From an uncultured Lachnospiraceae bacterium (GTDB lineage Bacteria > Bacillota > Clostridia > Christensenellales > UBA1242): a stretch of DNA of 64,000 bases. The stretch is taken from contig CAYTHL010000002.1 of assembly GCA_964437615.1 (NCBI GenBank), forward strand, positions 62 through 64,061, in the 5' to 3' direction. The notes below the pieces were generated by a model that was not told the DNA's origin, searched no databases, and worked only from the letters and a program-made list of their open reading frames with translations. Both the position numbers and the translations under genes were made by a program. Positions 1 to 64,000 of the stretch are shown in pieces. Positions within the stretch are counted from its first letter, which is position 1. The number at the start of each line of letters is the position of its first letter.

Positions 1-95
1 CGGAAGGGTTGTACAATTAGGCTTTTGGGCGAATACTTACACTTGCATATAGCAAATAAACCAAGCCGAACAACCCTCAGTCTGCCGCAAAGAAT
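1..95. repeat. Dispersed hairpin-rich intergenic repeat, copy A (left arm only, cut by the window edge and ending at the prfA stop)
   Basis: nt 1-93 align with 6617-6717 (cggaaRg..tacaa...gccRaacaaccctcagtctgccRcaaaga). The core caaccctcagtYtgccRcaaaga occurs at 71-93, 6695-6717 and 20731-20753. Confidence 0.6.
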
Positions 96-98
96 GGG

Positions 99-1172
99 TT
101 AGTTGGTGTCGCTAGCGGCAAGGCGGGCTTGTTGGTCTGCACGCTGCAGGTTTTCTATCATTTCTTCTATGTCGCCGTTCATAAAGTTTTCTAGACTATA
201 CAAGGTGCAGTTTATGCGGTGGTCGGTCACGCGGTTTTGCGGAAAGTTATAGGTGCGAATTTTTTCGCTGCGGTCGCCCGTACCTACTTGGCTACGACGG
301 TTTTGCGCGTACTCGGCATCTGCTTGGCTTTGATAGTAATTGTATAGTTTGGCTTTTAACCAGTTCATGGCCTTTTCTTTATTTTTAAGCTGGCTGCGCT
401 CGTCTTGACATGCCACTACTATGCCCGTAGGCAAATGGGTAATGCGTATGGCACTTTCGGTTTTATTTACGTGCTGACCGCCGGCACCACTACTGCGGTA
501 GGTGTCTATTTGTAAATCTTTTTCGTTAATTTCTACTTGAACATTCACAGCTTCTGGCAGCACGGCGACAGTTGCAGTGCTGGTATGAACCCTGCCCTGA
601 CTTTCGGTTTCTGGCACGCGCTGAACTCTATGCACGCCGCTTTCCCACTTAAATTTGCTAAAGGCGCCCTTACCCTTTACCATAAAGGAAACTTCCTTTA
701 CTCCGCCAGCCTCGGTATAGTTGCCGTCAAGTTCTTCTATTTTAAAGTGCTGGCTTGCGCTATAAAGTTCGTACATGCGCTTGAGTTCGGCAGCAAATAG
801 CCCAGCTTCGTCGCCGCCTGCCCCTGCACGAATTTCTATAATTACGTTTTTGTCATCGTCTTCGTCCTTAGGCAAAAGCATAATCTTTAGTTCTTCGGTA
901 TATTGCTCTATTTTTTTTCGCGCCGCCTTTTCTTCTTCTTTAAGCATGGCTCGCATATCCTCATCGGTTTCGGTGGAAAGCATTTGGTTTGCGTCGGATA
1001 CATCATTTTGTGCACGTAAAAGTTCGTCGTATTTATCTATAATAGGAGAAAGCTCGGCATGGTCTTTGCATAATTTTTGCCATGTCGGTTGGTCGGCAAT
1101 AATTGCTGGGTCTGCAATTTGCTCGGTTATTTGGTTAAAACGTTCTTTTAATTCTTTTAATTTTTCTAACAT
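99..1172 (-). CDS. prfA: Peptide chain release factor 1
   Basis: 357 aa. GGQ motif (SGAGGQHVN) and an RF1-type tripeptide context (RVPETESQGRVHTS). Sits next to prmC. Confidence 0.95.
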   Translation of the reverse strand: MLEKLKELKERFNQITEQIADPAIIADQPTWQKLCKDHAELSPIIDKYDELLRAQNDVSDANQMLSTETDEDMRAMLKEEEKAARKKIEQYTEELKIMLLPKDEDDDKNVIIEIRAGAGGDEAGLFAAELKRMYELYSASQHFKIEELDGNYTEAGGVKEVSFMVKGKGAFSKFKWESGVHRVQRVPETESQGRVHTSTATVAVLPEAVNVQVEINEKDLQIDTYRSSGAGGQHVNKTESAIRITHLPTGIVVACQDERSQLKNKEKAMNWLKAKLYNYYQSQADAEYAQNRRSQVGTGDRSEKIRTYNFPQNRVTDHRINCTLYSLENFMNGDIEEMIENLQRADQQARLAASDTN

Positions 1173-1314
1173 AATTCCTCCTATAATTTAAGATTTTGAT
1201 GCTAAATTTTACTATATTTTGTGCTAATTTTGCAGATTTTTAGGCAGTTATGCTAATTATTAGTTTTTATTTACCATGTTTTTTGCATTTTTAGCAATTT
1301 TAGTGTAAATTTAG

Positions 1315-2127
1315 CTATTTTGTTACTATTACAAACCTATTTTTACCTTGCATGTCGGCTTTAATTTGAATATCTGCAAAATCTTTAAATTTGCCAGCAA
1401 CAGTTTCGGCCATACCGTCCCCAACCTCTAAAAGCAACTTGCCGCCTTTTAAAATATAGGCGCCGACATAGTTTGCAAGGTAGGTATAATAGGCATATTC
1501 GTTTTCGGCGGCAAACAGTGCAATTTTAGGCTCGTACTTTTTGACATTTTTGTCTACCCTTGGGTCGTCTGCAGCAATATATGGCGGATTGCATATTATA
1601 TAGTTATAGTGCCCCCAAACCTTGTTTAGCATATCGCTACAAATTGTTTTTATGTTTACTTTATTTAGCTTAGCATTTTTGCGTGTAACAGTTAATGCAT
1701 CTTTGCTGATATCTACCGCCGTAACTTGTGCGGTTGTAGATTTTGCCACAGCAACAGCTATTGCGCCGCTACCACAACACAGGTCTAACACTTTTATATC
1801 TTTTAAATTTGTGTCCGCCTTAATGGCATTTATTAGCATGGCGGTTAGTTCTTCGGTTTCGGGGCGCGGGGTTAGCACTTTGCTATTTACTAAAATTTTG
1901 TTTCCGCAAAATTCTGTGTAGCCTAGTATTTGGCTAAGCGGTTTGCCTTTAGCAAGTTTTTTTGCATATTTTTTGCAGGTAGAAAACTGACTTTTTGTAA
2001 TTTGCTTTATGCCCGCTAGGCTTGCTCTGCCAATGTTTAGCACGCTACAAAAAAGCCAGTCTATGTCGCTGACATCGGCATTTTTTGCCAACAATTCTAC
2101 TTGTTTTCTTGCCGCAGAATACTGCAT
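1315..2127 (-). CDS. prmC: Release factor glutamine N5-methyltransferase (HemK/PrmC)
   Basis: 270 aa. SAM-binding VLDLCCGSGAIA and catalytic NPPY (IICNPPYI). Immediately upstream of prfA on the same strand. Confidence 0.9.
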   Translation of the reverse strand: MQYSAARKQVELLAKNADVSDIDWLFCSVLNIGRASLAGIKQITKSQFSTCKKYAKKLAKGKPLSQILGYTEFCGNKILVNSKVLTPRPETEELTAMLINAIKADTNLKDIKVLDLCCGSGAIAVAVAKSTTAQVTAVDISKDALTVTRKNAKLNKVNIKTICSDMLNKVWGHYNYIICNPPYIAADDPRVDKNVKKYEPKIALFAAENEYAYYTYLANYVGAYILKGGKLLLEVGDGMAETVAGKFKDFADIQIKADMQGKNRFVIVTK

Positions 2128-2213
2128 ACTTATTTTCCTTATAAATTAAAAAGTGCGTAGAATAATTCTACACACAAAAATGTGCAAGATATTGGCTTGC
2201 ACATAAAATATAG

Positions 2214-2426
2214 CTACTTTTTGTTAGTTGCGTAGCGCTTATTGAACTTATCTACACGACCGCCAGCATCGACAATCTTTTGAGTGCCAGTAAAAAATGG
2301 GTGACATTTGTTGCAAATATCTATCATGATAACATCGCCATTTTTTGTTGACTTTGTTTCAAAAGTTTCGCCACAAGCACATTTAACGGTTACTGTGTGA
2401 TAATTTGGGTGCAAATTCTCTTTCAT
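2214..2426 (-). CDS. rpmE: 50S ribosomal protein L31 (Zn-ribbon C+ form)
   Basis: [10 protein letters not shown]...CACGETF...[10 protein letters not shown] matches the L31 signature. I trimmed the track ORF (2214..2489) to the ATG at 2426, which is preceded by an AGGGAG SD. Confidence 0.9.
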
Positions 2427-2606
2427 TACTATTCTCCCTAAATTTTTTGCACAGCAATTATATAGCACCAAAATAAATTTGTCAAGCATTTTTTTAAAAG
2501 GCTTTTAAATTTACTAAATTTTGAGCATTTTGACTTTTTTGCTAGCCTCGCTTATGCATATTTATAAATTTTTTTTTGCAAAATATAAGTGTAAGGAGAA
2601 ATTTTT

Positions 2607-2708
2607 ATGTGGTGTTTACTGTCCCCTGCCATGGTTGATGTTATGCAAATTATAGAAGCAAGCAGCAACAACGGCTACATTTTTACTGCCCCAGAGATAA
2701 ACTATTAA
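2607..2708 (+). CDS. Candidate 33-aa small ORF (MWCLLSPAMVDVMQIIEASSNNGYIFTAPEINY)
   Basis: AAGGAGA SD at 2593-2599 lies 8 nt before the ATG at 2607, and a TAA stop is at 2706-2708. It is the lone plus-strand ORF in a 360-nt spacer between minus-strand genes and is below the track length cutoff. Confidence 0.25.
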   Translation: MWCLLSPAMVDVMQIIEASSNNGYIFTAPEINY

Positions 2709-2787
2709 GGCTTAATAAAAATTAAATTGCCAATTTGCCAGCAAAACTTGCAATTTGAAGGTTTAATATCTGCAACTTTTTATAAAA

Positions 2788-3381
2788 TTAGTACTCAAAA
2801 CTAATTTCAAAACAGATTGTGCAGCCCTTTAGTATGTCGCCAGCTTTGCCGTCCAGCCAAAACAGAAAGGTATATTCGGCGTCTTCTTGCGCATCGGAAA
2901 AAGTTGCAAGCGTTATAACGTCTTCTTTTAAGTTGTATGCACTATCGGGCACGTCTTTAATTGCAACAAACAAATTTTCACGTTCTTCGGCAATGTCGGC
3001 GGGGTCTTCGGGACTATCTATTACAATATTTTTTACAACAATCTTTAGCCCAGCGGCCGCCGTAATTTTTATTTTGCTATACACGCCCTCGCTGCCGTTT
3101 TTATCTGTTACCGTGCTTGGAATATTTGTTTCGGCATCGCTCTCGCCAGTGACCGGTTTTAACCCCAGCGTCATGTCCGAAAATTCAAGTTTAGTTAGCG
3201 GCGTTTTGGTATCGTCCTTGGCATTGTAAACCAGCACTCCGCTGGCCACGGTTATGGTAGGGTCTTTAATGACAATTTTTGTGTCTTCGTAGACAAAATT
3301 CATAAAACAAGAGCCTACTATGGCAAATAATACACTGCAAAGCAGCAGCACAATTGTGGTTGCAACATTCTTTTTGTTCAT
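2788..3381 (-). CDS. Secreted beta-rich protein, possible SipW substrate (TasA/camelysin-like architecture)
   Basis: 197 aa. N-terminal signal anchor followed by FMNFVYEDT, which resembles the xFAYFxDTE region after SipW-type signals. The C-terminal YTFLFWLDGKAGD...FEISFEY resembles TasA-family ends. Adjacent to the SipW-type peptidase. Confidence 0.35.
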   Translation of the reverse strand: MNKKNVATTIVLLLCSVLFAIVGSCFMNFVYEDTKIVIKDPTITVASGVLVYNAKDDTKTPLTKLEFSDMTLGLKPVTGESDAETNIPSTVTDKNGSEGVYSKIKITAAAGLKIVVKNIVIDSPEDPADIAEERENLFVAIKDVPDSAYNLKEDVITLATFSDAQEDAEYTFLFWLDGKAGDILKGCTICFEISFEY

Positions 3382-3426
3382 GCCAAATTATTGCACTATT
3401 TGCACCGCTTTATAACAATAAATCAA

Positions 3427-4248
3427 CTATTTTTTAGGATTTTCTACATATTTTATATCTTCGCTCATTTTAAACGCTAGGTAAAAAGCCATTATAATTA
3501 GCAAAATAAGCACTATTAACAATATTACACCAGCTGTTGTTCTAAAAAATACAAGCACGTTGCCAAGCACATGCATTGTTGCAACATGCACACCAACAAT
3601 TTGGTCTTCATTAATCGGCAATTTGTCGGGGTCTGAATTGTTTACGCCTTTTGTAATGTACTGCTTTTGCCCTGAACTATTTGTAATTATATCTATAATT
3701 TGATGCACCACAACTTGCCCACTTGTACTTGTATAGCCTATAACATTGCCGACGGCAAGATCTTCTTTTGAAAATGAACTTTTTAACACCACGCAGTCGT
3801 TTACCATAATTTGTGGTTCCATGCTATTAGAAATGACAACGTAAAACTTGTATCCAAAAAAGTTATGCTCGCCATTTTTGTCTATTAATATTGAGCACAT
3901 AAAAATTAATATAGGTGCCACAATTAAGAGCAAAACAAAAGTTGCTATACGCATTAGAACTCTGTTTTTACGGCGTTTTCGAAGCCTTTTGTACGCCTCT
4001 AAATCGTCGTAGATATCCACTTGATGTATCTGGATTTCAGCCACAACTTCTTTTGCATCTTTCTTTTGATTTTTTCTGCCACGTTGCACTTGCATATTAG
4101 ACTTATCTTTTTCTTTTTTACTTTTTTTAGCCGCGTTATGTTTAGATATATCCAGTTGATTACCCAGTTCGTCTGTGACAACCTCTATGCTCTTTTCGTC
4201 TATAACACTATTAGAGTTGCTAGTTTGTTTTTTAGCACTTGTTTTCAT
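3427..4248 (-). CDS. sipW: Signal peptidase I, ER/archaeal (SipW) type, with a ~110-aa basic N-terminal extension
   Basis: 273 aa. One TM segment, then the catalytic-Ser box ISNSMEP and the conserved His context QVVVHQII typical of Ser/His SipW/Sec11-type S26 peptidases. C-terminal TM also present. Confidence 0.75.
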   Translation of the reverse strand: MKTSAKKQTSNSNSVIDEKSIEVVTDELGNQLDISKHNAAKKSKKEKDKSNMQVQRGRKNQKKDAKEVVAEIQIHQVDIYDDLEAYKRLRKRRKNRVLMRIATFVLLLIVAPILIFMCSILIDKNGEHNFFGYKFYVVISNSMEPQIMVNDCVVLKSSFSKEDLAVGNVIGYTSTSGQVVVHQIIDIITNSSGQKQYITKGVNNSDPDKLPINEDQIVGVHVATMHVLGNVLVFFRTTAGVILLIVLILLIIMAFYLAFKMSEDIKYVENPKK

Positions 4249-4314
4249 AATTTTATTTTAGTATTTATATTTGGTTTTGTCAAATATATGCAAACTTAAA
4301 ATTAAGAAAAACCT

Positions 4315-4349
4315 AAAAGTAAAAAGCCAGCAGCTAATGCTGCCAGCTT
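4315..4349 (-). terminator. Intrinsic terminator after the 75-aa gene
   Basis: Minus-strand hairpin AAGCTGGCAGC-ATTA-GCTGCTGGCTT followed by TTTTTACTTTT. Confidence 0.55.
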
Positions 4350-4352
4350 AAA

Positions 4353-4580
4353 TTACATAGCCATGCCTTGCTCATCCTCGGGCTCCGGTTTTTGTTTTCT
4401 TGGTCTGCCCGGTTTAGAAAGTTCTCCACTTTCAATCTGCTTTTTAAGTTGTTTGTTAATCCAATTTATACGCTGTGTATACTTTGCGTGAATACTATTG
4501 CTGCCATAAAGCTCGTCAATGATTTCTTGGTTTGTGTTGCATTCTATAAGTTTGTTTCCACTTATCCAAATTTTCTCCAT
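4353..4580 (-). CDS. Small protein with a C-terminal AT-hook-like motif (KPGRPRKQKP)
   Basis: 75 aa. Strong GGGGAGG SD just upstream of the ATG at 4580, and a terminator hairpin downstream. Confidence 0.6.
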   Translation of the reverse strand: MEKIWISGNKLIECNTNQEIIDELYGSNSIHAKYTQRINWINKQLKKQIESGELSKPGRPRKQKPEPEDEQGMAM

Positions 4581-4707
4581 AGTACCTCCCCTTTGCTTGC
4601 GGGGTTATTATACAACACAATTTTGCATTTGTAAATACTTATTTGAAAATTTTTTATAACTCATTTTTTATGAATAAAGTATAGCTATTGTTGGTAAACT
4701 TATATTA

Positions 4708-4944
4708 ATGATAGTTTTTATTAATGTTAAGTGTCTGATGAAACAAGACGGCAGCATTACACCGCTTGAAATTGAGTGGTCTGACGGCAGAAAATTTTTT
4801 GTAGACCGCGTTATGGATATACGCAAAATGGCGAGCACTAAAGGAGGCGGCAAAGGCATACGCTACACCTGTAAAATAATGGGCAAAGAAAAATATTTGT
4901 TTTTAAACGGCTACCAATGGTTTGTAGAATTGCCAAATTTATAA
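4708..4944 (+). CDS. Hypothetical small protein upstream of dinB
   Basis: 78-aa ORF, with a possible later start at MKQDGS (4738). No clear SD. Same strand as dinB. Confidence 0.4.
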   Translation: MIVFINVKCLMKQDGSITPLEIEWSDGRKFFVDRVMDIRKMASTKGGGKGIRYTCKIMGKEKYLFLNGYQWFVELPNL

Positions 4945-5119
4945 ATTAATTAGCATTTTTTAATGGTATGCAGTAAATAAATGCGGTTTTTTATATATAT
5001 TTTACAAACTGTTTATGATTATGCTTATTTTTATGCAAATTTAGCAATTTGTTTTGTGAAATTTTATTAATATCTTTGAATTATTTAAATTTTTTGTTTC
5101 AAAAAATATAGAACAAAAT

Positions 5120-5156
5120 TAGAACAAATGCTTTACATTTTAAAACAAATGTACTA
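5120..5156 (+). promoter_or_regulatory. Two imperfect LexA-like half-palindromes in front of dinB
   Basis: TAGAACAAATGCTT (5120-5133) and AAACAAATGTAC (5143-5154). The first shares the 11-mer TAGAACAAATG with the perfect box at 42341. Each has 2 mismatches to GAAC-N4-GTTC. Confidence 0.3.
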
Positions 5157-5166
5157 TACTTTTTTT

Positions 5167-6435
5167 ATGAGAAAAATTTTGCACAGTGATTTAAATAACT
5201 TTTACGCCTCGGTGGAATGCTTGCTAGACGAAAGTTTGCGAGATTACCCTGTGGTTGTTTGCGGCAGCATTAGCGACCGCCATGGTGTTGTGCTTGCAAA
5301 AAATATGATTGCAAAAAAAGCTGGGGTAAAAACCGGCATGGTATTATTTGAGGCCAAAAATTTATGCCCCAACCTTAAAAGCGTCGAGGCGCATCACGAT
5401 TTGTACATGCAATATTCTAAGGCTGTAAAGGATATTTACCGCGAGTACACCGACCGCGTAGAGAGTTTTGGGATAGACGAGGCTTGGATAGACATTACCG
5501 ATTGCAAAAAGCATGGCGGGGACGCCTACAAGATTGCTGATGAAATTAGGCAGCGCGTTAAAACCGAAATTGGGCTTACCGTAAGTATTGGCGTCAGTTT
5601 TAATAAGGTTTTTGCCAAACTTGGCAGCGACATTAAAAAACCCGACGCAATCACAGTAATTACCCCGCAAAATTACAGACAAATTGCCTGGAATTTGCCC
5701 GTGGAAGACCTATTGTATGTTGGCAGAGCCACCAAGCGTAAGTTAAACTCTCTTACAATTTACACTATTGGCGACCTAGCTAACTTTAAAAAAGATATTA
5801 TTATTAAAAAACTTGGCAAATGGGGCGAGGTTCTGCACGAGTATGCTTGCGGGCTAGACAACGAGCCCGTTAAAACTTACGAAGAGCGCAACGAAATTAA
5901 GTCGGTTGGCAACAGTTTAACATTTTATCGCGACCTTACTTGCAACAGCGAGGTTGAAGCTCTGCTTATTTTGCTGGCGGAAAGTGTTTGCAGCCGCATG
6001 ATAGATTACGGATTTAAACTTGCTCGTACTATTCATTTAACAATAACAACCAACAATCTAGAAAGCATTACACGCATGGCAAAAATGCAGCCGACGGCAC
6101 TAGCAACAGAGGTAACTAGCGCCGCCTACGCCCTTTTTAAGAACAATTACAAGTGGAACAACGGGCTTGTTAGGGGGCTTGGCATTTCTGTAAGCGACTT
6201 TACCGACAGCGAACAACTGACATTGGACACAAACTCTAATAGTCGGCAGCGCCAAAAAATTTTGCAAGACACGGTAGAAACTCTTCGGCGAAGATTTGGC
6301 AGAAATATAATTAACAAAGCCATAATATATTCAGACAAGCGCATGACCGAACTTAACATAAAAGATGACCATATTATTAAACCCGGCAAAGATGTCAAAA
6401 CAACATCATCAGACCCCGCTATAGCCGACGACTGA
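5167..6435 (+). CDS. dinB: DNA polymerase IV (Y-family translesion polymerase)
   Basis: MRKILHSDLNNFYASVE..., FGIDEAWIDIT and SIGVSFNKVFAKLGSD are Y-family signatures. I moved the start from the track's 5128 to the homology-consistent ATG at 5167. No SD is visible at either position. Confidence 0.9.
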   Translation: MRKILHSDLNNFYASVECLLDESLRDYPVVVCGSISDRHGVVLAKNMIAKKAGVKTGMVLFEAKNLCPNLKSVEAHHDLYMQYSKAVKDIYREYTDRVESFGIDEAWIDITDCKKHGGDAYKIADEIRQRVKTEIGLTVSIGVSFNKVFAKLGSDIKKPDAITVITPQNYRQIAWNLPVEDLLYVGRATKRKLNSLTIYTIGDLANFKKDIIIKKLGKWGEVLHEYACGLDNEPVKTYEERNEIKSVGNSLTFYRDLTCNSEVEALLILLAESVCSRMIDYGFKLARTIHLTITTNNLESITRMAKMQPTALATEVTSAAYALFKNNYKWNNGLVRGLGISVSDFTDSEQLTLDTNSNSRQRQKILQDTVETLRRRFGRNIINKAIIYSDKRMTELNIKDDHIIKPGKDVKTTSSDPAIADD

Positions 6436-6616
6436 TAAGTGAGGATATAAGGCTATGATAATATTCCATGTGGCGTAAGAGCTTAAACGTTAAAAGGCGC
6501 CTAATAGATTATTTGCTATGGCTATAATGATGGGGTGAGCCTTGCCCCACTTGACTGTAACGCTAAACCCAAACACTTGTTGTTCCCCATAGTAAGGGGG
6601 ATGGATGCGTAGCACT

Positions 6617-7005
6617 CGGAAAGTTATACAACTGGGCGTTTGGTGGCTGATTAATCAAACGCATAGAGTAAATAGAAAACAAAATTAAGCCAAACAACCC
6701 TCAGTCTGCCACAAAGATTTGCCACATGGCAGGCAGCCCCCTTACTAGGGGGCAACAACTAACGCTCAGTTTTGCGTTTTAAAAAAACATTTGTGTTAGT
6801 TAAAACCCTAATTTGCCGCAAAGAGATAACTATGGCAGGCAGCCCCCTTACTAGGGGGCAACAACTAACGCTCAGTTTTGCGTTTAAAAAAAACATTTGT
6901 GTTAGTTAAAACCCTAATTTGCCGCAAAGAGATAACTATGGCAGGCAGCCCCCTTACTGCGTCACATCCTTACCCCATACGGTTTTTGTTAAAAACCTAT
7001 AGGGA
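6617..7005. repeat. Dispersed hairpin-rich intergenic repeat, copy B (full length with internal tandem duplication)
   Basis: Left arm matches copy A. The core plus the hairpins TTGCCACATGGCAA and GCCCCCTTACTAGGGGGC, and the right arm (gcgtcRcatYcttRccccatacggtttt...ayagggac), match copy C at 20727-20893. Confidence 0.7.
6696..6958. repeat. Tandem repeat, period 106-108 bp, ~2.4 copies
   Basis: atggcaggcagcccccttact starts at 6726, 6832 and 6938. aaccct starts at 6696, 6804 and 6910. Units 2 and 3 are near-identical. Confidence 0.9.
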
Positions 7006-7036
7006 CTCCGACCACCACTTGCCCTAGGATAAAGGC

Positions 7037-8761
7037 TTACTCCACTGTTACGCTTTTGGCAAGGTTTCGCGGGTGGTCTGGGTCCCAACCAAGCGAGATG
7101 GAAACTTGATATGCCAGTTGTTGCAAAGGCAGCACGGCAAGCAAACTGCTAAGTTGTTTATCTGCAATTTGTGGAATTTTTAAGCAATTATATGGCATAT
7201 TGGGCTTGTTTGTAACCAAAATTACATTGGCACCCCTAGATTGCACCTCTTCTACCCCGCTAAGAGTTTTTGCAGCAAGGGTTTCGTCCGTTAGAATAGC
7301 TATTAGCGTGGTATTTGGCTCTACCAGAGCTATTGTTCCATGTTTAAGCTCTCCAGCATAGTATCCGCAGGCGTCCATGTAGGCAATTTCTTTAAGTTTT
7401 AGTGCGCCCTCATAGGCTGTTACACCGTCATCTTGCCTGCCGATAAAAAATACGCGGCGGCTATTTTTAACTTGCTCTACAATATTTTGCGGGATAGGCT
7501 TGGCGGCAAGTTCTGTTAGAGGCAGATTTTTTAGCACCTCTAATTTTTTTGACGCGGGAGCGCTAATAGTTAGCAAATACAAAATGGCAAGCATGGCGCA
7601 GTATGCCTTTGTGCTGGCAACAGCAATTTCGTAACCGGCACGCAACGGAAAGGTTCGGCTAGACAATTTTGTAATCGCCGAATACTCAACATTGGTAATA
7701 GCGTACACTTTTGCCCCCTTACTTTTTGCAAGTTCGCCCACTGCAAGGGTGTCGGCAGTTTCGCCACTTTGGCTAACCAGTACCACCGCCGTCTGGGCGT
7801 CGATATCTGGCTCAGAATATCTGTATTCGCTTGCTATTTGAGCCGACGTTGAAATTTTTAGGTTTTTTCTTGCCCACTCAGCACCAAGCATGCAAGCGTG
7901 ATATGCCGTGCCGCAGCCAACAAAGACAATATTTTTTGTATCTGTAAACACGTTTTCTAACAGTCCAATATTGTTGGAGTAATAGTTATAAATATTGCTT
8001 ATAACGCTAGGAGTTTCGGCAATTTCCTTTTGCATAAAGTGCGCGTAACCATTTTTTTGAACGCCAGAAAAGTCGGCATCACAAACTTGAACGGGCAGCT
8101 CTATTTTATTGCCGTTTAAATAAAATATAGCCTCGGTTGCTGTAAGTTCTGCCATGCAGCCGTCTGGAAGCTCGTAATACTCGCCCTCTCCAAAGCAAGA
8201 AATATCACTGGCGGCAAAATAAGCGTCGTTGCGCTTGCCAACATAAAGCGGGCTTTTATTTTTTGCAATAAAAACTTTGTCCTCGCCAACATGTAGCACG
8301 CCAAGCGCATAGCTGCCAACAAGTTTTTTTGTTGCTGTTTGAAGCCGTTCTAGCGTGGTGCCGCTGGCTTTCTCTAACAAATGCGCCACAACTTCGGTAT
8401 CAGTTTGGCTGACAAAATTATTTTTGCCAAGTTTCTCTTTTAACTGGGCATAATTTTCGATAATTCCGTTATGCACAACGGCAAACTGCCCCTTTGGGCT
8501 AAGCTGCGGATGTGCATTTATTTTTGTAACTGCGCCATGAGTTGCCCAGCGCGTATGGCTTATAACCACAGACGCCTTTTTGTTTTCTATTAGCTTAACA
8601 AGATTATCTATTCTTCCAACTGATTTTTCAACTTTAAGTTTTCCGCCGCAAATAAATGCCATCCCACTGCTATCGTAGCCGCGATATTCTAGTTTTTTTA
8701 GCTGCTCGGCGACACTAACTAGTGGCACAGATTTACCAACATAACAAACTATTCCGCACAT
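7037..8761 (-). CDS. glmS: Glutamine--fructose-6-phosphate aminotransferase
   Basis: 574 aa. N-terminal nucleophile MCGIV, two SIS-domain regions, C-terminal ...NLAKSVTVE. Confidence 0.95.
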   Translation of the reverse strand: MCGIVCYVGKSVPLVSVAEQLKKLEYRGYDSSGMAFICGGKLKVEKSVGRIDNLVKLIENKKASVVISHTRWATHGAVTKINAHPQLSPKGQFAVVHNGIIENYAQLKEKLGKNNFVSQTDTEVVAHLLEKASGTTLERLQTATKKLVGSYALGVLHVGEDKVFIAKNKSPLYVGKRNDAYFAASDISCFGEGEYYELPDGCMAELTATEAIFYLNGNKIELPVQVCDADFSGVQKNGYAHFMQKEIAETPSVISNIYNYYSNNIGLLENVFTDTKNIVFVGCGTAYHACMLGAEWARKNLKISTSAQIASEYRYSEPDIDAQTAVVLVSQSGETADTLAVGELAKSKGAKVYAITNVEYSAITKLSSRTFPLRAGYEIAVASTKAYCAMLAILYLLTISAPASKKLEVLKNLPLTELAAKPIPQNIVEQVKNSRRVFFIGRQDDGVTAYEGALKLKEIAYMDACGYYAGELKHGTIALVEPNTTLIAILTDETLAAKTLSGVEEVQSRGANVILVTNKPNMPYNCLKIPQIADKQLSSLLAVLPLQQLAYQVSISLGWDPDHPRNLAKSVTVE

Positions 8762-8777
8762 AAAAACTCCTTATAAA

Positions 8778-10088
8778 TTAATCTTCTTTGCAAGTAATTT
8801 GGCTTAAAACAAAGTTGGCAAGAGAGTTTGCTTGCTCGCTGTTGTCACATTCTACCATAATGCGCAAAAGTTCCTCGGTGCCGCTTGGCCTAACAAGTAT
8901 GCGACCGCTGTCGCCCAAAATGCCGTCTACTACGCTTATAGCCTTGGCGAGTTTTTCGCCGCCCATTGCTCTAACTTTGTCGTCTACTGGCACGTTTATC
9001 ATAACTTGCGGTATAGGCGTAAAGTCCATTAATTCCTCTAAACTTTTGCCGCTTGACGCCACTATGGAAGACAGCAACAACGCAACCAATATGCCGTCGC
9101 CTGTTGGAAGCCTGTCGCTAACAATAATATGCCCCGACTGCTCACCGCCTAGGTTTGCCCCAAGTGTACGCATTTTGGCTATTACATATTTGTCGCCCAC
9201 ATCGGCACGAACCAGTTCTATGCCAAGTTTTGTAAGCTCCTTTTCTAGCCCCATATTGCTAAGCGAAGTTCCTACAACATACGGCTTAGACAATTTGCCA
9301 GTTTTTACAAAGTGCCTAGTTAGACACAGCAAAATGTTATCGCCGTTGTAAATTTTGCCATTGCCAGATGCCACAATTAGGCGGTCGGCGTCACCGTCGA
9401 AGGCAAAACCAAAGTCGGCATTTCTGCTAACCACTTTTTTGGCCAAATTTTGGGGGTGTGTTGCCCCGCAATTACAATTTATCTTGTTGCCATTTGTGCT
9501 GGCGCCAGTAAGCAATACATTTGCGCCCAGTTTTTTAAAGGCACTAGTGGCAAAATATCTGCCCGCGCCATTGCCGCAATCTAGCAAAATGCTAAGCCCT
9601 TTTAGGCTAGTGCAGCCCTGCAATAAAAAATCTAGATAGTCTTGCTTTAAACGTGGAATAAAATTTACTTTACCCGCCGCCCAGTTATCTGCCATAATTG
9701 GCTGAACAAGAAGGCGCTCTAAGCTATTTTCTAGTTCGGTAGAAAGTTTTTGGCCGCTGGCATCAAACACCTTTATGCCGTTATAAATTGGCGGATTGTG
9801 GCTTGCGCTAATAACTACGCCGAAGTCGTACTCGCCTTTGCCAGTAAGGTAGCTGACGCACGGGGTACTTGCCACGCCTATGTATGTTACATCAGCCCCG
9901 CCAAGCTGCGCACCAAGGGCAAGCGCTAGGCTAAGCATTTTGCCGCTTGGTCTGTTATCTTGACCTATCAAGATTTTGCAGCCTTTCTTTTGCCTAGCTA
10001 TGGCGTTGCCACAACTCATTGCCATTTGATAAGTTAACTCTTCGGTTACTATTCCTCTAATTCCGTCTGTTCCAAATATTGCGCCCAT
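8778..10088 (-). CDS. glmM: Phosphoglucosamine mutase
   Basis: 436 aa. Phosphoserine loop SASHNPPIYNGIK, metal site FDGDADR, GEQSGH loop. Confidence 0.95.
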   Translation of the reverse strand: MGAIFGTDGIRGIVTEELTYQMAMSCGNAIARQKKGCKILIGQDNRPSGKMLSLALALGAQLGGADVTYIGVASTPCVSYLTGKGEYDFGVVISASHNPPIYNGIKVFDASGQKLSTELENSLERLLVQPIMADNWAAGKVNFIPRLKQDYLDFLLQGCTSLKGLSILLDCGNGAGRYFATSAFKKLGANVLLTGASTNGNKINCNCGATHPQNLAKKVVSRNADFGFAFDGDADRLIVASGNGKIYNGDNILLCLTRHFVKTGKLSKPYVVGTSLSNMGLEKELTKLGIELVRADVGDKYVIAKMRTLGANLGGEQSGHIIVSDRLPTGDGILVALLLSSIVASSGKSLEELMDFTPIPQVMINVPVDDKVRAMGGEKLAKAISVVDGILGDSGRILVRPSGTEELLRIMVECDNSEQANSLANFVLSQITCKED

Positions 10089-10125
10089 AAAAATCTCCTT
10101 TTGACTGTGATGTTTTTTTGCTGCC

Positions 10126-10965
10126 CTATGGCCTTGGATGGTTTGGCTTAACAGTTGGGCGAACTCTGCCTATTATAAAGTCGTTTTCGGCAGATGACTG
10201 CGTTACCGTGGTTCCTGCGCAAACATAGGTAGATTTGGCAAGGGTTAACGGCGCTATTAGGTTGCAATTGCTGCCAATAAAGCAGTTGTCCGCCACATAT
10301 GTTTTGCTTTTTATTTTGCCGTTGTAGTTGGCAAAAATTACGCCACAACCAATGTTGCAGTTTTTGCCAACTGTGGCGTCGCCAACATAGGCAAGGTGGC
10401 TGACTTTGCTGTTTTGCCCCACGCTGCTGTTTTTAATCTCGCAAAAATTGCCAACACGCACATTTTCAGAAAGTAGCGTATTTGGCCGCAAATGAGCATA
10501 AGGGCCAATGGTGCAATTTTCGCCAACTACACTCTCCTCTACCATGCTTAAAATAACCCGCGCGGAAAAGTTTATATTGCTTTGGGTTATATGGTTGCCG
10601 TCCAAAATATCTGCATTTGCGCCAATATTGGATTTTGTTATATTATTGTTGTTGCCAATTTTTGCGGCATCAGAAAAACTGCTTTGCATTAGGCTATTGC
10701 TACTGCCAACAGTGACATTTTTAGCAAGCTTACTATTAGATATAATGTTGTTTATGCCAATTTTGCAACCATCAGAAATTGCCGTGTTTGTAATAAAATT
10801 TCCGGGCAAAATTGTGGCACTATTGCCTATTGTAACATTGCTACCTATAAAGTTTGGTGTATATAATGTTACATTTTTGCCAAGCTTGGCGTCTGGAGCA
10901 ATTGTTACGCCAGCATCACCAACAATAGTAACCTCTGCTCCATTTACAAAAATTGTATTGTTCAT
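10126..10965 (-). CDS. GlmU-like acetyltransferase, left-handed beta-helix domain only (no nucleotidyltransferase domain)
   Basis: 279 aa. The C-terminal ~130 aa (IGPYAHLRPNT...VGNFCEIKNS...SHLAYVGDA...NIGCGVIFANYNG) parallel the GlmU acetyltransferase domain. The N-terminal half is only hexapeptide repeats, and no LAAGxGTRM-type motif is present. Confidence 0.6.
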   Translation of the reverse strand: MNNTIFVNGAEVTIVGDAGVTIAPDAKLGKNVTLYTPNFIGSNVTIGNSATILPGNFITNTAISDGCKIGINNIISNSKLAKNVTVGSSNSLMQSSFSDAAKIGNNNNITKSNIGANADILDGNHITQSNINFSARVILSMVEESVVGENCTIGPYAHLRPNTLLSENVRVGNFCEIKNSSVGQNSKVSHLAYVGDATVGKNCNIGCGVIFANYNGKIKSKTYVADNCFIGSNCNLIAPLTLAKSTYVCAGTTVTQSSAENDFIIGRVRPTVKPNHPRP

Positions 10966-11205
10966 ACTTCCCCCAAAACAAATAAAGTTGTTTGATTAAT
11001 TATATGCTTATCTGCTTTTCTTTGTGATTTTTGTTTTGGTCAAAATTTTGTCCAAAGTGGTTATATAGCCCAAAAAATGGGGCAAAAAAGCCGATTTTTT
11101 AAAAAATTTTATAAAAAATAGTATAAAATTGTTTTACTAAACGATAATTAATGTGTTAAAATAACATCAGTAAGCATGATAAATGCTAAATAAATGGAGG
11201 TCTTT

Positions 11206-11478
11206 ATGAACAAGAATGAATTTCTAAGAGCGATTGCTGACAAAACTGGCGCGTCGCTTAAAGCAACTGGCGAATTTTACAACGCACTTGTAGAAGTTGT
11301 TGCTGAGGCTATGAAGGCTGGCGACAAAATTGCGCTTGTAGGCTTTGGCACATTTGAGGCTAAAAAGAAAGCTGCTAGAACTTGCAAAAACCCTCAAACA
11401 GGTAAGGCTGTTAAGGTTGCTGCTTGCAAAGCTCCTGCACTTAAATTTGGCAAAAGCTTTAAAGACAGCATCAACTAA
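11206..11478 (+). CDS. hup: DNA-binding protein HU
   Basis: MNKNEF...GFGTFE...R.GRNPQTG-like arm (ARTCKNPQTGKAV). GGAGG SD at 11196-11200. The track start at 11194 is over-extended. Confidence 0.9.
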   Translation: MNKNEFLRAIADKTGASLKATGEFYNALVEVVAEAMKAGDKIALVGFGTFEAKKKAARTCKNPQTGKAVKVAACKAPALKFGKSFKDSIN

Positions 11479-11494
11479 TCATAAAGCTGAACAC

Positions 11495-11527
11495 AAAAAG
11501 GGTTCCTTTGCTGGGGCTCTTTTTTGT
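11495..11527 (+). terminator. Intrinsic terminator of hup
   Basis: AAAAAGGGTTCC-TTTGCT-GGGGCTCTTTTT hairpin (with G-U pairs) followed by a T-run. Confidence 0.6.
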
Positions 11528-11934
11528 TGCAAATTTTTAATAGAAAAATCGGCTTGGCACCGACTGCTATAAAAGTACTTTTATTGTTGTTACCCTAAAA
11601 CTTGACACCATAGCACAATAAAAAGTTGTTGACTTTTTAAACTTTTTTGTGGCATCTTTTTTATTATACTGCCCACGCAATATGATATTGCCAGCATTAA
11701 TTGCAATTTTATTTTTAAAAGCAGTAGCATATCATAATGCTGTGTAATTTTTAGTCACTTTGTATTTATAAGGAATTGTTAATCATAAAAAACCAAAATT
11801 GTGCCTATATTAGCCCAATTTATTAATTTTTAAGCAAAATTTTTGCTTTTTTTTGATAAATGTGCCGCATTTTAGTAGAAATTTTTGCAGAAATGTTGTA
11901 TTATTTTTGTACAATTCTTTTTTTAGGAGCATTA

Positions 11935-12666
11935 ATGGATTTTAATAGTTGGATTATCTCTACCCCAATTGCAAACAGGGGTCTTTATAATAATGATATC
12001 CCAGAAAATAGTATTTTGGCAATTTCTAAAGCAATAAAAAGCGGATATGGCTTATGTTTAGATTGCCGCGCGCTTGCCGACAACACCATTGTAATTTTTA
12101 AAGACGAAAGCTTAGGCAGAATGACCGGCACTGACGGATTTATTAGCCATTGCACCTTAGCCGATATTGAGGGGCTAAAACTTGGTAAAACAGACGAACA
12201 CATACCTACCCTATCCGAAGTTTTAAAACTGGTTGACGGACAGGTGCCTATTATTTTAAATATCAAAAATTTAGATAAAGTTAGTTTTGAAAAGTATATT
12301 TGGAAAACAATAAAGGACTATAAGGGTGAGTGTGCTGTGGCTAGCGTTAACCCCTACTCTTTGGAGTGGTTTAAACTTAATGCGCCAAAGGTTAAGCGGG
12401 GGCAAATTAGCCGATATTTTAAACGCAGCGATTTTAAAAATAACGAACTTTCCTTTTTTGAAAGGTCTAAATTTAAAAGGCTTAAGTATAACAAAAGCGT
12501 TAGTGAGCCAAACTTTATAATTTATAACTGCGACAACTTGCCAAACAGATTTGTAAATAAATATAAAGATTTGCCAATTTTGGCGGACAATGTTAAATCT
12601 GCATCACAACTAGAGCGTGCAAAAAAATACTCTTATAATATAGTGTTTGAAGGAATAGAATTATAA
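11935..12666 (+). CDS. Glycerophosphodiester phosphodiesterase family protein
   Basis: IANRGLY..ENS..A...A...G.....D and the KDESLGRMTG pattern of the GDPD family. AGGAG SD at 11925-11929 precedes the ATG at 11935. The track start at 11860 is over-extended. Confidence 0.7.
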   Translation: MDFNSWIISTPIANRGLYNNDIPENSILAISKAIKSGYGLCLDCRALADNTIVIFKDESLGRMTGTDGFISHCTLADIEGLKLGKTDEHIPTLSEVLKLVDGQVPIILNIKNLDKVSFEKYIWKTIKDYKGECAVASVNPYSLEWFKLNAPKVKRGQISRYFKRSDFKNNELSFFERSKFKRLKYNKSVSEPNFIIYNCDNLPNRFVNKYKDLPILADNVKSASQLERAKKYSYNIVFEGIEL

Positions 12667-12886
12667 TTGCTTTGCTAAATTTTACAACATCCCAGTTTCC
12701 GCATTTTTTGTTTGAGGGAATATAAATATAATTACTTTGCTAAATAGATATTTGTTAAAAACACAATAAAGCAAAAAACAATTTTTTATAATTATTATCT
12801 AGGCAAAATTAATGTATAATTGCAAACGCTTAACCAAAACTAAACCTAGGTATAAAACTTAGGTTTTTTTAATTAAAGTTATTAAT

Positions 12887-12921
12887 AAAAAATAAGTAGC
12901 GGCACCCCACTACTTATTTTT
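12887..12921. terminator. Bidirectional terminator hairpin between convergent genes
   Basis: AAAAAATAAGTAG-CGGCACCCC-ACTACTTATTTTT. A second plus-strand hairpin lies at 12842-12870 (AAACCTAGG..CTTAGGTTTTTTT). Confidence 0.6.
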
Positions 12922-12940
12922 GTATTTTTCTACTTTTTTG

Positions 12941-13576
12941 TTAGTTTGCGTCTACAATTAAACTAATGTTTGTATAAATTTGATTTCCTGCACCACCAAC
13001 CTCTACTAGTTTGGTTGCCGTTTTGTCTGATACATATGCAGCTATAACAAAATGCCTTGTCTCCCCAGCTGCAAGTGTAATATTGCTTTGGGCAATTTTG
13101 CCAAATTCATCAAATGCTGACCACCTCCAGTAGTTAGGGTTGCGATTTTCGTCTATTGTAGTTGGATAGATGGTTGTGTCTATATCATAGATAGCAAATT
13201 GTGAATAAGTTGTAGCATCGTTATTACTTGTTGTATTAATTTTTAAGGTAAAAGTTTTGCTAACTGATGTATCATTGGTTACACTAACCTTTAATAGCTT
13301 AATTTGCTCTACATATGCTTCGTCGCTGTAAAAGATTTCCTCATAGTTGTTTACCTCTAGAGCATCCTCTATGTTACCGTTAAAAGCACAAGAAGGATCA
13401 AATACAATATTTTCATATGTTTTATTTGCTGACGATATATTAAATTTTACTTCTGCAAGACCAACTGCTGCAACGGGGTCGGCCAAAGCTAGTGCCACAC
13501 CAACAGATATTGTTAGGCTAGCTACAAATGCTACTATACTGGTTACAAACATTGCAATTATTCTTTTTTCTTTCAT
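12941..13576 (-). CDS. Secreted or membrane-anchored beta-rich hypothetical protein
   Basis: 211 aa. N-terminal K-rich region plus a hydrophobic signal anchor. No recognisable catalytic motif. Confidence 0.5.
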   Translation of the reverse strand: MKEKRIIAMFVTSIVAFVASLTISVGVALALADPVAAVGLAEVKFNISSANKTYENIVFDPSCAFNGNIEDALEVNNYEEIFYSDEAYVEQIKLLKVSVTNDTSVSKTFTLKINTTSNNDATTYSQFAIYDIDTTIYPTTIDENRNPNYWRWSAFDEFGKIAQSNITLAAGETRHFVIAAYVSDKTATKLVEVGGAGNQIYTNISLIVDAN

Positions 13577-13845
13577 ATTTGTAATCTCCTTTATAAACCC
13601 ACCTTTCTTGGTTTGTACTTAGATTATATAATAAAAAGAATAATTTGTCAATACTTAAAACAAAAAATTTTAATTATTTTTTAAATTTTATTTGGCAAAT
13701 TTAGTAATCAATTAAGCAAAATGTAAACTTTTTAACCATAAAAATGCAGTAATTGAACAAATATATACGCATTTTGCAGCAAAAACCATAAAAAATCTGC
13801 AATTTTTATAAAACTACTAGCGCAATTTTAGAATAATAGCGCAAT

Positions 13846-14817
13846 TTAGCTATTTTTATTAATATCAACCTGTTTATCCCAATATAAGTTTTTGTACGTC
13901 CTTCTAAGTTTAACAACCTTATTAATTTTAACTGGGCGCTTGTTTAATATGGTGCCACCATTAACTGTACGCTTTCTGTACATATCTTTCCACAGAAAAT
14001 AACTATATATATTACTGACCAAAGACAGTACCACATTTAGCATTTGCACTGGTTCGTTAGCAACACTAGAACCTGCTATTACAATTGTGATAAGCACACT
14101 AACCCACAGCGCTAAACTTATTAAGTTGTTTAATATAGAAAATATATAGGACTCCATATATCTTTGCGCACTGAGTATTTTGGTTAATATTCCTATTGCA
14201 AAGGTGATTGACGAAATAATTAGTGAAGTTGTTCCTAGCCAGCCTAAAAAGAAATATCCAACAACGCCCGAAACAGCAAACACCGCAAAACAAATAAACC
14301 AGCCGTTTGTTTTTAAACGCTTAATTTCTATCGACTTCTGCTCGTATTTGTTCTTTTGTTGAGCCTTTAAGTTCTTTGACCAGTTAATTATAGCCATAAT
14401 ATTTAGTGGAATGTTTATTATGCACATTCTGATTACTTCGCCCCAAAGCCCAGCCATTGTGCAAATTACTATATATACTAAGCAGTCGACAATTCCAAAA
14501 TAAATTCCACAAACCCTACCTCTTGCAACAAAGTCTATATTTATCATTAAAACAAAGGTTTCTATTACCGATAACCAGCTAGTTGGCCACAAGCATAAAA
14601 GCACTAGCGCTAGCGTCCCAAATATTATGTACCACCAAAATCTAAATTTATTTTCTCTATTTATTCGCCTTAATACCTCGAGCCTATCTACACCGACACC
14701 ATAAATTGCCGACAGCCTAACTGCCGAATTGATGCCCAAATTACCCCTAACATTGCCACGTATTAAGTTTCTTGAGTAACTTTCGCTTAAACTATTCTCT
14801 TGATACTTTTTTGTCAT
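13846..14817 (-). CDS. pnuC: PnuC-family (nicotinamide riboside) transporter-like membrane protein
   Basis: 323 aa, polytopic. ARGRVCGIYFGIVDCLVYIVICTMAGLWGEVI....NIPLNIMAIINWSKN parallels the conserved PnuC core (AKGK..NY.FGI......Y.....GLYGE........P....GW.NW). Confidence 0.55.
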   Translation of the reverse strand: MTKKYQENSLSESYSRNLIRGNVRGNLGINSAVRLSAIYGVGVDRLEVLRRINRENKFRFWWYIIFGTLALVLLCLWPTSWLSVIETFVLMINIDFVARGRVCGIYFGIVDCLVYIVICTMAGLWGEVIRMCIINIPLNIMAIINWSKNLKAQQKNKYEQKSIEIKRLKTNGWFICFAVFAVSGVVGYFFLGWLGTTSLIISSITFAIGILTKILSAQRYMESYIFSILNNLISLALWVSVLITIVIAGSSVANEPVQMLNVVLSLVSNIYSYFLWKDMYRKRTVNGGTILNKRPVKINKVVKLRRTYKNLYWDKQVDINKNS

Positions 14818-14948
14818 TTGTATTGCTCCAAAAACAAATTTAACATTAATTTATATCTTTTTTGCGGTAAATTCGCAATTACAGCAATTTGTTTAGTATA
14901 AATTATGCCAATTCCCGCAAAAATGCCAACTGTAAAGTTAAAATATTG

Positions 14949-17156
14949 CTATTTTTTGCCATTTTTAGCGCGTTTTACAGATGAGGTGTTGCCATTTTGA
15001 GGCAGCAAAACAGACGGCTTATCTACATAATAAATTTCTAGTTTGTGCAACGCTCTTGTGCATACAACATAAAATAGATTTCTTTCGGCAGGTGTGTACA
15101 GTTCTTCGCTTGCGTTGCTTACAAGCACCGCGTCAAATTCTAGCCCCTTTGCAAGGTATGACGGAATTATCATAATTTTGTCGCTCATGAAAATTTTGTC
15201 GCGCTTTGTAAACACTCTTGCTGTAAGTTTTTTCTGCCCAACAATTGCCGATTTAAATTCGTCAGCTTCTGCCTGCGTTTTAGTTATTATAGCAACAGTA
15301 TTAAACTTCTTTTTTAGCTCTAATGCCTCGGCAAGCAGCTTTTGATGCATATCTTTTTTGTCAATTTTTTGCACAAGCACTTCGTCGCCATGCCTATCTA
15401 TTTGGTTGTATAGCGGGCTGTCGGCAATTATACTTTTTGCAAAAGTGTTTATTTCTGATGTAGACCTATATGTTTTGCTTAGATAAAAGGTTTCTGCCTT
15501 GGCATTATCTCTATTTTGCCTCAATATATTTAATACGCTATCGTAGTTGTTGTATGACGAGAATGGCATTATGCACTGATTTATATCGCCAAGAATTGTA
15601 ATGTTTGCCGTTTTAAACATGCCCGCTAAAATTTTATATTGCATTAGTGAGTAATCTTGTGCCTCGTCTATAACAACAAACTTAATTTTATTTTGACTAA
15701 CCGAACCAAGCAGCCTATCTTTAAAATATAAATATCCGCAAACATCTTCGTATGGCATACTGCCTTTGGCTAATAGTCCGCTAGTGTAATTAAATATTTC
15801 GTCAAGTTCTTTTATGGTAAGTCTATTAGATTTTGGAGTGCCAGTGGTATTGTAAATTTCTTCTATTAACCCAACAAAATAGTCCCTATTAGAATACAGC
15901 CTATTGTAAAGTTCTTTTGGTTTTATACGCTCAATTTGCAATAATTTACGCAATTTTACATTGTTTCCTTGGCTTTTTTGCGTTTTTATGCTTGCATGCA
16001 AAATTATTTTTTCGGTAAGTTTTTTGTACTGCTCGGCAAGGCTAAGCCCGTCTTTTTCTAACTCTGATGCAAGCTTTGTTAGGTAATCTTGCTTAATTAC
16101 CACTTTGCCATCTAGCACTATATCTTTTAGCCCCAAAAGTTCGGGACGCAATTTGTGCAAATAACTTTCTATTAAATTAATATAAATTGCGCCAAACTTT
16201 AGTTTTATAGAGTTGTACTGCACATCTTTCTGCCCAGAAGAATAAACTTTTTCGTAAATATCAGCCAAACTTCCGGCAACTTTATACTCGGTTAGAAATG
16301 TCTTTATGTAGTCCATAAAGGTGGTTTGATAGACATTATCCTCGCCAATTTGCGGCAAAACGCCCGAAATATAGTTAGAAAAAATATCATTTGGCGACAA
16401 AATTAATATGTTACTGTTATTAATTTTATTTTTGTAAGCATAAAGCAGATAAGCAATTTTATGCATTGCAACACTAGTTTTGCCGCTGCCCGCAGGCCCA
16501 TTTACAACCAAGATATCAACATCATTTTTACGAATTACCTTGTTTTGGTCTTTTTGAATGGTGTTTACAATGTTGCGCATTTTGCTAGATGCATTTTCTT
16601 GCAACATTTGCCTAAGAATGTCATCTATTATCTGCATGTCGGTGTCAAAAATTTCTTTTATTTGGTCACCCTCTATTTTAAATTGTCGTTTAAGAGTAAT
16701 TTTGCCGCTAATTTTTTGCCCGCTTGGTAAAAAGTAAAATGCGTCGCCAACTTCAAAATCATAAAACATACTGCAAATTGGAGCACGCCAATCGTATACA
16801 TAAATCATTTCGCCATTTTGCAGAGTTGCAATGCCAAGATAGATAGCCAAAGTTTCTTCGCCGTCGTAAAAATCAAACCTAGCAAAATAGGCGCTTTTTA
16901 GCATACGCTTATAGCTTTTTAGCTTACTCTCGATATTGTTTTTGCTAAAACTGCGGCGATGAATATCGGCGATTGCATAGGTAAATTCGGTATCACTTAA
17001 ACGGTTTGTAGGGTCCCAAGCGTACTTCATTTCTTCTTGTAAATCTTCCTGAATGTCACCTACCTTTTTGTTGCCCTTTTCTATCTCTTTTTCTAGCGTA
17101 TAAAGCACAGATTTTAAGTATGTTATTTCTTGCTTCAATTCTGTCTTATCAATCAT
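14949..17156 (-). CDS. helD: HelD-type (helicase IV-like) UvrD-family ATPase
   Basis: YFARFDF..GEE....YLGIA.....YVYDWRAPICSMFYDF, Walker A VNGPAGSGKTSVA and IDEAQDY closely parallel B. subtilis HelD. The ATG at 17156 with a GGGGGA SD overlaps the rarA stop by 8 nt. Confidence 0.85.
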   Translation of the reverse strand: MIDKTELKQEITYLKSVLYTLEKEIEKGNKKVGDIQEDLQEEMKYAWDPTNRLSDTEFTYAIADIHRRSFSKNNIESKLKSYKRMLKSAYFARFDFYDGEETLAIYLGIATLQNGEMIYVYDWRAPICSMFYDFEVGDAFYFLPSGQKISGKITLKRQFKIEGDQIKEIFDTDMQIIDDILRQMLQENASSKMRNIVNTIQKDQNKVIRKNDVDILVVNGPAGSGKTSVAMHKIAYLLYAYKNKINNSNILILSPNDIFSNYISGVLPQIGEDNVYQTTFMDYIKTFLTEYKVAGSLADIYEKVYSSGQKDVQYNSIKLKFGAIYINLIESYLHKLRPELLGLKDIVLDGKVVIKQDYLTKLASELEKDGLSLAEQYKKLTEKIILHASIKTQKSQGNNVKLRKLLQIERIKPKELYNRLYSNRDYFVGLIEEIYNTTGTPKSNRLTIKELDEIFNYTSGLLAKGSMPYEDVCGYLYFKDRLLGSVSQNKIKFVVIDEAQDYSLMQYKILAGMFKTANITILGDINQCIMPFSSYNNYDSVLNILRQNRDNAKAETFYLSKTYRSTSEINTFAKSIIADSPLYNQIDRHGDEVLVQKIDKKDMHQKLLAEALELKKKFNTVAIITKTQAEADEFKSAIVGQKKLTARVFTKRDKIFMSDKIMIIPSYLAKGLEFDAVLVSNASEELYTPAERNLFYVVCTRALHKLEIYYVDKPSVLLPQNGNTSSVKRAKNGKK

Positions 17157-18483
17157 TTTTATCCCCCTTTTTGCCGTGCAGAGCCAAAATATCAACTTTT
17201 TTAGCCGAATTTTGCGGTTTTTTATCTGGCAGCACTATAGATTTTTCGCTTCCGTTTTGGCTTGGCGTGTAGTATCTATGGTCGGCTATTTCGGTAGGCA
17301 AATATTGCTGATCTACATAGCCCCCATAGTTGTGCGGATATTTGTAACTTTGTCGTTTTTCGTTAAAATAATTGTAATTTTTTAGGTGGTCTGGAACTGC
17401 GTCGTTGTAGGTTTGCTCTACATCGTTTTCAGCAGCATGCATTGCCACAACCACACTATTAGATTTTGGCGACATGCAGACATAAATAATCGCGTGCGAA
17501 AGCGGAATTAAGCCCTCGGGCTGACCCATTTTTTCTAGTGCAGTTAGGCTACTAACCGCCACAACCAAAGCCTGAGAATTTGCAAGCCCAACATCTTCGC
17601 TGGCATGTGCTATAAGTCTGCGCGCAATTAAAAGCGGATCGCACCCAGCCTTAATAAGACGCTGACTCCAATAGAGCGCCGCATCAGCATCACTGCCACG
17701 CAAACTTTTGCAAAAAGCAGACAGCATGTCATAGTACATATCGGTATCCACTGAAATAACCTTGCCTTGCGTGCACTGCTTAGCAATATCCTTTGTAATG
17801 GTTATTTTGCCCTCAACTTCGGGTGTTGACAAAACTGCCAATTCTAGCGAACCAAGCGCCACCCTAGCGTCTCCGCCACTGGTTAGCACAAAATGTTCTA
17901 AGGCGTCCGGCGTAATTACCACATTAAAATTGGCTAAACCGCGCTCATCTTTTAGTGTCCTTTGCAAAAGTGTGGATATATCCTGAGGCAAAAGCGGCTT
18001 AAACTGAAAAATTCGGCACCTGCTAACAATAGCACGCGTCATGCTAACCATGGGGTTTTCGGTAGTTGAACCAACAAAAACAATATAGCCCTTTTCTATG
18101 GCCTCAAGCATACAATCTGATTGCGCCTTGCTCCACCTGTGGCACTCATCTAACAGTAGATAGGTTTTTCTGCCACTAACTTCTAATTGTGATTTAGCTT
18201 GGTCGATAACTTTTTTTACATCAGCCACTCCACTACTAACAGCGTTTAACTGGACAAAATCGCTATTTGTAATATTGGCAATAATGCTAGCAAGCGTAGT
18301 TTTGCCAGTACCCGGCGGGCCATAAAAAATGCAACTGCCAAGCCTATCTGCCATGATAGCGCGGCGCAAAAGTGAATTTTTGCCAACAATATGCTGCTGC
18401 CCGACAAACTCGTCTAAATTGCTTGGACGCATACGCTCGGCTAGGGGTGCAGATTTTTGCAAATTTTGCTCAAATAAATTCAT
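17149..18483 (-). CDS. rarA: Replication-associated recombination protein A (AAA+ ATPase)
   Basis: PLAERMRPSNLDEFVGQQHIVG...FYGPPGTGKTTLA...LLDECHRWSKAQSD...VGSTTENP. Start set to MNLFEQ (ATG at 18483). Confidence 0.9.
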   Translation of the reverse strand: MNLFEQNLQKSAPLAERMRPSNLDEFVGQQHIVGKNSLLRRAIMADRLGSCIFYGPPGTGKTTLASIIANITNSDFVQLNAVSSGVADVKKVIDQAKSQLEVSGRKTYLLLDECHRWSKAQSDCMLEAIEKGYIVFVGSTTENPMVSMTRAIVSRCRIFQFKPLLPQDISTLLQRTLKDERGLANFNVVITPDALEHFVLTSGGDARVALGSLELAVLSTPEVEGKITITKDIAKQCTQGKVISVDTDMYYDMLSAFCKSLRGSDADAALYWSQRLIKAGCDPLLIARRLIAHASEDVGLANSQALVVAVSSLTALEKMGQPEGLIPLSHAIIYVCMSPKSNSVVVAMHAAENDVEQTYNDAVPDHLKNYNYFNEKRQSYKYPHNYGGYVDQQYLPTEIADHRYYTPSQNGSEKSIVLPDKKPQNSAKKVDILALHGKKGDKND

Positions 18484-18578
18484 GATATTATTATACCAAA
18501 AAGCAAAATTCTTGGCAAATGATATTTGCACCTTGTATATAACTTTTTATATAAAATTATTTATATAGCTAAATTAGT

Positions 18579-19295
18579 TTAAATATATTTGTTAAATAGA
18601 CGGATAATATTAGAAACTAAAAATGACAATGATTTATCCGTTTTGTTTAATTTGTCAATAAAATAAAAAACGCATTTTTTTATCTTTAAAAGTGAAATTT
18701 GACTAATTTTTAGCATATTTTGGTTATATTTTACATAACCGTAAATTTTTTCAAAATTGCTATTAGTTTCTTTGGGTGGCTTTGATGCCATTGCACCACT
18801 AACAATATTTGCCTGCACAAAAGAGAGTTCTTTAGAAATAGTCACAATTTTTTCTAGCATGTTAATAATTAAAAGTGATGGCAATATTTTTAGTTCTTTT
18901 TTGTAAAAGTTGCAAAAACCGTACCTATTGTTTATATAATCTTCGATATTTGCAAAATTTTGCTCAGCATAATTTACACAGTCTTTTGCAACTAGCTCTA
19001 TTAGAGGTTTACCTTTTGTGCCTCTAAATTTATCCAAACATTTATTTACGCTTTTTGCAACAATATTTCCAATACTAAATAAATTATCTTTATTATTGTA
19101 TATATTCCATTCAGGAAATAGGTCCGGCTGTTTGTTAATTATGCGTTTTAATTTTGCGGCAATGTTTGTAGTAGATAAATTGTATTGGCTAATTTTATAC
19201 CTTTTTGTACTGTTTTTACAATTTTTTTGCTCATTTTTGCACTTTTTATTTTTATGCGGAATATTGTCATAAATAGTTTTGGTAGACTTTTGCAT
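18579..19295 (-). CDS. Hypothetical K/N-rich protein
   Basis: 238-aa ORF with no SD and no recognisable motif. Its N-terminus (KKCKNEQKNCKN) is encoded by TTTTGCA-type repeats. Confidence 0.4.
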   Translation of the reverse strand: MQKSTKTIYDNIPHKNKKCKNEQKNCKNSTKRYKISQYNLSTTNIAAKLKRIINKQPDLFPEWNIYNNKDNLFSIGNIVAKSVNKCLDKFRGTKGKPLIELVAKDCVNYAEQNFANIEDYINNRYGFCNFYKKELKILPSLLIINMLEKIVTISKELSFVQANIVSGAMASKPPKETNSNFEKIYGYVKYNQNMLKISQISLLKIKKCVFYFIDKLNKTDKSLSFLVSNIIRLFNKYI

Positions 19296-19309
19296 AATTT
19301 ATTTTGGGC

Positions 19310-19339
19310 AAAAAAATAAGGCACTATACATAGTGCCTT
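19310..19339 (-). terminator. Intrinsic terminator of rnpB
   Basis: Minus strand AAGGCACTA-TGT-ATAGTGCCTT followed by ATTTTTTTG. Confidence 0.8.
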
Positions 19340-19690
19340 CCAAGATGACCTATAAGCCGAGTTCTGTTTTGGTAATCATCTATCTAGACGGACTGTTGCC
19401 AGTACGCTCAAGCGATTTTGGAGGCTGACGAGCAGCCAAAATGCCCCACATCTTGCACCACACGGAGTTTACAGCAGGAGTATGTCACCATACTGATGAG
19501 TGGGCTTTTACCCCACTTTTCCACCTTTGCCCTTTACAACCTAAGTTGTCAGTTGGCAGTCTATTTCTGTTGCCCTTTTCCTCGGGTCACCCCGGCTTGA
19601 CGTTATCAAGCGTGTTTGCTCTACGGTGCTCGGACTTTCCTCACTTTGTTAAAAGCGCGATTACCCAGTCATCTTGCTATGATTATACAC
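19340..19690 (-). ncRNA. rnpB: RNase P RNA, bacterial class A
   Basis: The minus strand carries GTGAGGAAAGTCCGAGC (CR-I/P4), GGTGGAAAAGTGGGGTAAAAGCCCAC (P10-12 region), and ACAGAACTCGGCTTATAGGTCATCTTG (CR-V plus the P1 3' strand). That 3' strand pairs with the 5' CAAGATGACT. Confidence 0.9.
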
Positions 19691-19692
19691 CA

Positions 19693-19721
19693 TTAATATA
19701 TATTTGTCAAGGCCAATATTT
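19693..19721 (-). promoter_or_regulatory. Consensus sigma-A promoter of rnpB
   Basis: Minus strand TTGACA (19721-19716), a 17-nt spacer, then TATAAT (19698-19693), ~7 nt before the P1 start. Confidence 0.8.
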
Positions 19722-19843
19722 AAAATAAAATTTTACATTTTATAATACATTAAAATAATTTATTTGCCCATATTTTGCAGTTTTGACATCATTTTCACTT
19801 ATTTTTATAAATTTTTGCAGTTTTTAATTTAATGAATAATTTA

Positions 19844-20527
19844 TTATATTGCATTATTTTTTATAATTTGCATAGCATGTTTTTCTATTCTACTTATATA
19901 AGACCTAGATATTCCTAGCATTTTGCTTATCTCCATTTGAGTGTATTGATTGTACCCGCATACCCCGTAGCGCATAAAAATGATTTTTTGTTCGCGCTCG
20001 GTTAAGTGTTTTTCGATAAGTTTGACAATTTTTTCAAACTCCAATTTTGTACTAACACTATCTTCTATACTTTCGGCACTATCTGGTACAATATCTAATA
20101 AGCTAAATTCATTACCCTCTTTATCTGTGGAGATAGAGTCTTCTAGGTAAATTTGCCCAGCATGTTTTTTGTCGGCTCTAAGTAGCATAAGAACTTCGTT
20201 GTCTATGCACCTAGTTGCATAGGTAGAAAAACTGCCGCCCTTTTGATAGCTAAAACTTTTTATAGCTTTAAGCAATCCAACCGCACCAACCGAAATTAAT
20301 TCATCTTGGCTAATACTGCCTTTATATTTTCTAATAACATGGGCAACCAACCTCATGTTGTGTTTAACAAGTTTGTTTTCGGCAGACTTATCCCCCGCCG
20401 CAATTTCTGCAAAACACTCTTGCTCTTCTTCTCGGGATAGTGGTTTTTCAAAAGCTGGCTCGCTCCCAATACGCCCAAACAGCAGCATAATTTTAGAAAA
20501 CAACGCCGCCAATAATTTTAGTATCAT
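19844..20527 (-). CDS. sigK: Sporulation sigma factor, pro-sigma-K type (uninterrupted)
   Basis: The pro-sequence MILKLLAALFSKIMLLFGRIGSEPAFEKPLS parallels B. subtilis pro-sigK ...NNAFPQPLS. RLVAHVIRKY, TYATRCIDNEVLM, DKEGNEFSLLD and GISRSYISRIEK also match. AAGGAG SD precedes the ATG at 20527. Confidence 0.8.
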   Translation of the reverse strand: MILKLLAALFSKIMLLFGRIGSEPAFEKPLSREEEQECFAEIAAGDKSAENKLVKHNMRLVAHVIRKYKGSISQDELISVGAVGLLKAIKSFSYQKGGSFSTYATRCIDNEVLMLLRADKKHAGQIYLEDSISTDKEGNEFSLLDIVPDSAESIEDSVSTKLEFEKIVKLIEKHLTEREQKIIFMRYGVCGYNQYTQMEISKMLGISRSYISRIEKHAMQIIKNNAI

Positions 20528-20601
20528 ATTTGCTCCTTGCGGCAAAATTTGTTTACAATTTTTCAACTTTTTTGCTTATAGCACCTGCATCTGCCGCTAA
20601 C

Positions 20602-20628
20602 AAAAAAATATGCCAAAATTTGGCATAT
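20602..20628 (-). terminator. Intrinsic terminator closing the U32-operon 3' UTR that contains repeat copy C
   Basis: Minus strand ATATGCCA-AATTT-TGGCATAT followed by TTTTTTTG. Confidence 0.7.
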
Positions 20629-20726
20629 TATGACAAATGCTGGTTTGTTTGGCACAAGTGGAAAATTTTTCCGTCTTTATGAGCAAGTACGAAGTGGTTA
20701 GAAATATATGTTAAGCGTACTTAATA

Positions 20727-20893
20727 CAAACAACCCTCAGTTTGCCACAAAGAATTGCCACATGGCAACCAGCCCCTTACTAGGGGGCAATAACATGGAT
20801 TAACTTTTATTGTTTTTAATAATAAATAGTTGTCAACCTGAGCAGCGTCGCATTCTTGCCCCATACGGTTTTAATTAAAACATACAGGGACCA
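20727..20893. repeat. Dispersed hairpin-rich intergenic repeat, copy C (single unit)
   Basis: caaacaaccctcagtttgccacaaagaattgccacatggcaaccagccccttactagggggcaa matches 6691-6757. gcgtcgcattcttgccccatacggttttaattaaaacatacagggacc matches 6958-7005. Confidence 0.7.
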
Positions 20894-20959
20894 TGATAAA
20901 AAATGGCCAAGATGTAGCGTTTCTGTTTATAGATAGTTTTACAACAAGACAAATTTTGC

Positions 20960-22180
20960 TTACATTCTAAGAATATCGCCGGGATTGAGGCCAGTGGAAT
21001 TGCAGAATACAAAAATATGCTGCTGCACAAGTTTGGCATGCGTTAGGGGGTTGCCCTGCTCGTCGGTCATAGCTGACACAGTAATTTTATGTGCAAGAGG
21101 CAGCGTTGGAGAAAGCACTTCTAAGGTGTCGCCCACCGCAAATTTATTGCGCTGCTCTACCAGAATTTTGCCGTCTTGAACGCCTAAAACTACGCCCATA
21201 AATTTGCTCTCTTGCAGTTGATGAGAACTTTCTAGCGACTGCCTAATCTCCCCGCTATTTACCATAAAACCTGTGGTATAGTTGCGGTGGCTAGCTTTGT
21301 CTAGTTCTGCCAAAAGTTGTGGGCTAACTTGATATTTTTTGCCCTGCTCTATGCACTCTTCTAGGTGGTCTATGGCACGGCGGTAGGCGTTTATAACGGT
21401 TGCCACATAGTATGGAGATTTCATGCGGCCCTCTACCTTAAAACTGCACACTCCCGCAGCCGCAATTTTGTCTAGATGCTCTATTAGACGCAAATCTTTG
21501 CTGTTAAAAATGTAAGTTCCCCTATCGTCTTCGGCAATTTCCATAGGCTCGCCGGGACGCGTTTCTTCGGTGACATAGTATTTCCAGCGGCAGGCTTGAA
21601 CGCACTCGCCATGATTGCTATCCCGCCCCGTAAGGTAGTTGGAAAGCAGACAGCGGCCGCTATAAGATATGCACATTGCACCGTGGACAAAGGCTTCTAG
21701 CTCCAAATCTGGCAGATGCTCGTGAATTTTGGCAACTTCGTCCAAAGAAAGTTCCCTTGCAAGCACCACACGGCTAGCGCCCATTTTTTGATAGGCCTCA
21801 GCCGCATATTTGTTTGTTGTGTTTGCCTGCGTGGAGATATGAATTGCTAGGCTTGGCGCATACTTTTTAACAAAATTTAACACGCCCATGTCGCTGACAA
21901 GAACGGCATCAACCTTGGCAACCACCAGCTGATTTAAATAGTCTGGCAGCCCAGCAAAATCTGCATCTCTGGCGTAGACATTTATGGTTACATAGGCCTT
22001 TTTGCCGTGAGAATGAACATACTCTACCGTTTTTGCAAGGCTATCATCTTCAAAATTGGTGCCAAAAGCCCTAAGCCCGTAATTTTTGCCAGCAAAATAG
22101 ACGGCATCTGCACCAAAGTAGATAGCCGTTTTTAGTTTTTCCATGTCGCCAGCAGGGGCAAGAAGTTCAATTTTTTTCAT
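20960..22180 (-). CDS. Peptidase U32 family protein (YrrO/TrhP-like)
   Basis: MKKIELLAPAGDMEKLKTAIYFGADAVYFAG..YGLRAF and a Cys-rich central region (CISYSGRCLLS...HGECVQACRW) are typical of the U32 family. Downstream of a TrmR-like O-methyltransferase, as in the B. subtilis yrrM-yrrN-yrrO arrangement. Confidence 0.8.
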   Translation of the reverse strand: MKKIELLAPAGDMEKLKTAIYFGADAVYFAGKNYGLRAFGTNFEDDSLAKTVEYVHSHGKKAYVTINVYARDADFAGLPDYLNQLVVAKVDAVLVSDMGVLNFVKKYAPSLAIHISTQANTTNKYAAEAYQKMGASRVVLARELSLDEVAKIHEHLPDLELEAFVHGAMCISYSGRCLLSNYLTGRDSNHGECVQACRWKYYVTEETRPGEPMEIAEDDRGTYIFNSKDLRLIEHLDKIAAAGVCSFKVEGRMKSPYYVATVINAYRRAIDHLEECIEQGKKYQVSPQLLAELDKASHRNYTTGFMVNSGEIRQSLESSHQLQESKFMGVVLGVQDGKILVEQRNKFAVGDTLEVLSPTLPLAHKITVSAMTDEQGNPLTHAKLVQQHIFVFCNSTGLNPGDILRM

Positions 22181-22216
22181 AAGTTCTCCGTCAGCGGCGT
22201 ACCGCTTATTTATATT

Positions 22217-23050
22217 TTACTTTTTTGTGGCAACCAGCATGCCGTCTTCGTCCTCTATTAGGCGGGGGTTGGATAGGTCTGGGTGAGAAAGGAAGGTTTG
22301 TATAAATTTTTCTAGGCGTTTGCATATTGTTTTAAACCTATTGTTTGGGGCAAGGCTAGGGTTACGCACATAGCCACGAAACAGCACATTGTCTACAAGT
22401 AATATACCCCCTGAGGCTAATAACATAATAAGCCCGTCTAGCATTTTATCATACTGGGCTTTGGGGCCGTCTAAAAAAATAAAATCAAAATAATTGTTGT
22501 AGCTATCGTCTGCTACCATTTGGGCAATTTGCACAAGGCAGTCATCGCAAATAATAGTTACCCGAGGTGCGGGTTGGAAATCTAAATTGCTACTATTGCT
22601 TATACTTTCATTATTTTGAATTTTGGGCTGCATATATTTGCTATTGCTGGCGCTACCAAAACTGCTATTGCCACCAAAATTGCCAGTATTTGCGGCATTT
22701 TTGCTGGCAGAAGTTACAATTTCCGTGCTTATCACACTGGCGGATTTGTTTTGCGAATTAATAATGGCTGCCATGCCGTTTTCTATTAAGCAAACACTGC
22801 TAACAAGCCCGTTATCTATAAAATTTTCAGCCGCCTCGTGGGCTAGTTTTGGCTCATGCTCTATTGTAACTAATCTGCCCGTACAGTTTTTGATAATAGC
22901 CATTCCGCTATACCCCACCGCCGTACCTATTTCTAGAATTTTTTGTGGATTTTTTTGGCAAATTAGGCTTATAAGAGTTTTATAACTTTCTTCTCTTATT
23001 ATAGGCACTCCACGATGATTTGCGGCGTCTTTTATATAGAGTTCTTCCAC
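22217..23050 (-). CDS. Class I SAM-dependent O-methyltransferase (YrrM/TrmR-like) with a ~70-aa S/N-rich insertion
   Basis: ILEIGTAVGYSG...FIFLDGPKAQY...GGILLVDNVLFRG parallels B. subtilis YrrM. An in-frame low-complexity block (NSQNKSAS...NFGGNSSFGSASNSKY...SNSSNLDF) sits between the conserved blocks. Confidence 0.75.
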   Translation of the reverse strand: MEELYIKDAANHRGVPIIREESYKTLISLICQKNPQKILEIGTAVGYSGMAIIKNCTGRLVTIEHEPKLAHEAAENFIDNGLVSSVCLIENGMAAIINSQNKSASVISTEIVTSASKNAANTGNFGGNSSFGSASNSKYMQPKIQNNESISNSSNLDFQPAPRVTIICDDCLVQIAQMVADDSYNNYFDFIFLDGPKAQYDKMLDGLIMLLASGGILLVDNVLFRGYVRNPSLAPNNRFKTICKRLEKFIQTFLSHPDLSNPRLIEDEDGMLVATKK

Positions 23051-23052
23051 TT

Positions 23053-25107
23053 TTACACCTTAAAAATAATTGGCAATATCATCGGGCTACGCATAGTTTT
23101 TTTGTAAAAATAATTTCTTAGCGGCTTGCGGATAGAGTTTCTTAGGTCATTCCAATCGTGATTTTCTTTTAAGTCTATTACGTTTAGAGTATCCATTAGT
23201 ACGTCCTTAGCTTCGGCAAGCATTTGGTCTTGTTCCCCGCTGTACATAAAGCCACGGGTTATCATATAAGGGTCACTTAAAAGCTCGCCACTTGCTGCCG
23301 ACACGCCCACCACTACTATAACTAGGCCGTCTTCGCTAAGCGCCTTGCGGTCTTTAAGCACTACACTGCCCACGTCGCCTATGCCTAGACCGTCAACCAG
23401 CTGCTGCCCAGCTTGGACATTTGGTCTTTGCACCATGGAGTTTTTAGTTATTTCTACCACATTGCCTATTTCTGGCAAGAAAATATTTTGTTTGCTCATG
23501 CCAAGTTTTACGGCAATTTGCTCATGCTCGCGCAAGTGGCGATATTCGCCATGCACTGGAATAAAGAATTTTGGCTTAATTAGGCTGTGGATAAGTTTAA
23601 GTTCTTCTTGGCAAGCGTGGCCAGAAGCATGCACATTTTCGCACACAACAATAGCACCCTTTTTGTAAAGTTTGTTGATAATTTGGTTGATACTATCTTC
23701 GTTGCCCGGAATTGGGCTAGATGAGAATATAATTGTGTCGTTGTCGCCAATTTCTATTTTGGGAAATTCGCCGTTAGATAGTCTTGTTAGCGCGCTACGT
23801 GGCTCGCCTTGGCTGCCAGTAGATAGCACAAGCACATTTTTATCTTCCATGTTGCCCACATTGTCTATATCTACAAAGACGCTGCGATCAAACTTAAAGG
23901 CGCCAATTTTAAGCCCCGCCTCTATGTTGTTTATCATGCTGCGGCCGATAATTGCCACCTTGCGGTTGTACTTGATTGCAAGTTCTACAATTTGAGTAAC
24001 TCTGTAAATGTTGGACGAGAATGTTGCCACAAACAAGCGTCTAGACGCGTTTTCGGCAAACACTTTTTCTAGGTTTTCGCCAACCTGCTTTTCGCTCATA
24101 GAAAAGCCCGGACGCTCTATGTTTGTACTTTCTGCCATAAGCAGAGTTACACCTTGGCGGCCGATTTCGGCAATGCGCGGTAGGTCGATAACTTCGCCGT
24201 CAATGGCCTCGTAGTCCACCTTGAAGTCGCCAGTGTGGAAGAATATGCCGGCTGGCGTGGTTATACTTAGGGCAAATGCGCCCGGAATACTATGGTTAAC
24301 TTTTACAAATTCTACGCAAAATACGCCAAGTTTTACAATGCTACGAGGACTGACAACTGTGCCTTTTACGCCGCTAATTTTATGCTCTCTGAGTTTGTTG
24401 TCTAGCAAGGTTAGGGTTAGTTTGCTGCCAAAAACTGGAACTTTTAGTTCTTTTAATAGATATGGCAAACTGCCCAAGTGGTCTTCGTGGGCGTGGGTAA
24501 CAACAATGCCGCGAACTTTGCTTGCATTCTCTTTAAGATAGGTAAAATCTGGAATAACCAAGTCTACGCCCGGCAAGTCTGCGCCCGGAAAAGTTAGGCC
24601 GCAGTCGATGACAATAATGTCGTCGCCGTATTCTAGTGCCGTTATGTTTTTGCCAATTTCGCCAACGCCGCCCAAAAAGATTATCTTTACGCCGTTGCCA
24701 CCCTTGGTTTTGGTTTCCTTCTTTTGCTGCGGCAGGCTAAGACTCATAGATAAGTCTATGTTTTGAGTTTTGCCTTGCATATCCTTTAGGTCGGCAAGGG
24801 CTTCGTTTTTGCGATATTCTAAACTATCTCGGTCGGCAAAAAACTGCACCTTCCCTTTGCTGTTTCTGCCTATGTAATTGTTACGGCTGTCGTCCGCCGC
24901 CCTGCTGTTATTTTTTGCCTCGCCCTCGGTAAACACCCTTTTGCGCCTAGATGGCGTGGTGACTGTTTGGTTTGCAGCAGCCAAGTTTGGCGATGCTCCT
25001 TGCTTGGTGTCATTTGCAGACTGCGATGCGTTAGCCGCTTGCTGCTCGGCTTCTAATACTTGTTGTTTTTTGCGATTTTTTGCTTTTTGTAAATTAGATT
25101 CTGTCAT
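23053..25107 (-). CDS. rnj: Ribonuclease J with a ~135-aa low-complexity N-terminal extension
   Basis: The beta-CASP metallo-beta-lactamase core starts at VKIIFLGGVGEIGKN. HxHxDH motif (VTHAHEDHLG), ...HASGHA..., ...IPVHGEYRHL. Confidence 0.9.
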   Translation of the reverse strand: MTESNLQKAKNRKKQQVLEAEQQAANASQSANDTKQGASPNLAAANQTVTTPSRRKRVFTEGEAKNNSRAADDSRNNYIGRNSKGKVQFFADRDSLEYRKNEALADLKDMQGKTQNIDLSMSLSLPQQKKETKTKGGNGVKIIFLGGVGEIGKNITALEYGDDIIVIDCGLTFPGADLPGVDLVIPDFTYLKENASKVRGIVVTHAHEDHLGSLPYLLKELKVPVFGSKLTLTLLDNKLREHKISGVKGTVVSPRSIVKLGVFCVEFVKVNHSIPGAFALSITTPAGIFFHTGDFKVDYEAIDGEVIDLPRIAEIGRQGVTLLMAESTNIERPGFSMSEKQVGENLEKVFAENASRRLFVATFSSNIYRVTQIVELAIKYNRKVAIIGRSMINNIEAGLKIGAFKFDRSVFVDIDNVGNMEDKNVLVLSTGSQGEPRSALTRLSNGEFPKIEIGDNDTIIFSSSPIPGNEDSINQIINKLYKKGAIVVCENVHASGHACQEELKLIHSLIKPKFFIPVHGEYRHLREHEQIAVKLGMSKQNIFLPEIGNVVEITKNSMVQRPNVQAGQQLVDGLGIGDVGSVVLKDRKALSEDGLVIVVVGVSAASGELLSDPYMITRGFMYSGEQDQMLAEAKDVLMDTLNVIDLKENHDWNDLRNSIRKPLRNYFYKKTMRSPMILPIIFKV

Positions 25108-25149
25108 AAAATTTTGTCCTATTTCCTTTATATTTTTATTTTTTTACGC

Positions 25150-26043
25150 TTAAAGTGCGTCTACTATTATGTTGCTAGAAAGATAGTATCTCTGCTTGGT
25201 GGTTGCAAAATGGCTTACCAACTGAAATGTTACTGCCAGCACCATGCTTGCAGGTATGGTAATAATTAGCCCGGCACCCACTGTAAATAGTCCTATGGCA
25301 AAGTTGCAAACAATAATGGTTAAAACTATAATAATTGCGTTGCTAAACACTCTGCCAAAGTCTTTGGCGTTTGTAAAAACTAGCGCAAAGCTTTTAAACG
25401 GATTTGTAGATGAGGTTATCATGTTTACGCAGCAACTTTTGCATAAGGTTAGTTGCAAGGCGCATGTTAGCGTAAACACAACTACAAGCATAGTTATACC
25501 AAATATAGCCGTTGCAAGGTTAGTGAATGTCCAACAATAGATGCAAATAAATAATACTTTTAAAAACGTAAATGGCAAATTAATAACTAGCATGCTAAGC
25601 GAGTAAAGCATCACTTTTTTGCTGTTTGTTAGCAAGCTGTGGCAATAGCTTATGTTACTTTGGCTGGTATAAGTGCTGTATGCAACCGCAGTGAGTGCAT
25701 ATTTTCCTGCAGATTTTAAAAAGGAATTTACTACCAATGTAACAAAAAAGAATAGTATAACTGCCCACCAAATTTGCCCAAAATTTTGACCTAATATATA
25801 GAAAAATTGGGTAAAAACTTGTTTTATGGCTACAAAGACGCCGGCGGTGTCGGTGTACATAGTTTTGCCCACGTCTGCCACCAGTTCAAAATAGCCTTCG
25901 GCTTGCAAAAGCTTAATTATTGGGCTAGAAACAAGATAGGTTAGCCCTATAATTATTGCCAATCTCACCACCGTGTATGCAAGTTGCTTCCATACAAAAT
26001 TAAAATTAGAAGCGAGCAACTTCATAGAGTTTTTATAAATCAT
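25150..26043 (-). CDS. Polytopic membrane protein, unknown function
   Basis: 297 aa with about 6-7 hydrophobic segments. Separated from the phage-like cluster by a terminator. Confidence 0.5.
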   Translation of the reverse strand: MIYKNSMKLLASNFNFVWKQLAYTVVRLAIIIGLTYLVSSPIIKLLQAEGYFELVADVGKTMYTDTAGVFVAIKQVFTQFFYILGQNFGQIWWAVILFFFVTLVVNSFLKSAGKYALTAVAYSTYTSQSNISYCHSLLTNSKKVMLYSLSMLVINLPFTFLKVLFICIYCWTFTNLATAIFGITMLVVVFTLTCALQLTLCKSCCVNMITSSTNPFKSFALVFTNAKDFGRVFSNAIIIVLTIIVCNFAIGLFTVGAGLIITIPASMVLAVTFQLVSHFATTKQRYYLSSNIIVDAL

Positions 26044-26173
26044 TATTACAATTCCTTTACAAAAAAATAATAAATCCTTTTAAGTAGATGCTATTATACA
26101 ACTTAGTTTTAAAATTTGCAACTATTTTTTTATATTAGTAAAATCTAATTTGTTTTTTGCTTATTTTTGCAGC

Positions 26174-26211
26174 AAAAAAACGCACCTGTCCTACATGACA
26201 AATGCGTTTTT
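26174..26211 (-). terminator. Intrinsic terminator ending the phage-like operon
   Basis: AAAAAAACGCACCTGTC-CTACAT-GACAAATGCGTTTTTG, with runs on both sides, 47 nt downstream of the last cluster gene. Confidence 0.7.
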
Positions 26212-26257
26212 GTAAAATTATTTAGTTGTAAATTTTAGAAAAATATTTAGTTGTTAA

Positions 26258-26602
26258 TTAGTTGTTGTTTTGCGTAGAAGAATTTTTGTCCGTAGTTGTT
26301 GACGCCGAATTTTCGGTTGTTTCGTTTGTGTTGCTGGTAATGTCATCTTTGTCGCTTTCGGTGTTATTTTTATCTTCGGCGGCTTGCAAGGTTTGAGTTG
26401 GTTCCTCGGTGGAGGTTACGCTAGATGGAGTAAGCAACCCCAAAACTACAAGCACACTGCATACGCCGGTTACTATATCCATAATATAAACTTCGTCTAT
26501 TGTCTTTTTATAGTGACTGGCAATTATACTTGCCACAATAAGTATTGCCGAAACTAAACTTATCCAAAACCCCACCGTCTTCATTTTTTGTTTAATTGAC
26601 AT
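26258..26602 (-). CDS. Two-TM holin-like protein with an acidic S/T/N-rich tail
   Basis: 114 aa. KMKTVGFWISLVSAILIV... (K..FW..L.SA pattern seen in small Firmicutes phage holins), a second TM, and last position in the operon. Confidence 0.45.
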   Translation of the reverse strand: MSIKQKMKTVGFWISLVSAILIVASIIASHYKKTIDEVYIMDIVTGVCSVLVVLGLLTPSSVTSTEEPTQTLQAAEDKNNTESDKDDITSNTNETTENSASTTTDKNSSTQNNN

Positions 26603-27224
26603 ACTGCCCTCCTTGCGGCTGTGTTTGCGGCTCGGCTACGTCTTGAACTTGTTGCGGCTCGGATGTAACCGCTTCGGCTAGTATTTGCTGCTCGGCAACA
26701 ACTGAAGTTTGTTGCTCGGAGGCAATAACGGCTTGTTGTTGCTCGGTTGATGCCTTAAATTCTTGTTGCTGCCCTAAATACTCAGTATTTTGCCCAGTTG
26801 TTTCTTCAATTTGCTTAGGTTCTACTTCGGACAGTTCCACAGGGTTTTGCGCCGGATAAGATAAAACGGGTGACCCATTTTGCACATGACACTCGTTAAT
26901 GAGTATCATATTGGTTGACAAGTTTTGGTTTTCTTTTGACAGCACGGATGGTTTTTCGATTTCGGATTTAGTAGTAGCTATTGTTTCGGCAAGTTGGCTG
27001 TTGCCGCCAATGCCTGCTGTAAACTTTAAATCTTCGACGTCTTCTTTTATTTCTTCTACTTTTTTTAGGCTCTCGCCCAGTTTTGATATAACTTCTTGAT
27101 ATTTTTCTTCGCGTTTATTGTTGCTACGTATTAATATTATTAAAAGTGCCACAAAAAGCATTGCCCAAATTCCACTTTCGCTAATAATTGTTAATATTTG
27201 GCCCCAAAGTGATGAAATTTCCAT
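26592..27224 (-). CDS. BhlA/UviB-like holin-domain protein with a long Q/E-rich C-terminal extension
   Basis: The N-terminal GIWAMLFVALLIILIRSNNKREEKYQEVISKLGESLKKVEEIKEDVEDL parallels BhlA (GPFAVLF....K.SKERE.KL...). The remaining ~140 aa are Q/E/T-rich. Confidence 0.45.
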   Translation of the reverse strand: MEISSLWGQILTIISESGIWAMLFVALLIILIRSNNKREEKYQEVISKLGESLKKVEEIKEDVEDLKFTAGIGGNSQLAETIATTKSEIEKPSVLSKENQNLSTNMILINECHVQNGSPVLSYPAQNPVELSEVEPKQIEETTGQNTEYLGQQQEFKASTEQQQAVIASEQQTSVVAEQQILAEAVTSEPQQVQDVAEPQTQPQGGQYVN

Positions 27225-27225
27225 A

Positions 27226-27474
27226 TTACTCCTTTAAAATGCTAACCAAATTTTCTATTCTGGCAAGCAAGTATCCGCCGCCAATCTCTACAATTTGGCT
27301 ATATGCATAAGTTTGCAAATTTTTGCTAAGAGTGTATTGTTTATGAGCTTCTGTTAGTTGTTTTTTTATAACATTTCCACTGCTAATATACAAATTAAAT
27401 AGGTTATCGTCCACTTGCTTGCAGGTTACGCCGTCGGCCTTACCAAGCTTGGCTAGTTTTGTGTAAAAAATCAT
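27226..27474 (-). CDS. Hypothetical phage-cluster protein
   Basis: 82-aa ORF whose start overlaps the upstream gene's stop by 4 nt. Confidence 0.5.
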   Translation of the reverse strand: MIFYTKLAKLGKADGVTCKQVDDNLFNLYISSGNVIKKQLTEAHKQYTLSKNLQTYAYSQIVEIGGGYLLARIENLVSILKE

Positions 27475-29486
27475 AATTCAAACTCCACAGTTAGCTTGCC
27501 ACTAACCCCTTCGGTATAGTTTGTTCCAAGCAAATTGTACTTTTTTGTAGTTACAGTGTAGTCTGTATCCGCCAATGCCACATTTTCTATTAGAGCATTA
27601 GTTAATTTTAAATTAAGAGCCTTTACTCCACTATTTGTAAATATAAGTAAAGTATCTTTTAAAAACTCAAAATCTACAATAGTAGATATATCTAAGTCTG
27701 ATGGAAAACCATTTGTAAATTCTTGCGGATTGTTATAGTTTGTTAAACTGTAAATTTTGTATGGTGCCTCGTCCTCGTTTTCGTAATACTGAATTAAGTA
27801 CATAAGGTCTGTGCTTATCCAGTTTTTAACGCCCTCGGTTAAAGATATGCTGTACCTGTATACTGTAGGGTAATAAAACAGCCATATGTATGGAGACACA
27901 GATTTTTTCGCAATTACAGCCCTACTTTTACTTTCTAGGCTTACCGTATCGGTTAGCAGATAGTTTGCAACTAAAGAATATCCTACATCGGTAGTTCCGT
28001 CTGCGTAATAACTAACAAGTCTGTATGTAGATGTTGAACTAGCGTAATTATCGGTAATAAAAACAATAATAGAGTCGCAAAAACTGTTTTTGTAGATGTC
28101 ATACATATATACGGCCGTAGGGCATACTGTAGATGCGACGCTAGTAATACTAAATATATTGTTTTCAAATTTCGCGTTACAAATTAGCGGAACCCGCTCT
28201 GTTGTGTTTAAAATCCCTATAATGAACTCACCAGATTTAGTAGTTTCTATTATTCTAAAATCTTGCCAACTGTATTCTGCACCATAGCTATTGTAGGCAT
28301 CAAAATTTGTGCTTGCTAAACTATAGGTACTATCACTAAGAGTATAAACTCTTAGATATGGACTTGCAGAATACACAGCAAAAAGATAATTTTTAAACAT
28401 AATGATATCGGCTAAATCTTGTGTTGGAACGCTTACTGTAAGCCTTGAAAGCATATAGTTATCATTTGCATATATGTACAAAGTGCTTCCGCTAACAAAT
28501 GCCAGTTTATCTCCATCGCGGCTTACCCACCTAGGTGTTGTTGCATCTATATCTGCATCAAAAGGACTTGCAATATAATCTGTAAAGTCGGAAGCATAGC
28601 TTTTGTAAATATAATCAGTTTGCAAATTTTGCTCTAAATCGGCTAGAGATACAACTTCTTTTATATATTCTCCGCAATCTATAGTATTGTTAGACTGAGA
28701 GGATACAATATTTTCTTGTTGTATACATTCTTTATATTCCAACAAATTTATCCTAGCAATTGGAGTTTTATCCATTAAAACAACAACCTCTGGCGTGATG
28801 CCAGTATCTAGGTCAAAATCTATTTGTAGTTGTGGGTTTCCATCTGCATTGGCAGAAGCCGTAAACGAACATGTATACTCTTCGCCTTCACGCGGAACAT
28901 TTCGTTTTAAGCATACATTTGGCTGCAAGTTATATCCGCGCATAGCAGTAAAGGCTGGCGCCGTTATACTTCCCTCACCCAAAATGGCTTTTATAAGTCT
29001 GTTTTCGCCAGCAATTAAATACGCGTTACTATCTTCTTGCAAACTCAAATAGATAGTTACCCTAATTAGCAAACTTTGGCCTTGTTCTTTTACAATATTG
29101 CAAACATCTCCATCACTATCTACAATTTGTATATGGTTACATACATCTGGATTGTTCTCTGCACTTGCAGTGATGCCTATTTCACAAAAAGATAATCCCT
29201 CTGCTGTGTCTTCATCTAAAGAAACTACCCTTTTTACATACAGCTCGCCCTTGCTTGGGTCACACTGCAATTCTTCGAGTTCTGATGGATAACTTGCAAC
29301 ATAATTACTCAATTTACTAGAAAGATAATCTACTTGCCCAGTACCATTGCCAAAAGCAAAATATGTAGCATAGGGCTTTAGCCCATCCATAATATTTTCA
29401 AATACTTTATGTGTCATTGTATTAAAAAATGTATAACTACTTTCGCCTAAAATAATCTCAAATTTGTTATGTAGTTTAATATTCAT
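27471..29486 (-). CDS. Large phage structural protein (tail or receptor-binding candidate)
   Basis: 671 aa, beta-rich and Y/S/T-rich. Sits in the distal tail-gene block. No catalytic motif recognised. Confidence 0.4.
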   Translation of the reverse strand: MNIKLHNKFEIILGESSYTFFNTMTHKVFENIMDGLKPYATYFAFGNGTGQVDYLSSKLSNYVASYPSELEELQCDPSKGELYVKRVVSLDEDTAEGLSFCEIGITASAENNPDVCNHIQIVDSDGDVCNIVKEQGQSLLIRVTIYLSLQEDSNAYLIAGENRLIKAILGEGSITAPAFTAMRGYNLQPNVCLKRNVPREGEEYTCSFTASANADGNPQLQIDFDLDTGITPEVVVLMDKTPIARINLLEYKECIQQENIVSSQSNNTIDCGEYIKEVVSLADLEQNLQTDYIYKSYASDFTDYIASPFDADIDATTPRWVSRDGDKLAFVSGSTLYIYANDNYMLSRLTVSVPTQDLADIIMFKNYLFAVYSASPYLRVYTLSDSTYSLASTNFDAYNSYGAEYSWQDFRIIETTKSGEFIIGILNTTERVPLICNAKFENNIFSITSVASTVCPTAVYMYDIYKNSFCDSIIVFITDNYASSTSTYRLVSYYADGTTDVGYSLVANYLLTDTVSLESKSRAVIAKKSVSPYIWLFYYPTVYRYSISLTEGVKNWISTDLMYLIQYYENEDEAPYKIYSLTNYNNPQEFTNGFPSDLDISTIVDFEFLKDTLLIFTNSGVKALNLKLTNALIENVALADTDYTVTTKKYNLLGTNYTEGVSGKLTVEFEL

Positions 29487-29512
29487 AATTTCTCCTTAAG
29501 TTTTATGTAATT

Positions 29513-31936
29513 TTACTTGGTAATGCAAGAAATTGGATAACATATTAGTCTTTCGCCAAAATCACTATTTGTTCTTGTGTATGTATAACATGACTGTAGT
29601 GAAAATATGCCGCATTGGTCAGATTTTGACCCACCGTAACTCATTATCATATTTGGCAAATTAGGATCATCTTTTAGATAGTAATATTTGGCTGGAGACC
29701 ACAATAAAATCTTACTCGCATAGTAACCATTATCGTTACCTGTTTTGTAAATACAAAATGGCAAAAATCCAGTTTGCGTGTCTGCATAGTTCATCGCTAA
29801 AGCACCATTTACTTCGTATTGTAAAGTAAAAGCATTAGTATAACCTGTACCTAGAACGCTGAGTTTTTGGTCTGGATCCTTGTTGTCTATCACCAAAAAA
29901 TTAAGGTCGGAATCTATTAAAACACCATCTACCAAAGTTAGCATGCCCATTGTTATATTCTCTAGACCAAATATCTTAATTCCGGTGGTATTTTTTGTGT
30001 TACCTTCCGAATAGAATAGCCCAGCCTTGTCTAACACTCCGTTGGTTGGGGTACCATACATATTGTAATATCCAAGACCATAACAATATAAAGAGCGAGT
30101 ATCTTTAAATAAAAGTAAAAACAAAATTTCTATGAGCGTGGTTACATGAAAGTTTAGTGTTGTATATCTAGACCCCTTTAGTTGATCCATGGTTAACAAA
30201 ATTTCTTCGTGATTTATTTCGCTTCCGCCAGACTTTCCGCTACAACAATAAATTGTGTTGTCTTTAACAACTCCATCGTACGCCCCTATATAAATTTTGT
30301 CGTACTCTACGCCTTGCCTAAAATGAGAATTACAAGCATATCCATCTTTGGGTTTGTTACATATACTTAAAACATATTCGTTCTGTTTGGTCTCTATCAA
30401 GTTTTTACTACCGTCCCAACTTAAATCAAATTTATAGTATACCTTTGGAAACTCTATCATTACATCGTTTTCGCCGCTGTAAATATCCGCATCAGTTCCG
30501 TCTATAAATTTTGAATAATCATTAGGGTCTAAATATCCAATAACTACTCCAGAATTAATAAGACATGGTTTTATTTCGTTAAATGGCCACCTTTGCAACC
30601 AGCCATTATCTTGCAATGTGTGACTTTCAAAATCAAAAGCAGCTGGCGTATAGTCGGCACAATCTCCGCCATACTTTATCTTTTGGTCAATTCCGTTTAC
30701 ATTTGCATCTAATATTTGATCTACGGTTAATATATAGTTTATCTCTGGCACTATTTTGTAGTCTTCTACTTCTATTGTTGCTTTTGCTTGCAGATTTTCG
30801 GTAATTCCGCTAAGTAGAGCGTCAAAATTGATCAAGTTTTTAAATATCTGTAAAGAAATTTCAGCCGATAGATTGTCTACCAATAGATCTTTAAATGGCC
30901 TTAAATTTACATATCTATTTATAATTATTGCATAAGTTGCAAGAAGTTGTTCAACAAAGGTAGAAAGATCACTCTCTTCTTGAGACATAAGAATATAGTT
31001 AGATCCATTTGTATGTGTGCATATAACATAAACTTTTTGACTTTCTGGCGCATCGGCAACCTCTACCTTAGAATAACTGCCAACAGGCAAAGTAAATGCC
31101 GACGCTGATCCCATAACATGGTTTGTCATGCACCTATATAAAGGCTTGCCATCTTTTATATAGCAAACTATTATATCTTCGGAGTAACTATTAGGGCAAA
31201 CACGTGCCGATACCCAGCTTACGCCTATATCTAACCTTGTCTCTTGGCCCATGGCTCCATTATCGCTTATGCTATAATATAGATTGCCTATACTATCCAC
31301 CCTAAAAAAGTAAACTTCATCATCCTTTTTACTTTTTGCATAGCAGTGACTAATTCCGTTAGCCACCAAACTAAAATCACTTGCAAGCAAAGACTTTTCT
31401 TCTACAGATGTTGTAGCAGCATAAATTTTGCCACTTTCGGTATAACTAACAAGGACATTTTCTCCTAACGTTAAGCCTCTGATATCTACAGAATTTAAAA
31501 CATTTACTTCGCTTATAGCTCCCCACATTACAAGACTGCAAGATGTGATCTTGCAAGAGTAATTGTTGCTTAAAACAGTTATCCTTGCTGCCAAATTTAC
31601 ATTGCAAACTTTTGCTGGCGTATAAGCTTTTGTAATAATAAGCTGATTTTCACCACTTGCTATTGATCGCTCTTCAGATACTACGGGCACACTGTCAACT
31701 AAGATTTCTACTGCAACATCTCCTGTTGTATTAGAAAGACAAATTAGTTGTAGCTGAAAGCAACTTGCACCAAGTAGATTAATTTGCCCTAGGCTTATAG
31801 TTGCACTAGAAGTAACTTGCATATTTAAAATAGGATTAACAAATTCAACAGTCGTTGTAGAACCACTTTGATTGATGGTAGAGGCAGTTTCTTCTAGCTC
31901 CTTTGTTTTTATATATGCGTATTTTGCATAATCCAT
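29513..31936 (-). CDS. Putative tail fibre/spike protein
   Basis: 807 aa and the largest structural ORF. The C-terminal ~400 aa are Gly/Tyr/Asp/Cys-rich, consistent with a receptor-binding module. Call based on position and size only. Confidence 0.4.
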   Translation of the reverse strand: MDYAKYAYIKTKELEETASTINQSGSTTTVEFVNPILNMQVTSSATISLGQINLLGASCFQLQLICLSNTTGDVAVEILVDSVPVVSEERSIASGENQLIITKAYTPAKVCNVNLAARITVLSNNYSCKITSCSLVMWGAISEVNVLNSVDIRGLTLGENVLVSYTESGKIYAATTSVEEKSLLASDFSLVANGISHCYAKSKKDDEVYFFRVDSIGNLYYSISDNGAMGQETRLDIGVSWVSARVCPNSYSEDIIVCYIKDGKPLYRCMTNHVMGSASAFTLPVGSYSKVEVADAPESQKVYVICTHTNGSNYILMSQEESDLSTFVEQLLATYAIIINRYVNLRPFKDLLVDNLSAEISLQIFKNLINFDALLSGITENLQAKATIEVEDYKIVPEINYILTVDQILDANVNGIDQKIKYGGDCADYTPAAFDFESHTLQDNGWLQRWPFNEIKPCLINSGVVIGYLDPNDYSKFIDGTDADIYSGENDVMIEFPKVYYKFDLSWDGSKNLIETKQNEYVLSICNKPKDGYACNSHFRQGVEYDKIYIGAYDGVVKDNTIYCCSGKSGGSEINHEEILLTMDQLKGSRYTTLNFHVTTLIEILFLLLFKDTRSLYCYGLGYYNMYGTPTNGVLDKAGLFYSEGNTKNTTGIKIFGLENITMGMLTLVDGVLIDSDLNFLVIDNKDPDQKLSVLGTGYTNAFTLQYEVNGALAMNYADTQTGFLPFCIYKTGNDNGYYASKILLWSPAKYYYLKDDPNLPNMIMSYGGSKSDQCGIFSLQSCYTYTRTNSDFGERLICYPISCITK

Positions 31937-31945
31937 ATGTTCCTC

Positions 31946-33376
31946 CTATAAAATATAGCTATAATCTATTTGAAGATCAGTTAAATTTAATTCTCCTACA
32001 CCGCTTATACTAAAGCTTAATTTTTTGCCAGATAGTCCAAGCACAAAAACTTGCTCCTTGGTGTTTGCTTTTAATTTTAATATTTTACTTTCGTTTTCGG
32101 TAAATACAGTTATGCTAGCATCTGTAGAACATAAAACTCTCAGCTTTGTAAATGTCTTGTTTAAAGCATAAGGCTTTAAACTAAGTTTATTAGTTAAATA
32201 AAAATATTCTTGATTATTGGCACAATATTCTATGTTTTTTGCATCTACAAGTATATTTTTTGCGTTTTTTATTGATAAATCATCACATAAATAACAAACT
32301 CCGCGCAAATTATCGCAATCTAGCGCAATACAGCATTTAATTCCACTGATTAATCTTATATTTTCTACATAATTTGTATTTAAATTGAGTGCAATTACAG
32401 CCTCAACTGACATTGAATTTTGTATTATATTTGCACAAAGATAATAGACATTATCTAAACACACCGCCTTACAATTACTATTATTTTTTGCAAACAAATT
32501 GTCTATTTGACTATATAGCTTTTTTGCAGTTAATCCGTCAAAGCTATACAACCCATCAGTTGACAAGAAGACAATTTTATCTCCACATAAGCAGATAGAC
32601 TGGGGATAAATTTTGCCAGTAGATACAAACAATTTGCTCTGCTTAAAGTTGCTGGCAGTTGACGAAGAATATATTTTTATTATTGCTTTTTGTCTTATCA
32701 CATAAATGTAATTATCTAAACTAAAAACCTTTATAACTGCGCCTAAATTATCTACAAAACTAATTTCACCAGCATCACTGGCCGACACGCTCCAATTGCT
32801 TGGGTCCTTATCTTCGCTATAAAGAACTTTGTAAGGTTCATCCTCGCATGTTACAAATAGCCTCTCCATGCCTACAGCCATACTTGTTACCTTAGGAGCG
32901 TCCAAAACTTCTAGAGGCAAATTAATACCATCCCATATCCACATTTCGTCAGATACAGAACTTATTAACAGCAAATTACCCTCTTCTGTAATATAGGTTT
33001 CAAATATAGGGCTGCTAGTTAGTTGGATATCTGCAAGTTGGGTAATTTGCGGCAAACTGGTGTTTACTTGCATGTAATAAATTTTTAATAATGACGAACA
33101 GATAACCAAATATTGTAAAAAATTGTTTCCGTCATATAACTCAAAAGGCACAATTTTTTCTACCCCACCTATTTCTAAAAACTGAGATTGTAAATTAGAA
33201 TAATTATCAAAATTTGAAAATAACGGCATTAAAGATGCCAGATTTTGCACTTTTCCCTCTTTAATTTGCAGATTTTGGATGGTAGATGCAATTCCATACT
33301 TAGAAACATCCTTATCCTCAGTATTTAAGCCTAAATTGTAATCTTGAATACAAAACTGTGTATAACTTTGAGACAT
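31946..33376 (-). CDS. Phage tail structural protein (nozzle/tubular-B-like position)
   Basis: 476 aa. Repeated beta-strand pattern (...IYVIRQKAIIKIYS...KIVFLSTDGLYSFDG...). The start ATG overlaps the upstream TAA (TAATG). Confidence 0.35.
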   Translation of the reverse strand: MSQSYTQFCIQDYNLGLNTEDKDVSKYGIASTIQNLQIKEGKVQNLASLMPLFSNFDNYSNLQSQFLEIGGVEKIVPFELYDGNNFLQYLVICSSLLKIYYMQVNTSLPQITQLADIQLTSSPIFETYITEEGNLLLISSVSDEMWIWDGINLPLEVLDAPKVTSMAVGMERLFVTCEDEPYKVLYSEDKDPSNWSVSASDAGEISFVDNLGAVIKVFSLDNYIYVIRQKAIIKIYSSSTASNFKQSKLFVSTGKIYPQSICLCGDKIVFLSTDGLYSFDGLTAKKLYSQIDNLFAKNNSNCKAVCLDNVYYLCANIIQNSMSVEAVIALNLNTNYVENIRLISGIKCCIALDCDNLRGVCYLCDDLSIKNAKNILVDAKNIEYCANNQEYFYLTNKLSLKPYALNKTFTKLRVLCSTDASITVFTENESKILKLKANTKEQVFVLGLSGKKLSFSISGVGELNLTDLQIDYSYIL

Positions 33377-33939
33377 TAAAACAAACTCCTTGATGCAAAT
33401 TTTAGGCCTTTATATTTTTTTAGCATGTTTTTAAGCCCCGCTTTGTATTTTTGCTCCCAAATATTGGCCTCGGTATAAAGCATCTTTATTGCATAGTACT
33501 CGCTTACGGCGCCGTAGCAAATAGTCCTTGCATCTAGCCCAAGCGGCAACAAAACACTATCATCTAAGCTTGTTAACTCTTCTGGCAAATAACAATATTC
33601 TACGTAATATAGTTTGTTCATTTCTCCAACCACAAGGTAATCGTCGGTTGCATAAAATCTAATTTTTTTGCCAGTGTCGTCTTTTACTGCTTTAATTGAG
33701 CATGGTGTATGCCAAAAATCAGAAAGTAGCAGCGTACCGTTTTCGTCACTAACTAAATCTTGTGTGCATTTATAACACAAAAAACTTTGAGCAATATCTG
33801 TTAGCACAAAATTTACTAGTGTAATATAGAGCTCTACATTAGTATTTTCTTCATCATCTTCGCTTAAATTTGCAAGATAATTTATTGCGCTTTGGTCGTC
33901 TAAAATTAAGGCAATATTTTTTATAATTTCACTTAACAT
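33376..33939 (-). CDS. Putative head-tail adaptor/connector protein
   Basis: 187 aa, lying between the capsid and tail genes. Size and position resemble podovirus adaptors. No motif support. Confidence 0.3.
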   Translation of the reverse strand: MLSEIIKNIALILDDQSAINYLANLSEDDEENTNVELYITLVNFVLTDIAQSFLCYKCTQDLVSDENGTLLLSDFWHTPCSIKAVKDDTGKKIRFYATDDYLVVGEMNKLYYVEYCYLPEELTSLDDSVLLPLGLDARTICYGAVSEYYAIKMLYTEANIWEQKYKAGLKNMLKKYKGLKFASRSLF

Positions 33940-34261
33940 AATTTTCTCCTAAAAAATTGGTTTGATTAAGTGTATACTTTGCGTAATCTACGGCATTTTG
34001 AATAGATTTCTGCTGTTTTTTACTGTTTTTCTCTTCAATTTTGCGAAAAATGAAATTACTATTCTCTATTTTTGTAGCATTAATTTTATCTATAATTTGC
34101 GGAGAAAGCGGAAAATCAAATTCCATACATTTTCCACCAAAATTTGTGTCGTGCAGTTCGGCTTTCCCGGTTTTTTTGTTTAAATACAGTTTGTAAGATG
34201 GCCTAATTTCCTTTATTCGGTGCCAAAGGCCAAACATATCATAAATTTCTTCAAGTTCCAT
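33929..34261 (-). CDS. Hypothetical phage-cluster protein
   Basis: 110-aa ORF directly after the MCP hairpin. Confidence 0.45.
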   Translation of the reverse strand: MELEEIYDMFGLWHRIKEIRPSYKLYLNKKTGKAELHDTNFGGKCMEFDFPLSPQIIDKINATKIENSNFIFRKIEEKNSKKQQKSIQNAVDYAKYTLNQTNFLGENYVK

Positions 34262-34278
34262 AAATTACCTAAATTAGT

Positions 34279-34299
34279 AGGCTGGCTAAAAAGCCAGCC
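34279..34299 (-). other. Perfect 8-bp stem-loop immediately 3' of the capsid gene
   Basis: GGCTGGCT-(4-nt loop)-AGCCAGCC. No T-run follows on the minus strand. Confidence 0.6.
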
Positions 34300-34308
34300 C
34301 GCCTAAAC

Positions 34309-35505
34309 TTAATTTTCTTTAATTCCAGTAATCATCGCTTGTCCGCTTGGTTTGTTGCAGATAATGTCGGCATATTTAACTAGGGTTGCGCTATATGTAG
34401 GCTTGTTTTGAGCCTGCTTAATTACTCTGCCGCCCTCGTCTTCTAGCCATTTCCAGTCGCATAGTTGATGCAGGTTAAACTCTTTTGTGTTTAACAAATA
34501 CATGGTGTTAGCTGGAGCAAATCTATCCGAAACCACAGGTATTCCGTTGTAAGAAATCGCCTTGTAACCGCCAGCAAGCTCCATAACATCTATGTTAGAG
34601 CGGTAGTTTGCCAAATAATATTGGTATCCACGCTTAACGCCAGCCGAGCAAACAATAAAGTCCACTTTGCTGTCGGCATTTTCGTCCAAAGCGTCAATTG
34701 CAGTTTGGATGATAATATCGTCAATTTGTCCAAGTGTAGTTGCATCTTCTGTTACAGTGCTAATATCTTTCATATATGGTATCATCCAGCCATAGGTTGA
34801 TCTTTCTAAGCCATACAAACTGCCGGTATCCTTAAAGATAGCGCCAAGACCAGTGATTTCTTTGTTGTAGCTGCCCTGAACGCAAAGATAGCTACCAACC
34901 AATGCGTTTACGGTTAGGCTAGACGCACTAAAGGTAACAACCTTATTTGCCCTATCTACACTGGTAATTCTTAAACCAGTTGCACCATTAACGGCAACCC
35001 CAGCACTGCTGACAACGTCTACAATCATGCCCTCTATAAGGTTGGTTGTTTTGTCTACAGTTACTGTAGATGCGCTGTTTGCCTCAATTTTTGCAACAAG
35101 GCCAGTGCCGTCGCCATAAAGCATTCTGCCAAAGTTGAACGAACTAGCTTTTATAAGCCCTTCCATTTCGCTGTTAAGCAGATTTACAAAAGCACCGGCA
35201 GAATTTTCTGACGCTCTTATAGCTTTGTCGGAAATCTCTATTTTGCCGTACAAGTTTTTTAAAGTTAACACAAATTGAGCATAGTTGTTGCCGCCGGCTG
35301 TTGGCAAATCGCCGTCCTCTGTGCCCGCACCAATGCCACCATTTAGGCCATAAGGTGCAAGTTTTACAATTTCTTTACCCCAAACATCAGATGTGGTTTG
35401 GTTAATTCTTGCTAAAAGCGGATTTATTGATGTATTTAGTTGATCGCTTACAATGCCAAGATAAACTTCTTTTAACGCGTTATCCGCTGTTGATAATGTT
35501 ACCAT
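34309..35505 (-). CDS. Major capsid protein
   Basis: 398 aa downstream of portal and scaffold. The N-terminal ...ALKEVYLGIVSDQL...PLLARI...GK.I.....G and the ...NLYGKIEISDKAI... pattern are typical of Firmicutes-phage HK97-fold coat proteins. Confidence 0.7.
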   Translation of the reverse strand: MVTLSTADNALKEVYLGIVSDQLNTSINPLLARINQTTSDVWGKEIVKLAPYGLNGGIGAGTEDGDLPTAGGNNYAQFVLTLKNLYGKIEISDKAIRASENSAGAFVNLLNSEMEGLIKASSFNFGRMLYGDGTGLVAKIEANSASTVTVDKTTNLIEGMIVDVVSSAGVAVNGATGLRITSVDRANKVVTFSASSLTVNALVGSYLCVQGSYNKEITGLGAIFKDTGSLYGLERSTYGWMIPYMKDISTVTEDATTLGQIDDIIIQTAIDALDENADSKVDFIVCSAGVKRGYQYYLANYRSNIDVMELAGGYKAISYNGIPVVSDRFAPANTMYLLNTKEFNLHQLCDWKWLEDEGGRVIKQAQNKPTYSATLVKYADIICNKPSGQAMITGIKEN

Positions 35506-35516
35506 TTTTTCTCCCT

Positions 35517-36251
35517 TTATTTTTCTAACATTTTACTAAAAATCTTGTTCGCATCCGAAAGCGTCTTTGGCTTTTGGTAGTTTGGAGCAACAACAACACT
35601 GCTGCTGCCGCCAGATATAACCTTTGGCGCATCTATTGTTGCGAGTGATTTTACGTAATTGTCTATGACCATTTTATTAACTTGATCATTTTGCAATACA
35701 TATTGTTTAATATAATCTGGGTTAGATAATAATTCGGCAGGTTTAAACTTAGACTTTGCCGTTGCAAGTCTATAAGCTATCTCTATTCCGCCCTCAATTT
35801 CAGCTAAGTCTTTAGCTTTTATTAGTTCGGCCTTTACATCCTTCAAATAATTGATAGCGTCTGGATTATTTTCTGCAAATTTAAGCAGTTTTTTAGATAA
35901 AACCGCATCAAAATCATCATTTGAGCCGAAATTTTGTTCACGACAGTCGTTTTCACCCGATATATTTTGCTGCAGATTTTGAACATTTTGCTGCTCTGTA
36001 TCTGCAGATTGCGGGGCGACAACATCTTCTTCGCTCGATTGCTCCGTACCACTCATTTTTCGCTCTAGTTCTGCCAATTTTTGGCTTTTGCGTGTAAATT
36101 CTGCTTGTAAATTTGCATAAGCTTTACTTAAACTTGTTGCGTCCTTAAATTTGCCCATAATAGAGCCTTCCGGCAAATCTGGTTGTGCACCACCAATTTC
36201 TGCCTTTGGTTGTTCTATTTCTTCCATAAATTCTCCTATTGCCATTTGCAC
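35517..36251 (-). CDS. Scaffolding protein
   Basis: 244 aa, acidic and helical. GKFKDATSLSKAYANLQAEFTRKSQKLAELE motif. Lies between portal and MCP. Confidence 0.65.
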   Translation of the reverse strand: MQMAIGEFMEEIEQPKAEIGGAQPDLPEGSIMGKFKDATSLSKAYANLQAEFTRKSQKLAELERKMSGTEQSSEEDVVAPQSADTEQQNVQNLQQNISGENDCREQNFGSNDDFDAVLSKKLLKFAENNPDAINYLKDVKAELIKAKDLAEIEGGIEIAYRLATAKSKFKPAELLSNPDYIKQYVLQNDQVNKMVIDNYVKSLATIDAPKVISGGSSSVVVAPNYQKPKTLSDANKIFSKMLEK

Positions 36252-36310
36252 AAAAACGCAAAATGGCTATTAAAAAATGTTAAAAAGTATTAATTTTTGT
36301 TAAATTTTAC

Positions 36311-38266
36311 CTATTTATTGTTTAAAGCGTCTAAATTTTCTTTGGATAAAAGCAAATTCTCTGCATTGTACTTTGCTAGCATAATTTTATGTTTGCGGAT
36401 ATGCTCTAAAATTTGCTCTCTGTGTTCAGCTGAAAATTGTTCGCATTCGTCCGAAATTAAAAATCTTGTATGTTCTTCTATATGTATTTTGTGGTCGTCA
36501 ACTTCTATCGGTTCCTTTAACTTTATTAGTTTTAAGTTCTCCTTTGTTGCCCTTTTGGTTTGCAAAATAGATATGTCTTGCGCGTTTTCCCAACTACCAA
36601 ACCCAAGATTGTCTAAAATTTTTGCGCGAGTGTGATTGTTAATTTTACCGTCTTCGCCCGCAAGCAAACCTTTGTCGTAAAGTTCTAGCAGCATCTTTCT
36701 TCTTGATGCAGTGCTTTCGGCCAGTTCGTTGGTGGTATCCAGTATCACGTCGTCGCTAGTTAGGTCGGCATTGCTCCAGTAGTAAACCTCTATTGCCCCG
36801 CTTTCATCTGTCATTTGGCTCAGTCTTCGGGTGGTTGCGTACTGCTTATACAAACGGATGACCATTTCGGCAATTTGCTTTACAGCTTGCCTAATATATT
36901 CGGCAGTAACCGACAGCCGAGTTTCGTCTTGCTCAATTAGCAGCGTTATGGCAGAGCCGCTAGACACTGCCGACGGCAAAGTGCTATCCCTCATAATTTC
37001 GCTTACGCCACCTAAGATATTAAACTCGGTAAGCAACTTATCTTCTTCGTCGGATATTTCGGTTGGAACGTTGCCCGCATCCATAAAAGTTGGCGGCTCG
37101 CTGCCAGCCCTATATACAATAACTTTGCCCGGTGCCAAGCCCTCGTCTTCTAGACTATCCACATCTACCGAGCCATCTTCTACAGTAAGCACTCCGGCAG
37201 AAAGCCTTGCTATAAACTCGTGTTTTCTGTTTTTTAGTGCATTGTATGCACGCTGCACTGGAATGCACCTTTCTATTATACTTGTCCCCCAAAAACTGCC
37301 TATCTGAGAATTGGATATTTGCCTTATAAATGGATACCCCCTCTGCCCATTGCTTGCAACGCTATATGGCAAGTTGCCGTCGTAAACAAGTTTGTTGCCG
37401 GCAACTATAGTTAGCTTGCCATTCGGCAAGGTGGCAGACGGCTTTTGATAGTACTCCAGAACAAGCACATGGTCGTGCAATTTTGTGTGCGACAGTTTGG
37501 ATATATTGCTTCTGCCAGCCACTCCGCTATTAACGGCAACTTCATCGAACACCAAACTATCTATATCTGAGCCTTGCATACTAACCCCATAAGTTTCTTC
37601 TACCTTTTTGGCGGGGTAGGCCTTGGCGTGAATAATTGACATGCAACTATCTACGTTCGAACTAGAACAATTGTCTGGGAAAATTTCAAACGGCGAACAA
37701 ATGCTTATATCTACATCGCCAGCCTTTATTTTTGTGTCGCCCGCAAGGGCAATTGTGTCACCAAGTTCACTGTTCCAGCAAACTTTATAAAAGCAAGTTC
37801 CGGTAATTTCGCTCCAAGTGGTTGCCTCGTTAATTATATCGGTCAGTTTTAATCTGGTAAAAAGTGATGAAAGTATGCTTTTGCTAAGTTTGGCACAATA
37901 AAGGTCGGCTTGCTCTGTACTGCTTGGACGCACCGATGCCGTTGGCCTAACTTTGGCCAGTTTTGCAAGTCGCATTTCTACAATTGGCGCAATATGGTTA
38001 AAAACTTCGCGCGTTTCCCAAATGTAATTTTTTTCAAAATTTTCTATTTCGCCTTTGGGCGAGATACACGCGTACTGATTGCCTATCATGTAGTTCATAT
38101 TAAGCTCCCAAGCAAGTTCATAACTTTTGCGTTCTTTGCGGCGCCGCTCAAAATCGGCATAAATGCTGCTTACTATAACCTTATCTTCTTCGGCAGAATA
38201 ATAAAATTTTTTTGTAGCGGCATCTTCTGTGTTTTCGGCTATTATTTCTTCTTTTTTATTTTTCAT
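36311..38266 (-). CDS. Portal protein
   Basis: 651 aa, downstream of TerL. ...YELAWELNMNYMIGNQY... and its overall size and position fit a portal. Confidence 0.75.
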   Translation of the reverse strand: MKNKKEEIIAENTEDAATKKFYYSAEEDKVIVSSIYADFERRRKERKSYELAWELNMNYMIGNQYACISPKGEIENFEKNYIWETREVFNHIAPIVEMRLAKLAKVRPTASVRPSSTEQADLYCAKLSKSILSSLFTRLKLTDIINEATTWSEITGTCFYKVCWNSELGDTIALAGDTKIKAGDVDISICSPFEIFPDNCSSSNVDSCMSIIHAKAYPAKKVEETYGVSMQGSDIDSLVFDEVAVNSGVAGRSNISKLSHTKLHDHVLVLEYYQKPSATLPNGKLTIVAGNKLVYDGNLPYSVASNGQRGYPFIRQISNSQIGSFWGTSIIERCIPVQRAYNALKNRKHEFIARLSAGVLTVEDGSVDVDSLEDEGLAPGKVIVYRAGSEPPTFMDAGNVPTEISDEEDKLLTEFNILGGVSEIMRDSTLPSAVSSGSAITLLIEQDETRLSVTAEYIRQAVKQIAEMVIRLYKQYATTRRLSQMTDESGAIEVYYWSNADLTSDDVILDTTNELAESTASRRKMLLELYDKGLLAGEDGKINNHTRAKILDNLGFGSWENAQDISILQTKRATKENLKLIKLKEPIEVDDHKIHIEEHTRFLISDECEQFSAEHREQILEHIRKHKIMLAKYNAENLLLSKENLDALNNK

Positions 38267-38465
38267 TATTTTCTCCTTTATGTTTGTTTTTGTTGCATTT
38301 TAAAATTGCGTTTTTTATATCAGCTAGCGAACTTGCAAGTTCTAGTAGATGCTCTCTGCATATAAGAACTTGCCCCTTTTGCCCGGCGTGCAGACAATAT
38401 TCTGCTGTATTTTGACACATTTCTAAATTGCACTTTTTACAAAAATCATATTTTTTTACAATCAC
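38256..38465 (-). CDS. Small Cys-rich protein (possible zinc-binding)
   Basis: 69 aa with CxxC...C...C...C (FCKKCNLEMC..C...C). Overlaps both neighbouring genes. Confidence 0.45.
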   Translation of the reverse strand: MIVKKYDFCKKCNLEMCQNTAEYCLHAGQKGQVLICREHLLELASSLADIKNAILKCNKNKHKGENNEK

Positions 38466-38770
38466 CCCTTACCCTCCATAAGTTGCTTTATTAATTTATT
38501 TTTAAGCTCCAAAAGTTGCTCATCTGTCATAGAAGATAGTTCGCCAGAACTTTTGCCCCGCATATCTAAAAGCATTTTTATTGCCAGCATGTCTGGCGCC
38601 ACAAAATGAGACGACACCTTTTTCTTTATTAGCGACAGCTTGGAGCCTTCGGCTGAGCTGCTCTCATCTTTTATTGGCACAAACTCTTCTACGGTTTCGG
38701 TGTAATAAAATCCCGCAGCCATTTTTATTAAAACATCTTCTATTTTTTTGTCTAGACTTTTGGTCTTCAT
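38462..38770 (-). CDS. Hypothetical protein, weak small-terminase-like C-terminal pattern
   Basis: 102 aa. HFVAPDMLAIKMLLDMRGK is reminiscent of the ..PPD..A.IFWLKNR.. segment of some TerS proteins. No SD. A -10-like TATATT lies 6 nt before the ATG. Confidence 0.35.
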   Translation of the reverse strand: MKTKSLDKKIEDVLIKMAAGFYYTETVEEFVPIKDESSSAEGSKLSLIKKKVSSHFVAPDMLAIKMLLDMRGKSSGELSSMTDEQLLELKNKLIKQLMEGKG

Positions 38771-38779
38771 GCCACAAAT

Positions 38780-38839
38780 ATATCAAACAAATTTTAAAAA
38801 AGAGCCAAACACTGACAGCATTTTTAAAATAATTTTTGC
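38780..38839 (-). promoter_or_regulatory. Cluster-specific promoter-like motif, site A
   Basis: Minus strand AAAAATTATTTTAAAAATGCTGTCAGTGTTTGGCT, 20 nt, TATATT, 6 nt, ATG (38770). The upstream 33 bp are ~94% identical to site B. Confidence 0.5.
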
Positions 38840-38932
38840 TAACAATAAAAACAAAAAATTCTGCTTAAATTGACAAATTTTGACCAATTTTTCATATTTT
38901 GCAAGCATATTTTGCAGTTTTTTAAAATTTGC

Positions 38933-40375
38933 TTAACTTTGCCAAAGACGATTTTGTTTAAGTTTTTTATATAGCCGCTCTTTATCTCTTGCAATAGGAG
39001 ACGACATAGGTTTAGTTGGAGCCTCTGGCCTACTCATTATGTAATATCTAAGTTCGTCTAGGCTATGGTCGTCGCGTTTAATTGGGTTTTCGCCCTCTCC
39101 CCAATAATAGTTTTTTATCTCCCTAATTAAGTTTGTACAGCAAGAAAAAATAAACAGTCTGCTTTGACCATCTACATTTCTAAAATAACTTTTTACTCTG
39201 TTTATGCCCGAAAATAAGTCTTTATTAACTCGCGGATTTGCCAAAATTCCATTGTCATAAAAAAGTTCGGTTACACTTTTGCTGCTAGCGAGCGTTCGCT
39301 GATTTGCCGCACTATCTATTAAAGCGCCATACATGCCGTTGCGCTCATGCTTCCAGTTAAGTTCGATGCATTTTTCTTTTATCTTGTTTGCGTGATAAAT
39401 TACATCTTTGCCCGCCGCAAAATGCTCGGCAACAACATACACATTGCCGTCATAGTCCACTGCATACCAATGCGCCGATAGCGGATTATTTAACCCCGGG
39501 TCGATTGAAATTGTATCTTGCCAATCTCTAGGTATATTAAACGGCTCTATAACATGCACAGATGGGTCGAACTCTTTATATACTAGCGAATTGTTTTTGT
39601 TTAAAAACTTGCCATAACGGCGCGCCTCCAATTCTTCCACACTCATTAAGCTTGTCATGCGCGCAATTTCTTCCTTGTTTAAAAACGGGTTGTCAGCCCA
39701 CTCCATAAATTGATAAAAAACCTGGTCATCTCCACTGGTGTTGAGATATATTTCGTCGTAAATATATGTAAGCCCTTTAAGCGGCGTCATTGTGCCAAAA
39801 ATATCTCCGCACCTGTCTAGTACACGCATTCGGCACTCAAAATAAATGTCTTGCGGAGGCTCTTCGTCAAACCAAACAAAATCTAGCGAGGCGCCTTGAA
39901 ACTTATCCCGACCTTCTTCACAGCTTTTAAAGTAAATTCTGCTTTGCCCGCCAAAGACGTTTTTAATAACAATACACTCTATAACGCCATATTCTGGAGC
40001 ATCCTTTTTGCCCGTCTTCATTACAATGTCTTCTACCCAATTTCGGTTTAGATATTTTAAAATTTTGTCTTGTGCAACTTCCTTTTGAACCCTTGTAGAC
40101 AAACTTACAACCCAGCCTACCACATTTGGCTTATTTTGTCTGAACGGATGATTACCACGCGCTAGCCAAATTGCCTCTACGGCGCCACACTCGGTTTTGC
40201 CACTTCGGTTGCCGCCAAAAACCCACCTGTTGCGCTTTTGGCACTTATGAAATAGAAGCTGTTTATTATGCACAATTGGCCCAGCATTGTAGCAAGCTAG
40301 CGCGTTATAGTTGCGGCGCTCCAGTTCGTCTAATATTTGCATAACTTTTTTTACAGCATTTAATTCTTCGGACAT
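38933..40375 (-). CDS. terL: Terminase large subunit
   Basis: Walker A FGGNRSGKTECG, Walker B LDFVWFDEEP, and nuclease-domain TISIDPGLNNP. The track start at 40405 is a TTG. The ATG at 40375 has an AAGGGA SD. Confidence 0.85.
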   Translation of the reverse strand: MSEELNAVKKVMQILDELERRNYNALACYNAGPIVHNKQLLFHKCQKRNRWVFGGNRSGKTECGAVEAIWLARGNHPFRQNKPNVVGWVVSLSTRVQKEVAQDKILKYLNRNWVEDIVMKTGKKDAPEYGVIECIVIKNVFGGQSRIYFKSCEEGRDKFQGASLDFVWFDEEPPQDIYFECRMRVLDRCGDIFGTMTPLKGLTYIYDEIYLNTSGDDQVFYQFMEWADNPFLNKEEIARMTSLMSVEELEARRYGKFLNKNNSLVYKEFDPSVHVIEPFNIPRDWQDTISIDPGLNNPLSAHWYAVDYDGNVYVVAEHFAAGKDVIYHANKIKEKCIELNWKHERNGMYGALIDSAANQRTLASSKSVTELFYDNGILANPRVNKDLFSGINRVKSYFRNVDGQSRLFIFSCCTNLIREIKNYYWGEGENPIKRDDHSLDELRYYIMSRPEAPTKPMSSPIARDKERLYKKLKQNRLWQS

Positions 40376-40501
40376 ATTTGTTCCCTTGTGTTTTATTTTT
40401 TGCAAAAATAATCAAATTTACGTCAATATTAGTCAGTTTTACATAAAATTTTTATACTTTTTTCTATATTTTTACTTACTTTATTATGCTAAAATGCAGT
40501 T

Positions 40502-41494
40502 ATGAAAAGAAAATTCGCTAAATTTAAGTCAATTTTTGTAGAAATTACTGCATTTTTTGTTATTTTTTGTTGTCTTTTTGCCTATTTTAGCCCATTTTCT
40601 GCCAAAAATGACAAAAATGAAACAAATGCGGCAGAAAACAAACTTGTATATGCCAAGGCTAAAGAAAACTGCATACTTTATAAATCATCAAACCTAGAAA
40701 ATAACTTGACTAATGAGTATTTTGATATTCCGCTAAGTTATTTTGTTACCATTTTGGCCACCGTAAGTGACACCGTTTATAAAGTAAGTTATAAGGAATT
40801 TGTGGGTTACTGCAGCGCAGACAACTTAACAATTGTAAGTTTTACTCCTAGCACCTCGACTTTAGAAAATATTACTTTTGACATATGCTCTGATGCTGGA
40901 ACTCAAATTTGGAGCTTACCTAGTGACCAATCTGGAAACAAGTTAACTACTGTTCCTGCAGACACGCTTTGTTTAGAATATATTGCAAGTATCACGGGCG
41001 AAATACCCAGTGGTGGTACCACCAATCTTTGGTATTACGCTAGGTATACCCCAGCAAGTTTCAGCACCAAAGTTTACGAGGGATATATTTATAGTGAGGC
41101 TGCAACCAACTTAACCCATATACCAACCAATTTGGAGCAAGAAAATGAAGAAGTAACGGCGCCACCCATTGATGGAACAATAACACTAAACACCACGCTT
41201 AGAATTATATTGCTTTGTTTAATCTGCCTGCCATTTTTGATACTATTTATTATTACTGTAATAAAAAGTAGACGCAGCTTTGCTCATAAAAAACAGGCTA
41301 AACAGCAAGAAAGCAAAGCAAGCGCAAAAGTTGTTACTTTGCCACAAACTAGCGCAAAAAAGCCAAATTTAGATAGTCTTGCAAAGCGCCAATTTGTAAA
41401 AAAACCTAAACCCACAGAGCCAGTTATGGACGACGACTCTATAGAGATTGTCTTTCCCGATTATAGTTTTGTGGATGATGACGACCTATTGTAA
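40502..41494 (+). CDS. Bitopic membrane protein with two SH3b-like repeats (opposite strand to the cluster)
   Basis: 330 aa. N-terminal signal anchor and two ~70-aa segments resembling bacterial SH3 domains (...ILYKSS...YKVSYKEFVGYCSADNL; ...WYYARY...YEGYIYSEAATNL). C-terminal TM, then a K-rich tail ending in an acidic stretch. Extended -10 TGCTAAAAT lies 6 nt before the ATG, and there is no SD. Confidence 0.5.
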   Translation: MKRKFAKFKSIFVEITAFFVIFCCLFAYFSPFSAKNDKNETNAAENKLVYAKAKENCILYKSSNLENNLTNEYFDIPLSYFVTILATVSDTVYKVSYKEFVGYCSADNLTIVSFTPSTSTLENITFDICSDAGTQIWSLPSDQSGNKLTTVPADTLCLEYIASITGEIPSGGTTNLWYYARYTPASFSTKVYEGYIYSEAATNLTHIPTNLEQENEEVTAPPIDGTITLNTTLRIILLCLICLPFLILFIITVIKSRRSFAHKKQAKQQESKASAKVVTLPQTSAKKPNLDSLAKRQFVKKPKPTEPVMDDDSIEIVFPDYSFVDDDDLL

Positions 41495-41533
41495 AAAATG
41501 AATAGCCCTTAGCAAATTTAAAATTTTTTCCTT

Positions 41534-42169
41534 TTATTTACAGCATTTGGTTGCATTTGCAATTAGGTTTTTGTAATTTTGCTTGCAGTGTTCCAGCATC
41601 CAACCCTCGCGTTCCATTTGACACAGCAAAAATTCTATACTCCAATTGCTAGTTTTACAAAAATCCAAAAGTTGCAAAAGAGCATCGTTTGCCCACCTAA
41701 AAACGGTGCGCTCGTCAACATCAAATTCTTCTGAAAGATAGCTTGTTCTTTTATGTTTATAAAATTTTAACTTAACCACCTCTTGCAATTTGTGCGGCAG
41801 GCTTGCAACCATAGTATCTATTAGACAATACAAATTAATTAGGCTAACTTTGCGGTCGGATAAATCTATAACCGACTGCATTTGGCTATACGTTCCGCCA
41901 GATAAATCTCCAAAAATAAACGAACCGTCTAGCGGACTGCTGGCTTTTTGCGCAATAATAGTGTCTACCACCTTTATTATGTTTGGCAAATTGTCATGAA
42001 CATTTAGCAGCGTTTTAATTATTGCCAAATGCTTTATTTGCAGGGTAGTTAAATCTTTTAAATTTTTACAAATTTTGCTATTTTTTGCAGTTTTTACGCT
42101 GTTTTTCACAAAATATTCTCCGTTTTTGCAGTTTTTTGCTATACTATTTTTTGTTAATTTTTGTATCAT
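41534..42169 (-). CDS. Sigma-70 region-4-like / phage late-transcription regulator candidate
   Basis: 211 aa. LPHKLQEVVKLKFYKHKRTSYLSEEFDVDERTVFRWANDALLQLL resembles a sigma region 4 / ArpU-RinA-type HTH. Strong AAGGAGA SD. First gene of the cluster. Confidence 0.45.
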   Translation of the reverse strand: MIQKLTKNSIAKNCKNGEYFVKNSVKTAKNSKICKNLKDLTTLQIKHLAIIKTLLNVHDNLPNIIKVVDTIIAQKASSPLDGSFIFGDLSGGTYSQMQSVIDLSDRKVSLINLYCLIDTMVASLPHKLQEVVKLKFYKHKRTSYLSEEFDVDERTVFRWANDALLQLLDFCKTSNWSIEFLLCQMEREGWMLEHCKQNYKNLIANATKCCK

Positions 42170-42248
42170 TTTGTCTCCTTTTTAATTTGTCATATTTTGT
42201 CGCTTTTTGTCAAGTTGGGGCGCGTTTATATTGCCTTGTTACACCCCT

Positions 42249-42310
42249 ATAATAAACCCAAATAAAATTGCTTGGGTCAAACACTGACACAATTTTAAAA
42301 TAATTTTATT
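42249..42310 (-). promoter_or_regulatory. Cluster-specific promoter-like motif, site B
   Basis: Minus strand AAAATTATTTTAAAATTGTGTCAGTGTTTGACC, 20 nt, TATTAT, then a ~73-nt leader to the regulator ATG at 42169. Confidence 0.5.
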
Positions 42311-42340
42311 TGGCCTATTATTTTATTTTCGACAATGTGT

Positions 42341-42356
42341 TAGAACAAATGTTCTA
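42341..42356. promoter_or_regulatory. LexA (Cheo/SOS) box
   Basis: TAGAAC-AAAT-GTTCTA has perfect 6-bp palindromic arms and matches the Gram-positive GAAC-N4-GTTC consensus. It lies in the divergent spacer between the cluster regulator and the giant ORF. Confidence 0.6.
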
Positions 42357-42585
42357 TACAAAATTAGCACATAAAACTGGACACCGTTATGTCTAGTTTT
42401 AAATTTTTTTAAAAAATTTTTTTGAAAAAATGTAAACTAAACGGTAGTTTGCAGCAAAACAAACTGTTTGTAGCTAAGGCAAATAATTTACAAGGCAAAA
42501 TAAATTAAAAAACTTCAAAATAATCTACAAGATTTTTTTATCCATTATTTTTTTATAAAAAATAACAAAATGTGCTAAAATTGTT

Positions 42586-42613
42586 TTGAAATTTTGCCAA
42601 GGTATGTTAGAAT
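42586..42613 (+). promoter_or_regulatory. Candidate sigma-A promoter of the giant ORF
   Basis: TTGAAA (42586-42591), a 16-nt spacer, then extended -10 TGTTAGAAT (42605-42613), ~70 nt before the ATG at 42683. Confidence 0.4.
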
Positions 42614-42682
42614 GTTTTTATAATATTAGTATTATTATTTGGGCAAAAAACCAAACTAAAAATAAGCTAATTTGGGGGCATT

Positions 42683-45600
42683 ATGTTTAACAAAAACCGC
42701 AATCTAAAAAATAACAATTGTTCAGGCTTTAGCCAAGCAAACACATGCTGCACAAGTACTTTGGCAGAAAGTAAATGTGCTAGTATTGGCTTTGGCACAT
42801 GTAGCAATGTTGGCACTAGTAGCAAAAAAGCCAGCAAGGCAAAAACTGCAAGGTTTAAGCTGGGCAAGTGCTGCCTTATGTTTGCGGCCCTACTCTTTTG
42901 CGCCATTGGTCTAACTGCGTGCAGCTGGATATCACAGTCTACTAGTGCTGGCTCTACAGAATACGACTCTGACGGAAGATTGCGTATTGCTAGCACAAGT
43001 ATTCTTTTAGATAGCGAAGGCACCGACGGCTCGGTAACCGACACCACTGGCTCCTTTTATTGGCTAATGAGCTATTACATTAATAGTAGCAACTCTAATT
43101 TTACATACAGCAACATGATGGACCAATCGGGTTATACCACACTAATATATACAGATGCAGAAGGCAATAACTACCCTAGCAGTATGGTAGGATATTACAA
43201 CAGCGGCGAACGCGTAATTAGAGAATATACAAATTCTAATGGCGACACAGCATCTGGAACTATTACAATTAATAGCGCTGGATATTACTATATTGCTGCA
43301 GACCAGACGGGTGTTAAGGCCATTGCTGTATCTAACGATTATTATCTGAAGGATATAGGGCTAGTTGCCGCCAATGGCCAAAATTTAGGCTCTAATGGAC
43401 AAATTCCTGAAAAAAATAGTATTAGCATTGTCTACCCATACTACAATGTGACAATAGACGGCATAATCACTCAAATTAAAGTTGCGGTGGAATATTCTGC
43501 ACTAAAAATAGACCTAGCTAGCGACCCAAGCAGCAGCCAAGCCAAAATCAACCCGTTAACTCTTGCAACCGACCAAAATAGCAACACTGCCGACATAAAC
43601 GATGTATTTACATTTTCTTACAGGTCTGGCACATCTGGAGATTGGACAGAATGCACTTCGGGCATGGCTAGCGCCTTTGTGGGCGAAGATGGCGGATTTT
43701 ACCTTAGGTTTAACCCAAATTTAAACAAGGGGTCTACCACCCGCTCTATTAGGCTGCAATCTATAACCAAAGAGAATGCAAACAGCGACGCCAACGCAAA
43801 CCGCGGCAACTCTACCATAAACTCGCCGGTATCTTTTAGCACCTACAAGCTTACTTTTACATCTAATGTAACTAACTCTAGCACAGCTACATTTGAGTCT
43901 TTAAGTTACGATGAAGACCAATACTATTTTGCTGAAAAAACCAGTGCCATTAACACTGGCATTTTGGGTGCTAGCACAAAAAATCCTAACGGCATAAACT
44001 ACTACACCACTCTAACCGGATATTTTGTTAGCGGCAGAGTTGTAGATGTAAGCAAATATGTTGTTGCAACATCAACAACTAAAGACGGCGTAACCGACTA
44101 CAGCTACACGGGCGACTATGCTCTGCAACCTTGGACGCTTAACGGCAAAGCCGAATATTCTACTATCTACAAGCAAAGTTTGCCACTGCTTAGCGAAAGT
44201 AACCCAATAGCTTTTGATAGTTCATTGTATATAGAAAATGACAAAAACTGCGTTTCTTACACGGCGCTTAGTTTGGGCGTTGGGCAGTCTATTTTGTATG
44301 AAGATTACCCAACTATTTACACTTACCTTTCTACCACAACTAACCCTTATGCCGAAACAATTGACAGTTTTACCCTTAACCCTTCGGCTACGGGCAGCGA
44401 CACAACCGGCACAACTTACTTTGTTTACAAAGACACGCTTAGTGTGGTGGCATGTTCTTTGGTTGCGTCTGGAACCTTTTATGGCAACATTGCTAAGGTT
44501 AAAAACTTTGTTTCTAGCGGCACAATTTACGACGGCGACAAAATGTTTTCTTCTGGCAACACGGCAAGGCTAGACGGCTACTATATTTATGTCTATCAGC
44601 TGGCCCAAGACTCTACACTGGCCGATATAGATATTGGCAAAGATAATTTGCTTATTTACTATAAACCAAACTCTACAACGGGTACACCAACAGCCAACTA
44701 CAACGCCTATAAAGAAATTTATGGCGACATAATTTTATCTGATAACACTTGGACAAACGGATATTTTAGCCTAAGCAATTTGGCATACAACTGCTATGTT
44801 GTATTTATGAAAGAAGACACGGTTACTGACGAAACAGACAAAACAAGCGAAAGTTTTTACACCTTCTATTCGGCCAGCATGACCAAGATAACTGAAGAAA
44901 CCTACGGGTTGCAGCCACTAAAGAGCTACCTATTGTATTCTGACCGCACTGGCAACGCCGTAATTGCTACCATTTATGACGCTGCAAGCAAAGTTCAAGT
45001 TAATATTTATGTAATAAACTCTACAAATTCCAGTGTTATTACAGATATTGACGACACTCAAATTTCTTACCAAGTACTTAGCACAACCACTACAGCCACA
45101 GACGCTTTTGGCTACACAACTTCTACTGTAATTATATCCTTGCTTTTGCAGAGCAACACCACTTTGGTTGGATACAATGTAGAAACAGTAAATAGTATTG
45201 GTCAAGTTAAATATGAAGCACAAAAATCAGACGCAAACTACGACTACATTTTGCTAGATATTGGCTACAATAGCAACACCACAACCTATGGCGACTATAT
45301 TTACACCTACTATGGCGTAACAGAGACAACGGTTGTAAAAGATGTTTCTTCTGGCGGCACTCTTAACTGCTTGATGTACAATGACGAATATTATCAGTAT
45401 ACAAAGAAAGACTCTGATTCTAGCGGCGTAAATTACTATTACGAATGTCTAAATAACACTGAGAACTCTTCTAAAACGCTAGTTAAATCTGTATCTGCTA
45501 GCACTACCACCTATAAACTTTACACCTATACAAAACTAGAAAATGTAGCAACAACACAGACTACAACTGAGTCTACATCCGGAGATACTGTTACTGTTAG

Positions 45601-48600
45601 CTACATAATTACTTACAACGGTTATAACTACGGCGTAAACGGCAACACCAGCACTGCCAATAACATAGCAATTTCGGCTACGGCATACAAAGTTCCAGAG
45701 TTTAAATATACTATTAGTTCAGAAAATTCTGATAGCACTTTGGATATGTATGTTTACTACGATGTAGAGGCTTACTACAACAGTAGCACTAGAGAGTACG
45801 AATATTACTACACTGCTCCGCTTGGCAAACAAACTTATGACGAAACCGAATCTAAAATTGTAACTGTATGGTACAATAGCGAGTTTTATAGCAGCAACAT
45901 AAATAGCCTTATAGATAACGACATAGATGACCTTATAGATTACCAAGTTATGCTTGGCTCTGATATAATTAAGAAAATAAGTGGTAAAAAAAGTATTGTT
46001 TTTAATTCTGGCAAAGAAAACGAATATACAAGCAATTTTGACAAGGTAACAAACAGTGGCGTAAGTTTGCTTGCAGACCACTACTACTATGTTGGCAAAC
46101 TTGGGAATCCTGTAAATGTGCTAGTTTCTCAGTATATAAACACTGACGCAAGTTCTACCGAAGAATCAACAATTATGTACTATGATAATAGCACAGGCGA
46201 ATATGTTTACGAGCAAATTTATTCAGAGGTGGCTTCGTATAGTCATGTAATTTATGCCGTGCTTTATAATGACGCTTACTCTCAAAGCTACCAGTACTCA
46301 TTTGGTTATAATGCAGAAAATAAAGCACTTACAACCACCGACGAAAATAATGAAACTAGCTACTATTATAGTTCGGCCAACAGTAAAGGAGGCAGTAGTA
46401 TTACACTTTACTACCAATCAGGATTAAATTCTTCTTTTAGTACTCTAACCTTATCTATCACAGATACATCTACCACAGATACATCTGCCATAGATACAGA
46501 TGACACAGATACAGATGGCACAGATACAGATGAAACCAACAATTCTGAAAACATTGAAAACATAAAGAATTTTGTAAATCAAATACACAATAACTCTTTT
46601 GTATATAATGCAACAGTTGAACAAGTCACAGGCGCCGATTATTATTACTTAAAAAATTACGCTGGGCCACAATTTGGTTCAATATCCAGTACTATGCCAT
46701 CTATTATGTATACCAGCTACACCTATTATTTTTACTCTAGCGATGCAAGTGCCAATGGCAATGTAAATAGCTTTGCTATATTTATTGACCAAAACGGTGA
46801 CTATTATTACTATGCTAACGATACTATACAAGTTGAATCTGAGGATGAGGAGGGCAACATCTCATCAAACTTTTATTTAAAATTAATAAAGTTAAAACTA
46901 AACAGTGGTTATTATGGTGTTGAGGTAGTTGAGGTATCACACAACATATTTATACCAATTATTACAAGCGGTGGTAAATTTGTAACCAGTTTTACGCTGG
47001 GCAGCATAAATTACACAGCATATGTGTCTAGGCATTTCTATGCCATAGATGCTAACCAAACAAGTTTAAGTAGCGCAATACCATTGTACCAAGGTTTAAC
47101 TTCTGGCAGCAACACATACATACTAAGTTCTGATACACCTACGCTAAGCAACACTAATTACAATTATTACTACCTTGTTGGTGAAAGTGAAACAAAACAT
47201 TATGTTGTAAGCAAAACCGTAACGGCTGTTTTAGCAAACTCTACGGGTACAGTTGTTAGGCGTGCCGTTTTAGCCTCTAATACGGCGACGGATATAAACC
47301 TAATTGGAAAAATTATACAAAGCAGTGATACCTCCATTGTCTACCCTAGTTTTAACTACTACCTAGATATAGGCAGCTCTCAAATTTTGGTAGCCGATGC
47401 TTTTGATGACAGCGTTGAATACTTTACCGTAGACTACACCACCAAAGACTCGGTTGTAGAGGCTTTTCCGGGTGTAAAGCTGCTTGCTGGCGCCCCTTAT
47501 GCAAACCCTATATTCTATTTTCAGGTAAAGCACAAGGCTGACGAACAAGCCGTTGTAAACTTTGGCATAGAGGTTGCCAACGCTTACTATGTAGAAGTTT
47601 TAACAAATGCCGTAACTTCTACCACCACCAACCTAATTTACGATTTTGAAACAGTAAGCTTTAAAGACACCATAACCAACCTTACATCTAACGACTACAT
47701 AGACCAAATGTATTATGTTTTGCAAGCCGACACTCTTGATACTGTAGTTGCCTATACAAAGCAGGAAAACTTAACTGGGTCTTGCCCGACCATTGACTCG
47801 GAAGGCAGTGGTGAATACCATGTTTATGATGCAGCTGGAAAAGAGATTTATTGGTACCATTACCATGATGGCTTGGGCATAGAAACTCTCTATGATTGTG
47901 TCAATAAAGAATATATAGTAATAAGCAAAATTGCTGACTACATATTTTATCCAGATAGTGGCAACTATTTTTATGTAAATGTGTACAACACTAGCGGAAG
48001 AATAGAAACTGTATACCAATTTAGAAAGGGTACAAATGAAATTGAAGCCATTTACACCGAGTACTTATCTGGAAGTTATTTAACCATACAAAACATAAAG
48101 GTGTATGACGACGACAACTATGTTTATTCCACCAATTTAGTTGACGAAGACGGCAAGATTTTGGTTAACGACCAAGGCAGGTATACTCAGCAGCTTTACT
48201 ATATAGACCCTACTTTAGGAAAAATTGCGCCACTTATAATTTACAAGGAAAACGCCGACGGCTCTTTAGGAAGCATCAATCTTGTTATATGGGAAAGTTC
48301 GGCAACAGGTATAGAAAATGTCCCTACTTTTGACGCGCATTCTTACTATGTAACCCAAAGCGGAATTGTTATGCTAACATCCGACGGCGCCATAAACGAA
48401 ATTTGCGAAAAATTGGACAGTTTGTTTACTAGCGGAATTGGCTCTTCTATAACCAACTACGATTACAGCGAAGTTTTAATTGGCGGGCTAACCACAGCAT
48501 ACAGGGTAAATGCAAATGACCTTAACTCTATAAACACATTGTCTACAAACGCTAACGACTTGCAATCTTACTGGTGGGAAGACGCAATTAATATTTCTAA

Positions 48601-51600
48601 TGCTTACAACTCTACCGACCCGTACTTTTTATGCGGCAAAGAAGGTGTTGTACTTTTAGCCAACCCTACTGTTGTTTTATCGGACGAAAACGACGGGGAT
48701 ATAATTTATCAATTTAAATATTGGATGGTATTTAGCCGTTACAACAGCAATATTTTGTACTACAACAAAGAGGTAACCGAAGGCTTGGCAGATAGAACCA
48801 ATTCGGTTTGTAGGTTTACTTCGGCAAACGCTGGATATTACATTTTTGTGCCAGTATACGAAAGAGTTTATTCTGTTAGTATTGGCACGGCTGTAGAATA
48901 TGGTGCCAACAACCTTGGCGGCGGCGTTAACATCTATTATGCTGATGGCAACAGTATAAACCTAACCGAATCTAGGTACGGCGATGACGCTGACGAAATC
49001 TATTTTGCACAAATAGAGCCAACCACAGTAAACGGCGTTACAGCTTATTATTACAACAACTTAACCATTACACCATATTTCTACTTTACTGGCAAATTTA
49101 TAACAACAGATGGATACACCTACCCAGAACTAAAGGTAGAGGACAATATATTTAGGTATAGATACACTTTGCTTGGTGTAGAATACGCCAAGTATTACCA
49201 AATAAATGTAACGGGTGCAACGATAACTGCAGAAGAGATTAGCGTTATAACAAACTTTGTATATGGCGAAGCTGGCATAGTACTTATTTATGGCTCAGAT
49301 GGCGAATATAGTTACTACTATAATCGTACCGGTGACTATAATGTACAGACAATCTCCGGAGAGCTTACAACGAGCAGGTACTATGACAAATTTGCATGGC
49401 AAGCCGATAATGACACTAAAACTATTATTGACTACATGAGTTACATGTACAATATAGACTACTACACCGACGGCGTTTTAAGTTATCTATCTGGTTTAAC
49501 AGAATATGCAGACCGTTATCTTAAAGACGGCATATCATTAGATTCTAAAATAGTTTATTACAACAAAACAGAAGGTGCCTTTTATGCATACGACACCCTA
49601 AATATTCAAAAAAACATTTCTTTAGACACAAGTTTAGGCACAAGCAGCAATTTGGCAAGCTGGTTTAAACAATATGGAGAACTTTGCGCAACTAGCATAA
49701 TTAAAAACTTTAATGCCATACTAAATGCGCCAGCATCTACTACAACAGTAATGCCAGACTACAATTACACTAGCGCAAACAATCTTGCCAGCGGAGAACT
49801 TTACTATGCCGAAGACGGCTCGGTTAATATTACTCAGCAGTACAAAACAAGCTACTACACGCGCGACTCTCAAATGGTTCTTTCGGCGGTTGCTGGCTCG
49901 GGCTACAGGCTAGAGGGCTGGTATCTTTCTACTTACAATGCCTCAACCAATAGTTGGGTAGTTAGTTCTAGCGATATCACTACAGAGTTGGGCGTTACCT
50001 ACACCGACGCCATTTTGGAGGTTGTGTATAACCAAATAGACTTTAACTGGTACTATGTAACTAGTTATAGTCAACCGATAAATGGCTTTACATACTATTA
50101 TTATGATAAAGAAAAAACTCAACTTGCTATTGTGCCAAGTTCTTTGGTGGATGACGTTGCCGGATACTATATTACTTACACAGAAAATGGCATAACATTT
50201 TATCAACAACTCTTCCGCAAAAGCCTACTTTCTACAGAATACTACTACGACCAAACATACTCGGTAGCCTACGATGGTCTTCAGACACCTAAGCTAATGA
50301 GCCACTACGAGGCTAAAACTGAGGTTAACGGCAAATACTATATTGGCAGCACCCAGATTTACAAAAATGGTAACACATATTATCGCACTATGAATGCGTC
50401 TAACTTTACTGCTACCGGAAATAAGCTATTTATAACAAACTTGCACAGCAATATTAGGCTTGTGGCTAAGTTTATAGAGGTTTATCAAGCCATGATTTTT
50501 GCCGAAGACAGTTCGGCGGAGAACATTCAAATTGTCTCGGTTTACTATAATAATACTAGTGGTAAGGGCTCTGCTGTAAGGTCAGATTCTTCCGGAAACC
50601 AAATTGTTGCTTTGTCTGCGTCTGTAACCGGCTTAAATAATAATGGGTTTACAACATACAAGTTTACAACAAACATTCAAACTGATTCTGGCTACGACTT
50701 TGATGTTAATGGCGGCAACATTAGCATAAACGATTTTAAATATAATTACGGTAACAACAAATTAACTGATGATTATTGGCAAGGTGTAATAGATAACGGC
50801 AGCTATATTGGCGGAACCGAGTTTAACTATCTTACTGTAGAAGATACCGGCCTAAACAGAGTTAACGAAGAAAACCTTAATTTAAACACCATGTATTTTG
50901 ATGTTTACAACAGCATTTACGTTGTTGTAAGGGTTTATTATACTCAAAAGTTAAATATACACTCTTTGGGTTTAAATTCAGCTTACACTTTAACTCCGGT
51001 GTTCTACCCTACAGAAGAATATATAGACGAAGTTGTGGCTGATGAAGATAAGAGTGTTAATTACCTTTACTACATATTTAAAGTAACATTCGACCGCGAC
51101 CTTGCCGACTATGTTGGTACAACAACAATAGGAGAAGGCGAAGAAGAAAGCGAACTAAAATACACTCTTGCTTCTGACTCTAACTACAATAGTGAGTATG
51201 TTGTTCATGTAAACCGCGGCAAGTCTTTATTTGCCGACGTCATTGATGGCGACTACACATATTTCTATTCTAACCTATTTGGCTATGTAGACTGCTTTGG
51301 GCAAACGGTTGAGTTTACTGTAAGCCAAGAAACTGGCAAAATTACCTTTAGTTCTGATTATTTAAGCGCTTTGAAAACCAACTTGGTAAACGCTGGCGTA
51401 AATCACCTTGCAAATGACACCCGCCTAATAGATACTTACAACTGGGACAACATAAAAGATTTAGCCGAGTATATTAGAAAAACTTATGGTTACAACTTTA
51501 CTATGGCTGGGGTTATAATTAAGGAAATTAGCGAAATTACTGAACCTATAGCTGGCATAACAACTACCACTGCAAAAGCGCTAACGGCTAAAAATACATA

Positions 51601-54600
51601 CGAAGAGAAAAATTACACCAGTTCTTATACAGAAATAATTAATCAAATTAACCTATATTTTAAAAATCAGACTACTAAAATTACTACTCCACAATTAAAT
51701 GGTAGTACTAACTTTATTAATTTTTCAACTATACCAGTATATATTTACACGGTAGGCATGGCAGTTATAACCGACTCTGTTAGCACTGTAAAGTTTGACG
51801 AAGCTGCCCTTGAAAAACTAACCGGAGACTACATTACTGCTGGATATCCATCCAGTGTACAGGAAGAAGAAGATGATGATATTACCGATTTTGGCATAAA
51901 TATTTCTTCTTCACTTTATACGCGCGGTGGAACCAAGGGCTACACCTACATTGGTGCAGGCACACAAACTAACAACTTGTCTGAACCTATCTTGGGTTCA
52001 ACCTACAGCAGCAGATTTGAAGATGTTATATTTGACAACACCGATTTTGCACTTGCCGAAAACACTATTATGGTGTTAGAGGGCTTGGAAATTTCAGATG
52101 AATATTACTGGTATTATAAAAATAATGTTTGGTATGTTAGTTGGACCGAAGACTCCGAAACCTACACATATAAATTTTTAGGCTGGTACGAGCAAAAATT
52201 AATGAAAGGCGACGACGGCGTCTACCGCTGGCAGGATTATCAATTTATGTCAGCAGACCCTGTAAAAGGCTTTGCTAGCAGCGCTGTTGCCGACACCAAT
52301 ATTTTGGCAATATTTGAAAAAGTTGTAAACTTTACTGTAGAAGGCACTAAAAATAACTTTACAATTAATCTAAACTCGTCTGGCGACAGCTTAAACAACG
52401 CAGTAGTAGACCTTTCTGACGACGACACCACTTCTTATTCTGGCGACTACACCATTTCTTCTGATATAACCATGGCTATTACGCCAACTGGTGGCTTTAG
52501 ATTGTCTAATAACTGGACAATTACTGTGCCGGGCTTAGAAAACCACACAACTATAGATGTTTCAAAACTTGACGATATATTCTCTTACAGCCAGTATGAC
52601 GCGGACGGAAACCTTGTTTCTAAAGAGGGCTACGCCGATGTTGTGCTAACCGATACAGTATTTGTTAGCTTTAACTTAGATGCCCTACTAAGGTATATTT
52701 ATAGTGATACGTTAGAAGTTGCCGAAAACGCAGAAGGCGACGAGGACGACGAAGACAATATTATAAGATTTGCTTACGGAAGTGGATACTTTGTTAACAA
52801 CGAAGGACAAGTTATAGACCCAATTTCTAGCCTAAAGATTGAGCTAGAATTTAAGGAAGTTGTGCTTGTAACCCTTAGCGTTGAGGGGTATTTATACACA
52901 GACGGCGACGATATAACACAAAGCTCTGGTTACAACTTTAGTTTGGTTAATGTTGATGGCGAAAATGGCAGTTATACACTTACTAGGTACTTTTTAACCC
53001 AATATGTAGCACCAGAAGAAGGCGAAGATCGTGGCAAGGTTGTTAACGCTTTGGAGGAAATACTAAAAGACAGTGCCCAGCGCGAATTCTTGTTTGATTT
53101 AAACGGCAACAATCTGCTTATTTATGGCTACTTTGATGTAGAACTAAACGGGCACTTATTTGTACAAACTATTGCAGATGATAGTGACGCAGCACAAGCC
53201 GCCACGTTGCAACAATGGTGGTTAAACGGATACTATACAAAAACTACTTGGGGCTATAATAGCGACAGCCTTGGCTTTTACAACTACTCTAATGATACCG
53301 ATTACGAAGAGGTGTTTGGCACAACTAGTGGAGGCAGTGGCGAAGAAGGTAGCGAAGAAAGCAATATTGAAGAAATAAATGTTGACGAAGGCGACGAAGA
53401 AGGCGGCGAAACAAGCAATGGCAATATATTTGATTACAACAATTTAGATGTTTCTACATTCCATGTGTTCTTTAAGTATCTAGAAAATAATGGTACTCCA
53501 TTTGCAACTGGCACTGACGGCATAACCGACGACACTATTGAAATAGGTAATTTAAATGATGAACTATTTAAAACCTCGTTAGACAACCGCGGATATTTGT
53601 TAGAGTGCCGAATAACCAGAGTTAGCACCCTTAAAATTGCCTACATTTCTATAGACTCTTTGGCGGCCCTAGAAGATGAATTTACATTAACAAACAATTC
53701 TGCAACAAATAGTTCTGAAAATGTTAACTATATAGACCAAAATGGCTTAATTTCTTGGACGGGTATGCGCTACACAATCGACGAGTACAATGTCTACACA
53801 GAAGTATCGGCAAACGACAGCTTAAACCTAGACTTAACGGCTGAAGATGGGGCAACTAACCAAATGTGTTACTCTACCTACTACTTTACAAACACAACTT
53901 CAATTACCCTTAGCAATTTGGCGGACTACACCACTATAAACAATACCGTGTTTATGTTTGTAGGCTGGTTTAAAGTTACTTCTGGTTTAACATCTAACAA
54001 CCCTGCTTCTGGTGGTTCGCTAATTTATAGCACCACAGATAATGTCTATCAGCCAGACACTGGCGGCTCTTATGTTGCTGTGTTTGTTAAAACCGCTACT
54101 GTAACAAAGGTTGTTACAGACTATCCAAACGGTACACTGCAAGTTAACACTACTCAGCCAGAATTCTCTTATACAAGTTCTGACCAAGTTGACTGCACTA
54201 TTTATAACCTAGAAAATGTTATGTATATTAATAACGCAATGTATGCAATGATTGGCTCTACCATTAGTGCCGATGTTTCTGCTAACCCAGAATATGTTAT
54301 TAAAGATGTAACTGCCACTTATAGCATTGCCACTTATAGCGAAGATGATGAGGCTACAATAAGCATGCTTACTGACGAAAATAGAAATGCAAACAGTGCA
54401 ACTGCAACCTTGCTTGTAGAAGACACAACTTACCGCATAATAGAGGCCGAGTTTGAACTTGGTTATTTAGTAGAGGTAGAACAACTTTACTACATTAGTT
54501 CTGCAATGAACGGCATTGGTGTGCAGTACAGCAGCGAAAATTTTGTTACAATAACCGATAACAACAACAATCAAACATATAATGCAACAAACACAGAAAA

Positions 54601-57600
54601 TAATAGCGTAAACAGCTACACTTTTGCCACTGGCAGCAACCTTACAATTACATTTACAAACACACCTAATACCTACGGCATTATTGGCTTTTATATAGAC
54701 GGCGTAAAACAAGATTTTACTTATGACGCCGAGAACAATACCTACTCTATTACAGTATGCATTAACAAGCACACCATAATAGAGGCCAGATTTACTACGT
54801 TTGTAAAGGTAATAGTAACAACAAAAGTTTCTGGCTCAACTGTAAACTCTGATAATTACACTACTAAATTTACTTACACAGATCCATATTTGAATGAGCA
54901 AATTACTATATCAGACACAGATACACAGTCAAGTAACTACTATGTTCTTAGCGGAACACTGCTTAATATGAGCACTTCTACCGAGTTAGAAAATGTCATT
55001 TTTGACAGATGGTATGGAAACACCGTGACAAATGCAACAAGCCCTAGTAATTCAGACTACAGCACCAATCCGCAATACATACAAGTTGTGTCTGCAGATA
55101 GCAGTATTACCCCTGCCCGTAATTTTGCTGTTGCAAAGGCAACTGTCCACAATATTTATGCAAACTATCTAAAAAATTACAAAGTAACTATTACAAAGGA
55201 ACTTTTAAGCTACAATATTCAGGATATTGGATACATAGACGAAACAACTGACGAACCTACTTCTATATTCTGGTCTTTGCTAGATGTAACTATTACATAC
55301 ACAGATCAATACGGCAAAAATCAAGAACTTCAAATGGGGTCGCTAAAAGAAATTACCATAAATGTAAAATCTGGCACAAAAATTACAATAACATCCAACT
55401 TGTCTGAACTTGTTGCAAACAGATATTCATTCCTTATTTATAAACCTATTACTACTTTAGTTGTAGGTGACGAAGATGATGGATTGTACGAAGCCTATCA
55501 AACTATTAATGAAGTAACAGCATTTACTGTTAAGTTTTCTGCAACACGCAATCTAACTTTAATTAGGCAAGTAAATAATATAGAAAGCCAAGATAACGCT
55601 GGATGTTTAGATGTAGGATATAGAGCTAGCCAAAACGGAGGAGCAAGTGTAATAACAACGCTTGGCAATTACAGCCACTTGTTTGTAAAACTATTCAACA
55701 CAACATCTATTACAGTTTATGCGGCTAATGCAGAATCAAGCGGCTATATATTTGCAGGATTTTATATTAATGGCGTAGCAGTCGGCACTGGAACTCTCAG
55801 CGATGGCAACTGGCAACTAAAAATAGTTGACGGTGAAGGCGAAAATACAACAGATACCTACTATACCAAAGAAAGTGACCTTTCGGTTGTGGCGCTGTAC
55901 TATATGCGCACCACTATTATTACTGCTGTGTCTGTAGACGGCATAGACGGCACCTACGAAACAGACGGCCTTAACGGAAACCTAAAGTTTACCCTAATAG
56001 GCAACCGCATAAGCGACGCAAAAACTTCTGAACTTGGCGGCATATATTACAACACTGATGTTCAAAGCCTTACAGTTTCTATGCTAAAAAATGGCAGCAC
56101 TCATTACTACCTTAGCGGAAAAACTTTGGGGCTTGTGGCAGATAGCTACCAGGGGTATCAGTTTGAAGGCTTCTACTATAAAGTAGGCCTTAGTGGCACT
56201 TGGGCAAAATTGAGTATGAACACATCTAGCGAATACTCCTATGGTGACACGCTTTCGGCTATATTAGAAACTAGCAAAATGATAACAACCATAAATGATG
56301 CTACTACAGTTTACATTAAAGCTAACTTTTTAAGGGCTAGCAATGTTGCTGTGCAAGTATCTTTCTTAAATAGCTACAATTCTAAAATTACATCTTGTGA
56401 AGTGCCAGAAGTAAACTACCTTAAACTTAATGCAAACAATAATGATATACTAGAAACTTCAACTTACTTGCCATATAACAGTTCTACTACAAGCAAGTAC
56501 TCAAACGACAACGAATTCTACTTTGCCCTATCCACTTATGTTGGCTTTAAAATAAATACCAATTACGACGATTACTATGTTTACAACATATACATTAACG
56601 GCAAAATTTACAATGGCGGATATTCCTATATTTGTGGCGGATATAAATATTTGGTGCTAAATTTAGCTAGCTATAGCAAGCCAGACAATTTTAACCAATA
56701 TGACGCAAACACCAGATACAACAACATAATAATTGATGTTAGACTTGTAGAGGTTGTAGACTACACTATTCGTGTAAGCGTTTACGACACCGAATATTTA
56801 GCAAATATAGAGGCTCTTGGTGTAAATTCCTCTTTAAATAGATACGCTGTAAAAGTTGATTACACCACTATTTCCTATCTTTCAACCTTTGGTGGCTTGC
56901 TTAGTTTAAATGCTAGTTCGGCTGCAAATAGCCAAACAGGCAACTTTATTCTATTGTTTACAAGTACTGACAACATAAGCGGAAGTTATAATACTAATGT
57001 TGTAAGTGTCCGTAACGGCGTGCTTTATGTAAATTTAAAACTGCCTATTGGCTCTAAAGTTAGCGCCGAACTTACAGATTCTGATGGCTATAGTCTAGCC
57101 CAAAACCCAACAATTAGCGGCAACGACAATAATACATACACATATGCTGGTTGGTTTGCATACAATGGCAGTTCGCTTGTTGGCTCTACTTCGGTTATAA
57201 ACTACACTAGAGAGCTAAGTTTCTATCTTGCGCAAGACACCTCGGTGGTTGCAAGATTTGACGCCAATGTTTGGGCTTACACCTACGACACTCAGTACTC
57301 ATATCAGTTTAACGGAACTAATTTTGGTGGCAGCAAAACATTTGCTTCTACTGCAGTCCCTGGCATAAATAGCGACACAATTGCTCAGCAAATAACCGAA
57401 TATTTAAAGAGCTTAAACACCAATACTGGCATTACAAATACATTTGAATATAACGGCAAAAAAGAAGCCGAAACCTATGAAAGCATTACATTGATACTTA
57501 CTGGGCTTGGCAACAATTTGTACGAAATAGACTACACATACGAAAACGACAACGATACCTTGTATTCTGGCAAGTACACCTTTATGTTTATGGGCTGGTA

Positions 57601-60600
57601 CCAAGAAATTAGGGACTATCGAACAGAAGAAAGCCGTGTTTACATGCTTGCTAGCACTACCCTAGAGTTGGGCAACAGCGCTAATAGTCTACTATCTGAC
57701 GCAACTAGCCTTACCGCAGTGTTTACTCAAATTGTAGATGTAAGGCTAAATCAAGACGCAATTAATACTGTTTACTACAGCCGCCTTGCAAATATGTCTA
57801 ACACAACACTACCATTAAATTTAAACAGCAATGACACTGTTATTGGCAGTAGCTTAGATATTTATGGAAATCTTAATATATATGCGCTTTACACAAGCGG
57901 CATTGCTGTAAACGGCTTTGTAAACTACGGCTACTATAACAGTGCAGATGATAATACTCTGGATACAATTAAAGAATACATCACCTACCAAATAGTAAGT
58001 ACCCTTATAGATACAGAATATCTAGTAACTTCTAGTACAGCCGACGACCCAAATGTTGAGAGCAAGGGCAATGTAACACAAGGCGACGCTAGCGGTAATC
58101 AAGTTATTGTAGTCAGCAACAATGCTATTGTCTATTTGTTTGGTGAAAAGCCAACCACAGAAAATTTTGAAGAAATTAAAATTTATCATACATTGTACAA
58201 CTACACAATAAAAACGCGCAACAACATGCTTTACACTATGACGGCAACTGCAGCGCGCGTTGAAACTGATGACGACGAACCAGAAACCGACGACGAGCCA
58301 GAAGTTGGCACAAGTTCGCTAAAACTACTAAATTCTGGGGCAATTGTTGCAACTTCTGGCAGCAAACTTGTTGCAACCTCTGCTACTAAACAACAAAATG
58401 GTGGGATAGAAGCTTATGCCGCCGCCGACAACACTGGTACAGAACAATATACATCTAACACAACAAACTCTGGCTTTGAAATTGGTATAGATGATGATGC
58501 GCCAGACTTGTTTGTGTATATTGGCGGAAGATTAATCGCGCCAAGTTCTGGCAACGACGACGCCACCATAAAAATTGGCGTGCGTTACCCTAGTGGCGAA
58601 TCTGTAGAGCTAAATTTAACTATTGACGACAATACTGGCATACTTTATGTAACAGACGAAACCGGTACCATGGTAGACCCTGCCGAACTTGCCGCACTGC
58701 CAGAAGGCACTCAAATAACATTATCTGTTGTTATGTCTACTTCTCCTACTGTGTTGCTAAGAAAAATAGTTTTATATATGTTTAAAACAGAAAATGACTG
58801 GGAGAATTATATTAATAGCGGCACCTTGCCTGCGTCTGCTGGCTATATATACTACGCCTCAAATGATAATACTGGATCTCAGATAATTAGTATCAAATTA
58901 ACTAACGAAAATAGCATTTCTATTTCTAGTAGTCTTGTAAATCAAAACTCAACAACCTACCCTTACTTTGCTTTTTGTGTAAACTTTGTAAACAACTACG
59001 GCATAGAACTTAAAGAAAACGAACTAGAAAAGGGCAATGTAGGTATTTCTTATAACAATTCGGAACCCTCTATAGATAGTGGCTCGGTGTATGATGTTAT
59101 TATTACCGACTCTGACAGTTATGCTTTTTCCGATTTAACCATACAAGATACAAAAAATTCGGAAGATTCGCTTTCTTCACTGTATGATTTACTATCAAAG
59201 TTATTAGAGGACCAAACAGAATATAGCGCAACTAACCTAAGCGATTTGGTGCTTGCAATACAAAATGCTTATGGTGCCGAGGAAGACCCAACAACATATA
59301 CCTTTGAAGATAATTACTGGACAAGCATTTGTTACAATGCTACCGAAAATATGCCATTTACTTTATACTCTGCTACCGGAAGCCTTACCATTAAAATCAA
59401 TTTTACTTTTAATAGTACCAAAGATTATATTGGTGGCAGTTACATTACTAAAGCAAGCTTTAAATTTACCATAAACAGCAACATAACAATAATTACCAAA
59501 TACGAGCATGTATCTAAGGTAAATGTTTATTTAACAACCGAGGGCTTTGACGCCAATACAACCGGCTACAAAAAAACCGACAGCACAAGTGTTGGCATTT
59601 TGTACATTCAAGATTATCAAATATACACTTTGGATAATAATAGCAAATACGAAGCTATTAACAAACTAGACAAGGTTAGAGAAAAATATCTTAGCACCCT
59701 CTCAGATAATCTTGATGCTGAATTTGTGGCGTACTACTACGAGGGCGGCAAACTTGCTACCACCGGAAGCTACACTGAGGGCAACGACGGCATGCTAATT
59801 ACTGCCGGCGAAGAAGACACCACCAGTGAATACAGCAAAGTTATACAGGAAATTTTAGGTAAAACAACCTATTTATCTGCTAGCACGGTTAGTGACGTTA
59901 TTAAAATAGAGATGCTATTTGTTGCAAGAGTAACCCTTTCTGTTGGTGCAGATACACTATACTACAACCCTATCCCAGAAGAATACTATAACGAAAACGA
60001 AACAGTAGAAGGCTATATGAACCAAAACCTGCTAAATACTCCGCTATATGGAATGCTTTATACTAACGAAAGTTTGGTTGAAGCAACAGAACAATACAAC
60101 AATACTGCTGTTTCTTTCTACTATACAGATAATAATTATTCTGATGTATCGGGTGCATTAAGCGTTTCTACCTTGCTTAGCGAACCAACAACACTTAAAC
60201 TAAATGACAAATATAGCTACTTTAGCTTTTACAAGTGGGAAGCCTTATACGACGACACCGTTGTTTACACCACCGAGGACAATATTTTGTTGTTAAGTTT
60301 TAACCTTATGGCGGATATTTGCGACGCAATTAAACAAAAAATTGAAAATATTACTACAATAGATATAACTAAAATTACCTTGCGCGGCATTTTAAAGGAA
60401 GAAGCCCTAACCACCATGCTAGAATATTCAGTTTCTGGCGAGGCGTTCACGGTTACCACTGGTAACGTTGATGCCACAACTGACACTGTAATTACCATTA
60501 TAGAAGATTATAAATATGAAAATACTGATGACTTTATATCTCTATATTACTATAAAAATCAAATAACTGATAATAACAATATTAACCTTGTGCTTGGGGC

Positions 60601-63600
60601 TTACATTTACGAGTATAATGCTGGCTCCAACACCACCGACTACAAGTTGGTTGTAGCATTTAGCAAAAATATTGCTAATGTAGCTAATGTAGCTAATGTA
60701 GCTTCAGATTCAGACCCAAGCTTTCATGTAAATGTAGTGGCTAGCAGCTATACTAACCAAAATAGCCAAAATGCGGCAAAAACCGACTTATTAAACAAAA
60801 ATTATGTTAGGTTGGTTAGCAATAGTGATCCTATAACAACAGCAGAAAATGTGCCTTTAACCTATTCTAATAATAAATATTATCTGCTAGAGGGCGTTAT
60901 AGACCAAAGCGGCATGCTGCAGTATTCTGATAGCAACAGCGTTATTAACCTTAATTATTCTGGTAACAAGTTAACTTGCTATGGGCTTGATAGTAGCAAA
61001 ACAAGTACACTTTTATCTAACGATAATAATAATGTTACAAACACCGTTAGATATGTTCTTTATGCAAGCAATCTAAACCTTATAGAGTTTGGCACGGCGC
61101 TGCCAACAGAAATTGGTTTATATGATGGTGACTTTACATTAAACATTACGGCTTCCGAAGATAATTTAAAAACTATAGGGGTATCTAATACTTCGCTAGA
61201 TTTAACTAATGGCAATTATGGTGCGCTAAGTTACTTAGTTAGAGAAGGCACACTAATAAAAGCTGAGCTAACCATGAACACCGAGAACACCACCTTATAC
61301 AACAACTTTAACTGCATAGCAATATCTCATAGCTTAATGGTTTCTGACCTGTATGCGTATTTCTATAGCGAAAATACACAAATTGTAAATGTAACTGATG
61401 TTAGTCTAGAAAACTGGCGCACCGCACTTGGCATGGAAGGCGATAGCAACGACAACGACTATTATCAAACCTTGCGACAATATTCCGACTACAGAATTGA
61501 TAGCAAGGCTACAAATTACACCTTTATTGCAACCGAAAATGTAAGCTTTATTGCCGACTTTATTAATCTGTTTGACGAGCAAAGGATGTATCTTACTGTG
61601 CTTCTTGCTGCAGACTCTAGCTTTAATTATAGTTTAGACGGCACAGCAAACGGGCTAAAAGAGTTTAGCGGCAAAAACTTTATAATAATAGTTTCTACCA
61701 AAGGAACCACATTTAACTTGACTCTAGATAGTATAGATTACCACTACTCTGCTACTGGAGAATATGTGGGCTGGGCATCAATAGATATTCCTTCTAGTAA
61801 TTCTACGGATGATGAATCGTCTTCTGACGGCAACGATAGTAACAATGTAGTATCTTACTATACCGGACAAAACATAGTAAAAATAGAAGAAGATAATAAC
61901 TTTTATATAACTATAAAACAACAAAACTATCAAATTGGTGTAGGCTTGGTTAGTAACAAATTTATAGATGTTGCGGCTTGGGCTACAGAAAGATATTTAA
62001 CTTTAAATGGAAAAAATACCAACAAAATAGACGAAGAAGGCAATATTATATACACCACTAGCTACGGATATAATTTGTTACTAGAAAACGGAAGCTTTGC
62101 TACGTCGCCAAGTGTATATGTATCTTCGAGCAGCGACATAGACGACGTATTAGAAAAATTAAGTGGCGTAACTACGGCTGAAGAATACACTGTAGATAGC
62201 TATACTGGGGCAACTTTATCTGGCACAGTTGCAATAGTAACAAATAAACTAAATAGCTCTGTATATTTAGTTGCGCAAGCAAGATATGGTTATTACTTTG
62301 GTGGCTTTTATGCAGTGTCGCAGTCTGCATTGTTAACACTAAATACAGACGAACAAAACTATAATAACACCTGTTCTGCTTACACCATGAAATACCTAGG
62401 TGGCGCTTACTACTTAAATGGCTCTAGTGATAACAGCACATGCACAACTAGAAAAAATGGTAGCACAACCTATTACTACTATTTGTTAGACAATGTTGAC
62501 GGAGATGTAGAAATTGTAGCTGTTTATGTACCTTTTGTATATTTATTAACCATTATAAACAAAGAGTTTGACGAGTCTGAAAATAGCTTAAATAGCGAAA
62601 ATATATATTTGGTGGACCCAGATGACGACGAAATTACAACTCAAGGTAAAGTTTATGCAGAAACTTTACTTATTACCGCTAATAGCTACACAGAACTTAC
62701 CATAAGCAGCAATGGCTATTCAGAATTTAAGGGCATTATTAGCGACGAAGAATATAATTTACAAGCAGCATATTCTCACGAAGAAATTAGCAAGGTAGAT
62801 ATAATTTATACAGATAACTCTACAGAATCTATTGATATAGACGGCTCAACCGAAAAAGACAGGGCCGAACAAATAATTAAAGCATTAAACAAAATATTTG
62901 ATGGAAGCGGTACTAAAAAAGATAATATATCTTCTTACACAATTACCTATACAAGTAGCGAAGATGGAAATGTGCAAACTGGGCTATTATCTACAAAAGA
63001 TGCTCGCCGCCTATTTCCGTTAGATTATTCAAAATTGTTAGCTGCAACAAATACTACTGCTCAAAACACCGACCCCCTTAGCTACATGTATCTATCTTTT
63101 GGCGATATTAATGAAGACATAACTCTGTATGCTTACTTTACATCCATTTATTACACGCTAGAAATAGAAATTGCAGAATTAGAGTCTAGTTATTACTACT
63201 ATGACGATACCACAAGTTATAACTATAACATTACTAGCAAAAATAACAATACTTACTATTTAAGTTATGCAAATGCCGACAGCGATGACTTTGTAAACCC
63301 TAGTGCAGATGACGACTATGGCATAGCAGAGGACGACCCTTATATTTACACATTCTATGATTGCGACGGCAAAAAACTTGCTAACCCAGTTAGAGTTACA
63401 GCAGCTATGGTAGAAAGCACGGCTACATCTGGCGACACTAGCAGCAATTATTTAAGGCTAATTCGCACCAATCAAGCTAACAACACCTACGAATATGCTT
63501 ATGTTGTTACTAAGCCACTTACATCTGGTAATAACTTGTATACATCAGATGTAAATGCCGAAGCAAAAACAACTAATTTGGTTTGTCTAGAAGATGTAAC

Positions 63601-64000
63601 CGAGGGATATTTTGATTTGTCTTTAAGTAATATATTTAACTATGCTAATGTTGACACAAATAGCAAATACAGTTTAATCTCTGGGCTATTTACAATTACA
63701 ATAAACGGCGACGAAATAGATTCTGCAGATATAAACATTAGCAAGGGCGGCCAAGAGATTACTACAAAATACTCAGATTACTATCAGGTTGTTGGTATAA
63801 TAATAAGCAACGATGTCATGGCCGATATAAAAATTTATAAGGGCGTTTCAAAAGACGACGAGCCTTCTATAAAAGTTTCTTTTAAAATTATGGCAAACGC
63901 TAATACTGGCTTCCCTGATGTTCAGATTACGGCTGGAAACAAAAGCAACGAAGGCTCTTCTGGCGTAACCGCCAATAGTGCTTCAATTATTTCAAAAGAT
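42683..64000 (+). CDS. Giant surface (lipo)protein, partial: at least 7,106 aa and open at the window end; multi-module InlB-B-repeat/Flg_new-like
   Basis: I translated this frame by hand from the ATG at 42683 (GGGGG SD-like at 42674-42678) to nt 64000 and found no TAA/TAG/TGA. Residues 50-80 are ...KKASKAKTARFKLGKCCLMFAALLFCAIGLTAC (basic n-region, hydrophobic core, lipobox L-T-A-C; Cys80 at 42920-42922). All track ORFs within 42.7-64 kb are short and in other frames or antisense. Confidence 0.9.
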   Translation, partial: MFNKNRNLKNNNCSGFSQANTCCTSTLAESKCASIGFGTCSNVGTSSKKASKAKTARFKLGKCCLMFAALLFCAIGLTACSWISQSTSAGSTEYDSDGRLRIASTSILLDSEGTDGSVTDTTGSFYWLMSYYINSSNSNFTYSNMMDQSGYTTLIYTDAEGNNYPSSMVGYYNSGERVIREYTNSNGDTASGTITINSAGYYYIAADQTGVKAIAVSNDYYLKDIGLVAANGQNLGSNGQIPEKNSISIVYPYYNVTIDGIITQIKVAVEYSALKIDLASDPSSSQAKINPLTLATDQNSNTADINDVFTFSYRSGTSGDWTECTSGMASAFVGEDGGFYLRFNPNLNKGSTTRSIRLQSITKENANSDANANRGNSTINSPVSFSTYKLTFTSNVTNSSTATFESLSYDEDQYYFAEKTSAINTGILGASTKNPNGINYYTTLTGYFVSGRVVDVSKYVVATSTTKDGVTDYSYTGDYALQPWTLNGKAEYSTIYKQSLPLLSESNPIAFDSSLYIENDKNCVSYTALSLGVGQSILYEDYPTIYTYLSTTTNPYAETIDSFTLNPSATGSDTTGTTYFVYKDTLSVVACSLVASGTFYGNIAKVKNFVSSGTIYDGDKMFSSGNTARLDGYYIYVYQLAQDSTLADIDIGKDNLLIYYKPNSTTGTPTANYNAYKEIYGDIILSDNTWTNGYFSLSNLAYNCYVVFMKEDTVTDETDKTSESFYTFYSASMTKITEETYGLQPLKSYLLYSDRTGNAVIATIYDAASKVQVNIYVINSTNSSVITDIDDTQISYQVLSTTTTATDAFGYTTSTVIISLLLQSNTTLVGYNVETVNSIGQVKYEAQKSDANYDYILLDIGYNSNTTTYGDYIYTYYGVTETTVVKDVSSGGTLNCLMYNDEYYQYTKKDSDSSGVNYYYECLNNTENSSKTLVKSVSASTTTYKLYTYTKLENVATTQTTTESTSGDTVTVSYIITYNGYNYGVNGNTSTANNIAISATAYKVPEFKYTISSENSDSTLDMYVYYDVEAYYNSSTREYEYYYTAPLGKQTYDETESKIVTVWYNSEFYSSNINSLIDNDIDDLIDYQVMLGSDIIKKISGKKSIVFNSGKENEYTSNFDKVTNSGVSLLADHYYYVGKLGNPVNVLVSQYINTDASSTEESTIMYYDNSTGEYVYEQIYSEVASYSHVIYAVLYNDAYSQSYQYSFGYNAENKALTTTDENNETSYYYSSANSKGGSSITLYYQSGLNSSFSTLTLSITDTSTTDTSAIDTDDTDTDGTDTDETNNSENIENIKNFVNQIHNNSFVYNATVEQVTGADYYYLKNYAGPQFGSISSTMPSIMYTSYTYYFYSSDASANGNVNSFAIFIDQNGDYYYYANDTIQVESEDEEGNISSNFYLKLIKLKLNSGYYGVEVVEVSHNIFIPIITSGGKFVTSFTLGSINYTAYVSRHFYAIDANQTSLSSAIPLYQGLTSGSNTYILSSDTPTLSNTNYNYYYLVGESETKHYVVSKTVTAVLANSTGTVVRRAVLASNTATDINLIGKIIQSSDTSIVYPSFNYYLDIGSSQILVADAFDDSVEYFTVDYTTKDSVVEAFPGVKLLAGAPYANPIFYFQVKHKADEQAVVNFGIEVANAYYVEVLTNAVTSTTTNLIYDFETVSFKDTITNLTSNDYIDQMYYVLQADTLDTVVAYTKQENLTGSCPTIDSEGSGEYHVYDAAGKEIYWYHYHDGLGIETLYDCVNKEYIVISKIADYIFYPDSGNYFYVNVYNTSGRIETVYQFRKGTNEIEAIYTEYLSGSYLTIQNIKVYDDDNYVYSTNLVDEDGKILVNDQGRYTQQLYYIDPTLGKIAPLIIYKENADGSLGSINLVIWESSATGIENVPTFDAHSYYVTQSGIVMLTSDGAINEICEKLDSLFTSGIGSSITNYDYSEVLIGGLTTAYRVNANDLNSINTLSTNANDLQSYWWEDAINISNAYNSTDPYFLCGKEGVVLLANPTVVLSDENDGDIIYQFKYWMVFSRYNSNILYYNKEVTEGLADRTNSVCRFTSANAGYYIFVPVYERVYSVSIGTAVEYGANNLGGGVNIYYADGNSINLTESRYGDDADEIYFAQIEPTTVNGVTAYYYNNLTITPYFYFTGKFITTDGYTYPELKVEDNIFRYRYTLLGVEYAKYYQINVTGATITAEEISVITNFVYGEAGIVLIYGSDGEYSYYYNRTGDYNVQTISGELTTSRYYDKFAWQADNDTKTIIDYMSYMYNIDYYTDGVLSYLSGLTEYADRYLKDGISLDSKIVYYNKTEGAFYAYDTLNIQKNISLDTSLGTSSNLASWFKQYGELCATSIIKNFNAILNAPASTTTVMPDYNYTSANNLASGELYYAEDGSVNITQQYKTSYYTRDSQMVLSAVAGSGYRLEGWYLSTYNASTNSWVVSSSDITTELGVTYTDAILEVVYNQIDFNWYYVTSYSQPINGFTYYYYDKEKTQLAIVPSSLVDDVAGYYITYTENGITFYQQLFRKSLLSTEYYYDQTYSVAYDGLQTPKLMSHYEAKTEVNGKYYIGSTQIYKNGNTYYRTMNASNFTATGNKLFITNLHSNIRLVAKFIEVYQAMIFAEDSSAENIQIVSVYYNNTSGKGSAVRSDSSGNQIVALSASVTGLNNNGFTTYKFTTNIQTDSGYDFDVNGGNISINDFKYNYGNNKLTDDYWQGVIDNGSYIGGTEFNYLTVEDTGLNRVNEENLNLNTMYFDVYNSIYVVVRVYYTQKLNIHSLGLNSAYTLTPVFYPTEEYIDEVVADEDKSVNYLYYIFKVTFDRDLADYVGTTTIGEGEEESELKYTLASDSNYNSEYVVHVNRGKSLFADVIDGDYTYFYSNLFGYVDCFGQTVEFTVSQETGKITFSSDYLSALKTNLVNAGVNHLANDTRLIDTYNWDNIKDLAEYIRKTYGYNFTMAGVIIKEISEITEPIAGITTTTAKALTAKNTYEEKNYTSSYTEIINQINLYFKNQTTKITTPQLNGSTNFINFSTIPVYIYTVGMAVITDSVSTVKFDEAALEKLTGDYITAGYPSSVQEEEDDDITDFGINISSSLYTRGGTKGYTYIGAGTQTNNLSEPILGSTYSSRFEDVIFDNTDFALAENTIMVLEGLEISDEYYWYYKNNVWYVSWTEDSETYTYKFLGWYEQKLMKGDDGVYRWQDYQFMSADPVKGFASSAVADTNILAIFEKVVNFTVEGTKNNFTINLNSSGDSLNNAVVDLSDDDTTSYSGDYTISSDITMAITPTGGFRLSNNWTITVPGLENHTTIDVSKLDDIFSYSQYDADGNLVSKEGYADVVLTDTVFVSFNLDALLRYIYSDTLEVAENAEGDEDDEDNIIRFAYGSGYFVNNEGQVIDPISSLKIELEFKEVVLVTLSVEGYLYTDGDDITQSSGYNFSLVNVDGENGSYTLTRYFLTQYVAPEEGEDRGKVVNALEEILKDSAQREFLFDLNGNNLLIYGYFDVELNGHLFVQTIADDSDAAQAATLQQWWLNGYYTKTTWGYNSDSLGFYNYSNDTDYEEVFGTTSGGSGEEGSEESNIEEINVDEGDEEGGETSNGNIFDYNNLDVSTFHVFFKYLENNGTPFATGTDGITDDTIEIGNLNDELFKTSLDNRGYLLECRITRVSTLKIAYISIDSLAALEDEFTLTNNSATNSSENVNYIDQNGLISWTGMRYTIDEYNVYTEVSANDSLNLDLTAEDGATNQMCYSTYYFTNTTSITLSNLADYTTINNTVFMFVGWFKVTSGLTSNNPASGGSLIYSTTDNVYQPDTGGSYVAVFVKTATVTKVVTDYPNGTLQVNTTQPEFSYTSSDQVDCTIYNLENVMYINNAMYAMIGSTISADVSANPEYVIKDVTATYSIATYSEDDEATISMLTDENRNANSATATLLVEDTTYRIIEAEFELGYLVEVEQLYYISSAMNGIGVQYSSENFVTITDNNNNQTYNATNTENNSVNSYTFATGSNLTITFTNTPNTYGIIGFYIDGVKQDFTYDAENNTYSITVCINKHTIIEARFTTFVKVIVTTKVSGSTVNSDNYTTKFTYTDPYLNEQITISDTDTQSSNYYVLSGTLLNMSTSTELENVIFDRWYGNTVTNATSPSNSDYSTNPQYIQVVSADSSITPARNFAVAKATVHNIYANYLKNYKVTITKELLSYNIQDIGYIDETTDEPTSIFWSLLDVTITYTDQYGKNQELQMGSLKEITINVKSGTKITITSNLSELVANRYSFLIYKPITTLVVGDEDDGLYEAYQTINEVTAFTVKFSATRNLTLIRQVNNIESQDNAGCLDVGYRASQNGGASVITTLGNYSHLFVKLFNTTSITVYAANAESSGYIFAGFYINGVAVGTGTLSDGNWQLKIVDGEGENTTDTYYTKESDLSVVALYYMRTTIITAVSVDGIDGTYETDGLNGNLKFTLIGNRISDAKTSELGGIYYNTDVQSLTVSMLKNGSTHYYLSGKTLGLVADSYQGYQFEGFYYKVGLSGTWAKLSMNTSSEYSYGDTLSAILETSKMITTINDATTVYIKANFLRASNVAVQVSFLNSYNSKITSCEVPEVNYLKLNANNNDILETSTYLPYNSSTTSKYSNDNEFYFALSTYVGFKINTNYDDYYVYNIYINGKIYNGGYSYICGGYKYLVLNLASYSKPDNFNQYDANTRYNNIIIDVRLVEVVDYTIRVSVYDTEYLANIEALGVNSSLNRYAVKVDYTTISYLSTFGGLLSLNASSAANSQTGNFILLFTSTDNISGSYNTNVVSVRNGVLYVNLKLPIGSKVSAELTDSDGYSLAQNPTISGNDNNTYTYAGWFAYNGSSLVGSTSVINYTRELSFYLAQDTSVVARFDANVWAYTYDTQYSYQFNGTNFGGSKTFASTAVPGINSDTIAQQITEYLKSLNTNTGITNTFEYNGKKEAETYESITLILTGLGNNLYEIDYTYENDNDTLYSGKYTFMFMGWYQEIRDYRTEESRVYMLASTTLELGNSANSLLSDATSLTAVFTQIVDVRLNQDAINTVYYSRLANMSNTTLPLNLNSNDTVIGSSLDIYGNLNIYALYTSGIAVNGFVNYGYYNSADDNTLDTIKEYITYQIVSTLIDTEYLVTSSTADDPNVESKGNVTQGDASGNQVIVVSNNAIVYLFGEKPTTENFEEIKIYHTLYNYTIKTRNNMLYTMTATAARVETDDDEPETDDEPEVGTSSLKLLNSGAIVATSGSKLVATSATKQQNGGIEAYAAADNTGTEQYTSNTTNSGFEIGIDDDAPDLFVYIGGRLIAPSSGNDDATIKIGVRYPSGESVELNLTIDDNTGILYVTDETGTMVDPAELAALPEGTQITLSVVMSTSPTVLLRKIVLYMFKTENDWENYINSGTLPASAGYIYYASNDNTGSQIISIKLTNENSISISSSLVNQNSTTYPYFAFCVNFVNNYGIELKENELEKGNVGISYNNSEPSIDSGSVYDVIITDSDSYAFSDLTIQDTKNSEDSLSSLYDLLSKLLEDQTEYSATNLSDLVLAIQNAYGAEEDPTTYTFEDNYWTSICYNATENMPFTLYSATGSLTIKINFTFNSTKDYIGGSYITKASFKFTINSNITIITKYEHVSKVNVYLTTEGFDANTTGYKKTDSTSVGILYIQDYQIYTLDNNSKYEAINKLDKVREKYLSTLSDNLDAEFVAYYYEGGKLATTGSYTEGNDGMLITAGEEDTTSEYSKVIQEILGKTTYLSASTVSDVIKIEMLFVARVTLSVGADTLYYNPIPEEYYNENETVEGYMNQNLLNTPLYGMLYTNESLVEATEQYNNTAVSFYYTDNNYSDVSGALSVSTLLSEPTTLKLNDKYSYFSFYKWEALYDDTVVYTTEDNILLLSFNLMADICDAIKQKIENITTIDITKITLRGILKEEALTTMLEYSVSGEAFTVTTGNVDATTDTVITIIEDYKYENTDDFISLYYYKNQITDNNNINLVLGAYIYEYNAGSNTTDYKLVVAFSKNIANVANVANVASDSDPSFHVNVVASSYTNQNSQNAAKTDLLNKNYVRLVSNSDPITTAENVPLTYSNNKYYLLEGVIDQSGMLQYSDSNSVINLNYSGNKLTCYGLDSSKTSTLLSNDNNNVTNTVRYVLYASNLNLIEFGTALPTEIGLYDGDFTLNITASEDNLKTIGVSNTSLDLTNGNYGALSYLVREGTLIKAELTMNTENTTLYNNFNCIAISHSLMVSDLYAYFYSENTQIVNVTDVSLENWRTALGMEGDSNDNDYYQTLRQYSDYRIDSKATNYTFIATENVSFIADFINLFDEQRMYLTVLLAADSSFNYSLDGTANGLKEFSGKNFIIIVSTKGTTFNLTLDSIDYHYSATGEYVGWASIDIPSSNSTDDESSSDGNDSNNVVSYYTGQNIVKIEEDNNFYITIKQQNYQIGVGLVSNKFIDVAAWATERYLTLNGKNTNKIDEEGNIIYTTSYGYNLLLENGSFATSPSVYVSSSSDIDDVLEKLSGVTTAEEYTVDSYTGATLSGTVAIVTNKLNSSVYLVAQARYGYYFGGFYAVSQSALLTLNTDEQNYNNTCSAYTMKYLGGAYYLNGSSDNSTCTTRKNGSTTYYYYLLDNVDGDVEIVAVYVPFVYLLTIINKEFDESENSLNSENIYLVDPDDDEITTQGKVYAETLLITANSYTELTISSNGYSEFKGIISDEEYNLQAAYSHEEISKVDIIYTDNSTESIDIDGSTEKDRAEQIIKALNKIFDGSGTKKDNISSYTITYTSSEDGNVQTGLLSTKDARRLFPLDYSKLLAATNTTAQNTDPLSYMYLSFGDINEDITLYAYFTSIYYTLEIEIAELESSYYYYDDTTSYNYNITSKNNNTYYLSYANADSDDFVNPSADDDYGIAEDDPYIYTFYDCDGKKLANPVRVTAAMVESTATSGDTSSNYLRLIRTNQANNTYEYAYVVTKPLTSGNNLYTSDVNAEAKTTNLVCLEDVTEGYFDLSLSNIFNYANVDTNSKYSLISGLFTITINGDEIDSADINISKGGQEITTKYSDYYQVVGIIISNDVMADIKIYKGVSKDDEPSIKVSFKIMANANTGFPDVQITAGNKSNEGSSGVTANSASIISKD

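Follow-up and report, generated by a model that had tools for sequence, protein, structure and literature searches.

The window, by which we mean the whole 64-kb stretch of DNA analyzed, carries at positions 26174-42360 a cluster of ~16 kb in which all ORFs are intact and nearly all genes lie on the minus strand (Table 1). From the regulator end, the order is a sigma-region-4-like regulator, a plus-strand gene, TerL, a TerS-like gene, a 4-Cys protein, portal, scaffold and MCP, followed by a 110-aa protein, adaptor, nozzle, two large distal tail proteins, an 82-aa protein, two holins and a terminator, so that all modules are contiguous at one locus. The ORFs listed in an earlier, sequence-only reading of this DNA were present at the sizes it gave, none of them broken, and the many overlapping stop/start codons it claimed were confirmed within the array. 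Its description of a single minus-strand array was correct for the cluster genes, apart from the membrane-protein gene between regulator and TerL (40502-41494), which is on the plus strand. At the array end, where it had placed a clean terminator, we located a strong 15-bp hairpin followed by U7, and none of 200 shuffled sequences folded equally well. Past this terminator, the gene for a 297-aa membrane protein has a promoter-like site of its own and borders the lysis end even where further neighbors differ between loci; it is possibly associated with the cluster. When all sizeable ORFs of the window were scanned with Pfam, only housekeeping genes were identified to the left (prfA, prmC, L31, dinB, glmS, glmM, HU, helicase, MgsA, sigK, U32 peptidase, O-methyltransferase and RNase J), and a giant ORF of >7110 aa lies to the right.

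Table 1. Features of the cluster and its left border, in window positions
Feature	Position	Strand	Basis or remark
Multi-pass membrane protein, 297 aa	25150..26043	-	adjoins the lysis end of the cluster in many loci
Intrinsic terminator closing the array	26174..26211	-	15-bp stem + U7, -19 kcal/mol, z = -4.3
Second holin-like protein	26258..26602	-	phrog_297 holin 3.6e-8, Phage_holin_1 9e-4, two TM segments
BhlA-family holin, long Q/E-rich tail	26592..27224	-	Holin_BhlA 1.4e-13, one TM segment
82-aa protein	27226..27474	-	no family match; small ORF at same position in relatives
Distal tail/fibre candidate, 671 aa	27471..29486	-	inferred from position
Distal tail protein, 807 aa	29513..31936	-	residues 418-802 match phrog_5302 tail protein, 2.4e-28
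Tail nozzle/hub, 476 aa, P22 gp10 / T7 gp12 class	31946..33376	-	AF2 + Foldseek
Head-to-tail adaptor, 187 aa	33376..33939	-	AF2 pLDDT 76 + Foldseek
110-aa protein	33929..34261	-	in nearer relatives only; no PHROG/Pfam family match
MCP, podovirus-type family	34309..35505	-	NF033394 capsid_maj_Podo 283 bits (cut-off 80), phrog_14242 2.6e-60
Scaffolding protein	35517..36251	-	inferred from position and composition
Portal, P22/SU10 type	36311..38266	-	P22_portal (PF16510) 7e-15, phrog_156 9e-30
Cys-rich 69-aa protein, C-x4-C ... C-x2-C/H	38256..38465	-	between TerS-like gene and portal
TerS-like protein, 102 aa	38462..38770	-	matches C-terminal part of TerS profiles only
Large terminase TerL	38933..40405	-	Terminase_6N 4.5e-16, Terminase_6C 3e-5, phrog_2 2.5e-29
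Divergent membrane protein, 330 aa, N- and C-terminal TM	40502..41494	+	between regulator and TerL
Sigma-70 region-4-like regulator, 211 aa	41534..42169	-	Sigma70_r4_2 6e-4, phrog_36 4e-7
LexA (Cheo) box-like palindrome GAACAAATGTTC	42343..42354	.	~175 nt upstream of regulator ATG

TerL, whose true start is likely the ATG at 40375, has an intact Walker A motif (GGNRSGKT) and is 58-77% identical between loci; against the PBSX terminase model it remained below threshold (24 bits, cut-off 105). The absence of an obvious TerS reported by the sequence-only reading holds upstream of TerL, but a TerS-like gene exists downstream of it (38462-38770). The window copy aligns to positions 195-245 of a 319-position TerS profile, and among 22 orthologues 16 match phrog_309 TerS (best 8.6e-9) and 13 match phrog_23444 TerS. 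The cysteines of the 69-aa protein are invariant across 15 aligned orthologues, and its gene position is conserved. The scaffold candidate separates portal from MCP in nearly all loci covering that region and has no family match, Prp protease included, in Pfam, PHROG and NCBIfam profile searches; PHROG and Pfam scans likewise found no prohead protease family in the cluster. NF033394 capsid_maj_Podo was the sole NCBIfam match of the MCP at E up to 0.1, with no N4-gp56 match at that threshold.

The adaptor and nozzle were assigned by predicted fold. The top 19 Foldseek PDB matches of the 187-aa adaptor are phage head-to-tail adaptor/connector proteins, mostly from podoviruses, including KHP30, Pa223, PhiM1, SU10, crAss001 and T7 gp11. 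The nozzle model (AF2 pLDDT 87.4, pTM 0.86) matches the Pa223 tail (E 2e-21, TM 0.72) and P22 gp10 (E 8e-13), as well as VP1, GP4, Sf6, Pam1, SU10 and T7 gp12, with E between 2e-21 and 1e-7 for Pa223, VP1, P22 gp10 and T7 gp12. Of the 80 species-representative loci, most of those reaching its position have kept the nozzle. The 807-aa protein gives weak tblastn matches in Clostridioides, Bacillus and Butyrivibrio phages, all to tail proteins, and is lineage-variable, being found in nearer relatives only and absent from locus L024. The 671-aa protein, which has no family, PDB or phage match, occurs in 19 of 80 loci, mostly those of nearer relatives, at 24-47% identity and with dN/dS of 0.15-0.42. 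Hence, of three large tail/fibre proteins proposed from sequence, the 476-aa protein is backed by its nozzle fold and the 807-aa protein by phrog_5302, and the 671-aa protein is placed by position only; profile searches found no non-phage identity for these large ORFs. No endolysin was recognized in or beside the cluster by PHROG and Pfam. The podovirus-like content noted earlier is supported by the agreement of capsid family, P22-type portal, and adaptor and nozzle folds, and the criteria for a P22-like structural module are met (P22-type portal, adaptor, gp10-class nozzle, podovirus MCP, no protease family).

The 211-aa regulator, presumed to be the activator of the structural operon, also draws weak ECF-type NCBIfam matches. 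Its place upstream of TerL is conserved across loci, and homology extends to the small regulators found in distant loci (hhalign probability 98.7%, E 2e-16). The palindrome listed in Table 1 is the sole GAAC-N4-GTTC site in the 64-kb window. At the corresponding position, the canonical Cheo box CGAACAAATGTTCG occurs in 21 of 49 related loci (20 unambiguous; L070 ambiguous), with the consensus CGAAC(A/T)(A/T)ATGTTCG; in 20 of the 21 loci with the exact site it lies 70-350 nt upstream of the regulator, mostly 120-230 nt. Versions with one mismatch are found upstream of the regulator in ~10 further loci, and L019 and L022 have no gene except the regulator downstream of the box. At up to one mismatch, the box is absent from the RNase J-syntenic group (L002-L024) and from Maliibacterium. 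Since the window box lies between divergently oriented genes, the giant ORF might be under its control as well. The SOS link raised as a possibility by the sequence-only reading gains support from a LexA box upstream of the regulator, both in the window and in these related loci, without binding or induction data. The plus-strand 330-aa membrane protein has homologues in the same place in ~18 loci (36-51% identity); in L044, the protein at this position matches weakly (E 0.001).

The modules of a prophage were not found. Pfam and PHROG scans of the window upheld the earlier statement that no integrase, repressor or replication gene could be recognized, nor any tail tube, sheath, tape measure or endolysin, and a search for att-like direct repeats, which had been proposed with it, found none. 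The cluster failed the test for a functional temperate prophage, as integrase/recombinase, CI/Cro switch, replication module and att repeats were all not found in the window. Structural and packaging genes in a host chromosome without replication, integration or lysogeny genes meet one criterion for a GTA. A free phage counterpart was not apparent either: the best MCP match among 50,697 phage genomes was 30% identical, megablast gave no match, and IMG/VR yielded only 11 short contigs with the same gene order.

An MCP relative is encoded by 377 GTDB species representatives, and carriers include named Clostridia, Christensenellaceae, Ca. Borkfalkia and the cultured Maliibacterium massiliense (LR026983.1, 2215459-2236634). 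MCP homologues number >6461, many of them on contigs of 100-770 kb. Across 80 loci fetched for comparison, with MCPs 62-82% identical, the core gene order is repeated wherever the contig covers it. Intact TerL, portal, MCP and nozzle ORFs were called in 40 of the 46 loci with enough flank, and the remaining six look like ORF-caller artefacts because tblastn gives full-length matches. The locus, ~16 kb in the window, is ~10 kb in Christensenellaceae-type loci. The sequence-only reading had advised a comparison of the locus between related genomes and would have been refuted by absence from close relatives with clean att scars; instead, nearer relatives carry the cluster at the same chromosomal site, with RNase J, membrane-protein and giant-ORF flanks common to at least 8 species. 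In other families the neighborhoods differ.

Divergence of the cluster follows that of a host core gene. Over pairs among 8 genomes, identity correlated with that of RNase J for portal (r = 0.83), TerL (0.95) and nozzle (0.79), and MCP equalled RNase J in conservation (mean identity 75% and 77%). The dN/dS estimates, also advised earlier, were approximately 0.03-0.2 for the head genes (MCP 0.03-0.16, TerL 0.03-0.18, portal 0.04-0.23), with 0.05-0.12 for RNase J; these values are rough because every pair had saturated dS (about 1 or more). An active phage, too, would be expected to show purifying selection. Vertical inheritance under purifying selection is a further GTA criterion that the cluster meets, and the claim that it is chromosomally fixed is sustained by its presence in hundreds of species representatives, the flanks that near relatives have in common, divergence tracking RNase J, and purifying selection.

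We compared the cluster with known systems. FpGTA of Faecalibacterium prausnitzii has been shown experimentally to carry 8.4-8.9 kb of random host DNA in ~40-nm capsids (PMC12946183, Nat Commun 2026). Like the cluster, FpGTA, which is genus-wide, is a chromosomal, structural-only and podovirus-like element of gut Clostridia; both have TerL, portal, MCP, conserved hypothetical proteins and holin-based lysis, and the FpGTA TerS has no obvious DNA-binding domain, as the TerS-like protein of the cluster lacks the N-terminal part. In contrast, the FpGTA MCP (RCH50849.1) is by NCBI name of the 'N4-gp56 family', whereas that of the cluster belongs to NF033394 capsid_maj_Podo, a comparison made by family name and not by sequence, using the annotation in PMC12946183 Supplementary Data 2. 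Between portal and MCP, FpGTA has a Prp-like cysteine protease gene and the cluster a scaffold-like gene; FpGTA is split over two loci ~125 kb apart, endolysin included, whereas the cluster is one locus with no recognized endolysin, and the host orders differ. By these criteria, with the MCP judged from family names, the cluster does not fall in the FpGTA family, for want of an N4-gp56 MCP, a Prp-like protease and a second operon for the tail and lysis genes. The same study described GTA-type packaging of random chromosomal fragments of ~4-7 kb (peaks at 4.1-7.1 kb) for the Christensenellaceae MAGs HGM11616 and QANA01, the source locus being unnamed (PMC12946183).

PBSX is, like the cluster, a Firmicute chromosomal element fixed in its species. 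It is SOS-inducible, its sigma-like factor Xpf drives the late operon, and lysis is holin-mediated. The SOS input and sigma-like activator may have a counterpart in the sigma-region-4-like regulator of the cluster with its conserved upstream Cheo box, for which binding and induction data are lacking. However, PBSX is contractile-tailed and myovirus-type, with sheath, tube and tape measure, none of which the cluster encodes, and has an Xre repressor and an endolysin, neither of which was recognized here. A PBSX-type contractile tail was excluded, as no such PHROG or Pfam families were found and the tail parts fold as podovirus adaptor and nozzle. PBSX-type particles package 13.4 kb of random host DNA (PMC12946183). 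The siphovirus-type RcGTA of Alphaproteobacteria, with tail tube and tape measure, has protein families unrelated to those of the cluster, and differs in its CtrA/GafA regulation and in the spread of its genes over several loci. Its head/packaging cluster lacks replication and integration genes and has passed down vertically through an entire order or class, with purifying selection acting on it; DNA binding by its TerS is not sequence-specific, and its expression is influenced by LexA. These likenesses rest partly on the introduction of PMC12946183. P22-, SU10- and Pa223-like podoviruses have in common with the cluster the PF16510 portal, the adaptor fold, the P22 gp10-class nozzle fold and the order portal-scaffold-MCP-adaptor-nozzle. 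They are autonomous phages of 40-80 kb with replication, lysogeny or early genes, which the cluster lacks, and no sequenced phage exceeds 30% sequence identity to it.

The structural, packaging and lysis-only content, vertical inheritance and frequent SOS box together make a GTA-like particle the most likely explanation, rather than a prophage. We consider it probable, though far from certain, that the cluster descends from a podovirus, has been domesticated and passed on vertically, and encodes an SOS-linked, GTA-like particle of Christensenellales-type Clostridia. The structural-only, chromosomally fixed, podovirus-like and GTA/PBSX-like reading proposed from the sequence is thereby supported, with host-DNA packaging inferred. 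The view that a short-tailed, fixed particle would be unusual in Firmicutes needs qualification: the cluster itself was confirmed, but a podovirus-like GTA in this phylum is less unprecedented than supposed because FpGTA has been published (PMC12946183). As a working model, LexA bound to the Cheo box would keep the regulator off until DNA damage lifted repression, and the regulator would then switch on a single long operon. Procapsids would be built from scaffold, MCP and portal, and TerL with the TerS-like protein would fill the heads with DNA, mostly of the host chromosome; little sequence specificity in packaging is predicted because the TerS-like protein is without the N-terminal part, the usual place of the DNA-recognition domain. 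A short tail may then be completed by the adaptor, the nozzle and distal tail proteins particular to each lineage. Particles could be released from a lysing subpopulation by the two holins together with a wall hydrolase that is either unidentified or supplied by the host. Random packaging of host DNA, a capacity below the size of the locus, release, and delivery to recipients are all inferred for this cluster; for random packaging, the support is solely indirect, from the shortened TerS-like protein and the packaging published for Christensenellaceae MAGs. A head that holds the whole 16-kb locus is not excluded, since the nearest phage capsids come from ~45-kb genomes and capsid size is undetermined. 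No particle, packaged DNA or transfer has so far been observed for the locus.

The same genes might instead serve killing or altruistic lysis, as in PBSX, with SOS-induced lysis freeing short-tailed particles that adsorb to related competitors and harm them and with packaging retained only because head assembly requires it, without productive gene transfer. The putative SOS input and sigma-like activator would match the regulatory logic of PBSX, holins are encoded, and the distal tail proteins diverge rapidly, with exchanges from one lineage to another, as expected of receptor-binding parts. However, constraint on TerL, portal and the TerS-like protein ranks with the strongest in the cluster, which points to selection on packaging itself; podovirus tails, without contractile or puncturing machinery, are not known to kill absent DNA ejection, and PHROG and Pfam found no toxin or lysin domains in the tail proteins. 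We regard a killing particle as unlikely. That the cluster is a decaying cryptic remnant without current function would agree with the loss of all lysogeny and replication genes and the lack of a recognizable endolysin, but is effectively refuted, in line with the earlier reading, to which the intact ORFs did not look like decay: every window ORF and, in 40 of 46 loci, the core genes are intact, dN/dS is far below 1 even if dS is saturated, and the cluster is conserved over 377 species, with non-coding regulatory DNA conserved as well.

A mobile element, either a helper-dependent satellite or capsid-forming island or a temperate phage with modules outside the sequences examined, could also have intact structural genes under purifying selection, the 11 related contigs are classed as viral by IMG/VR, and the neighborhood of the cluster differs between families. 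We nevertheless judge it very improbable. In the window, the 26 kb left of the cluster and the 21 kb right of it contain no gene for an integrase, excisionase, repressor, primase or replication protein. Among 133 ORFs from the ±10-kb surroundings of 18 related loci, the 25 commonest Pfam families likewise include none for lysogeny or replication, nor for a tail tube, sheath or tape measure. Contiguous lysogeny or replication modules, which would have overturned the sequence-only reading, were thus seen neither in the window nor among these commonest flank families. Near relatives, with dS saturated, keep site and flanks, divergence tracks RNase J, and att repeats are lacking. L082, the sole IMG/VR contig with long flanks, has the same chromosomal layout, host flanks included. 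Capsid-forming islands (cf-PICIs) are chromosomal and encode their own capsid, portal and terminase, as the cluster does. They are mobile, have integrase, regulatory and replication modules and lack tail genes. The cluster, in contrast, is fixed in its site, has none of these modules and encodes adaptor, nozzle and distal tail proteins.

To our knowledge, GTA-like elements with a known genetic basis are very few and, in Gram-positive bacteria, comprise only PBSX and FpGTA. If the GTA-like reading is true, the cluster would be a third such Gram-positive element, independently derived, present in hundreds of species within a gut order that is heritable and associated with health, and with a regulatory input, from LexA box to sigma-like activator, that can be read from sequence. 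It is also a candidate locus for the GTA-type packaging seen in Christensenellaceae MAGs. A wider hypothesis, put forward only tentatively since we are slightly more inclined to doubt than to accept it, is that a podovirus was domesticated anciently, independently of FpGTA, PBSX and alphaproteobacterial GTAs, was kept through the whole diversification of Christensenellales as an SOS-triggered GTA, and is the locus behind the Christensenellaceae packaging in faecal VLPs. If the GTA-like reading is confirmed, DNA-damaging drugs could mobilize chromosomal DNA across Christensenellales. The cluster is also relevant to virome pipelines, because IMG/VR lists fragments of it as viral contigs.

The cluster at 26174-42360 contains what the sequence-only reading had named there, namely a regulator, the large terminase (TerL), a portal, the major capsid protein (MCP), large tail proteins and two holin-like proteins, and family scans agreed with these assignments, among the large tail proteins only for the 807-aa one. 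In the window's ORF map, stop and start codons overlap numerously within the minus-strand array. The clean terminator proposed for the array end is a 15-bp hairpin followed by U7 (-19 kcal/mol, z = -4.3). The description as a single minus-strand array held for all the listed genes, but not for the 330-aa membrane protein, which lies on the plus strand.

Features of the cluster and of its surroundings in the window
Feature	Position	Strand	Assignment or remark
dinB-type polymerase IV gene	5128-6435	+
Sporulation sigma gene	19844-20566	-	SigK model NF004471, 261 bits, above cut-off
Multi-pass membrane protein	25150-26043	-	after the terminator; function unassigned
Second holin-like protein	26258-26602	-	two TM; family scan
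BhlA holin	26592-27224	-	family scan
82-aa protein	between 671-aa gene and holins	-
476-aa, 807-aa and 671-aa proteins	after 187-aa gene	-	C-terminal half of 807-aa protein matches phrog_5302 tail protein
110-aa and 187-aa proteins	after MCP	-	187 aa, adaptor by fold
MCP, podovirus-type	34309-35505	-	NF033394, 283 bits (cut-off 80); phrog_14242, 2.6e-60
Scaffold-like protein, 244 aa	between portal and MCP	-
Portal, P22-type	36311-38266	-	family scan
Small Cys protein, 69 aa	38256-38465	-	four-Cys motif; between TerS-like gene and portal
TerS-like protein, 102 aa	downstream of TerL	-	PHROG TerS families
TerL	38933-40405	-	Terminase_6N/6C
Membrane protein, 330 aa, bitopic	40502-41494	+ (divergent)	between regulator and TerL; function unassigned
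Regulator, 211 aa	41534-42169	-	sigma-70 region-4-like by family scan
30-nt repeat	38806-38835 and 42278-42307		upstream of TerS-like gene and of regulator
Exact GAAC-N4-GTTC	42343-42354		upstream of regulator
Giant ORF	42671 to beyond window end	+	one open frame, more than 7110 codons

Because PDB sequence searches with the nozzle, the 807-aa and 671-aa proteins and the MCP gave nothing useful, structure prediction was needed for the tail. The AlphaFold model of the 476-aa protein, built from 25 homologues (pLDDT 87, pTM 0.86), matched podovirus nozzle or tail-hub proteins of solved virions, including that of Pa223 (E 2e-21, TM 0.72), with further matches to VP1, GP4, P22 gp10, Sf6, Pam1, SU10 and T7 gp12. 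For the 187-aa protein (pLDDT 76), the top 19 matches were head-to-tail adaptor proteins, nearly all of them podoviral. Since both folds are podoviral, the absent tube is not a deletion; as modeled, portal, adaptor, nozzle and distal proteins together make up a full design for a short tail. Together with the MCP family and the portal type, these folds uphold the earlier view that the content is podovirus-like. The distal tail genes vary among related loci, where they are replaced or absent. In L024 the nozzle gene is followed directly by the holin (13564-13636) and both large distal tail genes (27471-31936 in the window) are absent, while the distal position holds a 1580-aa protein in L019 and a 302-aa BetaGal_ABD2-like (carbohydrate-binding-like) protein in L044. 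The receptor-binding end is modular. The window's 671-aa protein had no tblastn match in phages.

No obvious small terminase (TerS) had been seen upstream of TerL. A TerS-like gene does exist, but it is shortened and lies downstream of TerL. Among 22 orthologues of its 102-aa product, 16 matched the TerS family phrog_309 (best 8.6e-9) and 13 matched phrog_23444 (PHROGs). The window copy aligns solely to positions 195-245 of the 319-position TerS profile and so lacks the N-terminal part, in which the DNA-recognition domain of TerS lies. TerS without the DNA-binding part has also been reported for RcGTA and for FpGTA, the podovirus-like gene transfer agent (GTA) of Faecalibacterium prausnitzii (PMC12946183). 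The small Cys protein next to it carries a zinc-ribbon-like C-x4-C ... C-x2-C/H motif and is found at the same place in many related loci; a possible role is in packaging, as an accessory making up for the absent TerS N-terminal domain. A fusion of the TerS-like and Cys-rich proteins in some lineages was ruled out, the longer TerS-like proteins having an internal insertion instead.

To the left of the cluster lie ordinary chromosomal genes, namely prfA, prmC, rpmE, dinB, glmS, glmM, mgsA and sigK, together with genes for HU, a UvrD-like helicase, RNase J, a U32 peptidase and an O-methyltransferase. In agreement with the sequence-only reading, family scans recognised no integrase, repressor, replication gene, tail tube, sheath or tape measure anywhere in the 64-kb window. 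No tRNA was found in the window either, and a search for att-like direct repeats gave short AT-rich chance matches only; a 15-mer present at both borders (26166 and 42448) was likewise treated as chance. Similarly, the 25 commonest Pfam families among 133 flanking or unmatched ORFs of 18 related loci were housekeeping families and DUF7934, with no recurring integrase, replication or lysin family. DUF7934 (PF25588; ~300-325 aa) accounted for 11 ORFs from the 18 loci. In the two loci whose positions were checked, L044 (14355-15329) and L092 of Maliibacterium (16851-17756), it lies at the lysis end, where the window has its two holins, and it may be a lysis protein. To the right, the giant ORF is rich in S/T/Y/N and begins with a lipoprotein-like signal (LFCAIGLTAC). 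Its first 2000 residues contain no Pfam domain. Ten loci (L001, L002, L004, L007, L012, L016, L018, L020, L024 and L082) have a protein in the equivalent place, divergent from the regulator, with which its N-terminal region shares 24-29% identity. An 840-aa protein upstream in Christensenellaceae-type loci showed no detectable relatedness to it.

More than 6461 homologues of the MCP occur in a collection of metagenome and genome proteins, and many of their contigs measure 100-770 kb; when a single genome was scanned for each GTDB species, relatives appeared in 377 species. In the best 80 of these 377, named Clostridia, Christensenellaceae or Ca. Borkfalkia, the MCP is 62-82% identical. Wherever the contig reaches in these 80 loci, the order is TerL, small protein(s), portal, scaffold, MCP, adaptor and nozzle. 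This order is unchanged in a 41%-identical member on the 2.42-Mb chromosome of cultured Maliibacterium massiliense. The window's flanks are common to at least eight species, with RNase J and a 297-aa membrane protein on one side and the regulator, the divergent membrane protein and the giant ORF on the other. Divergence tracked that of RNase J across pairs of eight genomes (portal, r = 0.83; TerL, 0.95; nozzle, 0.79), with MCP conserved to the same degree as RNase J (mean identities of 75% and 77%). As an observation apart from this, the two membrane proteins of unassigned function accompany the cluster even where further neighbours differ, and may have a role in immunity, as a receptor or in lysis control.

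A free phage was not found. The whole cluster had no megablast match in 50,697 phage genomes, in which the best capsid match was only 30% identical and came from actinophages, and an exact-protein look-up of the window MCP returned no record. In IMG/VR, contigs with the cluster gene order were limited to 11 short ones (5-19 kb), and L082, the only one whose flanks are long, has the arrangement seen in chromosomes, host flanks included. The genes appear to be under constraint, with NG86 dN/dS of 0.03-0.16 for MCP, 0.03-0.18 for TerL and 0.04-0.23 for portal, compared with 0.15-0.66 for tail genes and 0.05-0.12 for RNase J; these values are rough, as dS was saturated or nearly so in all pairs. 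With a crude ORF caller, 40 of the 46 loci that had sufficient flank gave intact genes for TerL, portal, MCP and nozzle. Taken together, distribution, synteny, co-divergence, selection, flanks and the lack of a free phage led us to reject a decaying remnant, as the intact ORFs had already indicated, and render an integrated mobile phage or satellite unlikely.

The regulator is preceded, ~175 nt upstream of its ATG, by the sole exact GAAC-N4-GTTC in the window (0.34 expected by chance), giving CGAACAAATGTTCG as a candidate LexA target for which there are no binding data. Of 49 related loci whose upstream sequence is long enough, 21 also have an exact match upstream of TerL. Of these sites, 20 are 70-350 nt (mostly 120-230) upstream of a small regulator ORF, L070 being ambiguous, and ~10 more loci have one-mismatch versions at the equivalent place. 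The small regulators of those loci are homologous to that of the window (hhalign probability 98.7%, E 2e-16). The sites have the consensus CGAAC(A/T)(A/T)ATGTTCG, which is the canonical LexA (Cheo) box of Firmicutes. The box in L019 and L022 has no downstream target other than the regulator, because its upstream neighbour is oriented in the same direction. The earlier suggestion of an SOS link thereby gained support at the level of sequence; the box is absent from the L002-L024 subgroup and Maliibacterium, and SOS input is therefore widespread, not universal. Genes for polymerase IV of the dinB type typically belong to the SOS regulon; that of the window has no GAAC-N4-GTTC upstream even with one mismatch.

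The box does not vary among ten Christensenellaceae-type loci, where it lies inside strongly conserved non-coding DNA upstream of the regulator (L044:4020-4220 and equivalents). This DNA also contains a TGACA-N5-TGTCA palindrome, a TTTGTACAAA palindrome, a TATAAT element and repeated TGTCATAT / ATGACATA motifs. These motifs suggest that a second, unknown DNA-binding regulator may act at this region. The two copies of the 30-nt repeat are 80% identical and share an exact 12-nt core, TGTCAGTGTTTG on the minus strand. This core has no further copy in the window and none in the 80 related loci; the repeat may act as a promoter or operator particular to this lineage. A candidate motif for a late promoter, TTGWCGTAAA, was dropped because its position was not conserved, and a generic scan for sigma-70 promoters gave no useful signal (70 sites versus 59 expected). 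In the proposed circuit, LexA would repress the sigma-like activator, which in turn would drive the structural and lysis operon. The same logic is known from the literature for PBSX, the Bacillus defective prophage, where the activator is Xpf. There is good support for reading the cluster as a podovirus-derived particle locus that has been domesticated and is inherited vertically, and whose control region of LexA box and sigma-like regulator is conserved.

What the particle does is inferred. Full-text literature searches yielded a single relevant paper (PMC12946183, Nat Commun 2026), in which FpGTA forms 40-nm capsids containing 8.4-8.9 kb of random host DNA. Its 10.5-kb main operon encodes TerS without the DNA-binding domain, TerL, portal, scaffold and MCP, and a separate 5.5-kb operon holds the tail and lysis genes (PMC12946183). 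The same paper reports GTA-type packaging from two Christensenellaceae MAGs, HGM11616 sp900761075 (peaks of 4.1 and 7.1 kb) and QANA01 sp019420265 (6.3 kb), and names no locus for either (PMC12946183). From the gene content, the truncated TerS-like protein and these packaging data for the same bacterial family, we infer that the cluster acts as a GTA that packages random host DNA. The main rival is a PBSX-like killing or lysis role. Against the GTA reading stand the lack of a recognised endolysin in the cluster and of any direct link to observed particles. The phage-like cluster noticed in the sequence-only reading was thus confirmed and its interpretation as a GTA/PBSX-like particle supported, with random packaging remaining an inference.

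A GTA of this kind would resemble FpGTA in how it works on paper and, by indirect criteria, would not be a member of its family. In FpGTA the capsid protein (RCH50849.1) carries the NCBI annotation 'N4-gp56 family', and portal and MCP are separated by a gene for a Prp-like protease (PMC12946183), whereas the cluster MCP belongs to NF033394 without an N4-gp56 match and the gene between portal and MCP has no Prp match. Faecalibacterium was not among the distant MCP relatives, for which high-GC representatives and cluster names were examined (Clostridia, Clostridiales, Maliibacterium and one Hyphomicrobiaceae label); homology was therefore judged by NCBI family names only, with no direct sequence comparison.

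As a separate observation, the SigK gene lies ~6 kb from the cluster, and its presence indicates that the host is, or descends from, a spore former; no connection between this gene and the cluster was found. Finally, since IMG/VR lists fragments of such loci (L081-L091) as viral contigs, virome surveys probably count the cluster as phage.

Follow-up and report, generated by a model that had tools for sequence, protein, structure and literature searches.

A predicted giant surface lipoprotein of uncultured Clostridia, encoded divergently from a podovirus-like particle cluster

What is the product of a single bacterial reading frame that occupies 21.3 kb of DNA without a stop codon and begins beside a cluster of phage-like genes? 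Giant surface proteins are known, and nearly all of them are built of tandem repeats of recognisable domains. A preliminary description of the present locus, made from the letters alone of the window (the whole stretch of 64,000 nucleotides analysed here), had pointed to such a frame and proposed that it encodes an old, diverged multi-domain protein of a size usually seen in adhesins and surface fibrils. We used sequence and profile searches, structure prediction and comparison of related genomes to investigate whether the frame is a real gene, how its product is likely to be exported and built, and what its phage-like neighbourhood might mean.

The reading frame and its homologues

42683..64000, + strand: giant ORF of 7,106 codons, cut by the window end (stop-free; collinear with the homologue P0001; host-like codons)

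The single uninterrupted frame of at least 7,106 codons, running off the window, is indeed stop-free, with the closest in-frame stop upstream at 42668. Its absence from the supplied mechanical ORF list, which had also been pointed out, arises because the list omits open-ended frames and this one runs off the window. The frame cannot be ascribed to chance, since this DNA is stop-rich in each of its remaining five frames (28-120 stops per 1,000 codons), and the chance probability of a stop-free run of this length is roughly e^-590. The DNA has 37% GC, and its codon usage correlates with that of host genes (r=0.91). Composition counts agree with the description of the product as rich in Tyr, Thr, Asn, Ser and Asp (T 11.1, S 10.1, Y 9.3, N 9.0 and D 6.8%) and poor in Cys after the N-terminus: Cys makes up 0.53% of the window part, and 9 of the 38 Cys lie within the first 80 residues. 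Acidic residues reach 12.2% as against 5.4% for basic ones. Likewise, there are no long nucleotide-level repeats, the largest being a 15-nt x 4.9 array at 46459-46532, with none of note otherwise. As a separate matter, genetic code 4 (Mollicutes-type) was considered for the window DNA and is unlikely, because TGA is absent from the giant frame, in which TGG encodes each of the 42 Trp, and the RNase P RNA belongs to class A.

Comparison with related genomes, which the preliminary description had recommended, yielded a complete homologue, P0001, of 7,776 aa. It was the sole match when 1.84 billion representative proteins were searched exhaustively, and its 23,331-nt gene, on record only in ENA assemblies, was recovered with the same sequence in two assemblies, one from each of two samples. 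Residues 4-7241 of P0001 are collinear with residues 2-7083 of the giant protein at 42% identity (23-69% per 100-aa block, none lower than 23%). The true protein is thus larger than its window part, as had been supposed; from this collinearity we place about 500-550 codons beyond the window and predict a full length of roughly 7,600 aa in the window strain. In a third lineage at least 3,737 codons of the giant gene are open. Altogether, six lineages were compared (the window, L019/L020, L021=L037, L038, L039 and L040), apparently all gut-associated uncultured Clostridia, and the giant protein is 25-45% identical between them. Samples that contain the organism include SRR10165007, ERZ27288451 and the human gut sample from which OZAF01000260 derives. 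The last 800 aa of the window part had no match in GTDB genomes or IMG/VR. These observations establish the giant ORF as a genuine gene kept intact by selection, of which the window holds the first ~93%, and its product as the founder of an unannotated family.

Export signal, anchors and interior of the giant protein

42683..42865, + strand: Cys-rich N-terminal extension of ~60 aa, aa 1-61 (sequence and alignment A5)
42866..42922, + strand: lipoprotein-type signal, aa 62-80, consisting of a K, a hydrophobic segment and the lipobox L-T-A-C (Kyte-Doolittle profile and lipobox pattern)

The Cys-rich extension precedes the signal sequence only in the window and P0001, being absent from the N-termini of L037, L038, L039 and L040; no other in-frame ATG, GTG or TTG lies closer to the hydrophobic segment of the giant ORF. 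The signal itself, KCCLMFAALLFCAIGLTAC (aa 62-80; Kyte-Doolittle peak at aa 63-81), ends in the predicted lipidated residue Cys80, encoded at 42920-42922. A79 and C80 are invariant columns of the three-sequence N-terminal alignment A5, and the lipobox pattern with its conserved Cys is found in all six N-termini, with the strict N-terminally anchored pattern present in only two. The giant protein thereby meets the sequence criteria for a bacterial lipoprotein (charged n-region, h-region, lipobox with Cys), on the strength of which we strongly infer it to be a substrate of signal peptidase II, with putative cleavage between LTA and C; lipidation and cleavage themselves are inferences.

Of the C-terminal anchors that had been suggested for the missing end, LPXTG, SLH and CWB elements were not found in the window part or P0001, whereas transmembrane (TM) helices are present in P0001, at aa 7693-7711 and 7720-7738. 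The window part contains no LPXTG-like motif. The only one near the P0001 C-terminus, IPVTG at aa 7709, is not a sortase signal, since it sits inside the first of these helices. Domains of the SLH, CW_binding or SH3b type were absent from the Pfam and NCBIfam results for the window part and for the final 776 aa of P0001. The last ~450 residues of P0001 before the helices are of distinct, Cys- and His-rich composition and match nothing. As the C-terminus of the window protein is missing, this second anchor rests on one homologue. The surface location suggested earlier is nevertheless supported by the lipoprotein signal in six lineages and by the C-terminal TM helices of P0001; the protein may be an adhesin, with adhesion as such not shown.

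Searches for known domains were negative. Neither the two halves of the giant protein, nor its core, nor the P0001 C-terminus matched Pfam, NCBIfam or PDB sequences; a profile of the core against PDB and per-sequence Pfam searches with it found nothing, and nor did word-indexed protein searches with aa 1-1500, aa 4801-7106 and the three-lineage N-terminal alignment. No tandem arrays of a recognisable domain (RTX/BIg adhesin, Ebh-like or Bap-like) were found, Pfam and NCBIfam gave no NRPS/PKS domains (condensation, adenylation, KS, AT, carrier), and Pfam gave no match to Rhs/YD-repeats (PF05593) or the RHS core, there being only two isolated YDxxG[RKN] motifs. The interior features that could be delineated are the following:

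47252..49102, + strand: best-conserved core, aa 1524-2140, no known domain (identity to P0001)
53327..53419, + strand: acidic low-complexity stretch, aa 3549-3579, probable linker (D/E content and gappy block)
58256..58336, + strand: acidic low-complexity stretch, aa 5192-5218, probable linker (D/E content and gappy block)
49748..50086, + strand: GW module 1, aa 2356-2468, YRLEGWY (motif in P0001; hhalign)
52013..52351, + strand: GW module 2, aa 3111-3223, YKFLGWY (motif in P0001; hhalign)
53795..54133, + strand: GW module 3, aa 3705-3817, FMFVGWF (motif in P0001; hhalign)
54518..54856, + strand: GW module 4, aa 3946-4058, YGIIGFY (AlphaFold2 model)
55589..55927, + strand: GW module 5, aa 4303-4415, YIFAGFY (motif in P0001; hhalign)
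56000..56338, + strand: GW module 6, aa 4440-4552, YQFEGFY (motif in P0001; hhalign)
56981..57319, + strand: GW module 7, aa 4767-4879, YTYAGWF (motif in P0001; hhalign)
57425..57763, + strand: GW module 8, aa 4915-5027, FMFMGWY (motif in P0001; hhalign)
62135..62473, + strand: GW module 9, aa 6485-6597, YYFGGFY (motif in P0001; hhalign)

The core shows 62-69% identity to P0001 in the 100-aa blocks 1601-1700 and 1901-2100, with invariant patches FPGVxLLxGxPYxNP and SRYNSxxLYYN...PVYERV; over the whole core alignment (A8) the window sequence is 54% identical to P0001 and 43% to L039. Both acidic stretches, with at least 40% D/E per 25-aa window, fall in low-identity, gap-rich blocks of the comparison with P0001. 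The view that the protein is old and diverged, as opposed to a recent repeat expansion, is borne out by an empty self-BLAST and by tile HMMs that gave no significant off-diagonal match against the giant protein (two were marginal). Among 1,596 hhalign tile pairs, only tiles bearing the GY-F-G[WF]Y signature are interrelated (28-56% probability). Matches among these GW modules exceed controls, the best pair being modules 2 and 8 (74% probability), and the motifs are kept at equivalent positions in P0001. With the nine GW seeds as input, an HMM search recovered no additional copies in the giant protein, and leave-one-out tests were only marginal. Thus, the internal relatedness that is detected is confined to one beta-sandwich module, present in about nine very diverged copies.

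An AlphaFold2 model of GW module 4, computed from an 18-paralogue alignment, is nine-stranded and all-beta (mean pLDDT 80.1, pTM 0.65), whereas the model of a 1,200-aa tile, based on an alignment of two sequences, is unusable (pLDDT 31). DSSP assigns almost all strand to both, and the confident model covers only 113 of the 7,106 residues. The Pfam family matched by most GW segments is Flg_new_2 (PF18998), with 3 of 18 segments, a best E=0.0038 and scores below the family threshold; the full giant protein has no match to it at E<=1. The top PDB sequence match of the GW profile is an isolated InlB B-repeat, 2y5p (E=0.057). We considered the GW modules as bona fide InlB B-repeats and dropped this identity, as Foldseek with the good model of module 4 found nothing at E<=0.001 in PDB or BFVD, and InlB was not in the top 50 PDB matches. 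The resemblance is therefore weak and lies in sequence, not in fold.

The divergent regulatory region and the phage-like island

42342..42355, strand not assigned: LexA (Cheo-type) box AGAACAAATGTTCT (no other GAAC-N4-GTTC site within the 64 kb window)
42372..42401, strand not assigned: conserved hairpin with GACAnC-N4-TGTC core, followed by a T-run (intergenic comparison)
42586..42613, + strand: promoter-like site of the giant gene, TTGAAA-16-(TG)TAGAAT (intergenic comparison)
42652..42659, + strand: 5' leader element CAAACTAA (intergenic comparison)
42674..42678, + strand: Shine-Dalgarno sequence GGGGG, 4 nt ahead of the ATG (sequence)
41534..42169, - strand: gene of a sigma-70 region-4-like regulator, divergent from the giant gene (weak Pfam, PHROG and NCBIfam matches)
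40502..41494, + strand: ORF330, single-pass membrane protein with a C-terminal DDDDLL tail (alignment A9, six lineages)
25150..40405, - strand: podovirus-like structural and lysis module (Pfam, PHROG)

An SOS box had been reported to separate the giant gene from the phage-like cluster, and a LexA box is present there. Each of the six lineages has kept it, with 0-2 mismatches in the half-sites (perfect in L040 as CGAACATTTGTTCG), and L019 likewise has a single GAAC-N4-GTTC site, at the homologous position. The box lies ~230 nt upstream of the sigma-A-type promoter of the giant gene, with the terminator-like hairpin between the two, so that the giant gene need not belong to an SOS or sigma-like regulon. 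The promoter is conserved in position and form in six of six lineages, and the leader element is exact in five, L040 having the variant CAAAAACTAA.

On the other side of this region, three TGTC repeats abut the ribosome-binding site of the sigma-like gene. Homologues of this gene occur in all six lineages; for the window's version, the one other record found is a 1.4 kb Logan contig identical to the window sequence. Its product matches PHROG 36 (transcriptional regulator; E=4e-7) and, weakly, NCBIfam sigma-70 models, with Pfam Sigma70_r4_2 below the family threshold (E=6e-4). ORF330, always placed between the terminase and the sigma-like gene, matches no family, and an IMG/VR scan with its alignment yielded no new complete instance. 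The module beyond it encodes a large terminase, a P22-like portal, a scaffold and a major head protein, together with virion proteins, tail proteins of 671 and 807 aa, and holins including BhlA. The proximity of the giant gene to a phage-like particle cluster, as first described, is thus upheld by the holin, head, portal and terminase genes; mere adjacency was, however, too narrow a statement, since the linkage is conserved across six lineages.

In each of these lineages the giant gene is divergent from the sigma-like gene at the head of the module, an arrangement that persists when identity has dropped to 31-39% for the sigma-like protein and to 25-31% for the giant N-terminus. Module proteins show 46-81% identity to their L019 counterparts, and between lineages the tail proteins are 29-39% identical as against 68-81% for capsid and terminase. 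In a further relative, L002, whose housekeeping proteins are 67-68% identical to the window's, homologues of the tail/lysis end of the module abut RNase J as in the window, with a gap of about 42-45 nt, and the synteny extends to the island's left flank. No other record of the window strain's RNase J was found. Conserved synteny of this kind could be plain inherited gene order within a small clade.

No integrase or replication domains were detected in the window ORFs scanned against Pfam or among the called genes of L019, and no phage repressor was recognised in the element, the only regulator-like gene being the sigma-like one. The element thus fails the criteria for an active temperate prophage (integrase or recombinase, repressor, replication module), and the module meets those for a GTA- or PBSX-like element (head, tail and lysis genes only, fixed site, vertical inheritance). 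We infer that the island is a domesticated, GTA-like cluster for podovirus-like particles; there are no data on DNA packaging or tailocin action.

Possible roles and comparison with known systems

Overall, the best reading, which we regard as probable, is that of a fast-evolving giant surface fibril or shield tethered to the membrane and possibly coupled to the GTA-like island. We strongly infer from sequence that the protein leaves the cytoplasm through Sec, that signal peptidase II cleaves it to give a mature N-terminus lipid-anchored at Cys80 and, from homology with P0001, that the missing C-terminus ends in a two-helix transmembrane hairpin. Between these two tethers would lie an acidic, Tyr/Thr/Asn/Ser-rich, mostly beta ectodomain of ~7,500 residues, inferred to be a chain of many beta-rich modules diverged past recognition, with only about nine retaining the GY-F-G[WF]Y signature. 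It is likewise inferred to form a long fibril or coat on the surface of this uncultured bacterium, and its most likely inferred role is steric control of access to the cell surface, as a shield and/or adhesin. Further, it could be a receptor for the island's particles or related phages, or a barrier against them, as suggested by its fixed position divergent from the regulator with the LexA box and by a divergence as fast as that of tail proteins. Functional coupling to the island is inferred and not shown; expression, lipidation and surface display are likewise inferred, there being no experimental evidence.

The protein could instead be an ordinary giant adhesin or envelope protein without a functional tie to the island, the neighbourhood being inherited order in a narrow lineage. 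The gene's own conserved extended -10 promoter, set apart from the LexA box by the hairpin, and the lack of any similarity or shared domains between its product and the island proteins fit this, as does the synteny of the left flank in L002, a sign of stability across the whole region; gut Clostridia are also known to have giant adhesin-like proteins (10.1101/2023.11.21.568195). What makes this alternative somewhat unlikely, though still possible, is that the order survives in all six lineages at sequence divergences that usually scramble bacterial gene order in the absence of a functional link, and that the divergent genes share one conserved regulatory region. The opposite extension, in which the giant lipoprotein belongs functionally to a domesticated podovirus-derived particle system of certain gut Clostridia, serving as receptor or self-immunity shield, co-evolving with the tail proteins and passed on with them as a single island, we hold to be unlikely; if true, the giant protein would decide which cells the SOS-induced particles reach.

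More doubtful is the notion of phage cargo, namely a lysogenic-conversion or superinfection-exclusion lipoprotein of an active temperate podophage of ~43 kb comprising the module, the giant gene and ORF650. The interval from RNase J to the giant gene contains no integrase, repressor or replication gene, nor does the DNA downstream of it in L019, and the tight RNase J junction recurs in L002 despite its distance from the window strain. IMG/VR does call contigs with the module and the giant N-terminus viral, the nearest cultured capsids come from phages of 42-47 kb, about the size of module plus giant gene, and some phages encode small infection-blocking lipoproteins (Ltp of TP-J34, Llp of T5). 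Yet residues 1540-3539 of the giant protein have no relative among deposited phage genomes, and the related true phage contigs L024 and L026 lack both the sigma-like and the giant gene.

A polymorphic toxin or contact-dependent effector, with a beta-rich stalk presenting a C-terminal effector to neighbouring cells, is very improbable. The unmatched Cys/His-rich region ahead of the P0001 helices and a single YD-repeat-like motif, YDSDGRL, after the lipobox are compatible with it; RHS, LXG, pre-toxin and toxin domains are nevertheless absent, the following gene encodes a 650-aa lipoprotein and no small immunity-like gene is adjacent, and TM helices C-terminal to the putative effector are atypical for such systems. 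An assembly artefact or a pseudogene without full-length product, for which one could cite only the poor sampling of the organism and the lone 1.4 kb Logan contig matching the window elsewhere, is effectively refuted by 7,106 open codons at 37% GC, collinearity with an independently assembled 7,776-aa homologue and the open frame of the third lineage.

In favouring a membrane-tethered surface fibril or shield, we note what sets this protein apart: ~7,600 residues of essentially unique sequence with nothing in Pfam, NCBIfam or PDB, a single full-length relative among 1.84 billion representative proteins, and a frame kept open and collinear under selection despite 25-45% identity between lineages. 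Such families are probably under-counted, because stop-requiring gene callers and fragmented assemblies hide them. What is new is the conserved context, in which the giant gene, the sigma-like gene with its LexA box and an integrase-less podovirus-like island are found together in six of six lineages. The pairing offers a testable lead to the purpose of very large bacterial surface proteins, and to the question of how the GTA-like systems that have lately been discovered in gut Firmicutes set their recipient range or achieve self-protection.

In Ebh, export relies on an N-terminal signal, and a transmembrane segment at the C-terminus serves as anchor in place of LPXTG; the signals of Ebh and Embp are of the YSIRK type, without a lipobox. 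These staphylococcal proteins of ~1 MDa resemble the giant protein as surface-bound giants of ~10,000 aa from Firmicutes; unlike them, it is beta-rich, non-repetitive, without a Pfam model and linked to a phage island. Ebh provides size-dependent shielding of the cell surface (PMC6548404), and Embp, likewise Ebh, is described as having tens of recognisable alpha-helical repeats (PMC7587433). Also comparable are the Clostridia giants that West-Roberts et al. described from mammalian gut metagenomes, of 10,000-30,000 aa, with recognisable repeated RCC1, Listeria-Bacteroides repeat, YG repeat and dockerin domains, the Listeria-Bacteroides repeats occurring in some (10.1101/2023.11.21.568195). They share with our protein the class, apparently the habitat, the very large size and a presumed binding function, and their Listeria-Bacteroides repeats belong to the family that the GW modules faintly resemble; unlike them, it has no domain above threshold and only ~9 weak modules in 7,106 aa. 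With the InlB B-repeat/Flg_new_2 family (PF18998) the GW modules have in common the signature GY-F-G[WF]Y ... h-A-h-F, but they differ in their length of ~113 aa, their nine strands and their scores under the family thresholds.

Among phage systems, the superinfection-exclusion lipoproteins Ltp of TP-J34, Llp of T5 and Cor are of roughly 80-170 aa and are encoded in lysogeny or early modules of active phages. The likeness is that of a lipoprotein encoded beside phage genes, theirs acting at the cell surface against incoming phage; the giant protein is ~50 times larger, and its element has no lysogeny module. PBSX of Bacillus subtilis is DNA-damage-inducible and has a sigma-like late regulator, Xpf, to which the LexA box beside a sigma-like gene may be compared here. 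Podovirus-like GTA elements are also found in gut Clostridia, as in FpGTA of Faecalibacterium, for which DNA from purified particles has been sequenced; the portion of that report accessible to us mentions no giant surface-protein gene next to it (PMC12946183). As far as the same portion describes it, FpGTA shares with the present module its podovirus-type proteins (PMC12946183) and, together with PBSX, its organization as a chromosomal head, tail and lysis cluster without integrase or replication genes.

An intact giant gene whose family is unannotated

The preliminary description, made from the sequence alone, reported a stop-free frame of 7,106 codons (42683-64000, +), and we likewise found no stop in it; the closest in-frame stop upstream lies at 42668. 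It also noted that this frame is missing from the supplied ORF track, which is the case because the frame runs off the window, and the composition that it gave holds too (T 11.1, S 10.1, Y 9.3, N 9.0 and D 6.8%, with 9 of the 38 Cys within the first 80 residues). Chance is ruled out as an origin, since this DNA has 28-120 stops per 1,000 codons when read in any of its five alternative frames. The G+C content of the window is ~37%, and synonymous codon usage of the giant gene agrees with that of the window housekeeping genes (r=0.91). Three different queries were run against 5.8 billion protein clusters in word-indexed searches, and none gave a match. Residues 3740-4939, scanned exhaustively with HMMER against 1.84 billion representative proteins, recovered a sole relative, the 7,776-aa protein P0001, which has no name in any source. 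BLASTP aligns residues 2-7083 of the window protein with residues 4-7241 of P0001 in two collinear segments, and their global alignment shows 42% identity, with every 100-residue block at 23% or higher. Three ENA metagenome contigs encode P0001; in two of them, which come from different samples and different assemblers, the gene is 23,331 nt long and DNA-identical. A further lineage, L039, comes from human gut metagenome data; its frame stays open for 3,737 codons or more from the start codon, and the product matches window residues 77-4067 at 25-44% identity. By these sequence comparisons, the window ORF is an intact gene selected along its whole length; by homology, about 500-550 C-terminal residues would be absent from the window. 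Thus, the gene is real, intact, very large and representative of an unannotated family.

Predicted architecture of the giant protein

The product begins with an extension encoded as follows:

42683-42865 (+), Cys-rich N-terminal extension (CxxxxxxxxCC...C...C) of about 50-60 residues, preceding the signal sequence

This extension, perhaps a tail in the cytoplasm that binds metal or has a regulatory role, is seen only in the window protein and P0001 and is absent from four other lineages. Residues 62-80 form a hydrophobic segment with a lipobox at its end (K-CCLMFAALLFCAIG-LTAC), and an equivalent segment and Cys are found in all six known N-termini, establishing a conserved lipoprotein signal. 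The C-terminus, available from P0001 only, has two hydrophobic helices (aa 7693-7711 and 7720-7738). Export, lipid anchoring via Cys80 and, at the C-terminus that the window lacks, another membrane anchor are inferences with good support. The ~450 residues of P0001 preceding the helices (aa about 7240-7690; about 31700-33070 of its locus L019; outside the window) are Cys/His-rich and less beta-like; they gave no Pfam or PDB matches and may be a distinct functional head beside the membrane.

The body of the protein is acidic (D+E 12.2% versus K+R 5.4%), includes two short acidic linkers and lacks LPXTG, HExxH and multiple YD motifs. No Pfam or NCBIfam model matched the window protein at E=0.01, the weak matches being far below curated cut-offs, and there was no PDB sequence match at E<=1. 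The best-conserved core (aa 1524-2140; over the alignment, 54% identical to P0001 and 43% to L039) found no match as a three-lineage profile.

The lack of long nucleotide repeats remarked on earlier is borne out, with a 15-nt x 4.9 array at 46459-46532 (+) as the sole tandem repeat of the ORF. This array encodes a Thr/Asp-rich stretch, TDTSTTDTSAIDTDDTDTDGTDTDE, which is probably a flexible linker and lies in a segment where the homologue has large insertions. Self-BLASTP of the window protein gave no match, and 114 two-sequence tile HMMs gave two marginal off-diagonal matches to it. In an unbiased all-against-all hhalign comparison of 57 tiles (1,596 pairs) the maximum probability was 56%, and every tile of the five top pairs holds a GY-F-G[WF]Y motif, known from the Listeria-Bacteroides/InlB B-repeat family. 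All nine segments with this motif are kept at the same place in P0001, and hhalign probabilities among them reach 74%, versus <=1.7% for control pairs. Flg_new_2 is the Pfam family with most segment matches (3 of 18, best E=0.0038), and the top PDB match of the segment profile is an isolated InlB B-repeat (2y5p, E=0.057). For segment 4, AlphaFold2 with an 18-paralogue alignment returned a confident nine-stranded beta domain (pLDDT 80). On these relations and the model, the nine segments all derive from a single beta-sandwich module, whose copies are old and have diverged strongly. Their membership of the B-repeat family is not established, as a Foldseek search of the model against PDB and BFVD gave no significant match, and InlB was not in the top matches. 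Outside these segments, ~6,000 residues are unique sequence; the model of a 1,200-residue tile was unusable (pLDDT 31), although the secondary structure predicted for that tile is nearly all strand. We infer with good support an ectodomain of about 7,500 residues that is mostly beta and acidic, with modules diverged past recognition.

Conserved linkage to a phage-derived island

The source organism is an uncultured Clostridia bacterium: the window RNase J is 68% identical to that of a Clostridia MAG and 47-48% to those of Eubacterium nodatum and E. minutum, and the class A RNase P RNA fits Clostridia, not Bacilli or Mollicutes. The left 25 kb is housekeeping (RF-1, PrmC, a DinB-type polymerase, GlmS, GlmM, MgsA, a U32 peptidase and RNase J). 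Genes discussed here are:

5128-6435 (+), DinB/ImpB-type Y-family DNA polymerase gene
19337-19676 (-), RNase P RNA, class A (236 bits)
25150-40405 (-), podovirus-like structural and lysis module (25150-42169 with the sigma-like gene included)
40502-41494 (+), ORF330, conserved single-pass membrane protein
41534-42169 (-), sigma-70 region-4-like gene

The module encodes a large terminase, a P22/SU10-type portal, scaffold, major head protein, virion and tail proteins, and holins. Neither the window nor the homologous locus L019 has a gene for an integrase, a repressor or replication. In the nearest GTDB genome (L002), the last three recognisable genes of the module have homologues directly next to RNase J, with a gap as short as that in the window, and the next ~11 kb is syntenic with the window, with housekeeping proteins 67-68% identical (homologous island stretches: L002 1-3112; L019 1-9404). 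Given the shared junction and synteny, the module is an island of long standing, passed on vertically, rather than a prophage acquired recently. By analogy, it looks like a domesticated GTA/PBSX/FpGTA-like island, with host-DNA packaging not shown. A podovirus-like FpGTA was recently shown in Faecalibacterium (PMC12946183), and the island resembles FpGTA and PBSX in having head, tail and lysis genes without integrase or replication genes.

The order module, ORF330, sigma-like gene and, on the opposite strand, giant lipoprotein gene is kept in 6/6 lineages, which are all those with a contig reaching far enough (window, L019/L020, L021=L037, L038, L039 and L040). It holds at identities of only 31-39% for the sigma-like protein and 25-33% for the giant N-terminus. 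Related phage contigs (terminase 66-67% identical) without the sigma-like gene lack the giant gene too. The linkage of the giant gene to the island is thus conserved. Between lineages, identity is 68-81% for capsid and terminase, 29-39% for tail proteins and 25-45% for the giant protein.

Two IMG/VR phage-like contigs (L024 1-6600 and L026), which probably belong to true phages related to the domesticated module, have 541-, 671- and 808-aa same-strand ORFs upstream of the terminase, replacing ORF330, the sigma-like gene and the giant gene. ORF330, always between terminase and sigma-like gene on the opposite strand, has an ectodomain with invariant YAKxKxNC...GYxYS and ends in an FP-Y...DDDDLL tail, with no family match; as a mere 8 nt or so separate its -10-like box from the ATG, its mRNA may be leaderless. 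In L019, the next gene after the giant one (33412-35364, +) encodes a 650-aa protein of the same layout in miniature, with a lipoprotein signal (AISGC), a C-terminal TM helix and a sub-threshold SH3_3 match; a window counterpart would fall past the window end.

The 513-nt intergenic region (42170-42682) between the sigma-like and giant genes was compared across six lineages (window, L019, L037, L038, L039 and L040), which share its elements in this order:

abutting the sigma-like gene, three TGTC repeats (absent in L040)
between these and the LexA box, ACTGACA element
42342-42355, Cheo-type LexA box AGAACAAATGTTCT
42372-42401, hairpin with GACA...TGTC core and T-run
42586-42613 (+), promoter-like TTGAAA-16-(TG)TAGAAT, the extended -10 promoter of the giant gene, common to the six lineages
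42652-42659, CAAACTAA element in the giant-gene leader
next, in the window, 42683 (+), giant-gene start ATG, preceded by GGGGG at 42674-42678

The SOS box flagged in the preliminary description is real and conserved in the six lineages, being perfect in L040 (CGAACATTTGTTCG). DinB/ImpB-type polymerase genes are usually SOS regulon members, yet the window's only perfect GAAC-N4-GTTC site is the one within this box, adjoining the giant gene, despite the presence of such a polymerase gene; L019 likewise has only one. The box lies about 230 nt upstream of the giant-gene promoter with the terminator-like hairpin in between, making it more likely that it controls the sigma-like gene and, via its product, the particle genes. 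A GTCA/GACA motif pair of similar kind lies upstream of the terminase (about 40420-40445); this pair and the intergenic elements may serve the sigma-like factor as promoters or act as operators for some regulator not yet identified.

Possible roles and comparison with known systems

More weakly, and by analogy, we infer that the giant protein would be a long surface fibril or coat governing access to the cell surface, for which the size-dependent shielding by Ebh is a precedent (PMC6548404). Given its fixed pairing with the island and a divergence rate like that of tail proteins, it may serve as a receptor for, or a shield against, the island particles or related phages. A plain adhesin, unlikely but by no means ruled out, would make this neighbourhood merely inherited. 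That an active temperate phage of ~43 kb carries the gene as cargo is quite improbable; both the lack of an integrase and the conservation of the junction with RNase J weigh against it. A polymorphic toxin is a very doubtful proposition, and an artefact, against which the P0001 and L039 frames stand, is practically ruled out.

For the surface fibril or coat, the closest architectural analogue is Ebh/Embp, likewise giant, from Firmicutes and with a signal and a C-terminal TM anchor. Ebh has its export signal at the N-terminus and a TM anchor at the C-terminus; Ebh/Embp differ in being alpha-helical repeat proteins. Previously known giant proteins of gut Clostridia consist of recognisable repeats (10.1101/2023.11.21.568195). 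A search of 50,697 deposited phage genomes gave nothing comparable, and we came across no publication describing a GTA-like island that has a giant lipoprotein gene as its partner. We place the giant protein with a known kind, the giant bacterial surface proteins, but in a new family. Its sequence is unusually non-repetitive, and its conserved genomic partnership has not been described before; this genomic context, the conserved pairing with the island, is the main new result.

Follow-up and report, generated by a model that had tools for sequence, protein, structure and literature searches.

The 64,000-nucleotide stretch of DNA analysed here (the window) ends within a giant gene of more than 21 kb from a gut bacterium, the translation of which reads as a single open frame with a composition of 9% Tyr and 3% Phe (Table 1). 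The eight colinear relatives of the giant protein are 6,900 to 7,800 aa long. An equivalent of its lipobox, of the form L/I/M-S/A-A-C, occurs in all nine members of the giant family (for P0008, MAAC was read directly from the sequence), and of the eight full-length relatives, seven have a strongly hydrophobic C-terminal transmembrane segment. By comparison with these relatives, the open reading frame appears to lack some 320 to 500 aa lying beyond the window, the C-terminal transmembrane anchor included, and the protein is probably located at the surface with a lipid-anchored N terminus and a C-terminal transmembrane anchor. In this genome, the giant gene and a domesticated podovirus-like (GTA-like) particle cluster have in common an intergenic region bearing a LexA box. 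We rejected the giant open reading frame as a component of this neighbouring phage-like cluster, given its lipobox and transmembrane anchor, the absence of a PHROG or Pfam phage signal, and its colinearity with eight giant bacterial-type proteins.

Table 1. Coordinates in the window of the giant open reading frame, its lipobox, and the modules and motifs considered (each module or motif is named by its aa position in the protein)
Feature	Position	Strand	Remarks
Giant ORF	42683..64000	+	more than 7105 aa, open at the 3' end of the window; S/T/N/Y-rich lipoprotein
Lipobox LTAC (Cys80)	42911..42922	+	equivalent in all nine family members
Candidate motif 2009 (YQFKYWMVFS)	48707..48736	+	IIYxFKxWxxYxR kept in nine orthologs; no profile link to modules
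Module 2408 (GYRLEGWY)	49766..50038	+	highly conserved in orthologs; weak hhalign links to other modules
Module 3163 (YKFLGWYEQK ... ILAIFEKV), group A (GW type)	52031..52327	+	hhalign probability 83-93 with 3757 and 4967
Module 3757 (FMFVGWFKV ... YVAVFVKT), group A	53813..54097	+	ortholog profiles
Module 3998 (YGIIGFYIDG ... IIEARFTT)	54536..54802	+	AlphaFold2 model; weak link to group B
Candidate motif 4105 (VIFDRWYGNT)	54995..55024	+	conservation limited to F-x-x-W; no profile link, best probability 1.8
Module 4355 (GYIFAGFYING ... VVALYYM), group B (GF type)	55607..55912	+	hhalign probability 72-92 with 4492 and 6537
Module 4492 (GYQFEGFYYK ... YIKANFL), group B	56018..56338	+	sub-threshold Flg_new_2 match, E 0.024
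Module 4819 (YTYAGWFAYNG ... VVARFDA)	56999..57268	+	joins group A by group profile, probability 83
Module 4967 (FMFMGWYQEI ... LTAVFTQ), group A	57443..57733	+	ortholog profiles
Candidate motif 5846 (YFSFYKWEAL)	60218..60247	+	YFSFxxW kept in nine orthologs; no profile link
Listed motif 6360 (EYVGWASIDI)	61760..61789	+	rejected
Module 6537 (GYYFGGFYAV ... IVAVYVP), group B	62153..62536	+	carries an insertion of about 30 aa

An earlier note on this DNA had described at least 13 diverged modules in the giant protein, each with a G[YF]xFxGW[YF]-type motif and a later hydrophobic-Ala-x-aromatic strand, and had assigned them to the Flg_new / InlB B-repeat family. The plus-strand translation of 42683-63999 contained each of the 13 motif strings and each of the six terminal strands quoted there, at positions within a few tens of nucleotides of those given, and the irregular spacing of the modules and the absence of the motif from the first ~2,000 aa (by a motif scan of the translation) were both confirmed. 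The pattern [FLIVMY]xG[WF][YF] occurs nine times in the giant protein against 0.78 +/- 0.88 expected from 500 shuffles, and the stricter [YF]x[FLIVM]xG[WF][YF] eight times against 0.08 expected from shuffles, with all instances of the core motif falling within aa 2408-6541. The nine core motifs are kept across nine orthologs, and their identity to the closest homolog (P0002) is 78% in comparison to 40% for random 9-mers, a value reached in none of 5000 resamplings. Modules 3163, 3757, 4819, 4967 and, as GYRLxxWY, 2408 carry the strand as G-Y-x-F-x-G-W-[YF], a form that the nine orthologs preserve, and modules 3998, 4355, 4492 and 6537 carry a G-F-[YF] version. The hydrophobic-Ala-x-aromatic strand, which has just 18 matches across the entire giant protein, lies 28-80 aa downstream of eight of the nine core motifs, to which it is coupled (1.2 under the null, P<2e-4), and is conserved in the nine orthologs, for example as DTDLTIVALWY and DTNIIALFERAV. 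These results show that nine modules exist and are under purifying selection. The count of at least 13 was too high, since motifs 2009, 4105 and 5846, despite an x-F-x-x-W conserved in nine orthologs, gave no link to the nine modules in profile comparisons, and motif 6360 was ruled out as a module, being conserved in none of the orthologs.

To compare the modules with one another, we used profiles built from ortholog alignments of nine colinear giant relatives, so that the hhalign comparison was not circular. The results showed that eight of the nine modules fall into two paralog groups, the in-register alignments reaching probabilities of 71-93 among the members of group A and 72-92 among those of group B, so that the modules are paralogous within each group. 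Modules 3163, 3757, 4819 and 4967 make up the GW-type group and 4355, 4492 and 6537 the GF-type group, to which 3998 and 2408 are more loosely linked. Between the two groups the hhalign alignment was confined to the 16-residue motif, with a probability of 2.8. Profile-profile self-comparison gave two paralog groups in place of a single 13-fold repeat, which speaks against full membership of the B-repeat family. Single-sequence methods detected little: BLASTP self-comparison in 160-aa windows gave no internal repeat at E<1e-3, and leave-one-out HMMs from single module sequences scored 1-13 bits, near the background maximum, as did, with weak scores, the leave-one-out hhalign profiles. HMM and hhalign profiles made from the window's own modules recovered the training members alone, which is circular, and a pooled module profile run against the nine-ortholog alignment gave no additional module beyond the edges of the known ones.

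The structure of one module, 3998, was predicted by AlphaFold2 from an 18-row paralog/ortholog alignment, with a pLDDT of 89.5 and a pTM of 0.78; with a 2-row alignment the same stretch reached a pLDDT of about 45-60, and a model of aa 3930-5030, also from two rows, was unusable (pLDDT 32.6). The model has eight beta-strands and no helix, showing that this module is predicted to fold as a compact beta domain. A Foldseek search of the model against PDB and BFVD gave nothing significant (no E<0.1 in PDB); the top neighbours were Ig-like sandwiches (filamin, TM 0.6), a ranking that is itself weak because no E-value is significant, and InlB was not in the top 50.

Membership of the Flg_new / InlB B-repeat family was examined with curated models, and no curated threshold was reached by the giant protein or its modules. 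PF09479 and the NCBIfam models gave no match at E<=1 for the two halves of the giant protein; at E<=10, Flg_new (PF09479) gave none for 10, and later 18, single modules, and the NCBIfam B-repeat models including TIGR02543 none for 18 single modules. The best match of the window's own protein to Flg_new_2 (PF18998) was that of module 2408 (E 0.004, 17.4 bits, single sequence), while the gathering score of 23.6 bits was reached by no module, and a module consensus scored below the single modules against Pfam. Among the 81 ortholog module sequences (nine modules in nine orthologs), Flg_new_2 was matched below the Pfam cut-off by 13 (best E 8.7e-4) and Flg_new by two (best E 3.7e-3), and the other families had one match each. 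For 92 control windows taken elsewhere in the protein, 25 of the 46 families matched are listed, every family with more than one match included, and both Flg_new_2 and Flg_new are missing from this list. When the 81-sequence profile was searched against 177,635 PDB sequences, the top-ranked match was the InlB B-repeat crystal chain 2y5p (21 bits, E 0.003), the top 13 held another five distinct InlB sequences, and antibody V-domains followed close behind. The group A profile alone also placed 2y5p first in PDB (E 0.025), in an alignment spanning residues 10-62 of the chain, while the group B profile alone did not retrieve InlB. The assignment made in the earlier note is thus partly supported: it falls short of the curated cut-offs, but is in line with the recurrent weak Flg_new_2 matches and the top rank of InlB in PDB, and the two old, positionally fixed module subfamilies missed by the curated models may serve as seeds for new profiles.

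The negative HMM scans are weak evidence because the default bias filter of HMMER hides true homologs of the giant protein: it dropped seven of eight of them, which score 169-313 bits, and when an exhaustive phmmer search gave a lone match among 1.84 billion representatives, this outcome could be traced to the same filter. Verdicts of "orphan" or "no Pfam domain" for S/T/N/Y-rich giant proteins may likewise be bias-filter artefacts. In other searches, no relatives were found in the genome contigs (scanned twice) or the metagenome contigs, the module-alignment profile found nothing in a 5.8-billion-protein set, and phmmer of both giant-protein halves found nothing in PDB.

The analysis suggested, with fair though by no means full confidence, that the distal two thirds of the giant surface lipoprotein hold nine positionally fixed, individually diverged all-beta modules in two old paralog groups, which most likely belong, as very distant relatives, to the InlB B-repeat superfamily (Flg_new / Flg_new_2). 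A merely accidental recurrence of the motifs in a Tyr/Phe-rich protein, without any discrete module, would agree with the lack of BLAST-detectable internal repeats, with the low leave-one-out scores, and with the four of 13 listed motifs that are unlike the others. The shuffling controls, the conservation across nine orthologs, the coupling of the motif to the terminal strand, the ortholog-profile probabilities of up to 93, and the confident fold obtained from the paralog alignment leave this explanation with almost no probability; it is refuted for the nine core modules and stands for motif 6360 alone.

A more serious but still rather unlikely alternative is that the modules form one or two lineage-specific families of Ig-like beta-sandwich unrelated to the B-repeat, in which the G-Y-x-F-x-G-W-Y and A-x-F strands would have arisen convergently and would bury aromatics in a small sandwich, as in the '...C...WYQQ' of V-set domains. 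The eight-stranded all-beta model of module 3998 and its Ig-like Foldseek neighbours, with InlB absent from among them, would be expected from it, and so would the sub-threshold level of all Pfam matches, the restriction of the likeness between groups A and B to the motif, and modules exceeding the B-repeat in length. In the PDB searches, the antibody V-domains also score only slightly below InlB against the profiles; these matches cover '...tLs.....Y.F.GWY' alone, and part of the signal is therefore the short strand-turn-strand pattern. On the other hand, Flg_new_2, a family named beforehand, is the sole recurrent Pfam match (13 of 81) and is not listed for the control windows, its alignments reach past the motif to cover profile positions 10-49 of 73, InlB is first among the PDB sequences, and the Foldseek ranking in favour of Ig-like folds lacks significance. 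A pair of Cys residues flanking the core Trp is the defining trait of V-set domains; conserved Cys is absent from the module alignments, this pair is missing from the sequences as read, and homology to V-set immunoglobulins was rejected. A closing strand of the L-Y-A-x-W type is a defining feature of the Flg_new / TIGR02543 family consensus.

Each module spans about 70-130 aa and runs from a strand ending in L/I-x-A, through the (G)Y-x-F-x-G-W/F-Y/F strand and a variable hairpin region, to a closing strand of the form D-x-x-hydrophobic-x-A-x-F/Y/W. By analogy with B-repeats and other 'periscope' domains of Gram-positive surface proteins, we infer that the modules may be the stiff beads from which a very long extracellular fibre is assembled and by which it is spaced out, and a ligand-binding role is possible for some of them. 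The low identity between modules would fit folding side by side without mispairing or recombination. A speculative and very improbable extension is that the nine-member family is an undescribed class of envelope protein which, in view of the intergenic region common to the giant gene and the GTA-like cluster, would be functionally tied to the particles, for example as their surface receptor or as a barrier to them, rather than a generic adhesin, with the modules as contact sites.

B-repeat-type beads are common in the huge surface proteins of gut Firmicutes, and the biology suggested here is therefore unsurprising: the modules would be an ordinary type of surface-protein building block. The host protein family, of about 7,000-7,800 aa, with no named domain and probably anchored at both ends, is uncharacterised. 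Flg_new_2, the 'Divergent InlB B-repeat domain', is characteristic of bacterial surface proteins of very large size and has the same order of elements as the modules, namely an L-x-A strand end, GY-x-F-x-G-W, and a closing ...A-x-F. The modules differ from its 73-position profile in having an insertion of 10-50 aa that separates the motif from the closing strand, and half of them replace the W of the family with F. With the InlB B-repeat (PF09479, TIGR02543, 2Y5P) the modules share the GYxFxGWY motif, and the pooled-profile and group A alignments to PDB cover most of the 74-residue 2Y5P chain. Unlike the B-repeats, which are about 70 aa long, the modules are longer, and they are scattered and positionally fixed instead of tandem. 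In PMC12415215, which cites Ebbes 2011 for it, the B-repeat is assigned a beta-grasp fold; this fold includes a helix, unlike the helix-free model of module 3998, and Foldseek does not pair the two. The role proposed above for the modules is the one discussed for B-repeats, as spacer or 'periscope' beads with possible binding (PMC12415215). Another known system is that of Giant1-5 of Apilactobacillus kunkeei, giant extracellular proteins of a Gram-positive symbiont (PMC12863079). No sequence relationship was found between them and the giant family studied here, which differs in having a lipobox and a C-terminal transmembrane anchor and in which a beta-solenoid head was not detected; both have a length of 3,000-8,000 aa, are built as extended chains of beta-rich domains, occur in a narrow phyletic range, and show little similarity to named domains (PMC12863079).

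The 13 aromatic motifs quoted in the earlier note and all of the quoted terminal strands were each found at their place in the translated giant protein, and the results showed that the recurrence is real for nine sites, with core motifs at aa 2408, 3163, 3757, 3998, 4355, 4492, 4819, 4967, and 6537, after which the modules are named. The pattern [FLIVMY]xG[WF][YF] occurs nine times in this protein where shuffles expect 0.78, and [YF]x[FLIVM]xG[WF][YF] eight times where they expect 0.08; no core-pattern match falls before residue 2408, in agreement with the reported lack of the motif in the first ~2,000 aa. The closing strand (hydrophobic-x-A-x-aromatic) is matched only 18 times in the whole protein, and in eight cases the match lies 28-80 residues beyond one of the nine core motifs (P<2e-4, with 1.2 such cases under the null); the proposed hydrophobic-Ala-x-aromatic strand is thus coupled to the motif. 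It is the motif enrichment together with this coupled strand that makes the observation real for the nine sites. For these core modules chance recurrence is excluded; it survives as an explanation for aa 6360 alone. That motif is the exception among the 13 listed, the other 12 keeping their aromatic positions in orthologs. Compared with P0002, the closest relative, the nine core motifs show 78% identity, against a background of 40%, and closing strands such as DTNIIALFERAV, DTDLTIVALWY, and ATNMIAIFTQI are also conserved in orthologs.

Positions in the window of the giant gene, its neighbourhood, and segments of its product
Feature	Nucleotides	Strand	Residues	Remarks
Podovirus-like (short-tailed-phage-like) structural cluster	~26000-42700	opposite to giant gene		phage-like genes confirmed; immediately before giant gene
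Intergenic region common to cluster and giant gene	42170-42682			
Giant open reading frame	42683-64000	+		single open frame, 7105 codons, continues past window 3' end
Non-module 116-aa windows	42923-63976			weak sub-threshold Pfam hints
Best-conserved stretch of protein	47525-47704		1615-1674	mean identity 74% in nine orthologs
Possible tenth module	~54230-54460		~3850-3925	without Trp
Motif-free segment	55180-55545		4166-4287	may be a further compact beta domain

The giant product is composed of 11% T, 10% S, 9% Y, and 9% N with just 0.6% Trp, and its N-terminus is a lipoprotein signal (lipobox LTAC, Cys at residue 80). Upstream of the gene are housekeeping genes (RF-1, GlmS, GlmM, DinB, MgsA, and RNase J); the phage-like cluster encodes TerL, a P22-like portal, a major head protein, and a tail protein, and no replication or lysogeny genes were seen among the ORFs scanned. 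A search with the N-terminal region retrieved eight more proteins (P0002-P0009, 6,936-7,789 aa), none with precomputed Pfam domains, which are colinear with the window protein end to end; identity to it is 35-48% across the N-terminal third and 30-41% distally. Alignment to them indicated that ~320-500 C-terminal residues are absent from the window copy. A lipobox-type Cys lies near the N terminus in all nine members and a strongly hydrophobic C-terminal TM segment in seven of the eight full-length relatives, where a conserved Cys/His-rich domain (~300 aa), located past the window end, precedes it; this uncharacterised family is probably anchored at both ends. The stretch at aa 1615-1674 (VKHKADEQAVVNFGIEV...TVSFKDTITNLTSNDYID), within the motif-free N-terminal third, gave no family match.

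When 1.84 billion representatives were searched exhaustively with phmmer, P0002 was the sole match, a result which we rejected as the true family size and ascribe to the bias filter. In a comparison run locally on aa 3720-4900 with the nine members, default phmmer found P0002 alone, the other seven relatives reached 169-313 bits under --max or --nobias, and BLASTP found all. The composition-bias filter of HMMER thus discards true homologs of the giant protein (seven of eight by default), so that the family probably exceeds nine members and the negative hmmscan results against Pfam and NCBIfam are weak evidence.

No internal repeats were found by BLAST, and single-sequence leave-one-out HMM and hhalign scores were close to the background maximum. 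Clear links emerged from a non-circular hhalign comparison in which each module's profile was built solely from its nine orthologs. Among the GW-type modules (group A) the probabilities were 83 for 3163-3757, 93 for 3163-4967, and 71 for 3757-4967, and among the GF-type modules (group B) 72 for 4355-4492, 92 for 4355-6537, and 86 for 4492-6537, all in register. At group level, 4819 joined group A (83), while 3998 and 2408 leaned weakly to group B (13 and 11); the two groups were alignable with each other over the 16-residue motif only (2.8). By these profiles the nine modules, ~18% of the distal part, form two old paralog groups and not one 13-fold repeat. Of the claimed 13 or more modules, nine were retained; motifs 2009, 4105, and 5846 had no profile link to any other and 6360 is not conserved. 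Scanning the pooled profile over the whole nine-ortholog alignment revealed no extra module. The segment at aa ~3850-3925 (GSTISADVSANPEYVIKDV...IIEAEF) keeps the pattern G..I.V.V.AD.GYLV.D[IV] in nine orthologs and is Flg_new_2-like by eye, with no hhalign link to other modules (probability <3).

AlphaFold2 gave an unusable model for aa 3930-5030 with a two-row alignment (pLDDT 32.6), and for module 3998 with 18 paralog and ortholog rows a confident model of eight strands and no helix (pLDDT 89.5, pTM 0.78), in which the conserved elements are strands (33-40 NLTITFTN, 46-53 YGIIGFYI, 81-87 TIIEARF). This gain suggests a fold common to the aligned modules. Even in the poor two-row run, aa 4166-4287, which contains SGTKITITSNLSELVANRYSFLIY and may hold a degenerate motif, reached pLDDT 55-72.

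The earlier note assigned the modules to the Listeria-Bacteroides repeat (Flg_new, PF09479; InlB B-repeat), an identity which did not hold at curated thresholds: neither half of the protein matched Pfam or NCBIfam, the NCBIfam B-repeat models including TIGR02543 gave nothing at E<=10 against 18 modules, PF18998 (Flg_new_2) reached 15-17 bits on single modules (gathering score 23.6), and a module consensus scored worse still. A specific signal for this pre-specified family was nevertheless obtained. Flg_new_2 was matched by 13 of 81 module sequences (best E 8.7e-4) and Flg_new by two, every other listed Pfam family being matched once, and neither was among the 25 of 46 families listed for 92 control windows taken outside the modules. 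Against 177,635 PDB sequences, the pooled 81-sequence profile ranked the InlB B-repeat chain 2y5p first (E 0.003), with five additional distinct InlB sequences within the top 13; group A alone also placed it first (E 0.025, residues 10-62 of 74), and group B alone did not retrieve InlB. Non-module windows gave weak hints to other adhesin-type beta domains: Collagen_bind (E 0.0018) and MucBP (E 0.0095) each came up in two windows, DUF7601 (E 8.5e-4) and Big_3_3 each in a single window.

The main rival reading, in our judgement the less likely one, is that the modules are an Ig-like sandwich family specific to this lineage whose aromatic strand arose by convergence. When the 3998 model was run through Foldseek, neither PDB (best E 0.16) nor BFVD yielded a significant match; the top matches were Ig-like sandwiches (filamin, TM ~0.6), none significant, and InlB was absent from the top 50. 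Antibody V-domains ('...C...WYQQ') nearly equalled InlB in score throughout the PDB searches, which places much of the signal in one strand-turn-strand element; the V-set cysteines are absent from the modules. The reading that we favour, as the best supported and moderately probable, places all nine modules among the very distant relatives of the B-repeat superfamily, nearer Flg_new_2 than Flg_new.

As such relatives, the modules would be structural, possibly binding, beads in a giant surface fibre that would be lipid-anchored and probably TM-anchored too. In gut Clostridia, giant surface proteins with B-repeat-like beads are a familiar theme, and the novelty here is modest, lying in two module subfamilies without annotation, a giant family that is uncharacterised and probably anchored at both ends, and the HMMER bias-filter pitfall. 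The bead role is suggested by analogy with B-repeats and other 'periscope' domains, for which a spacer/bead role has been discussed (PMC12415215), and giant beta-rich extracellular proteins are known in other organisms (PMC12863079).
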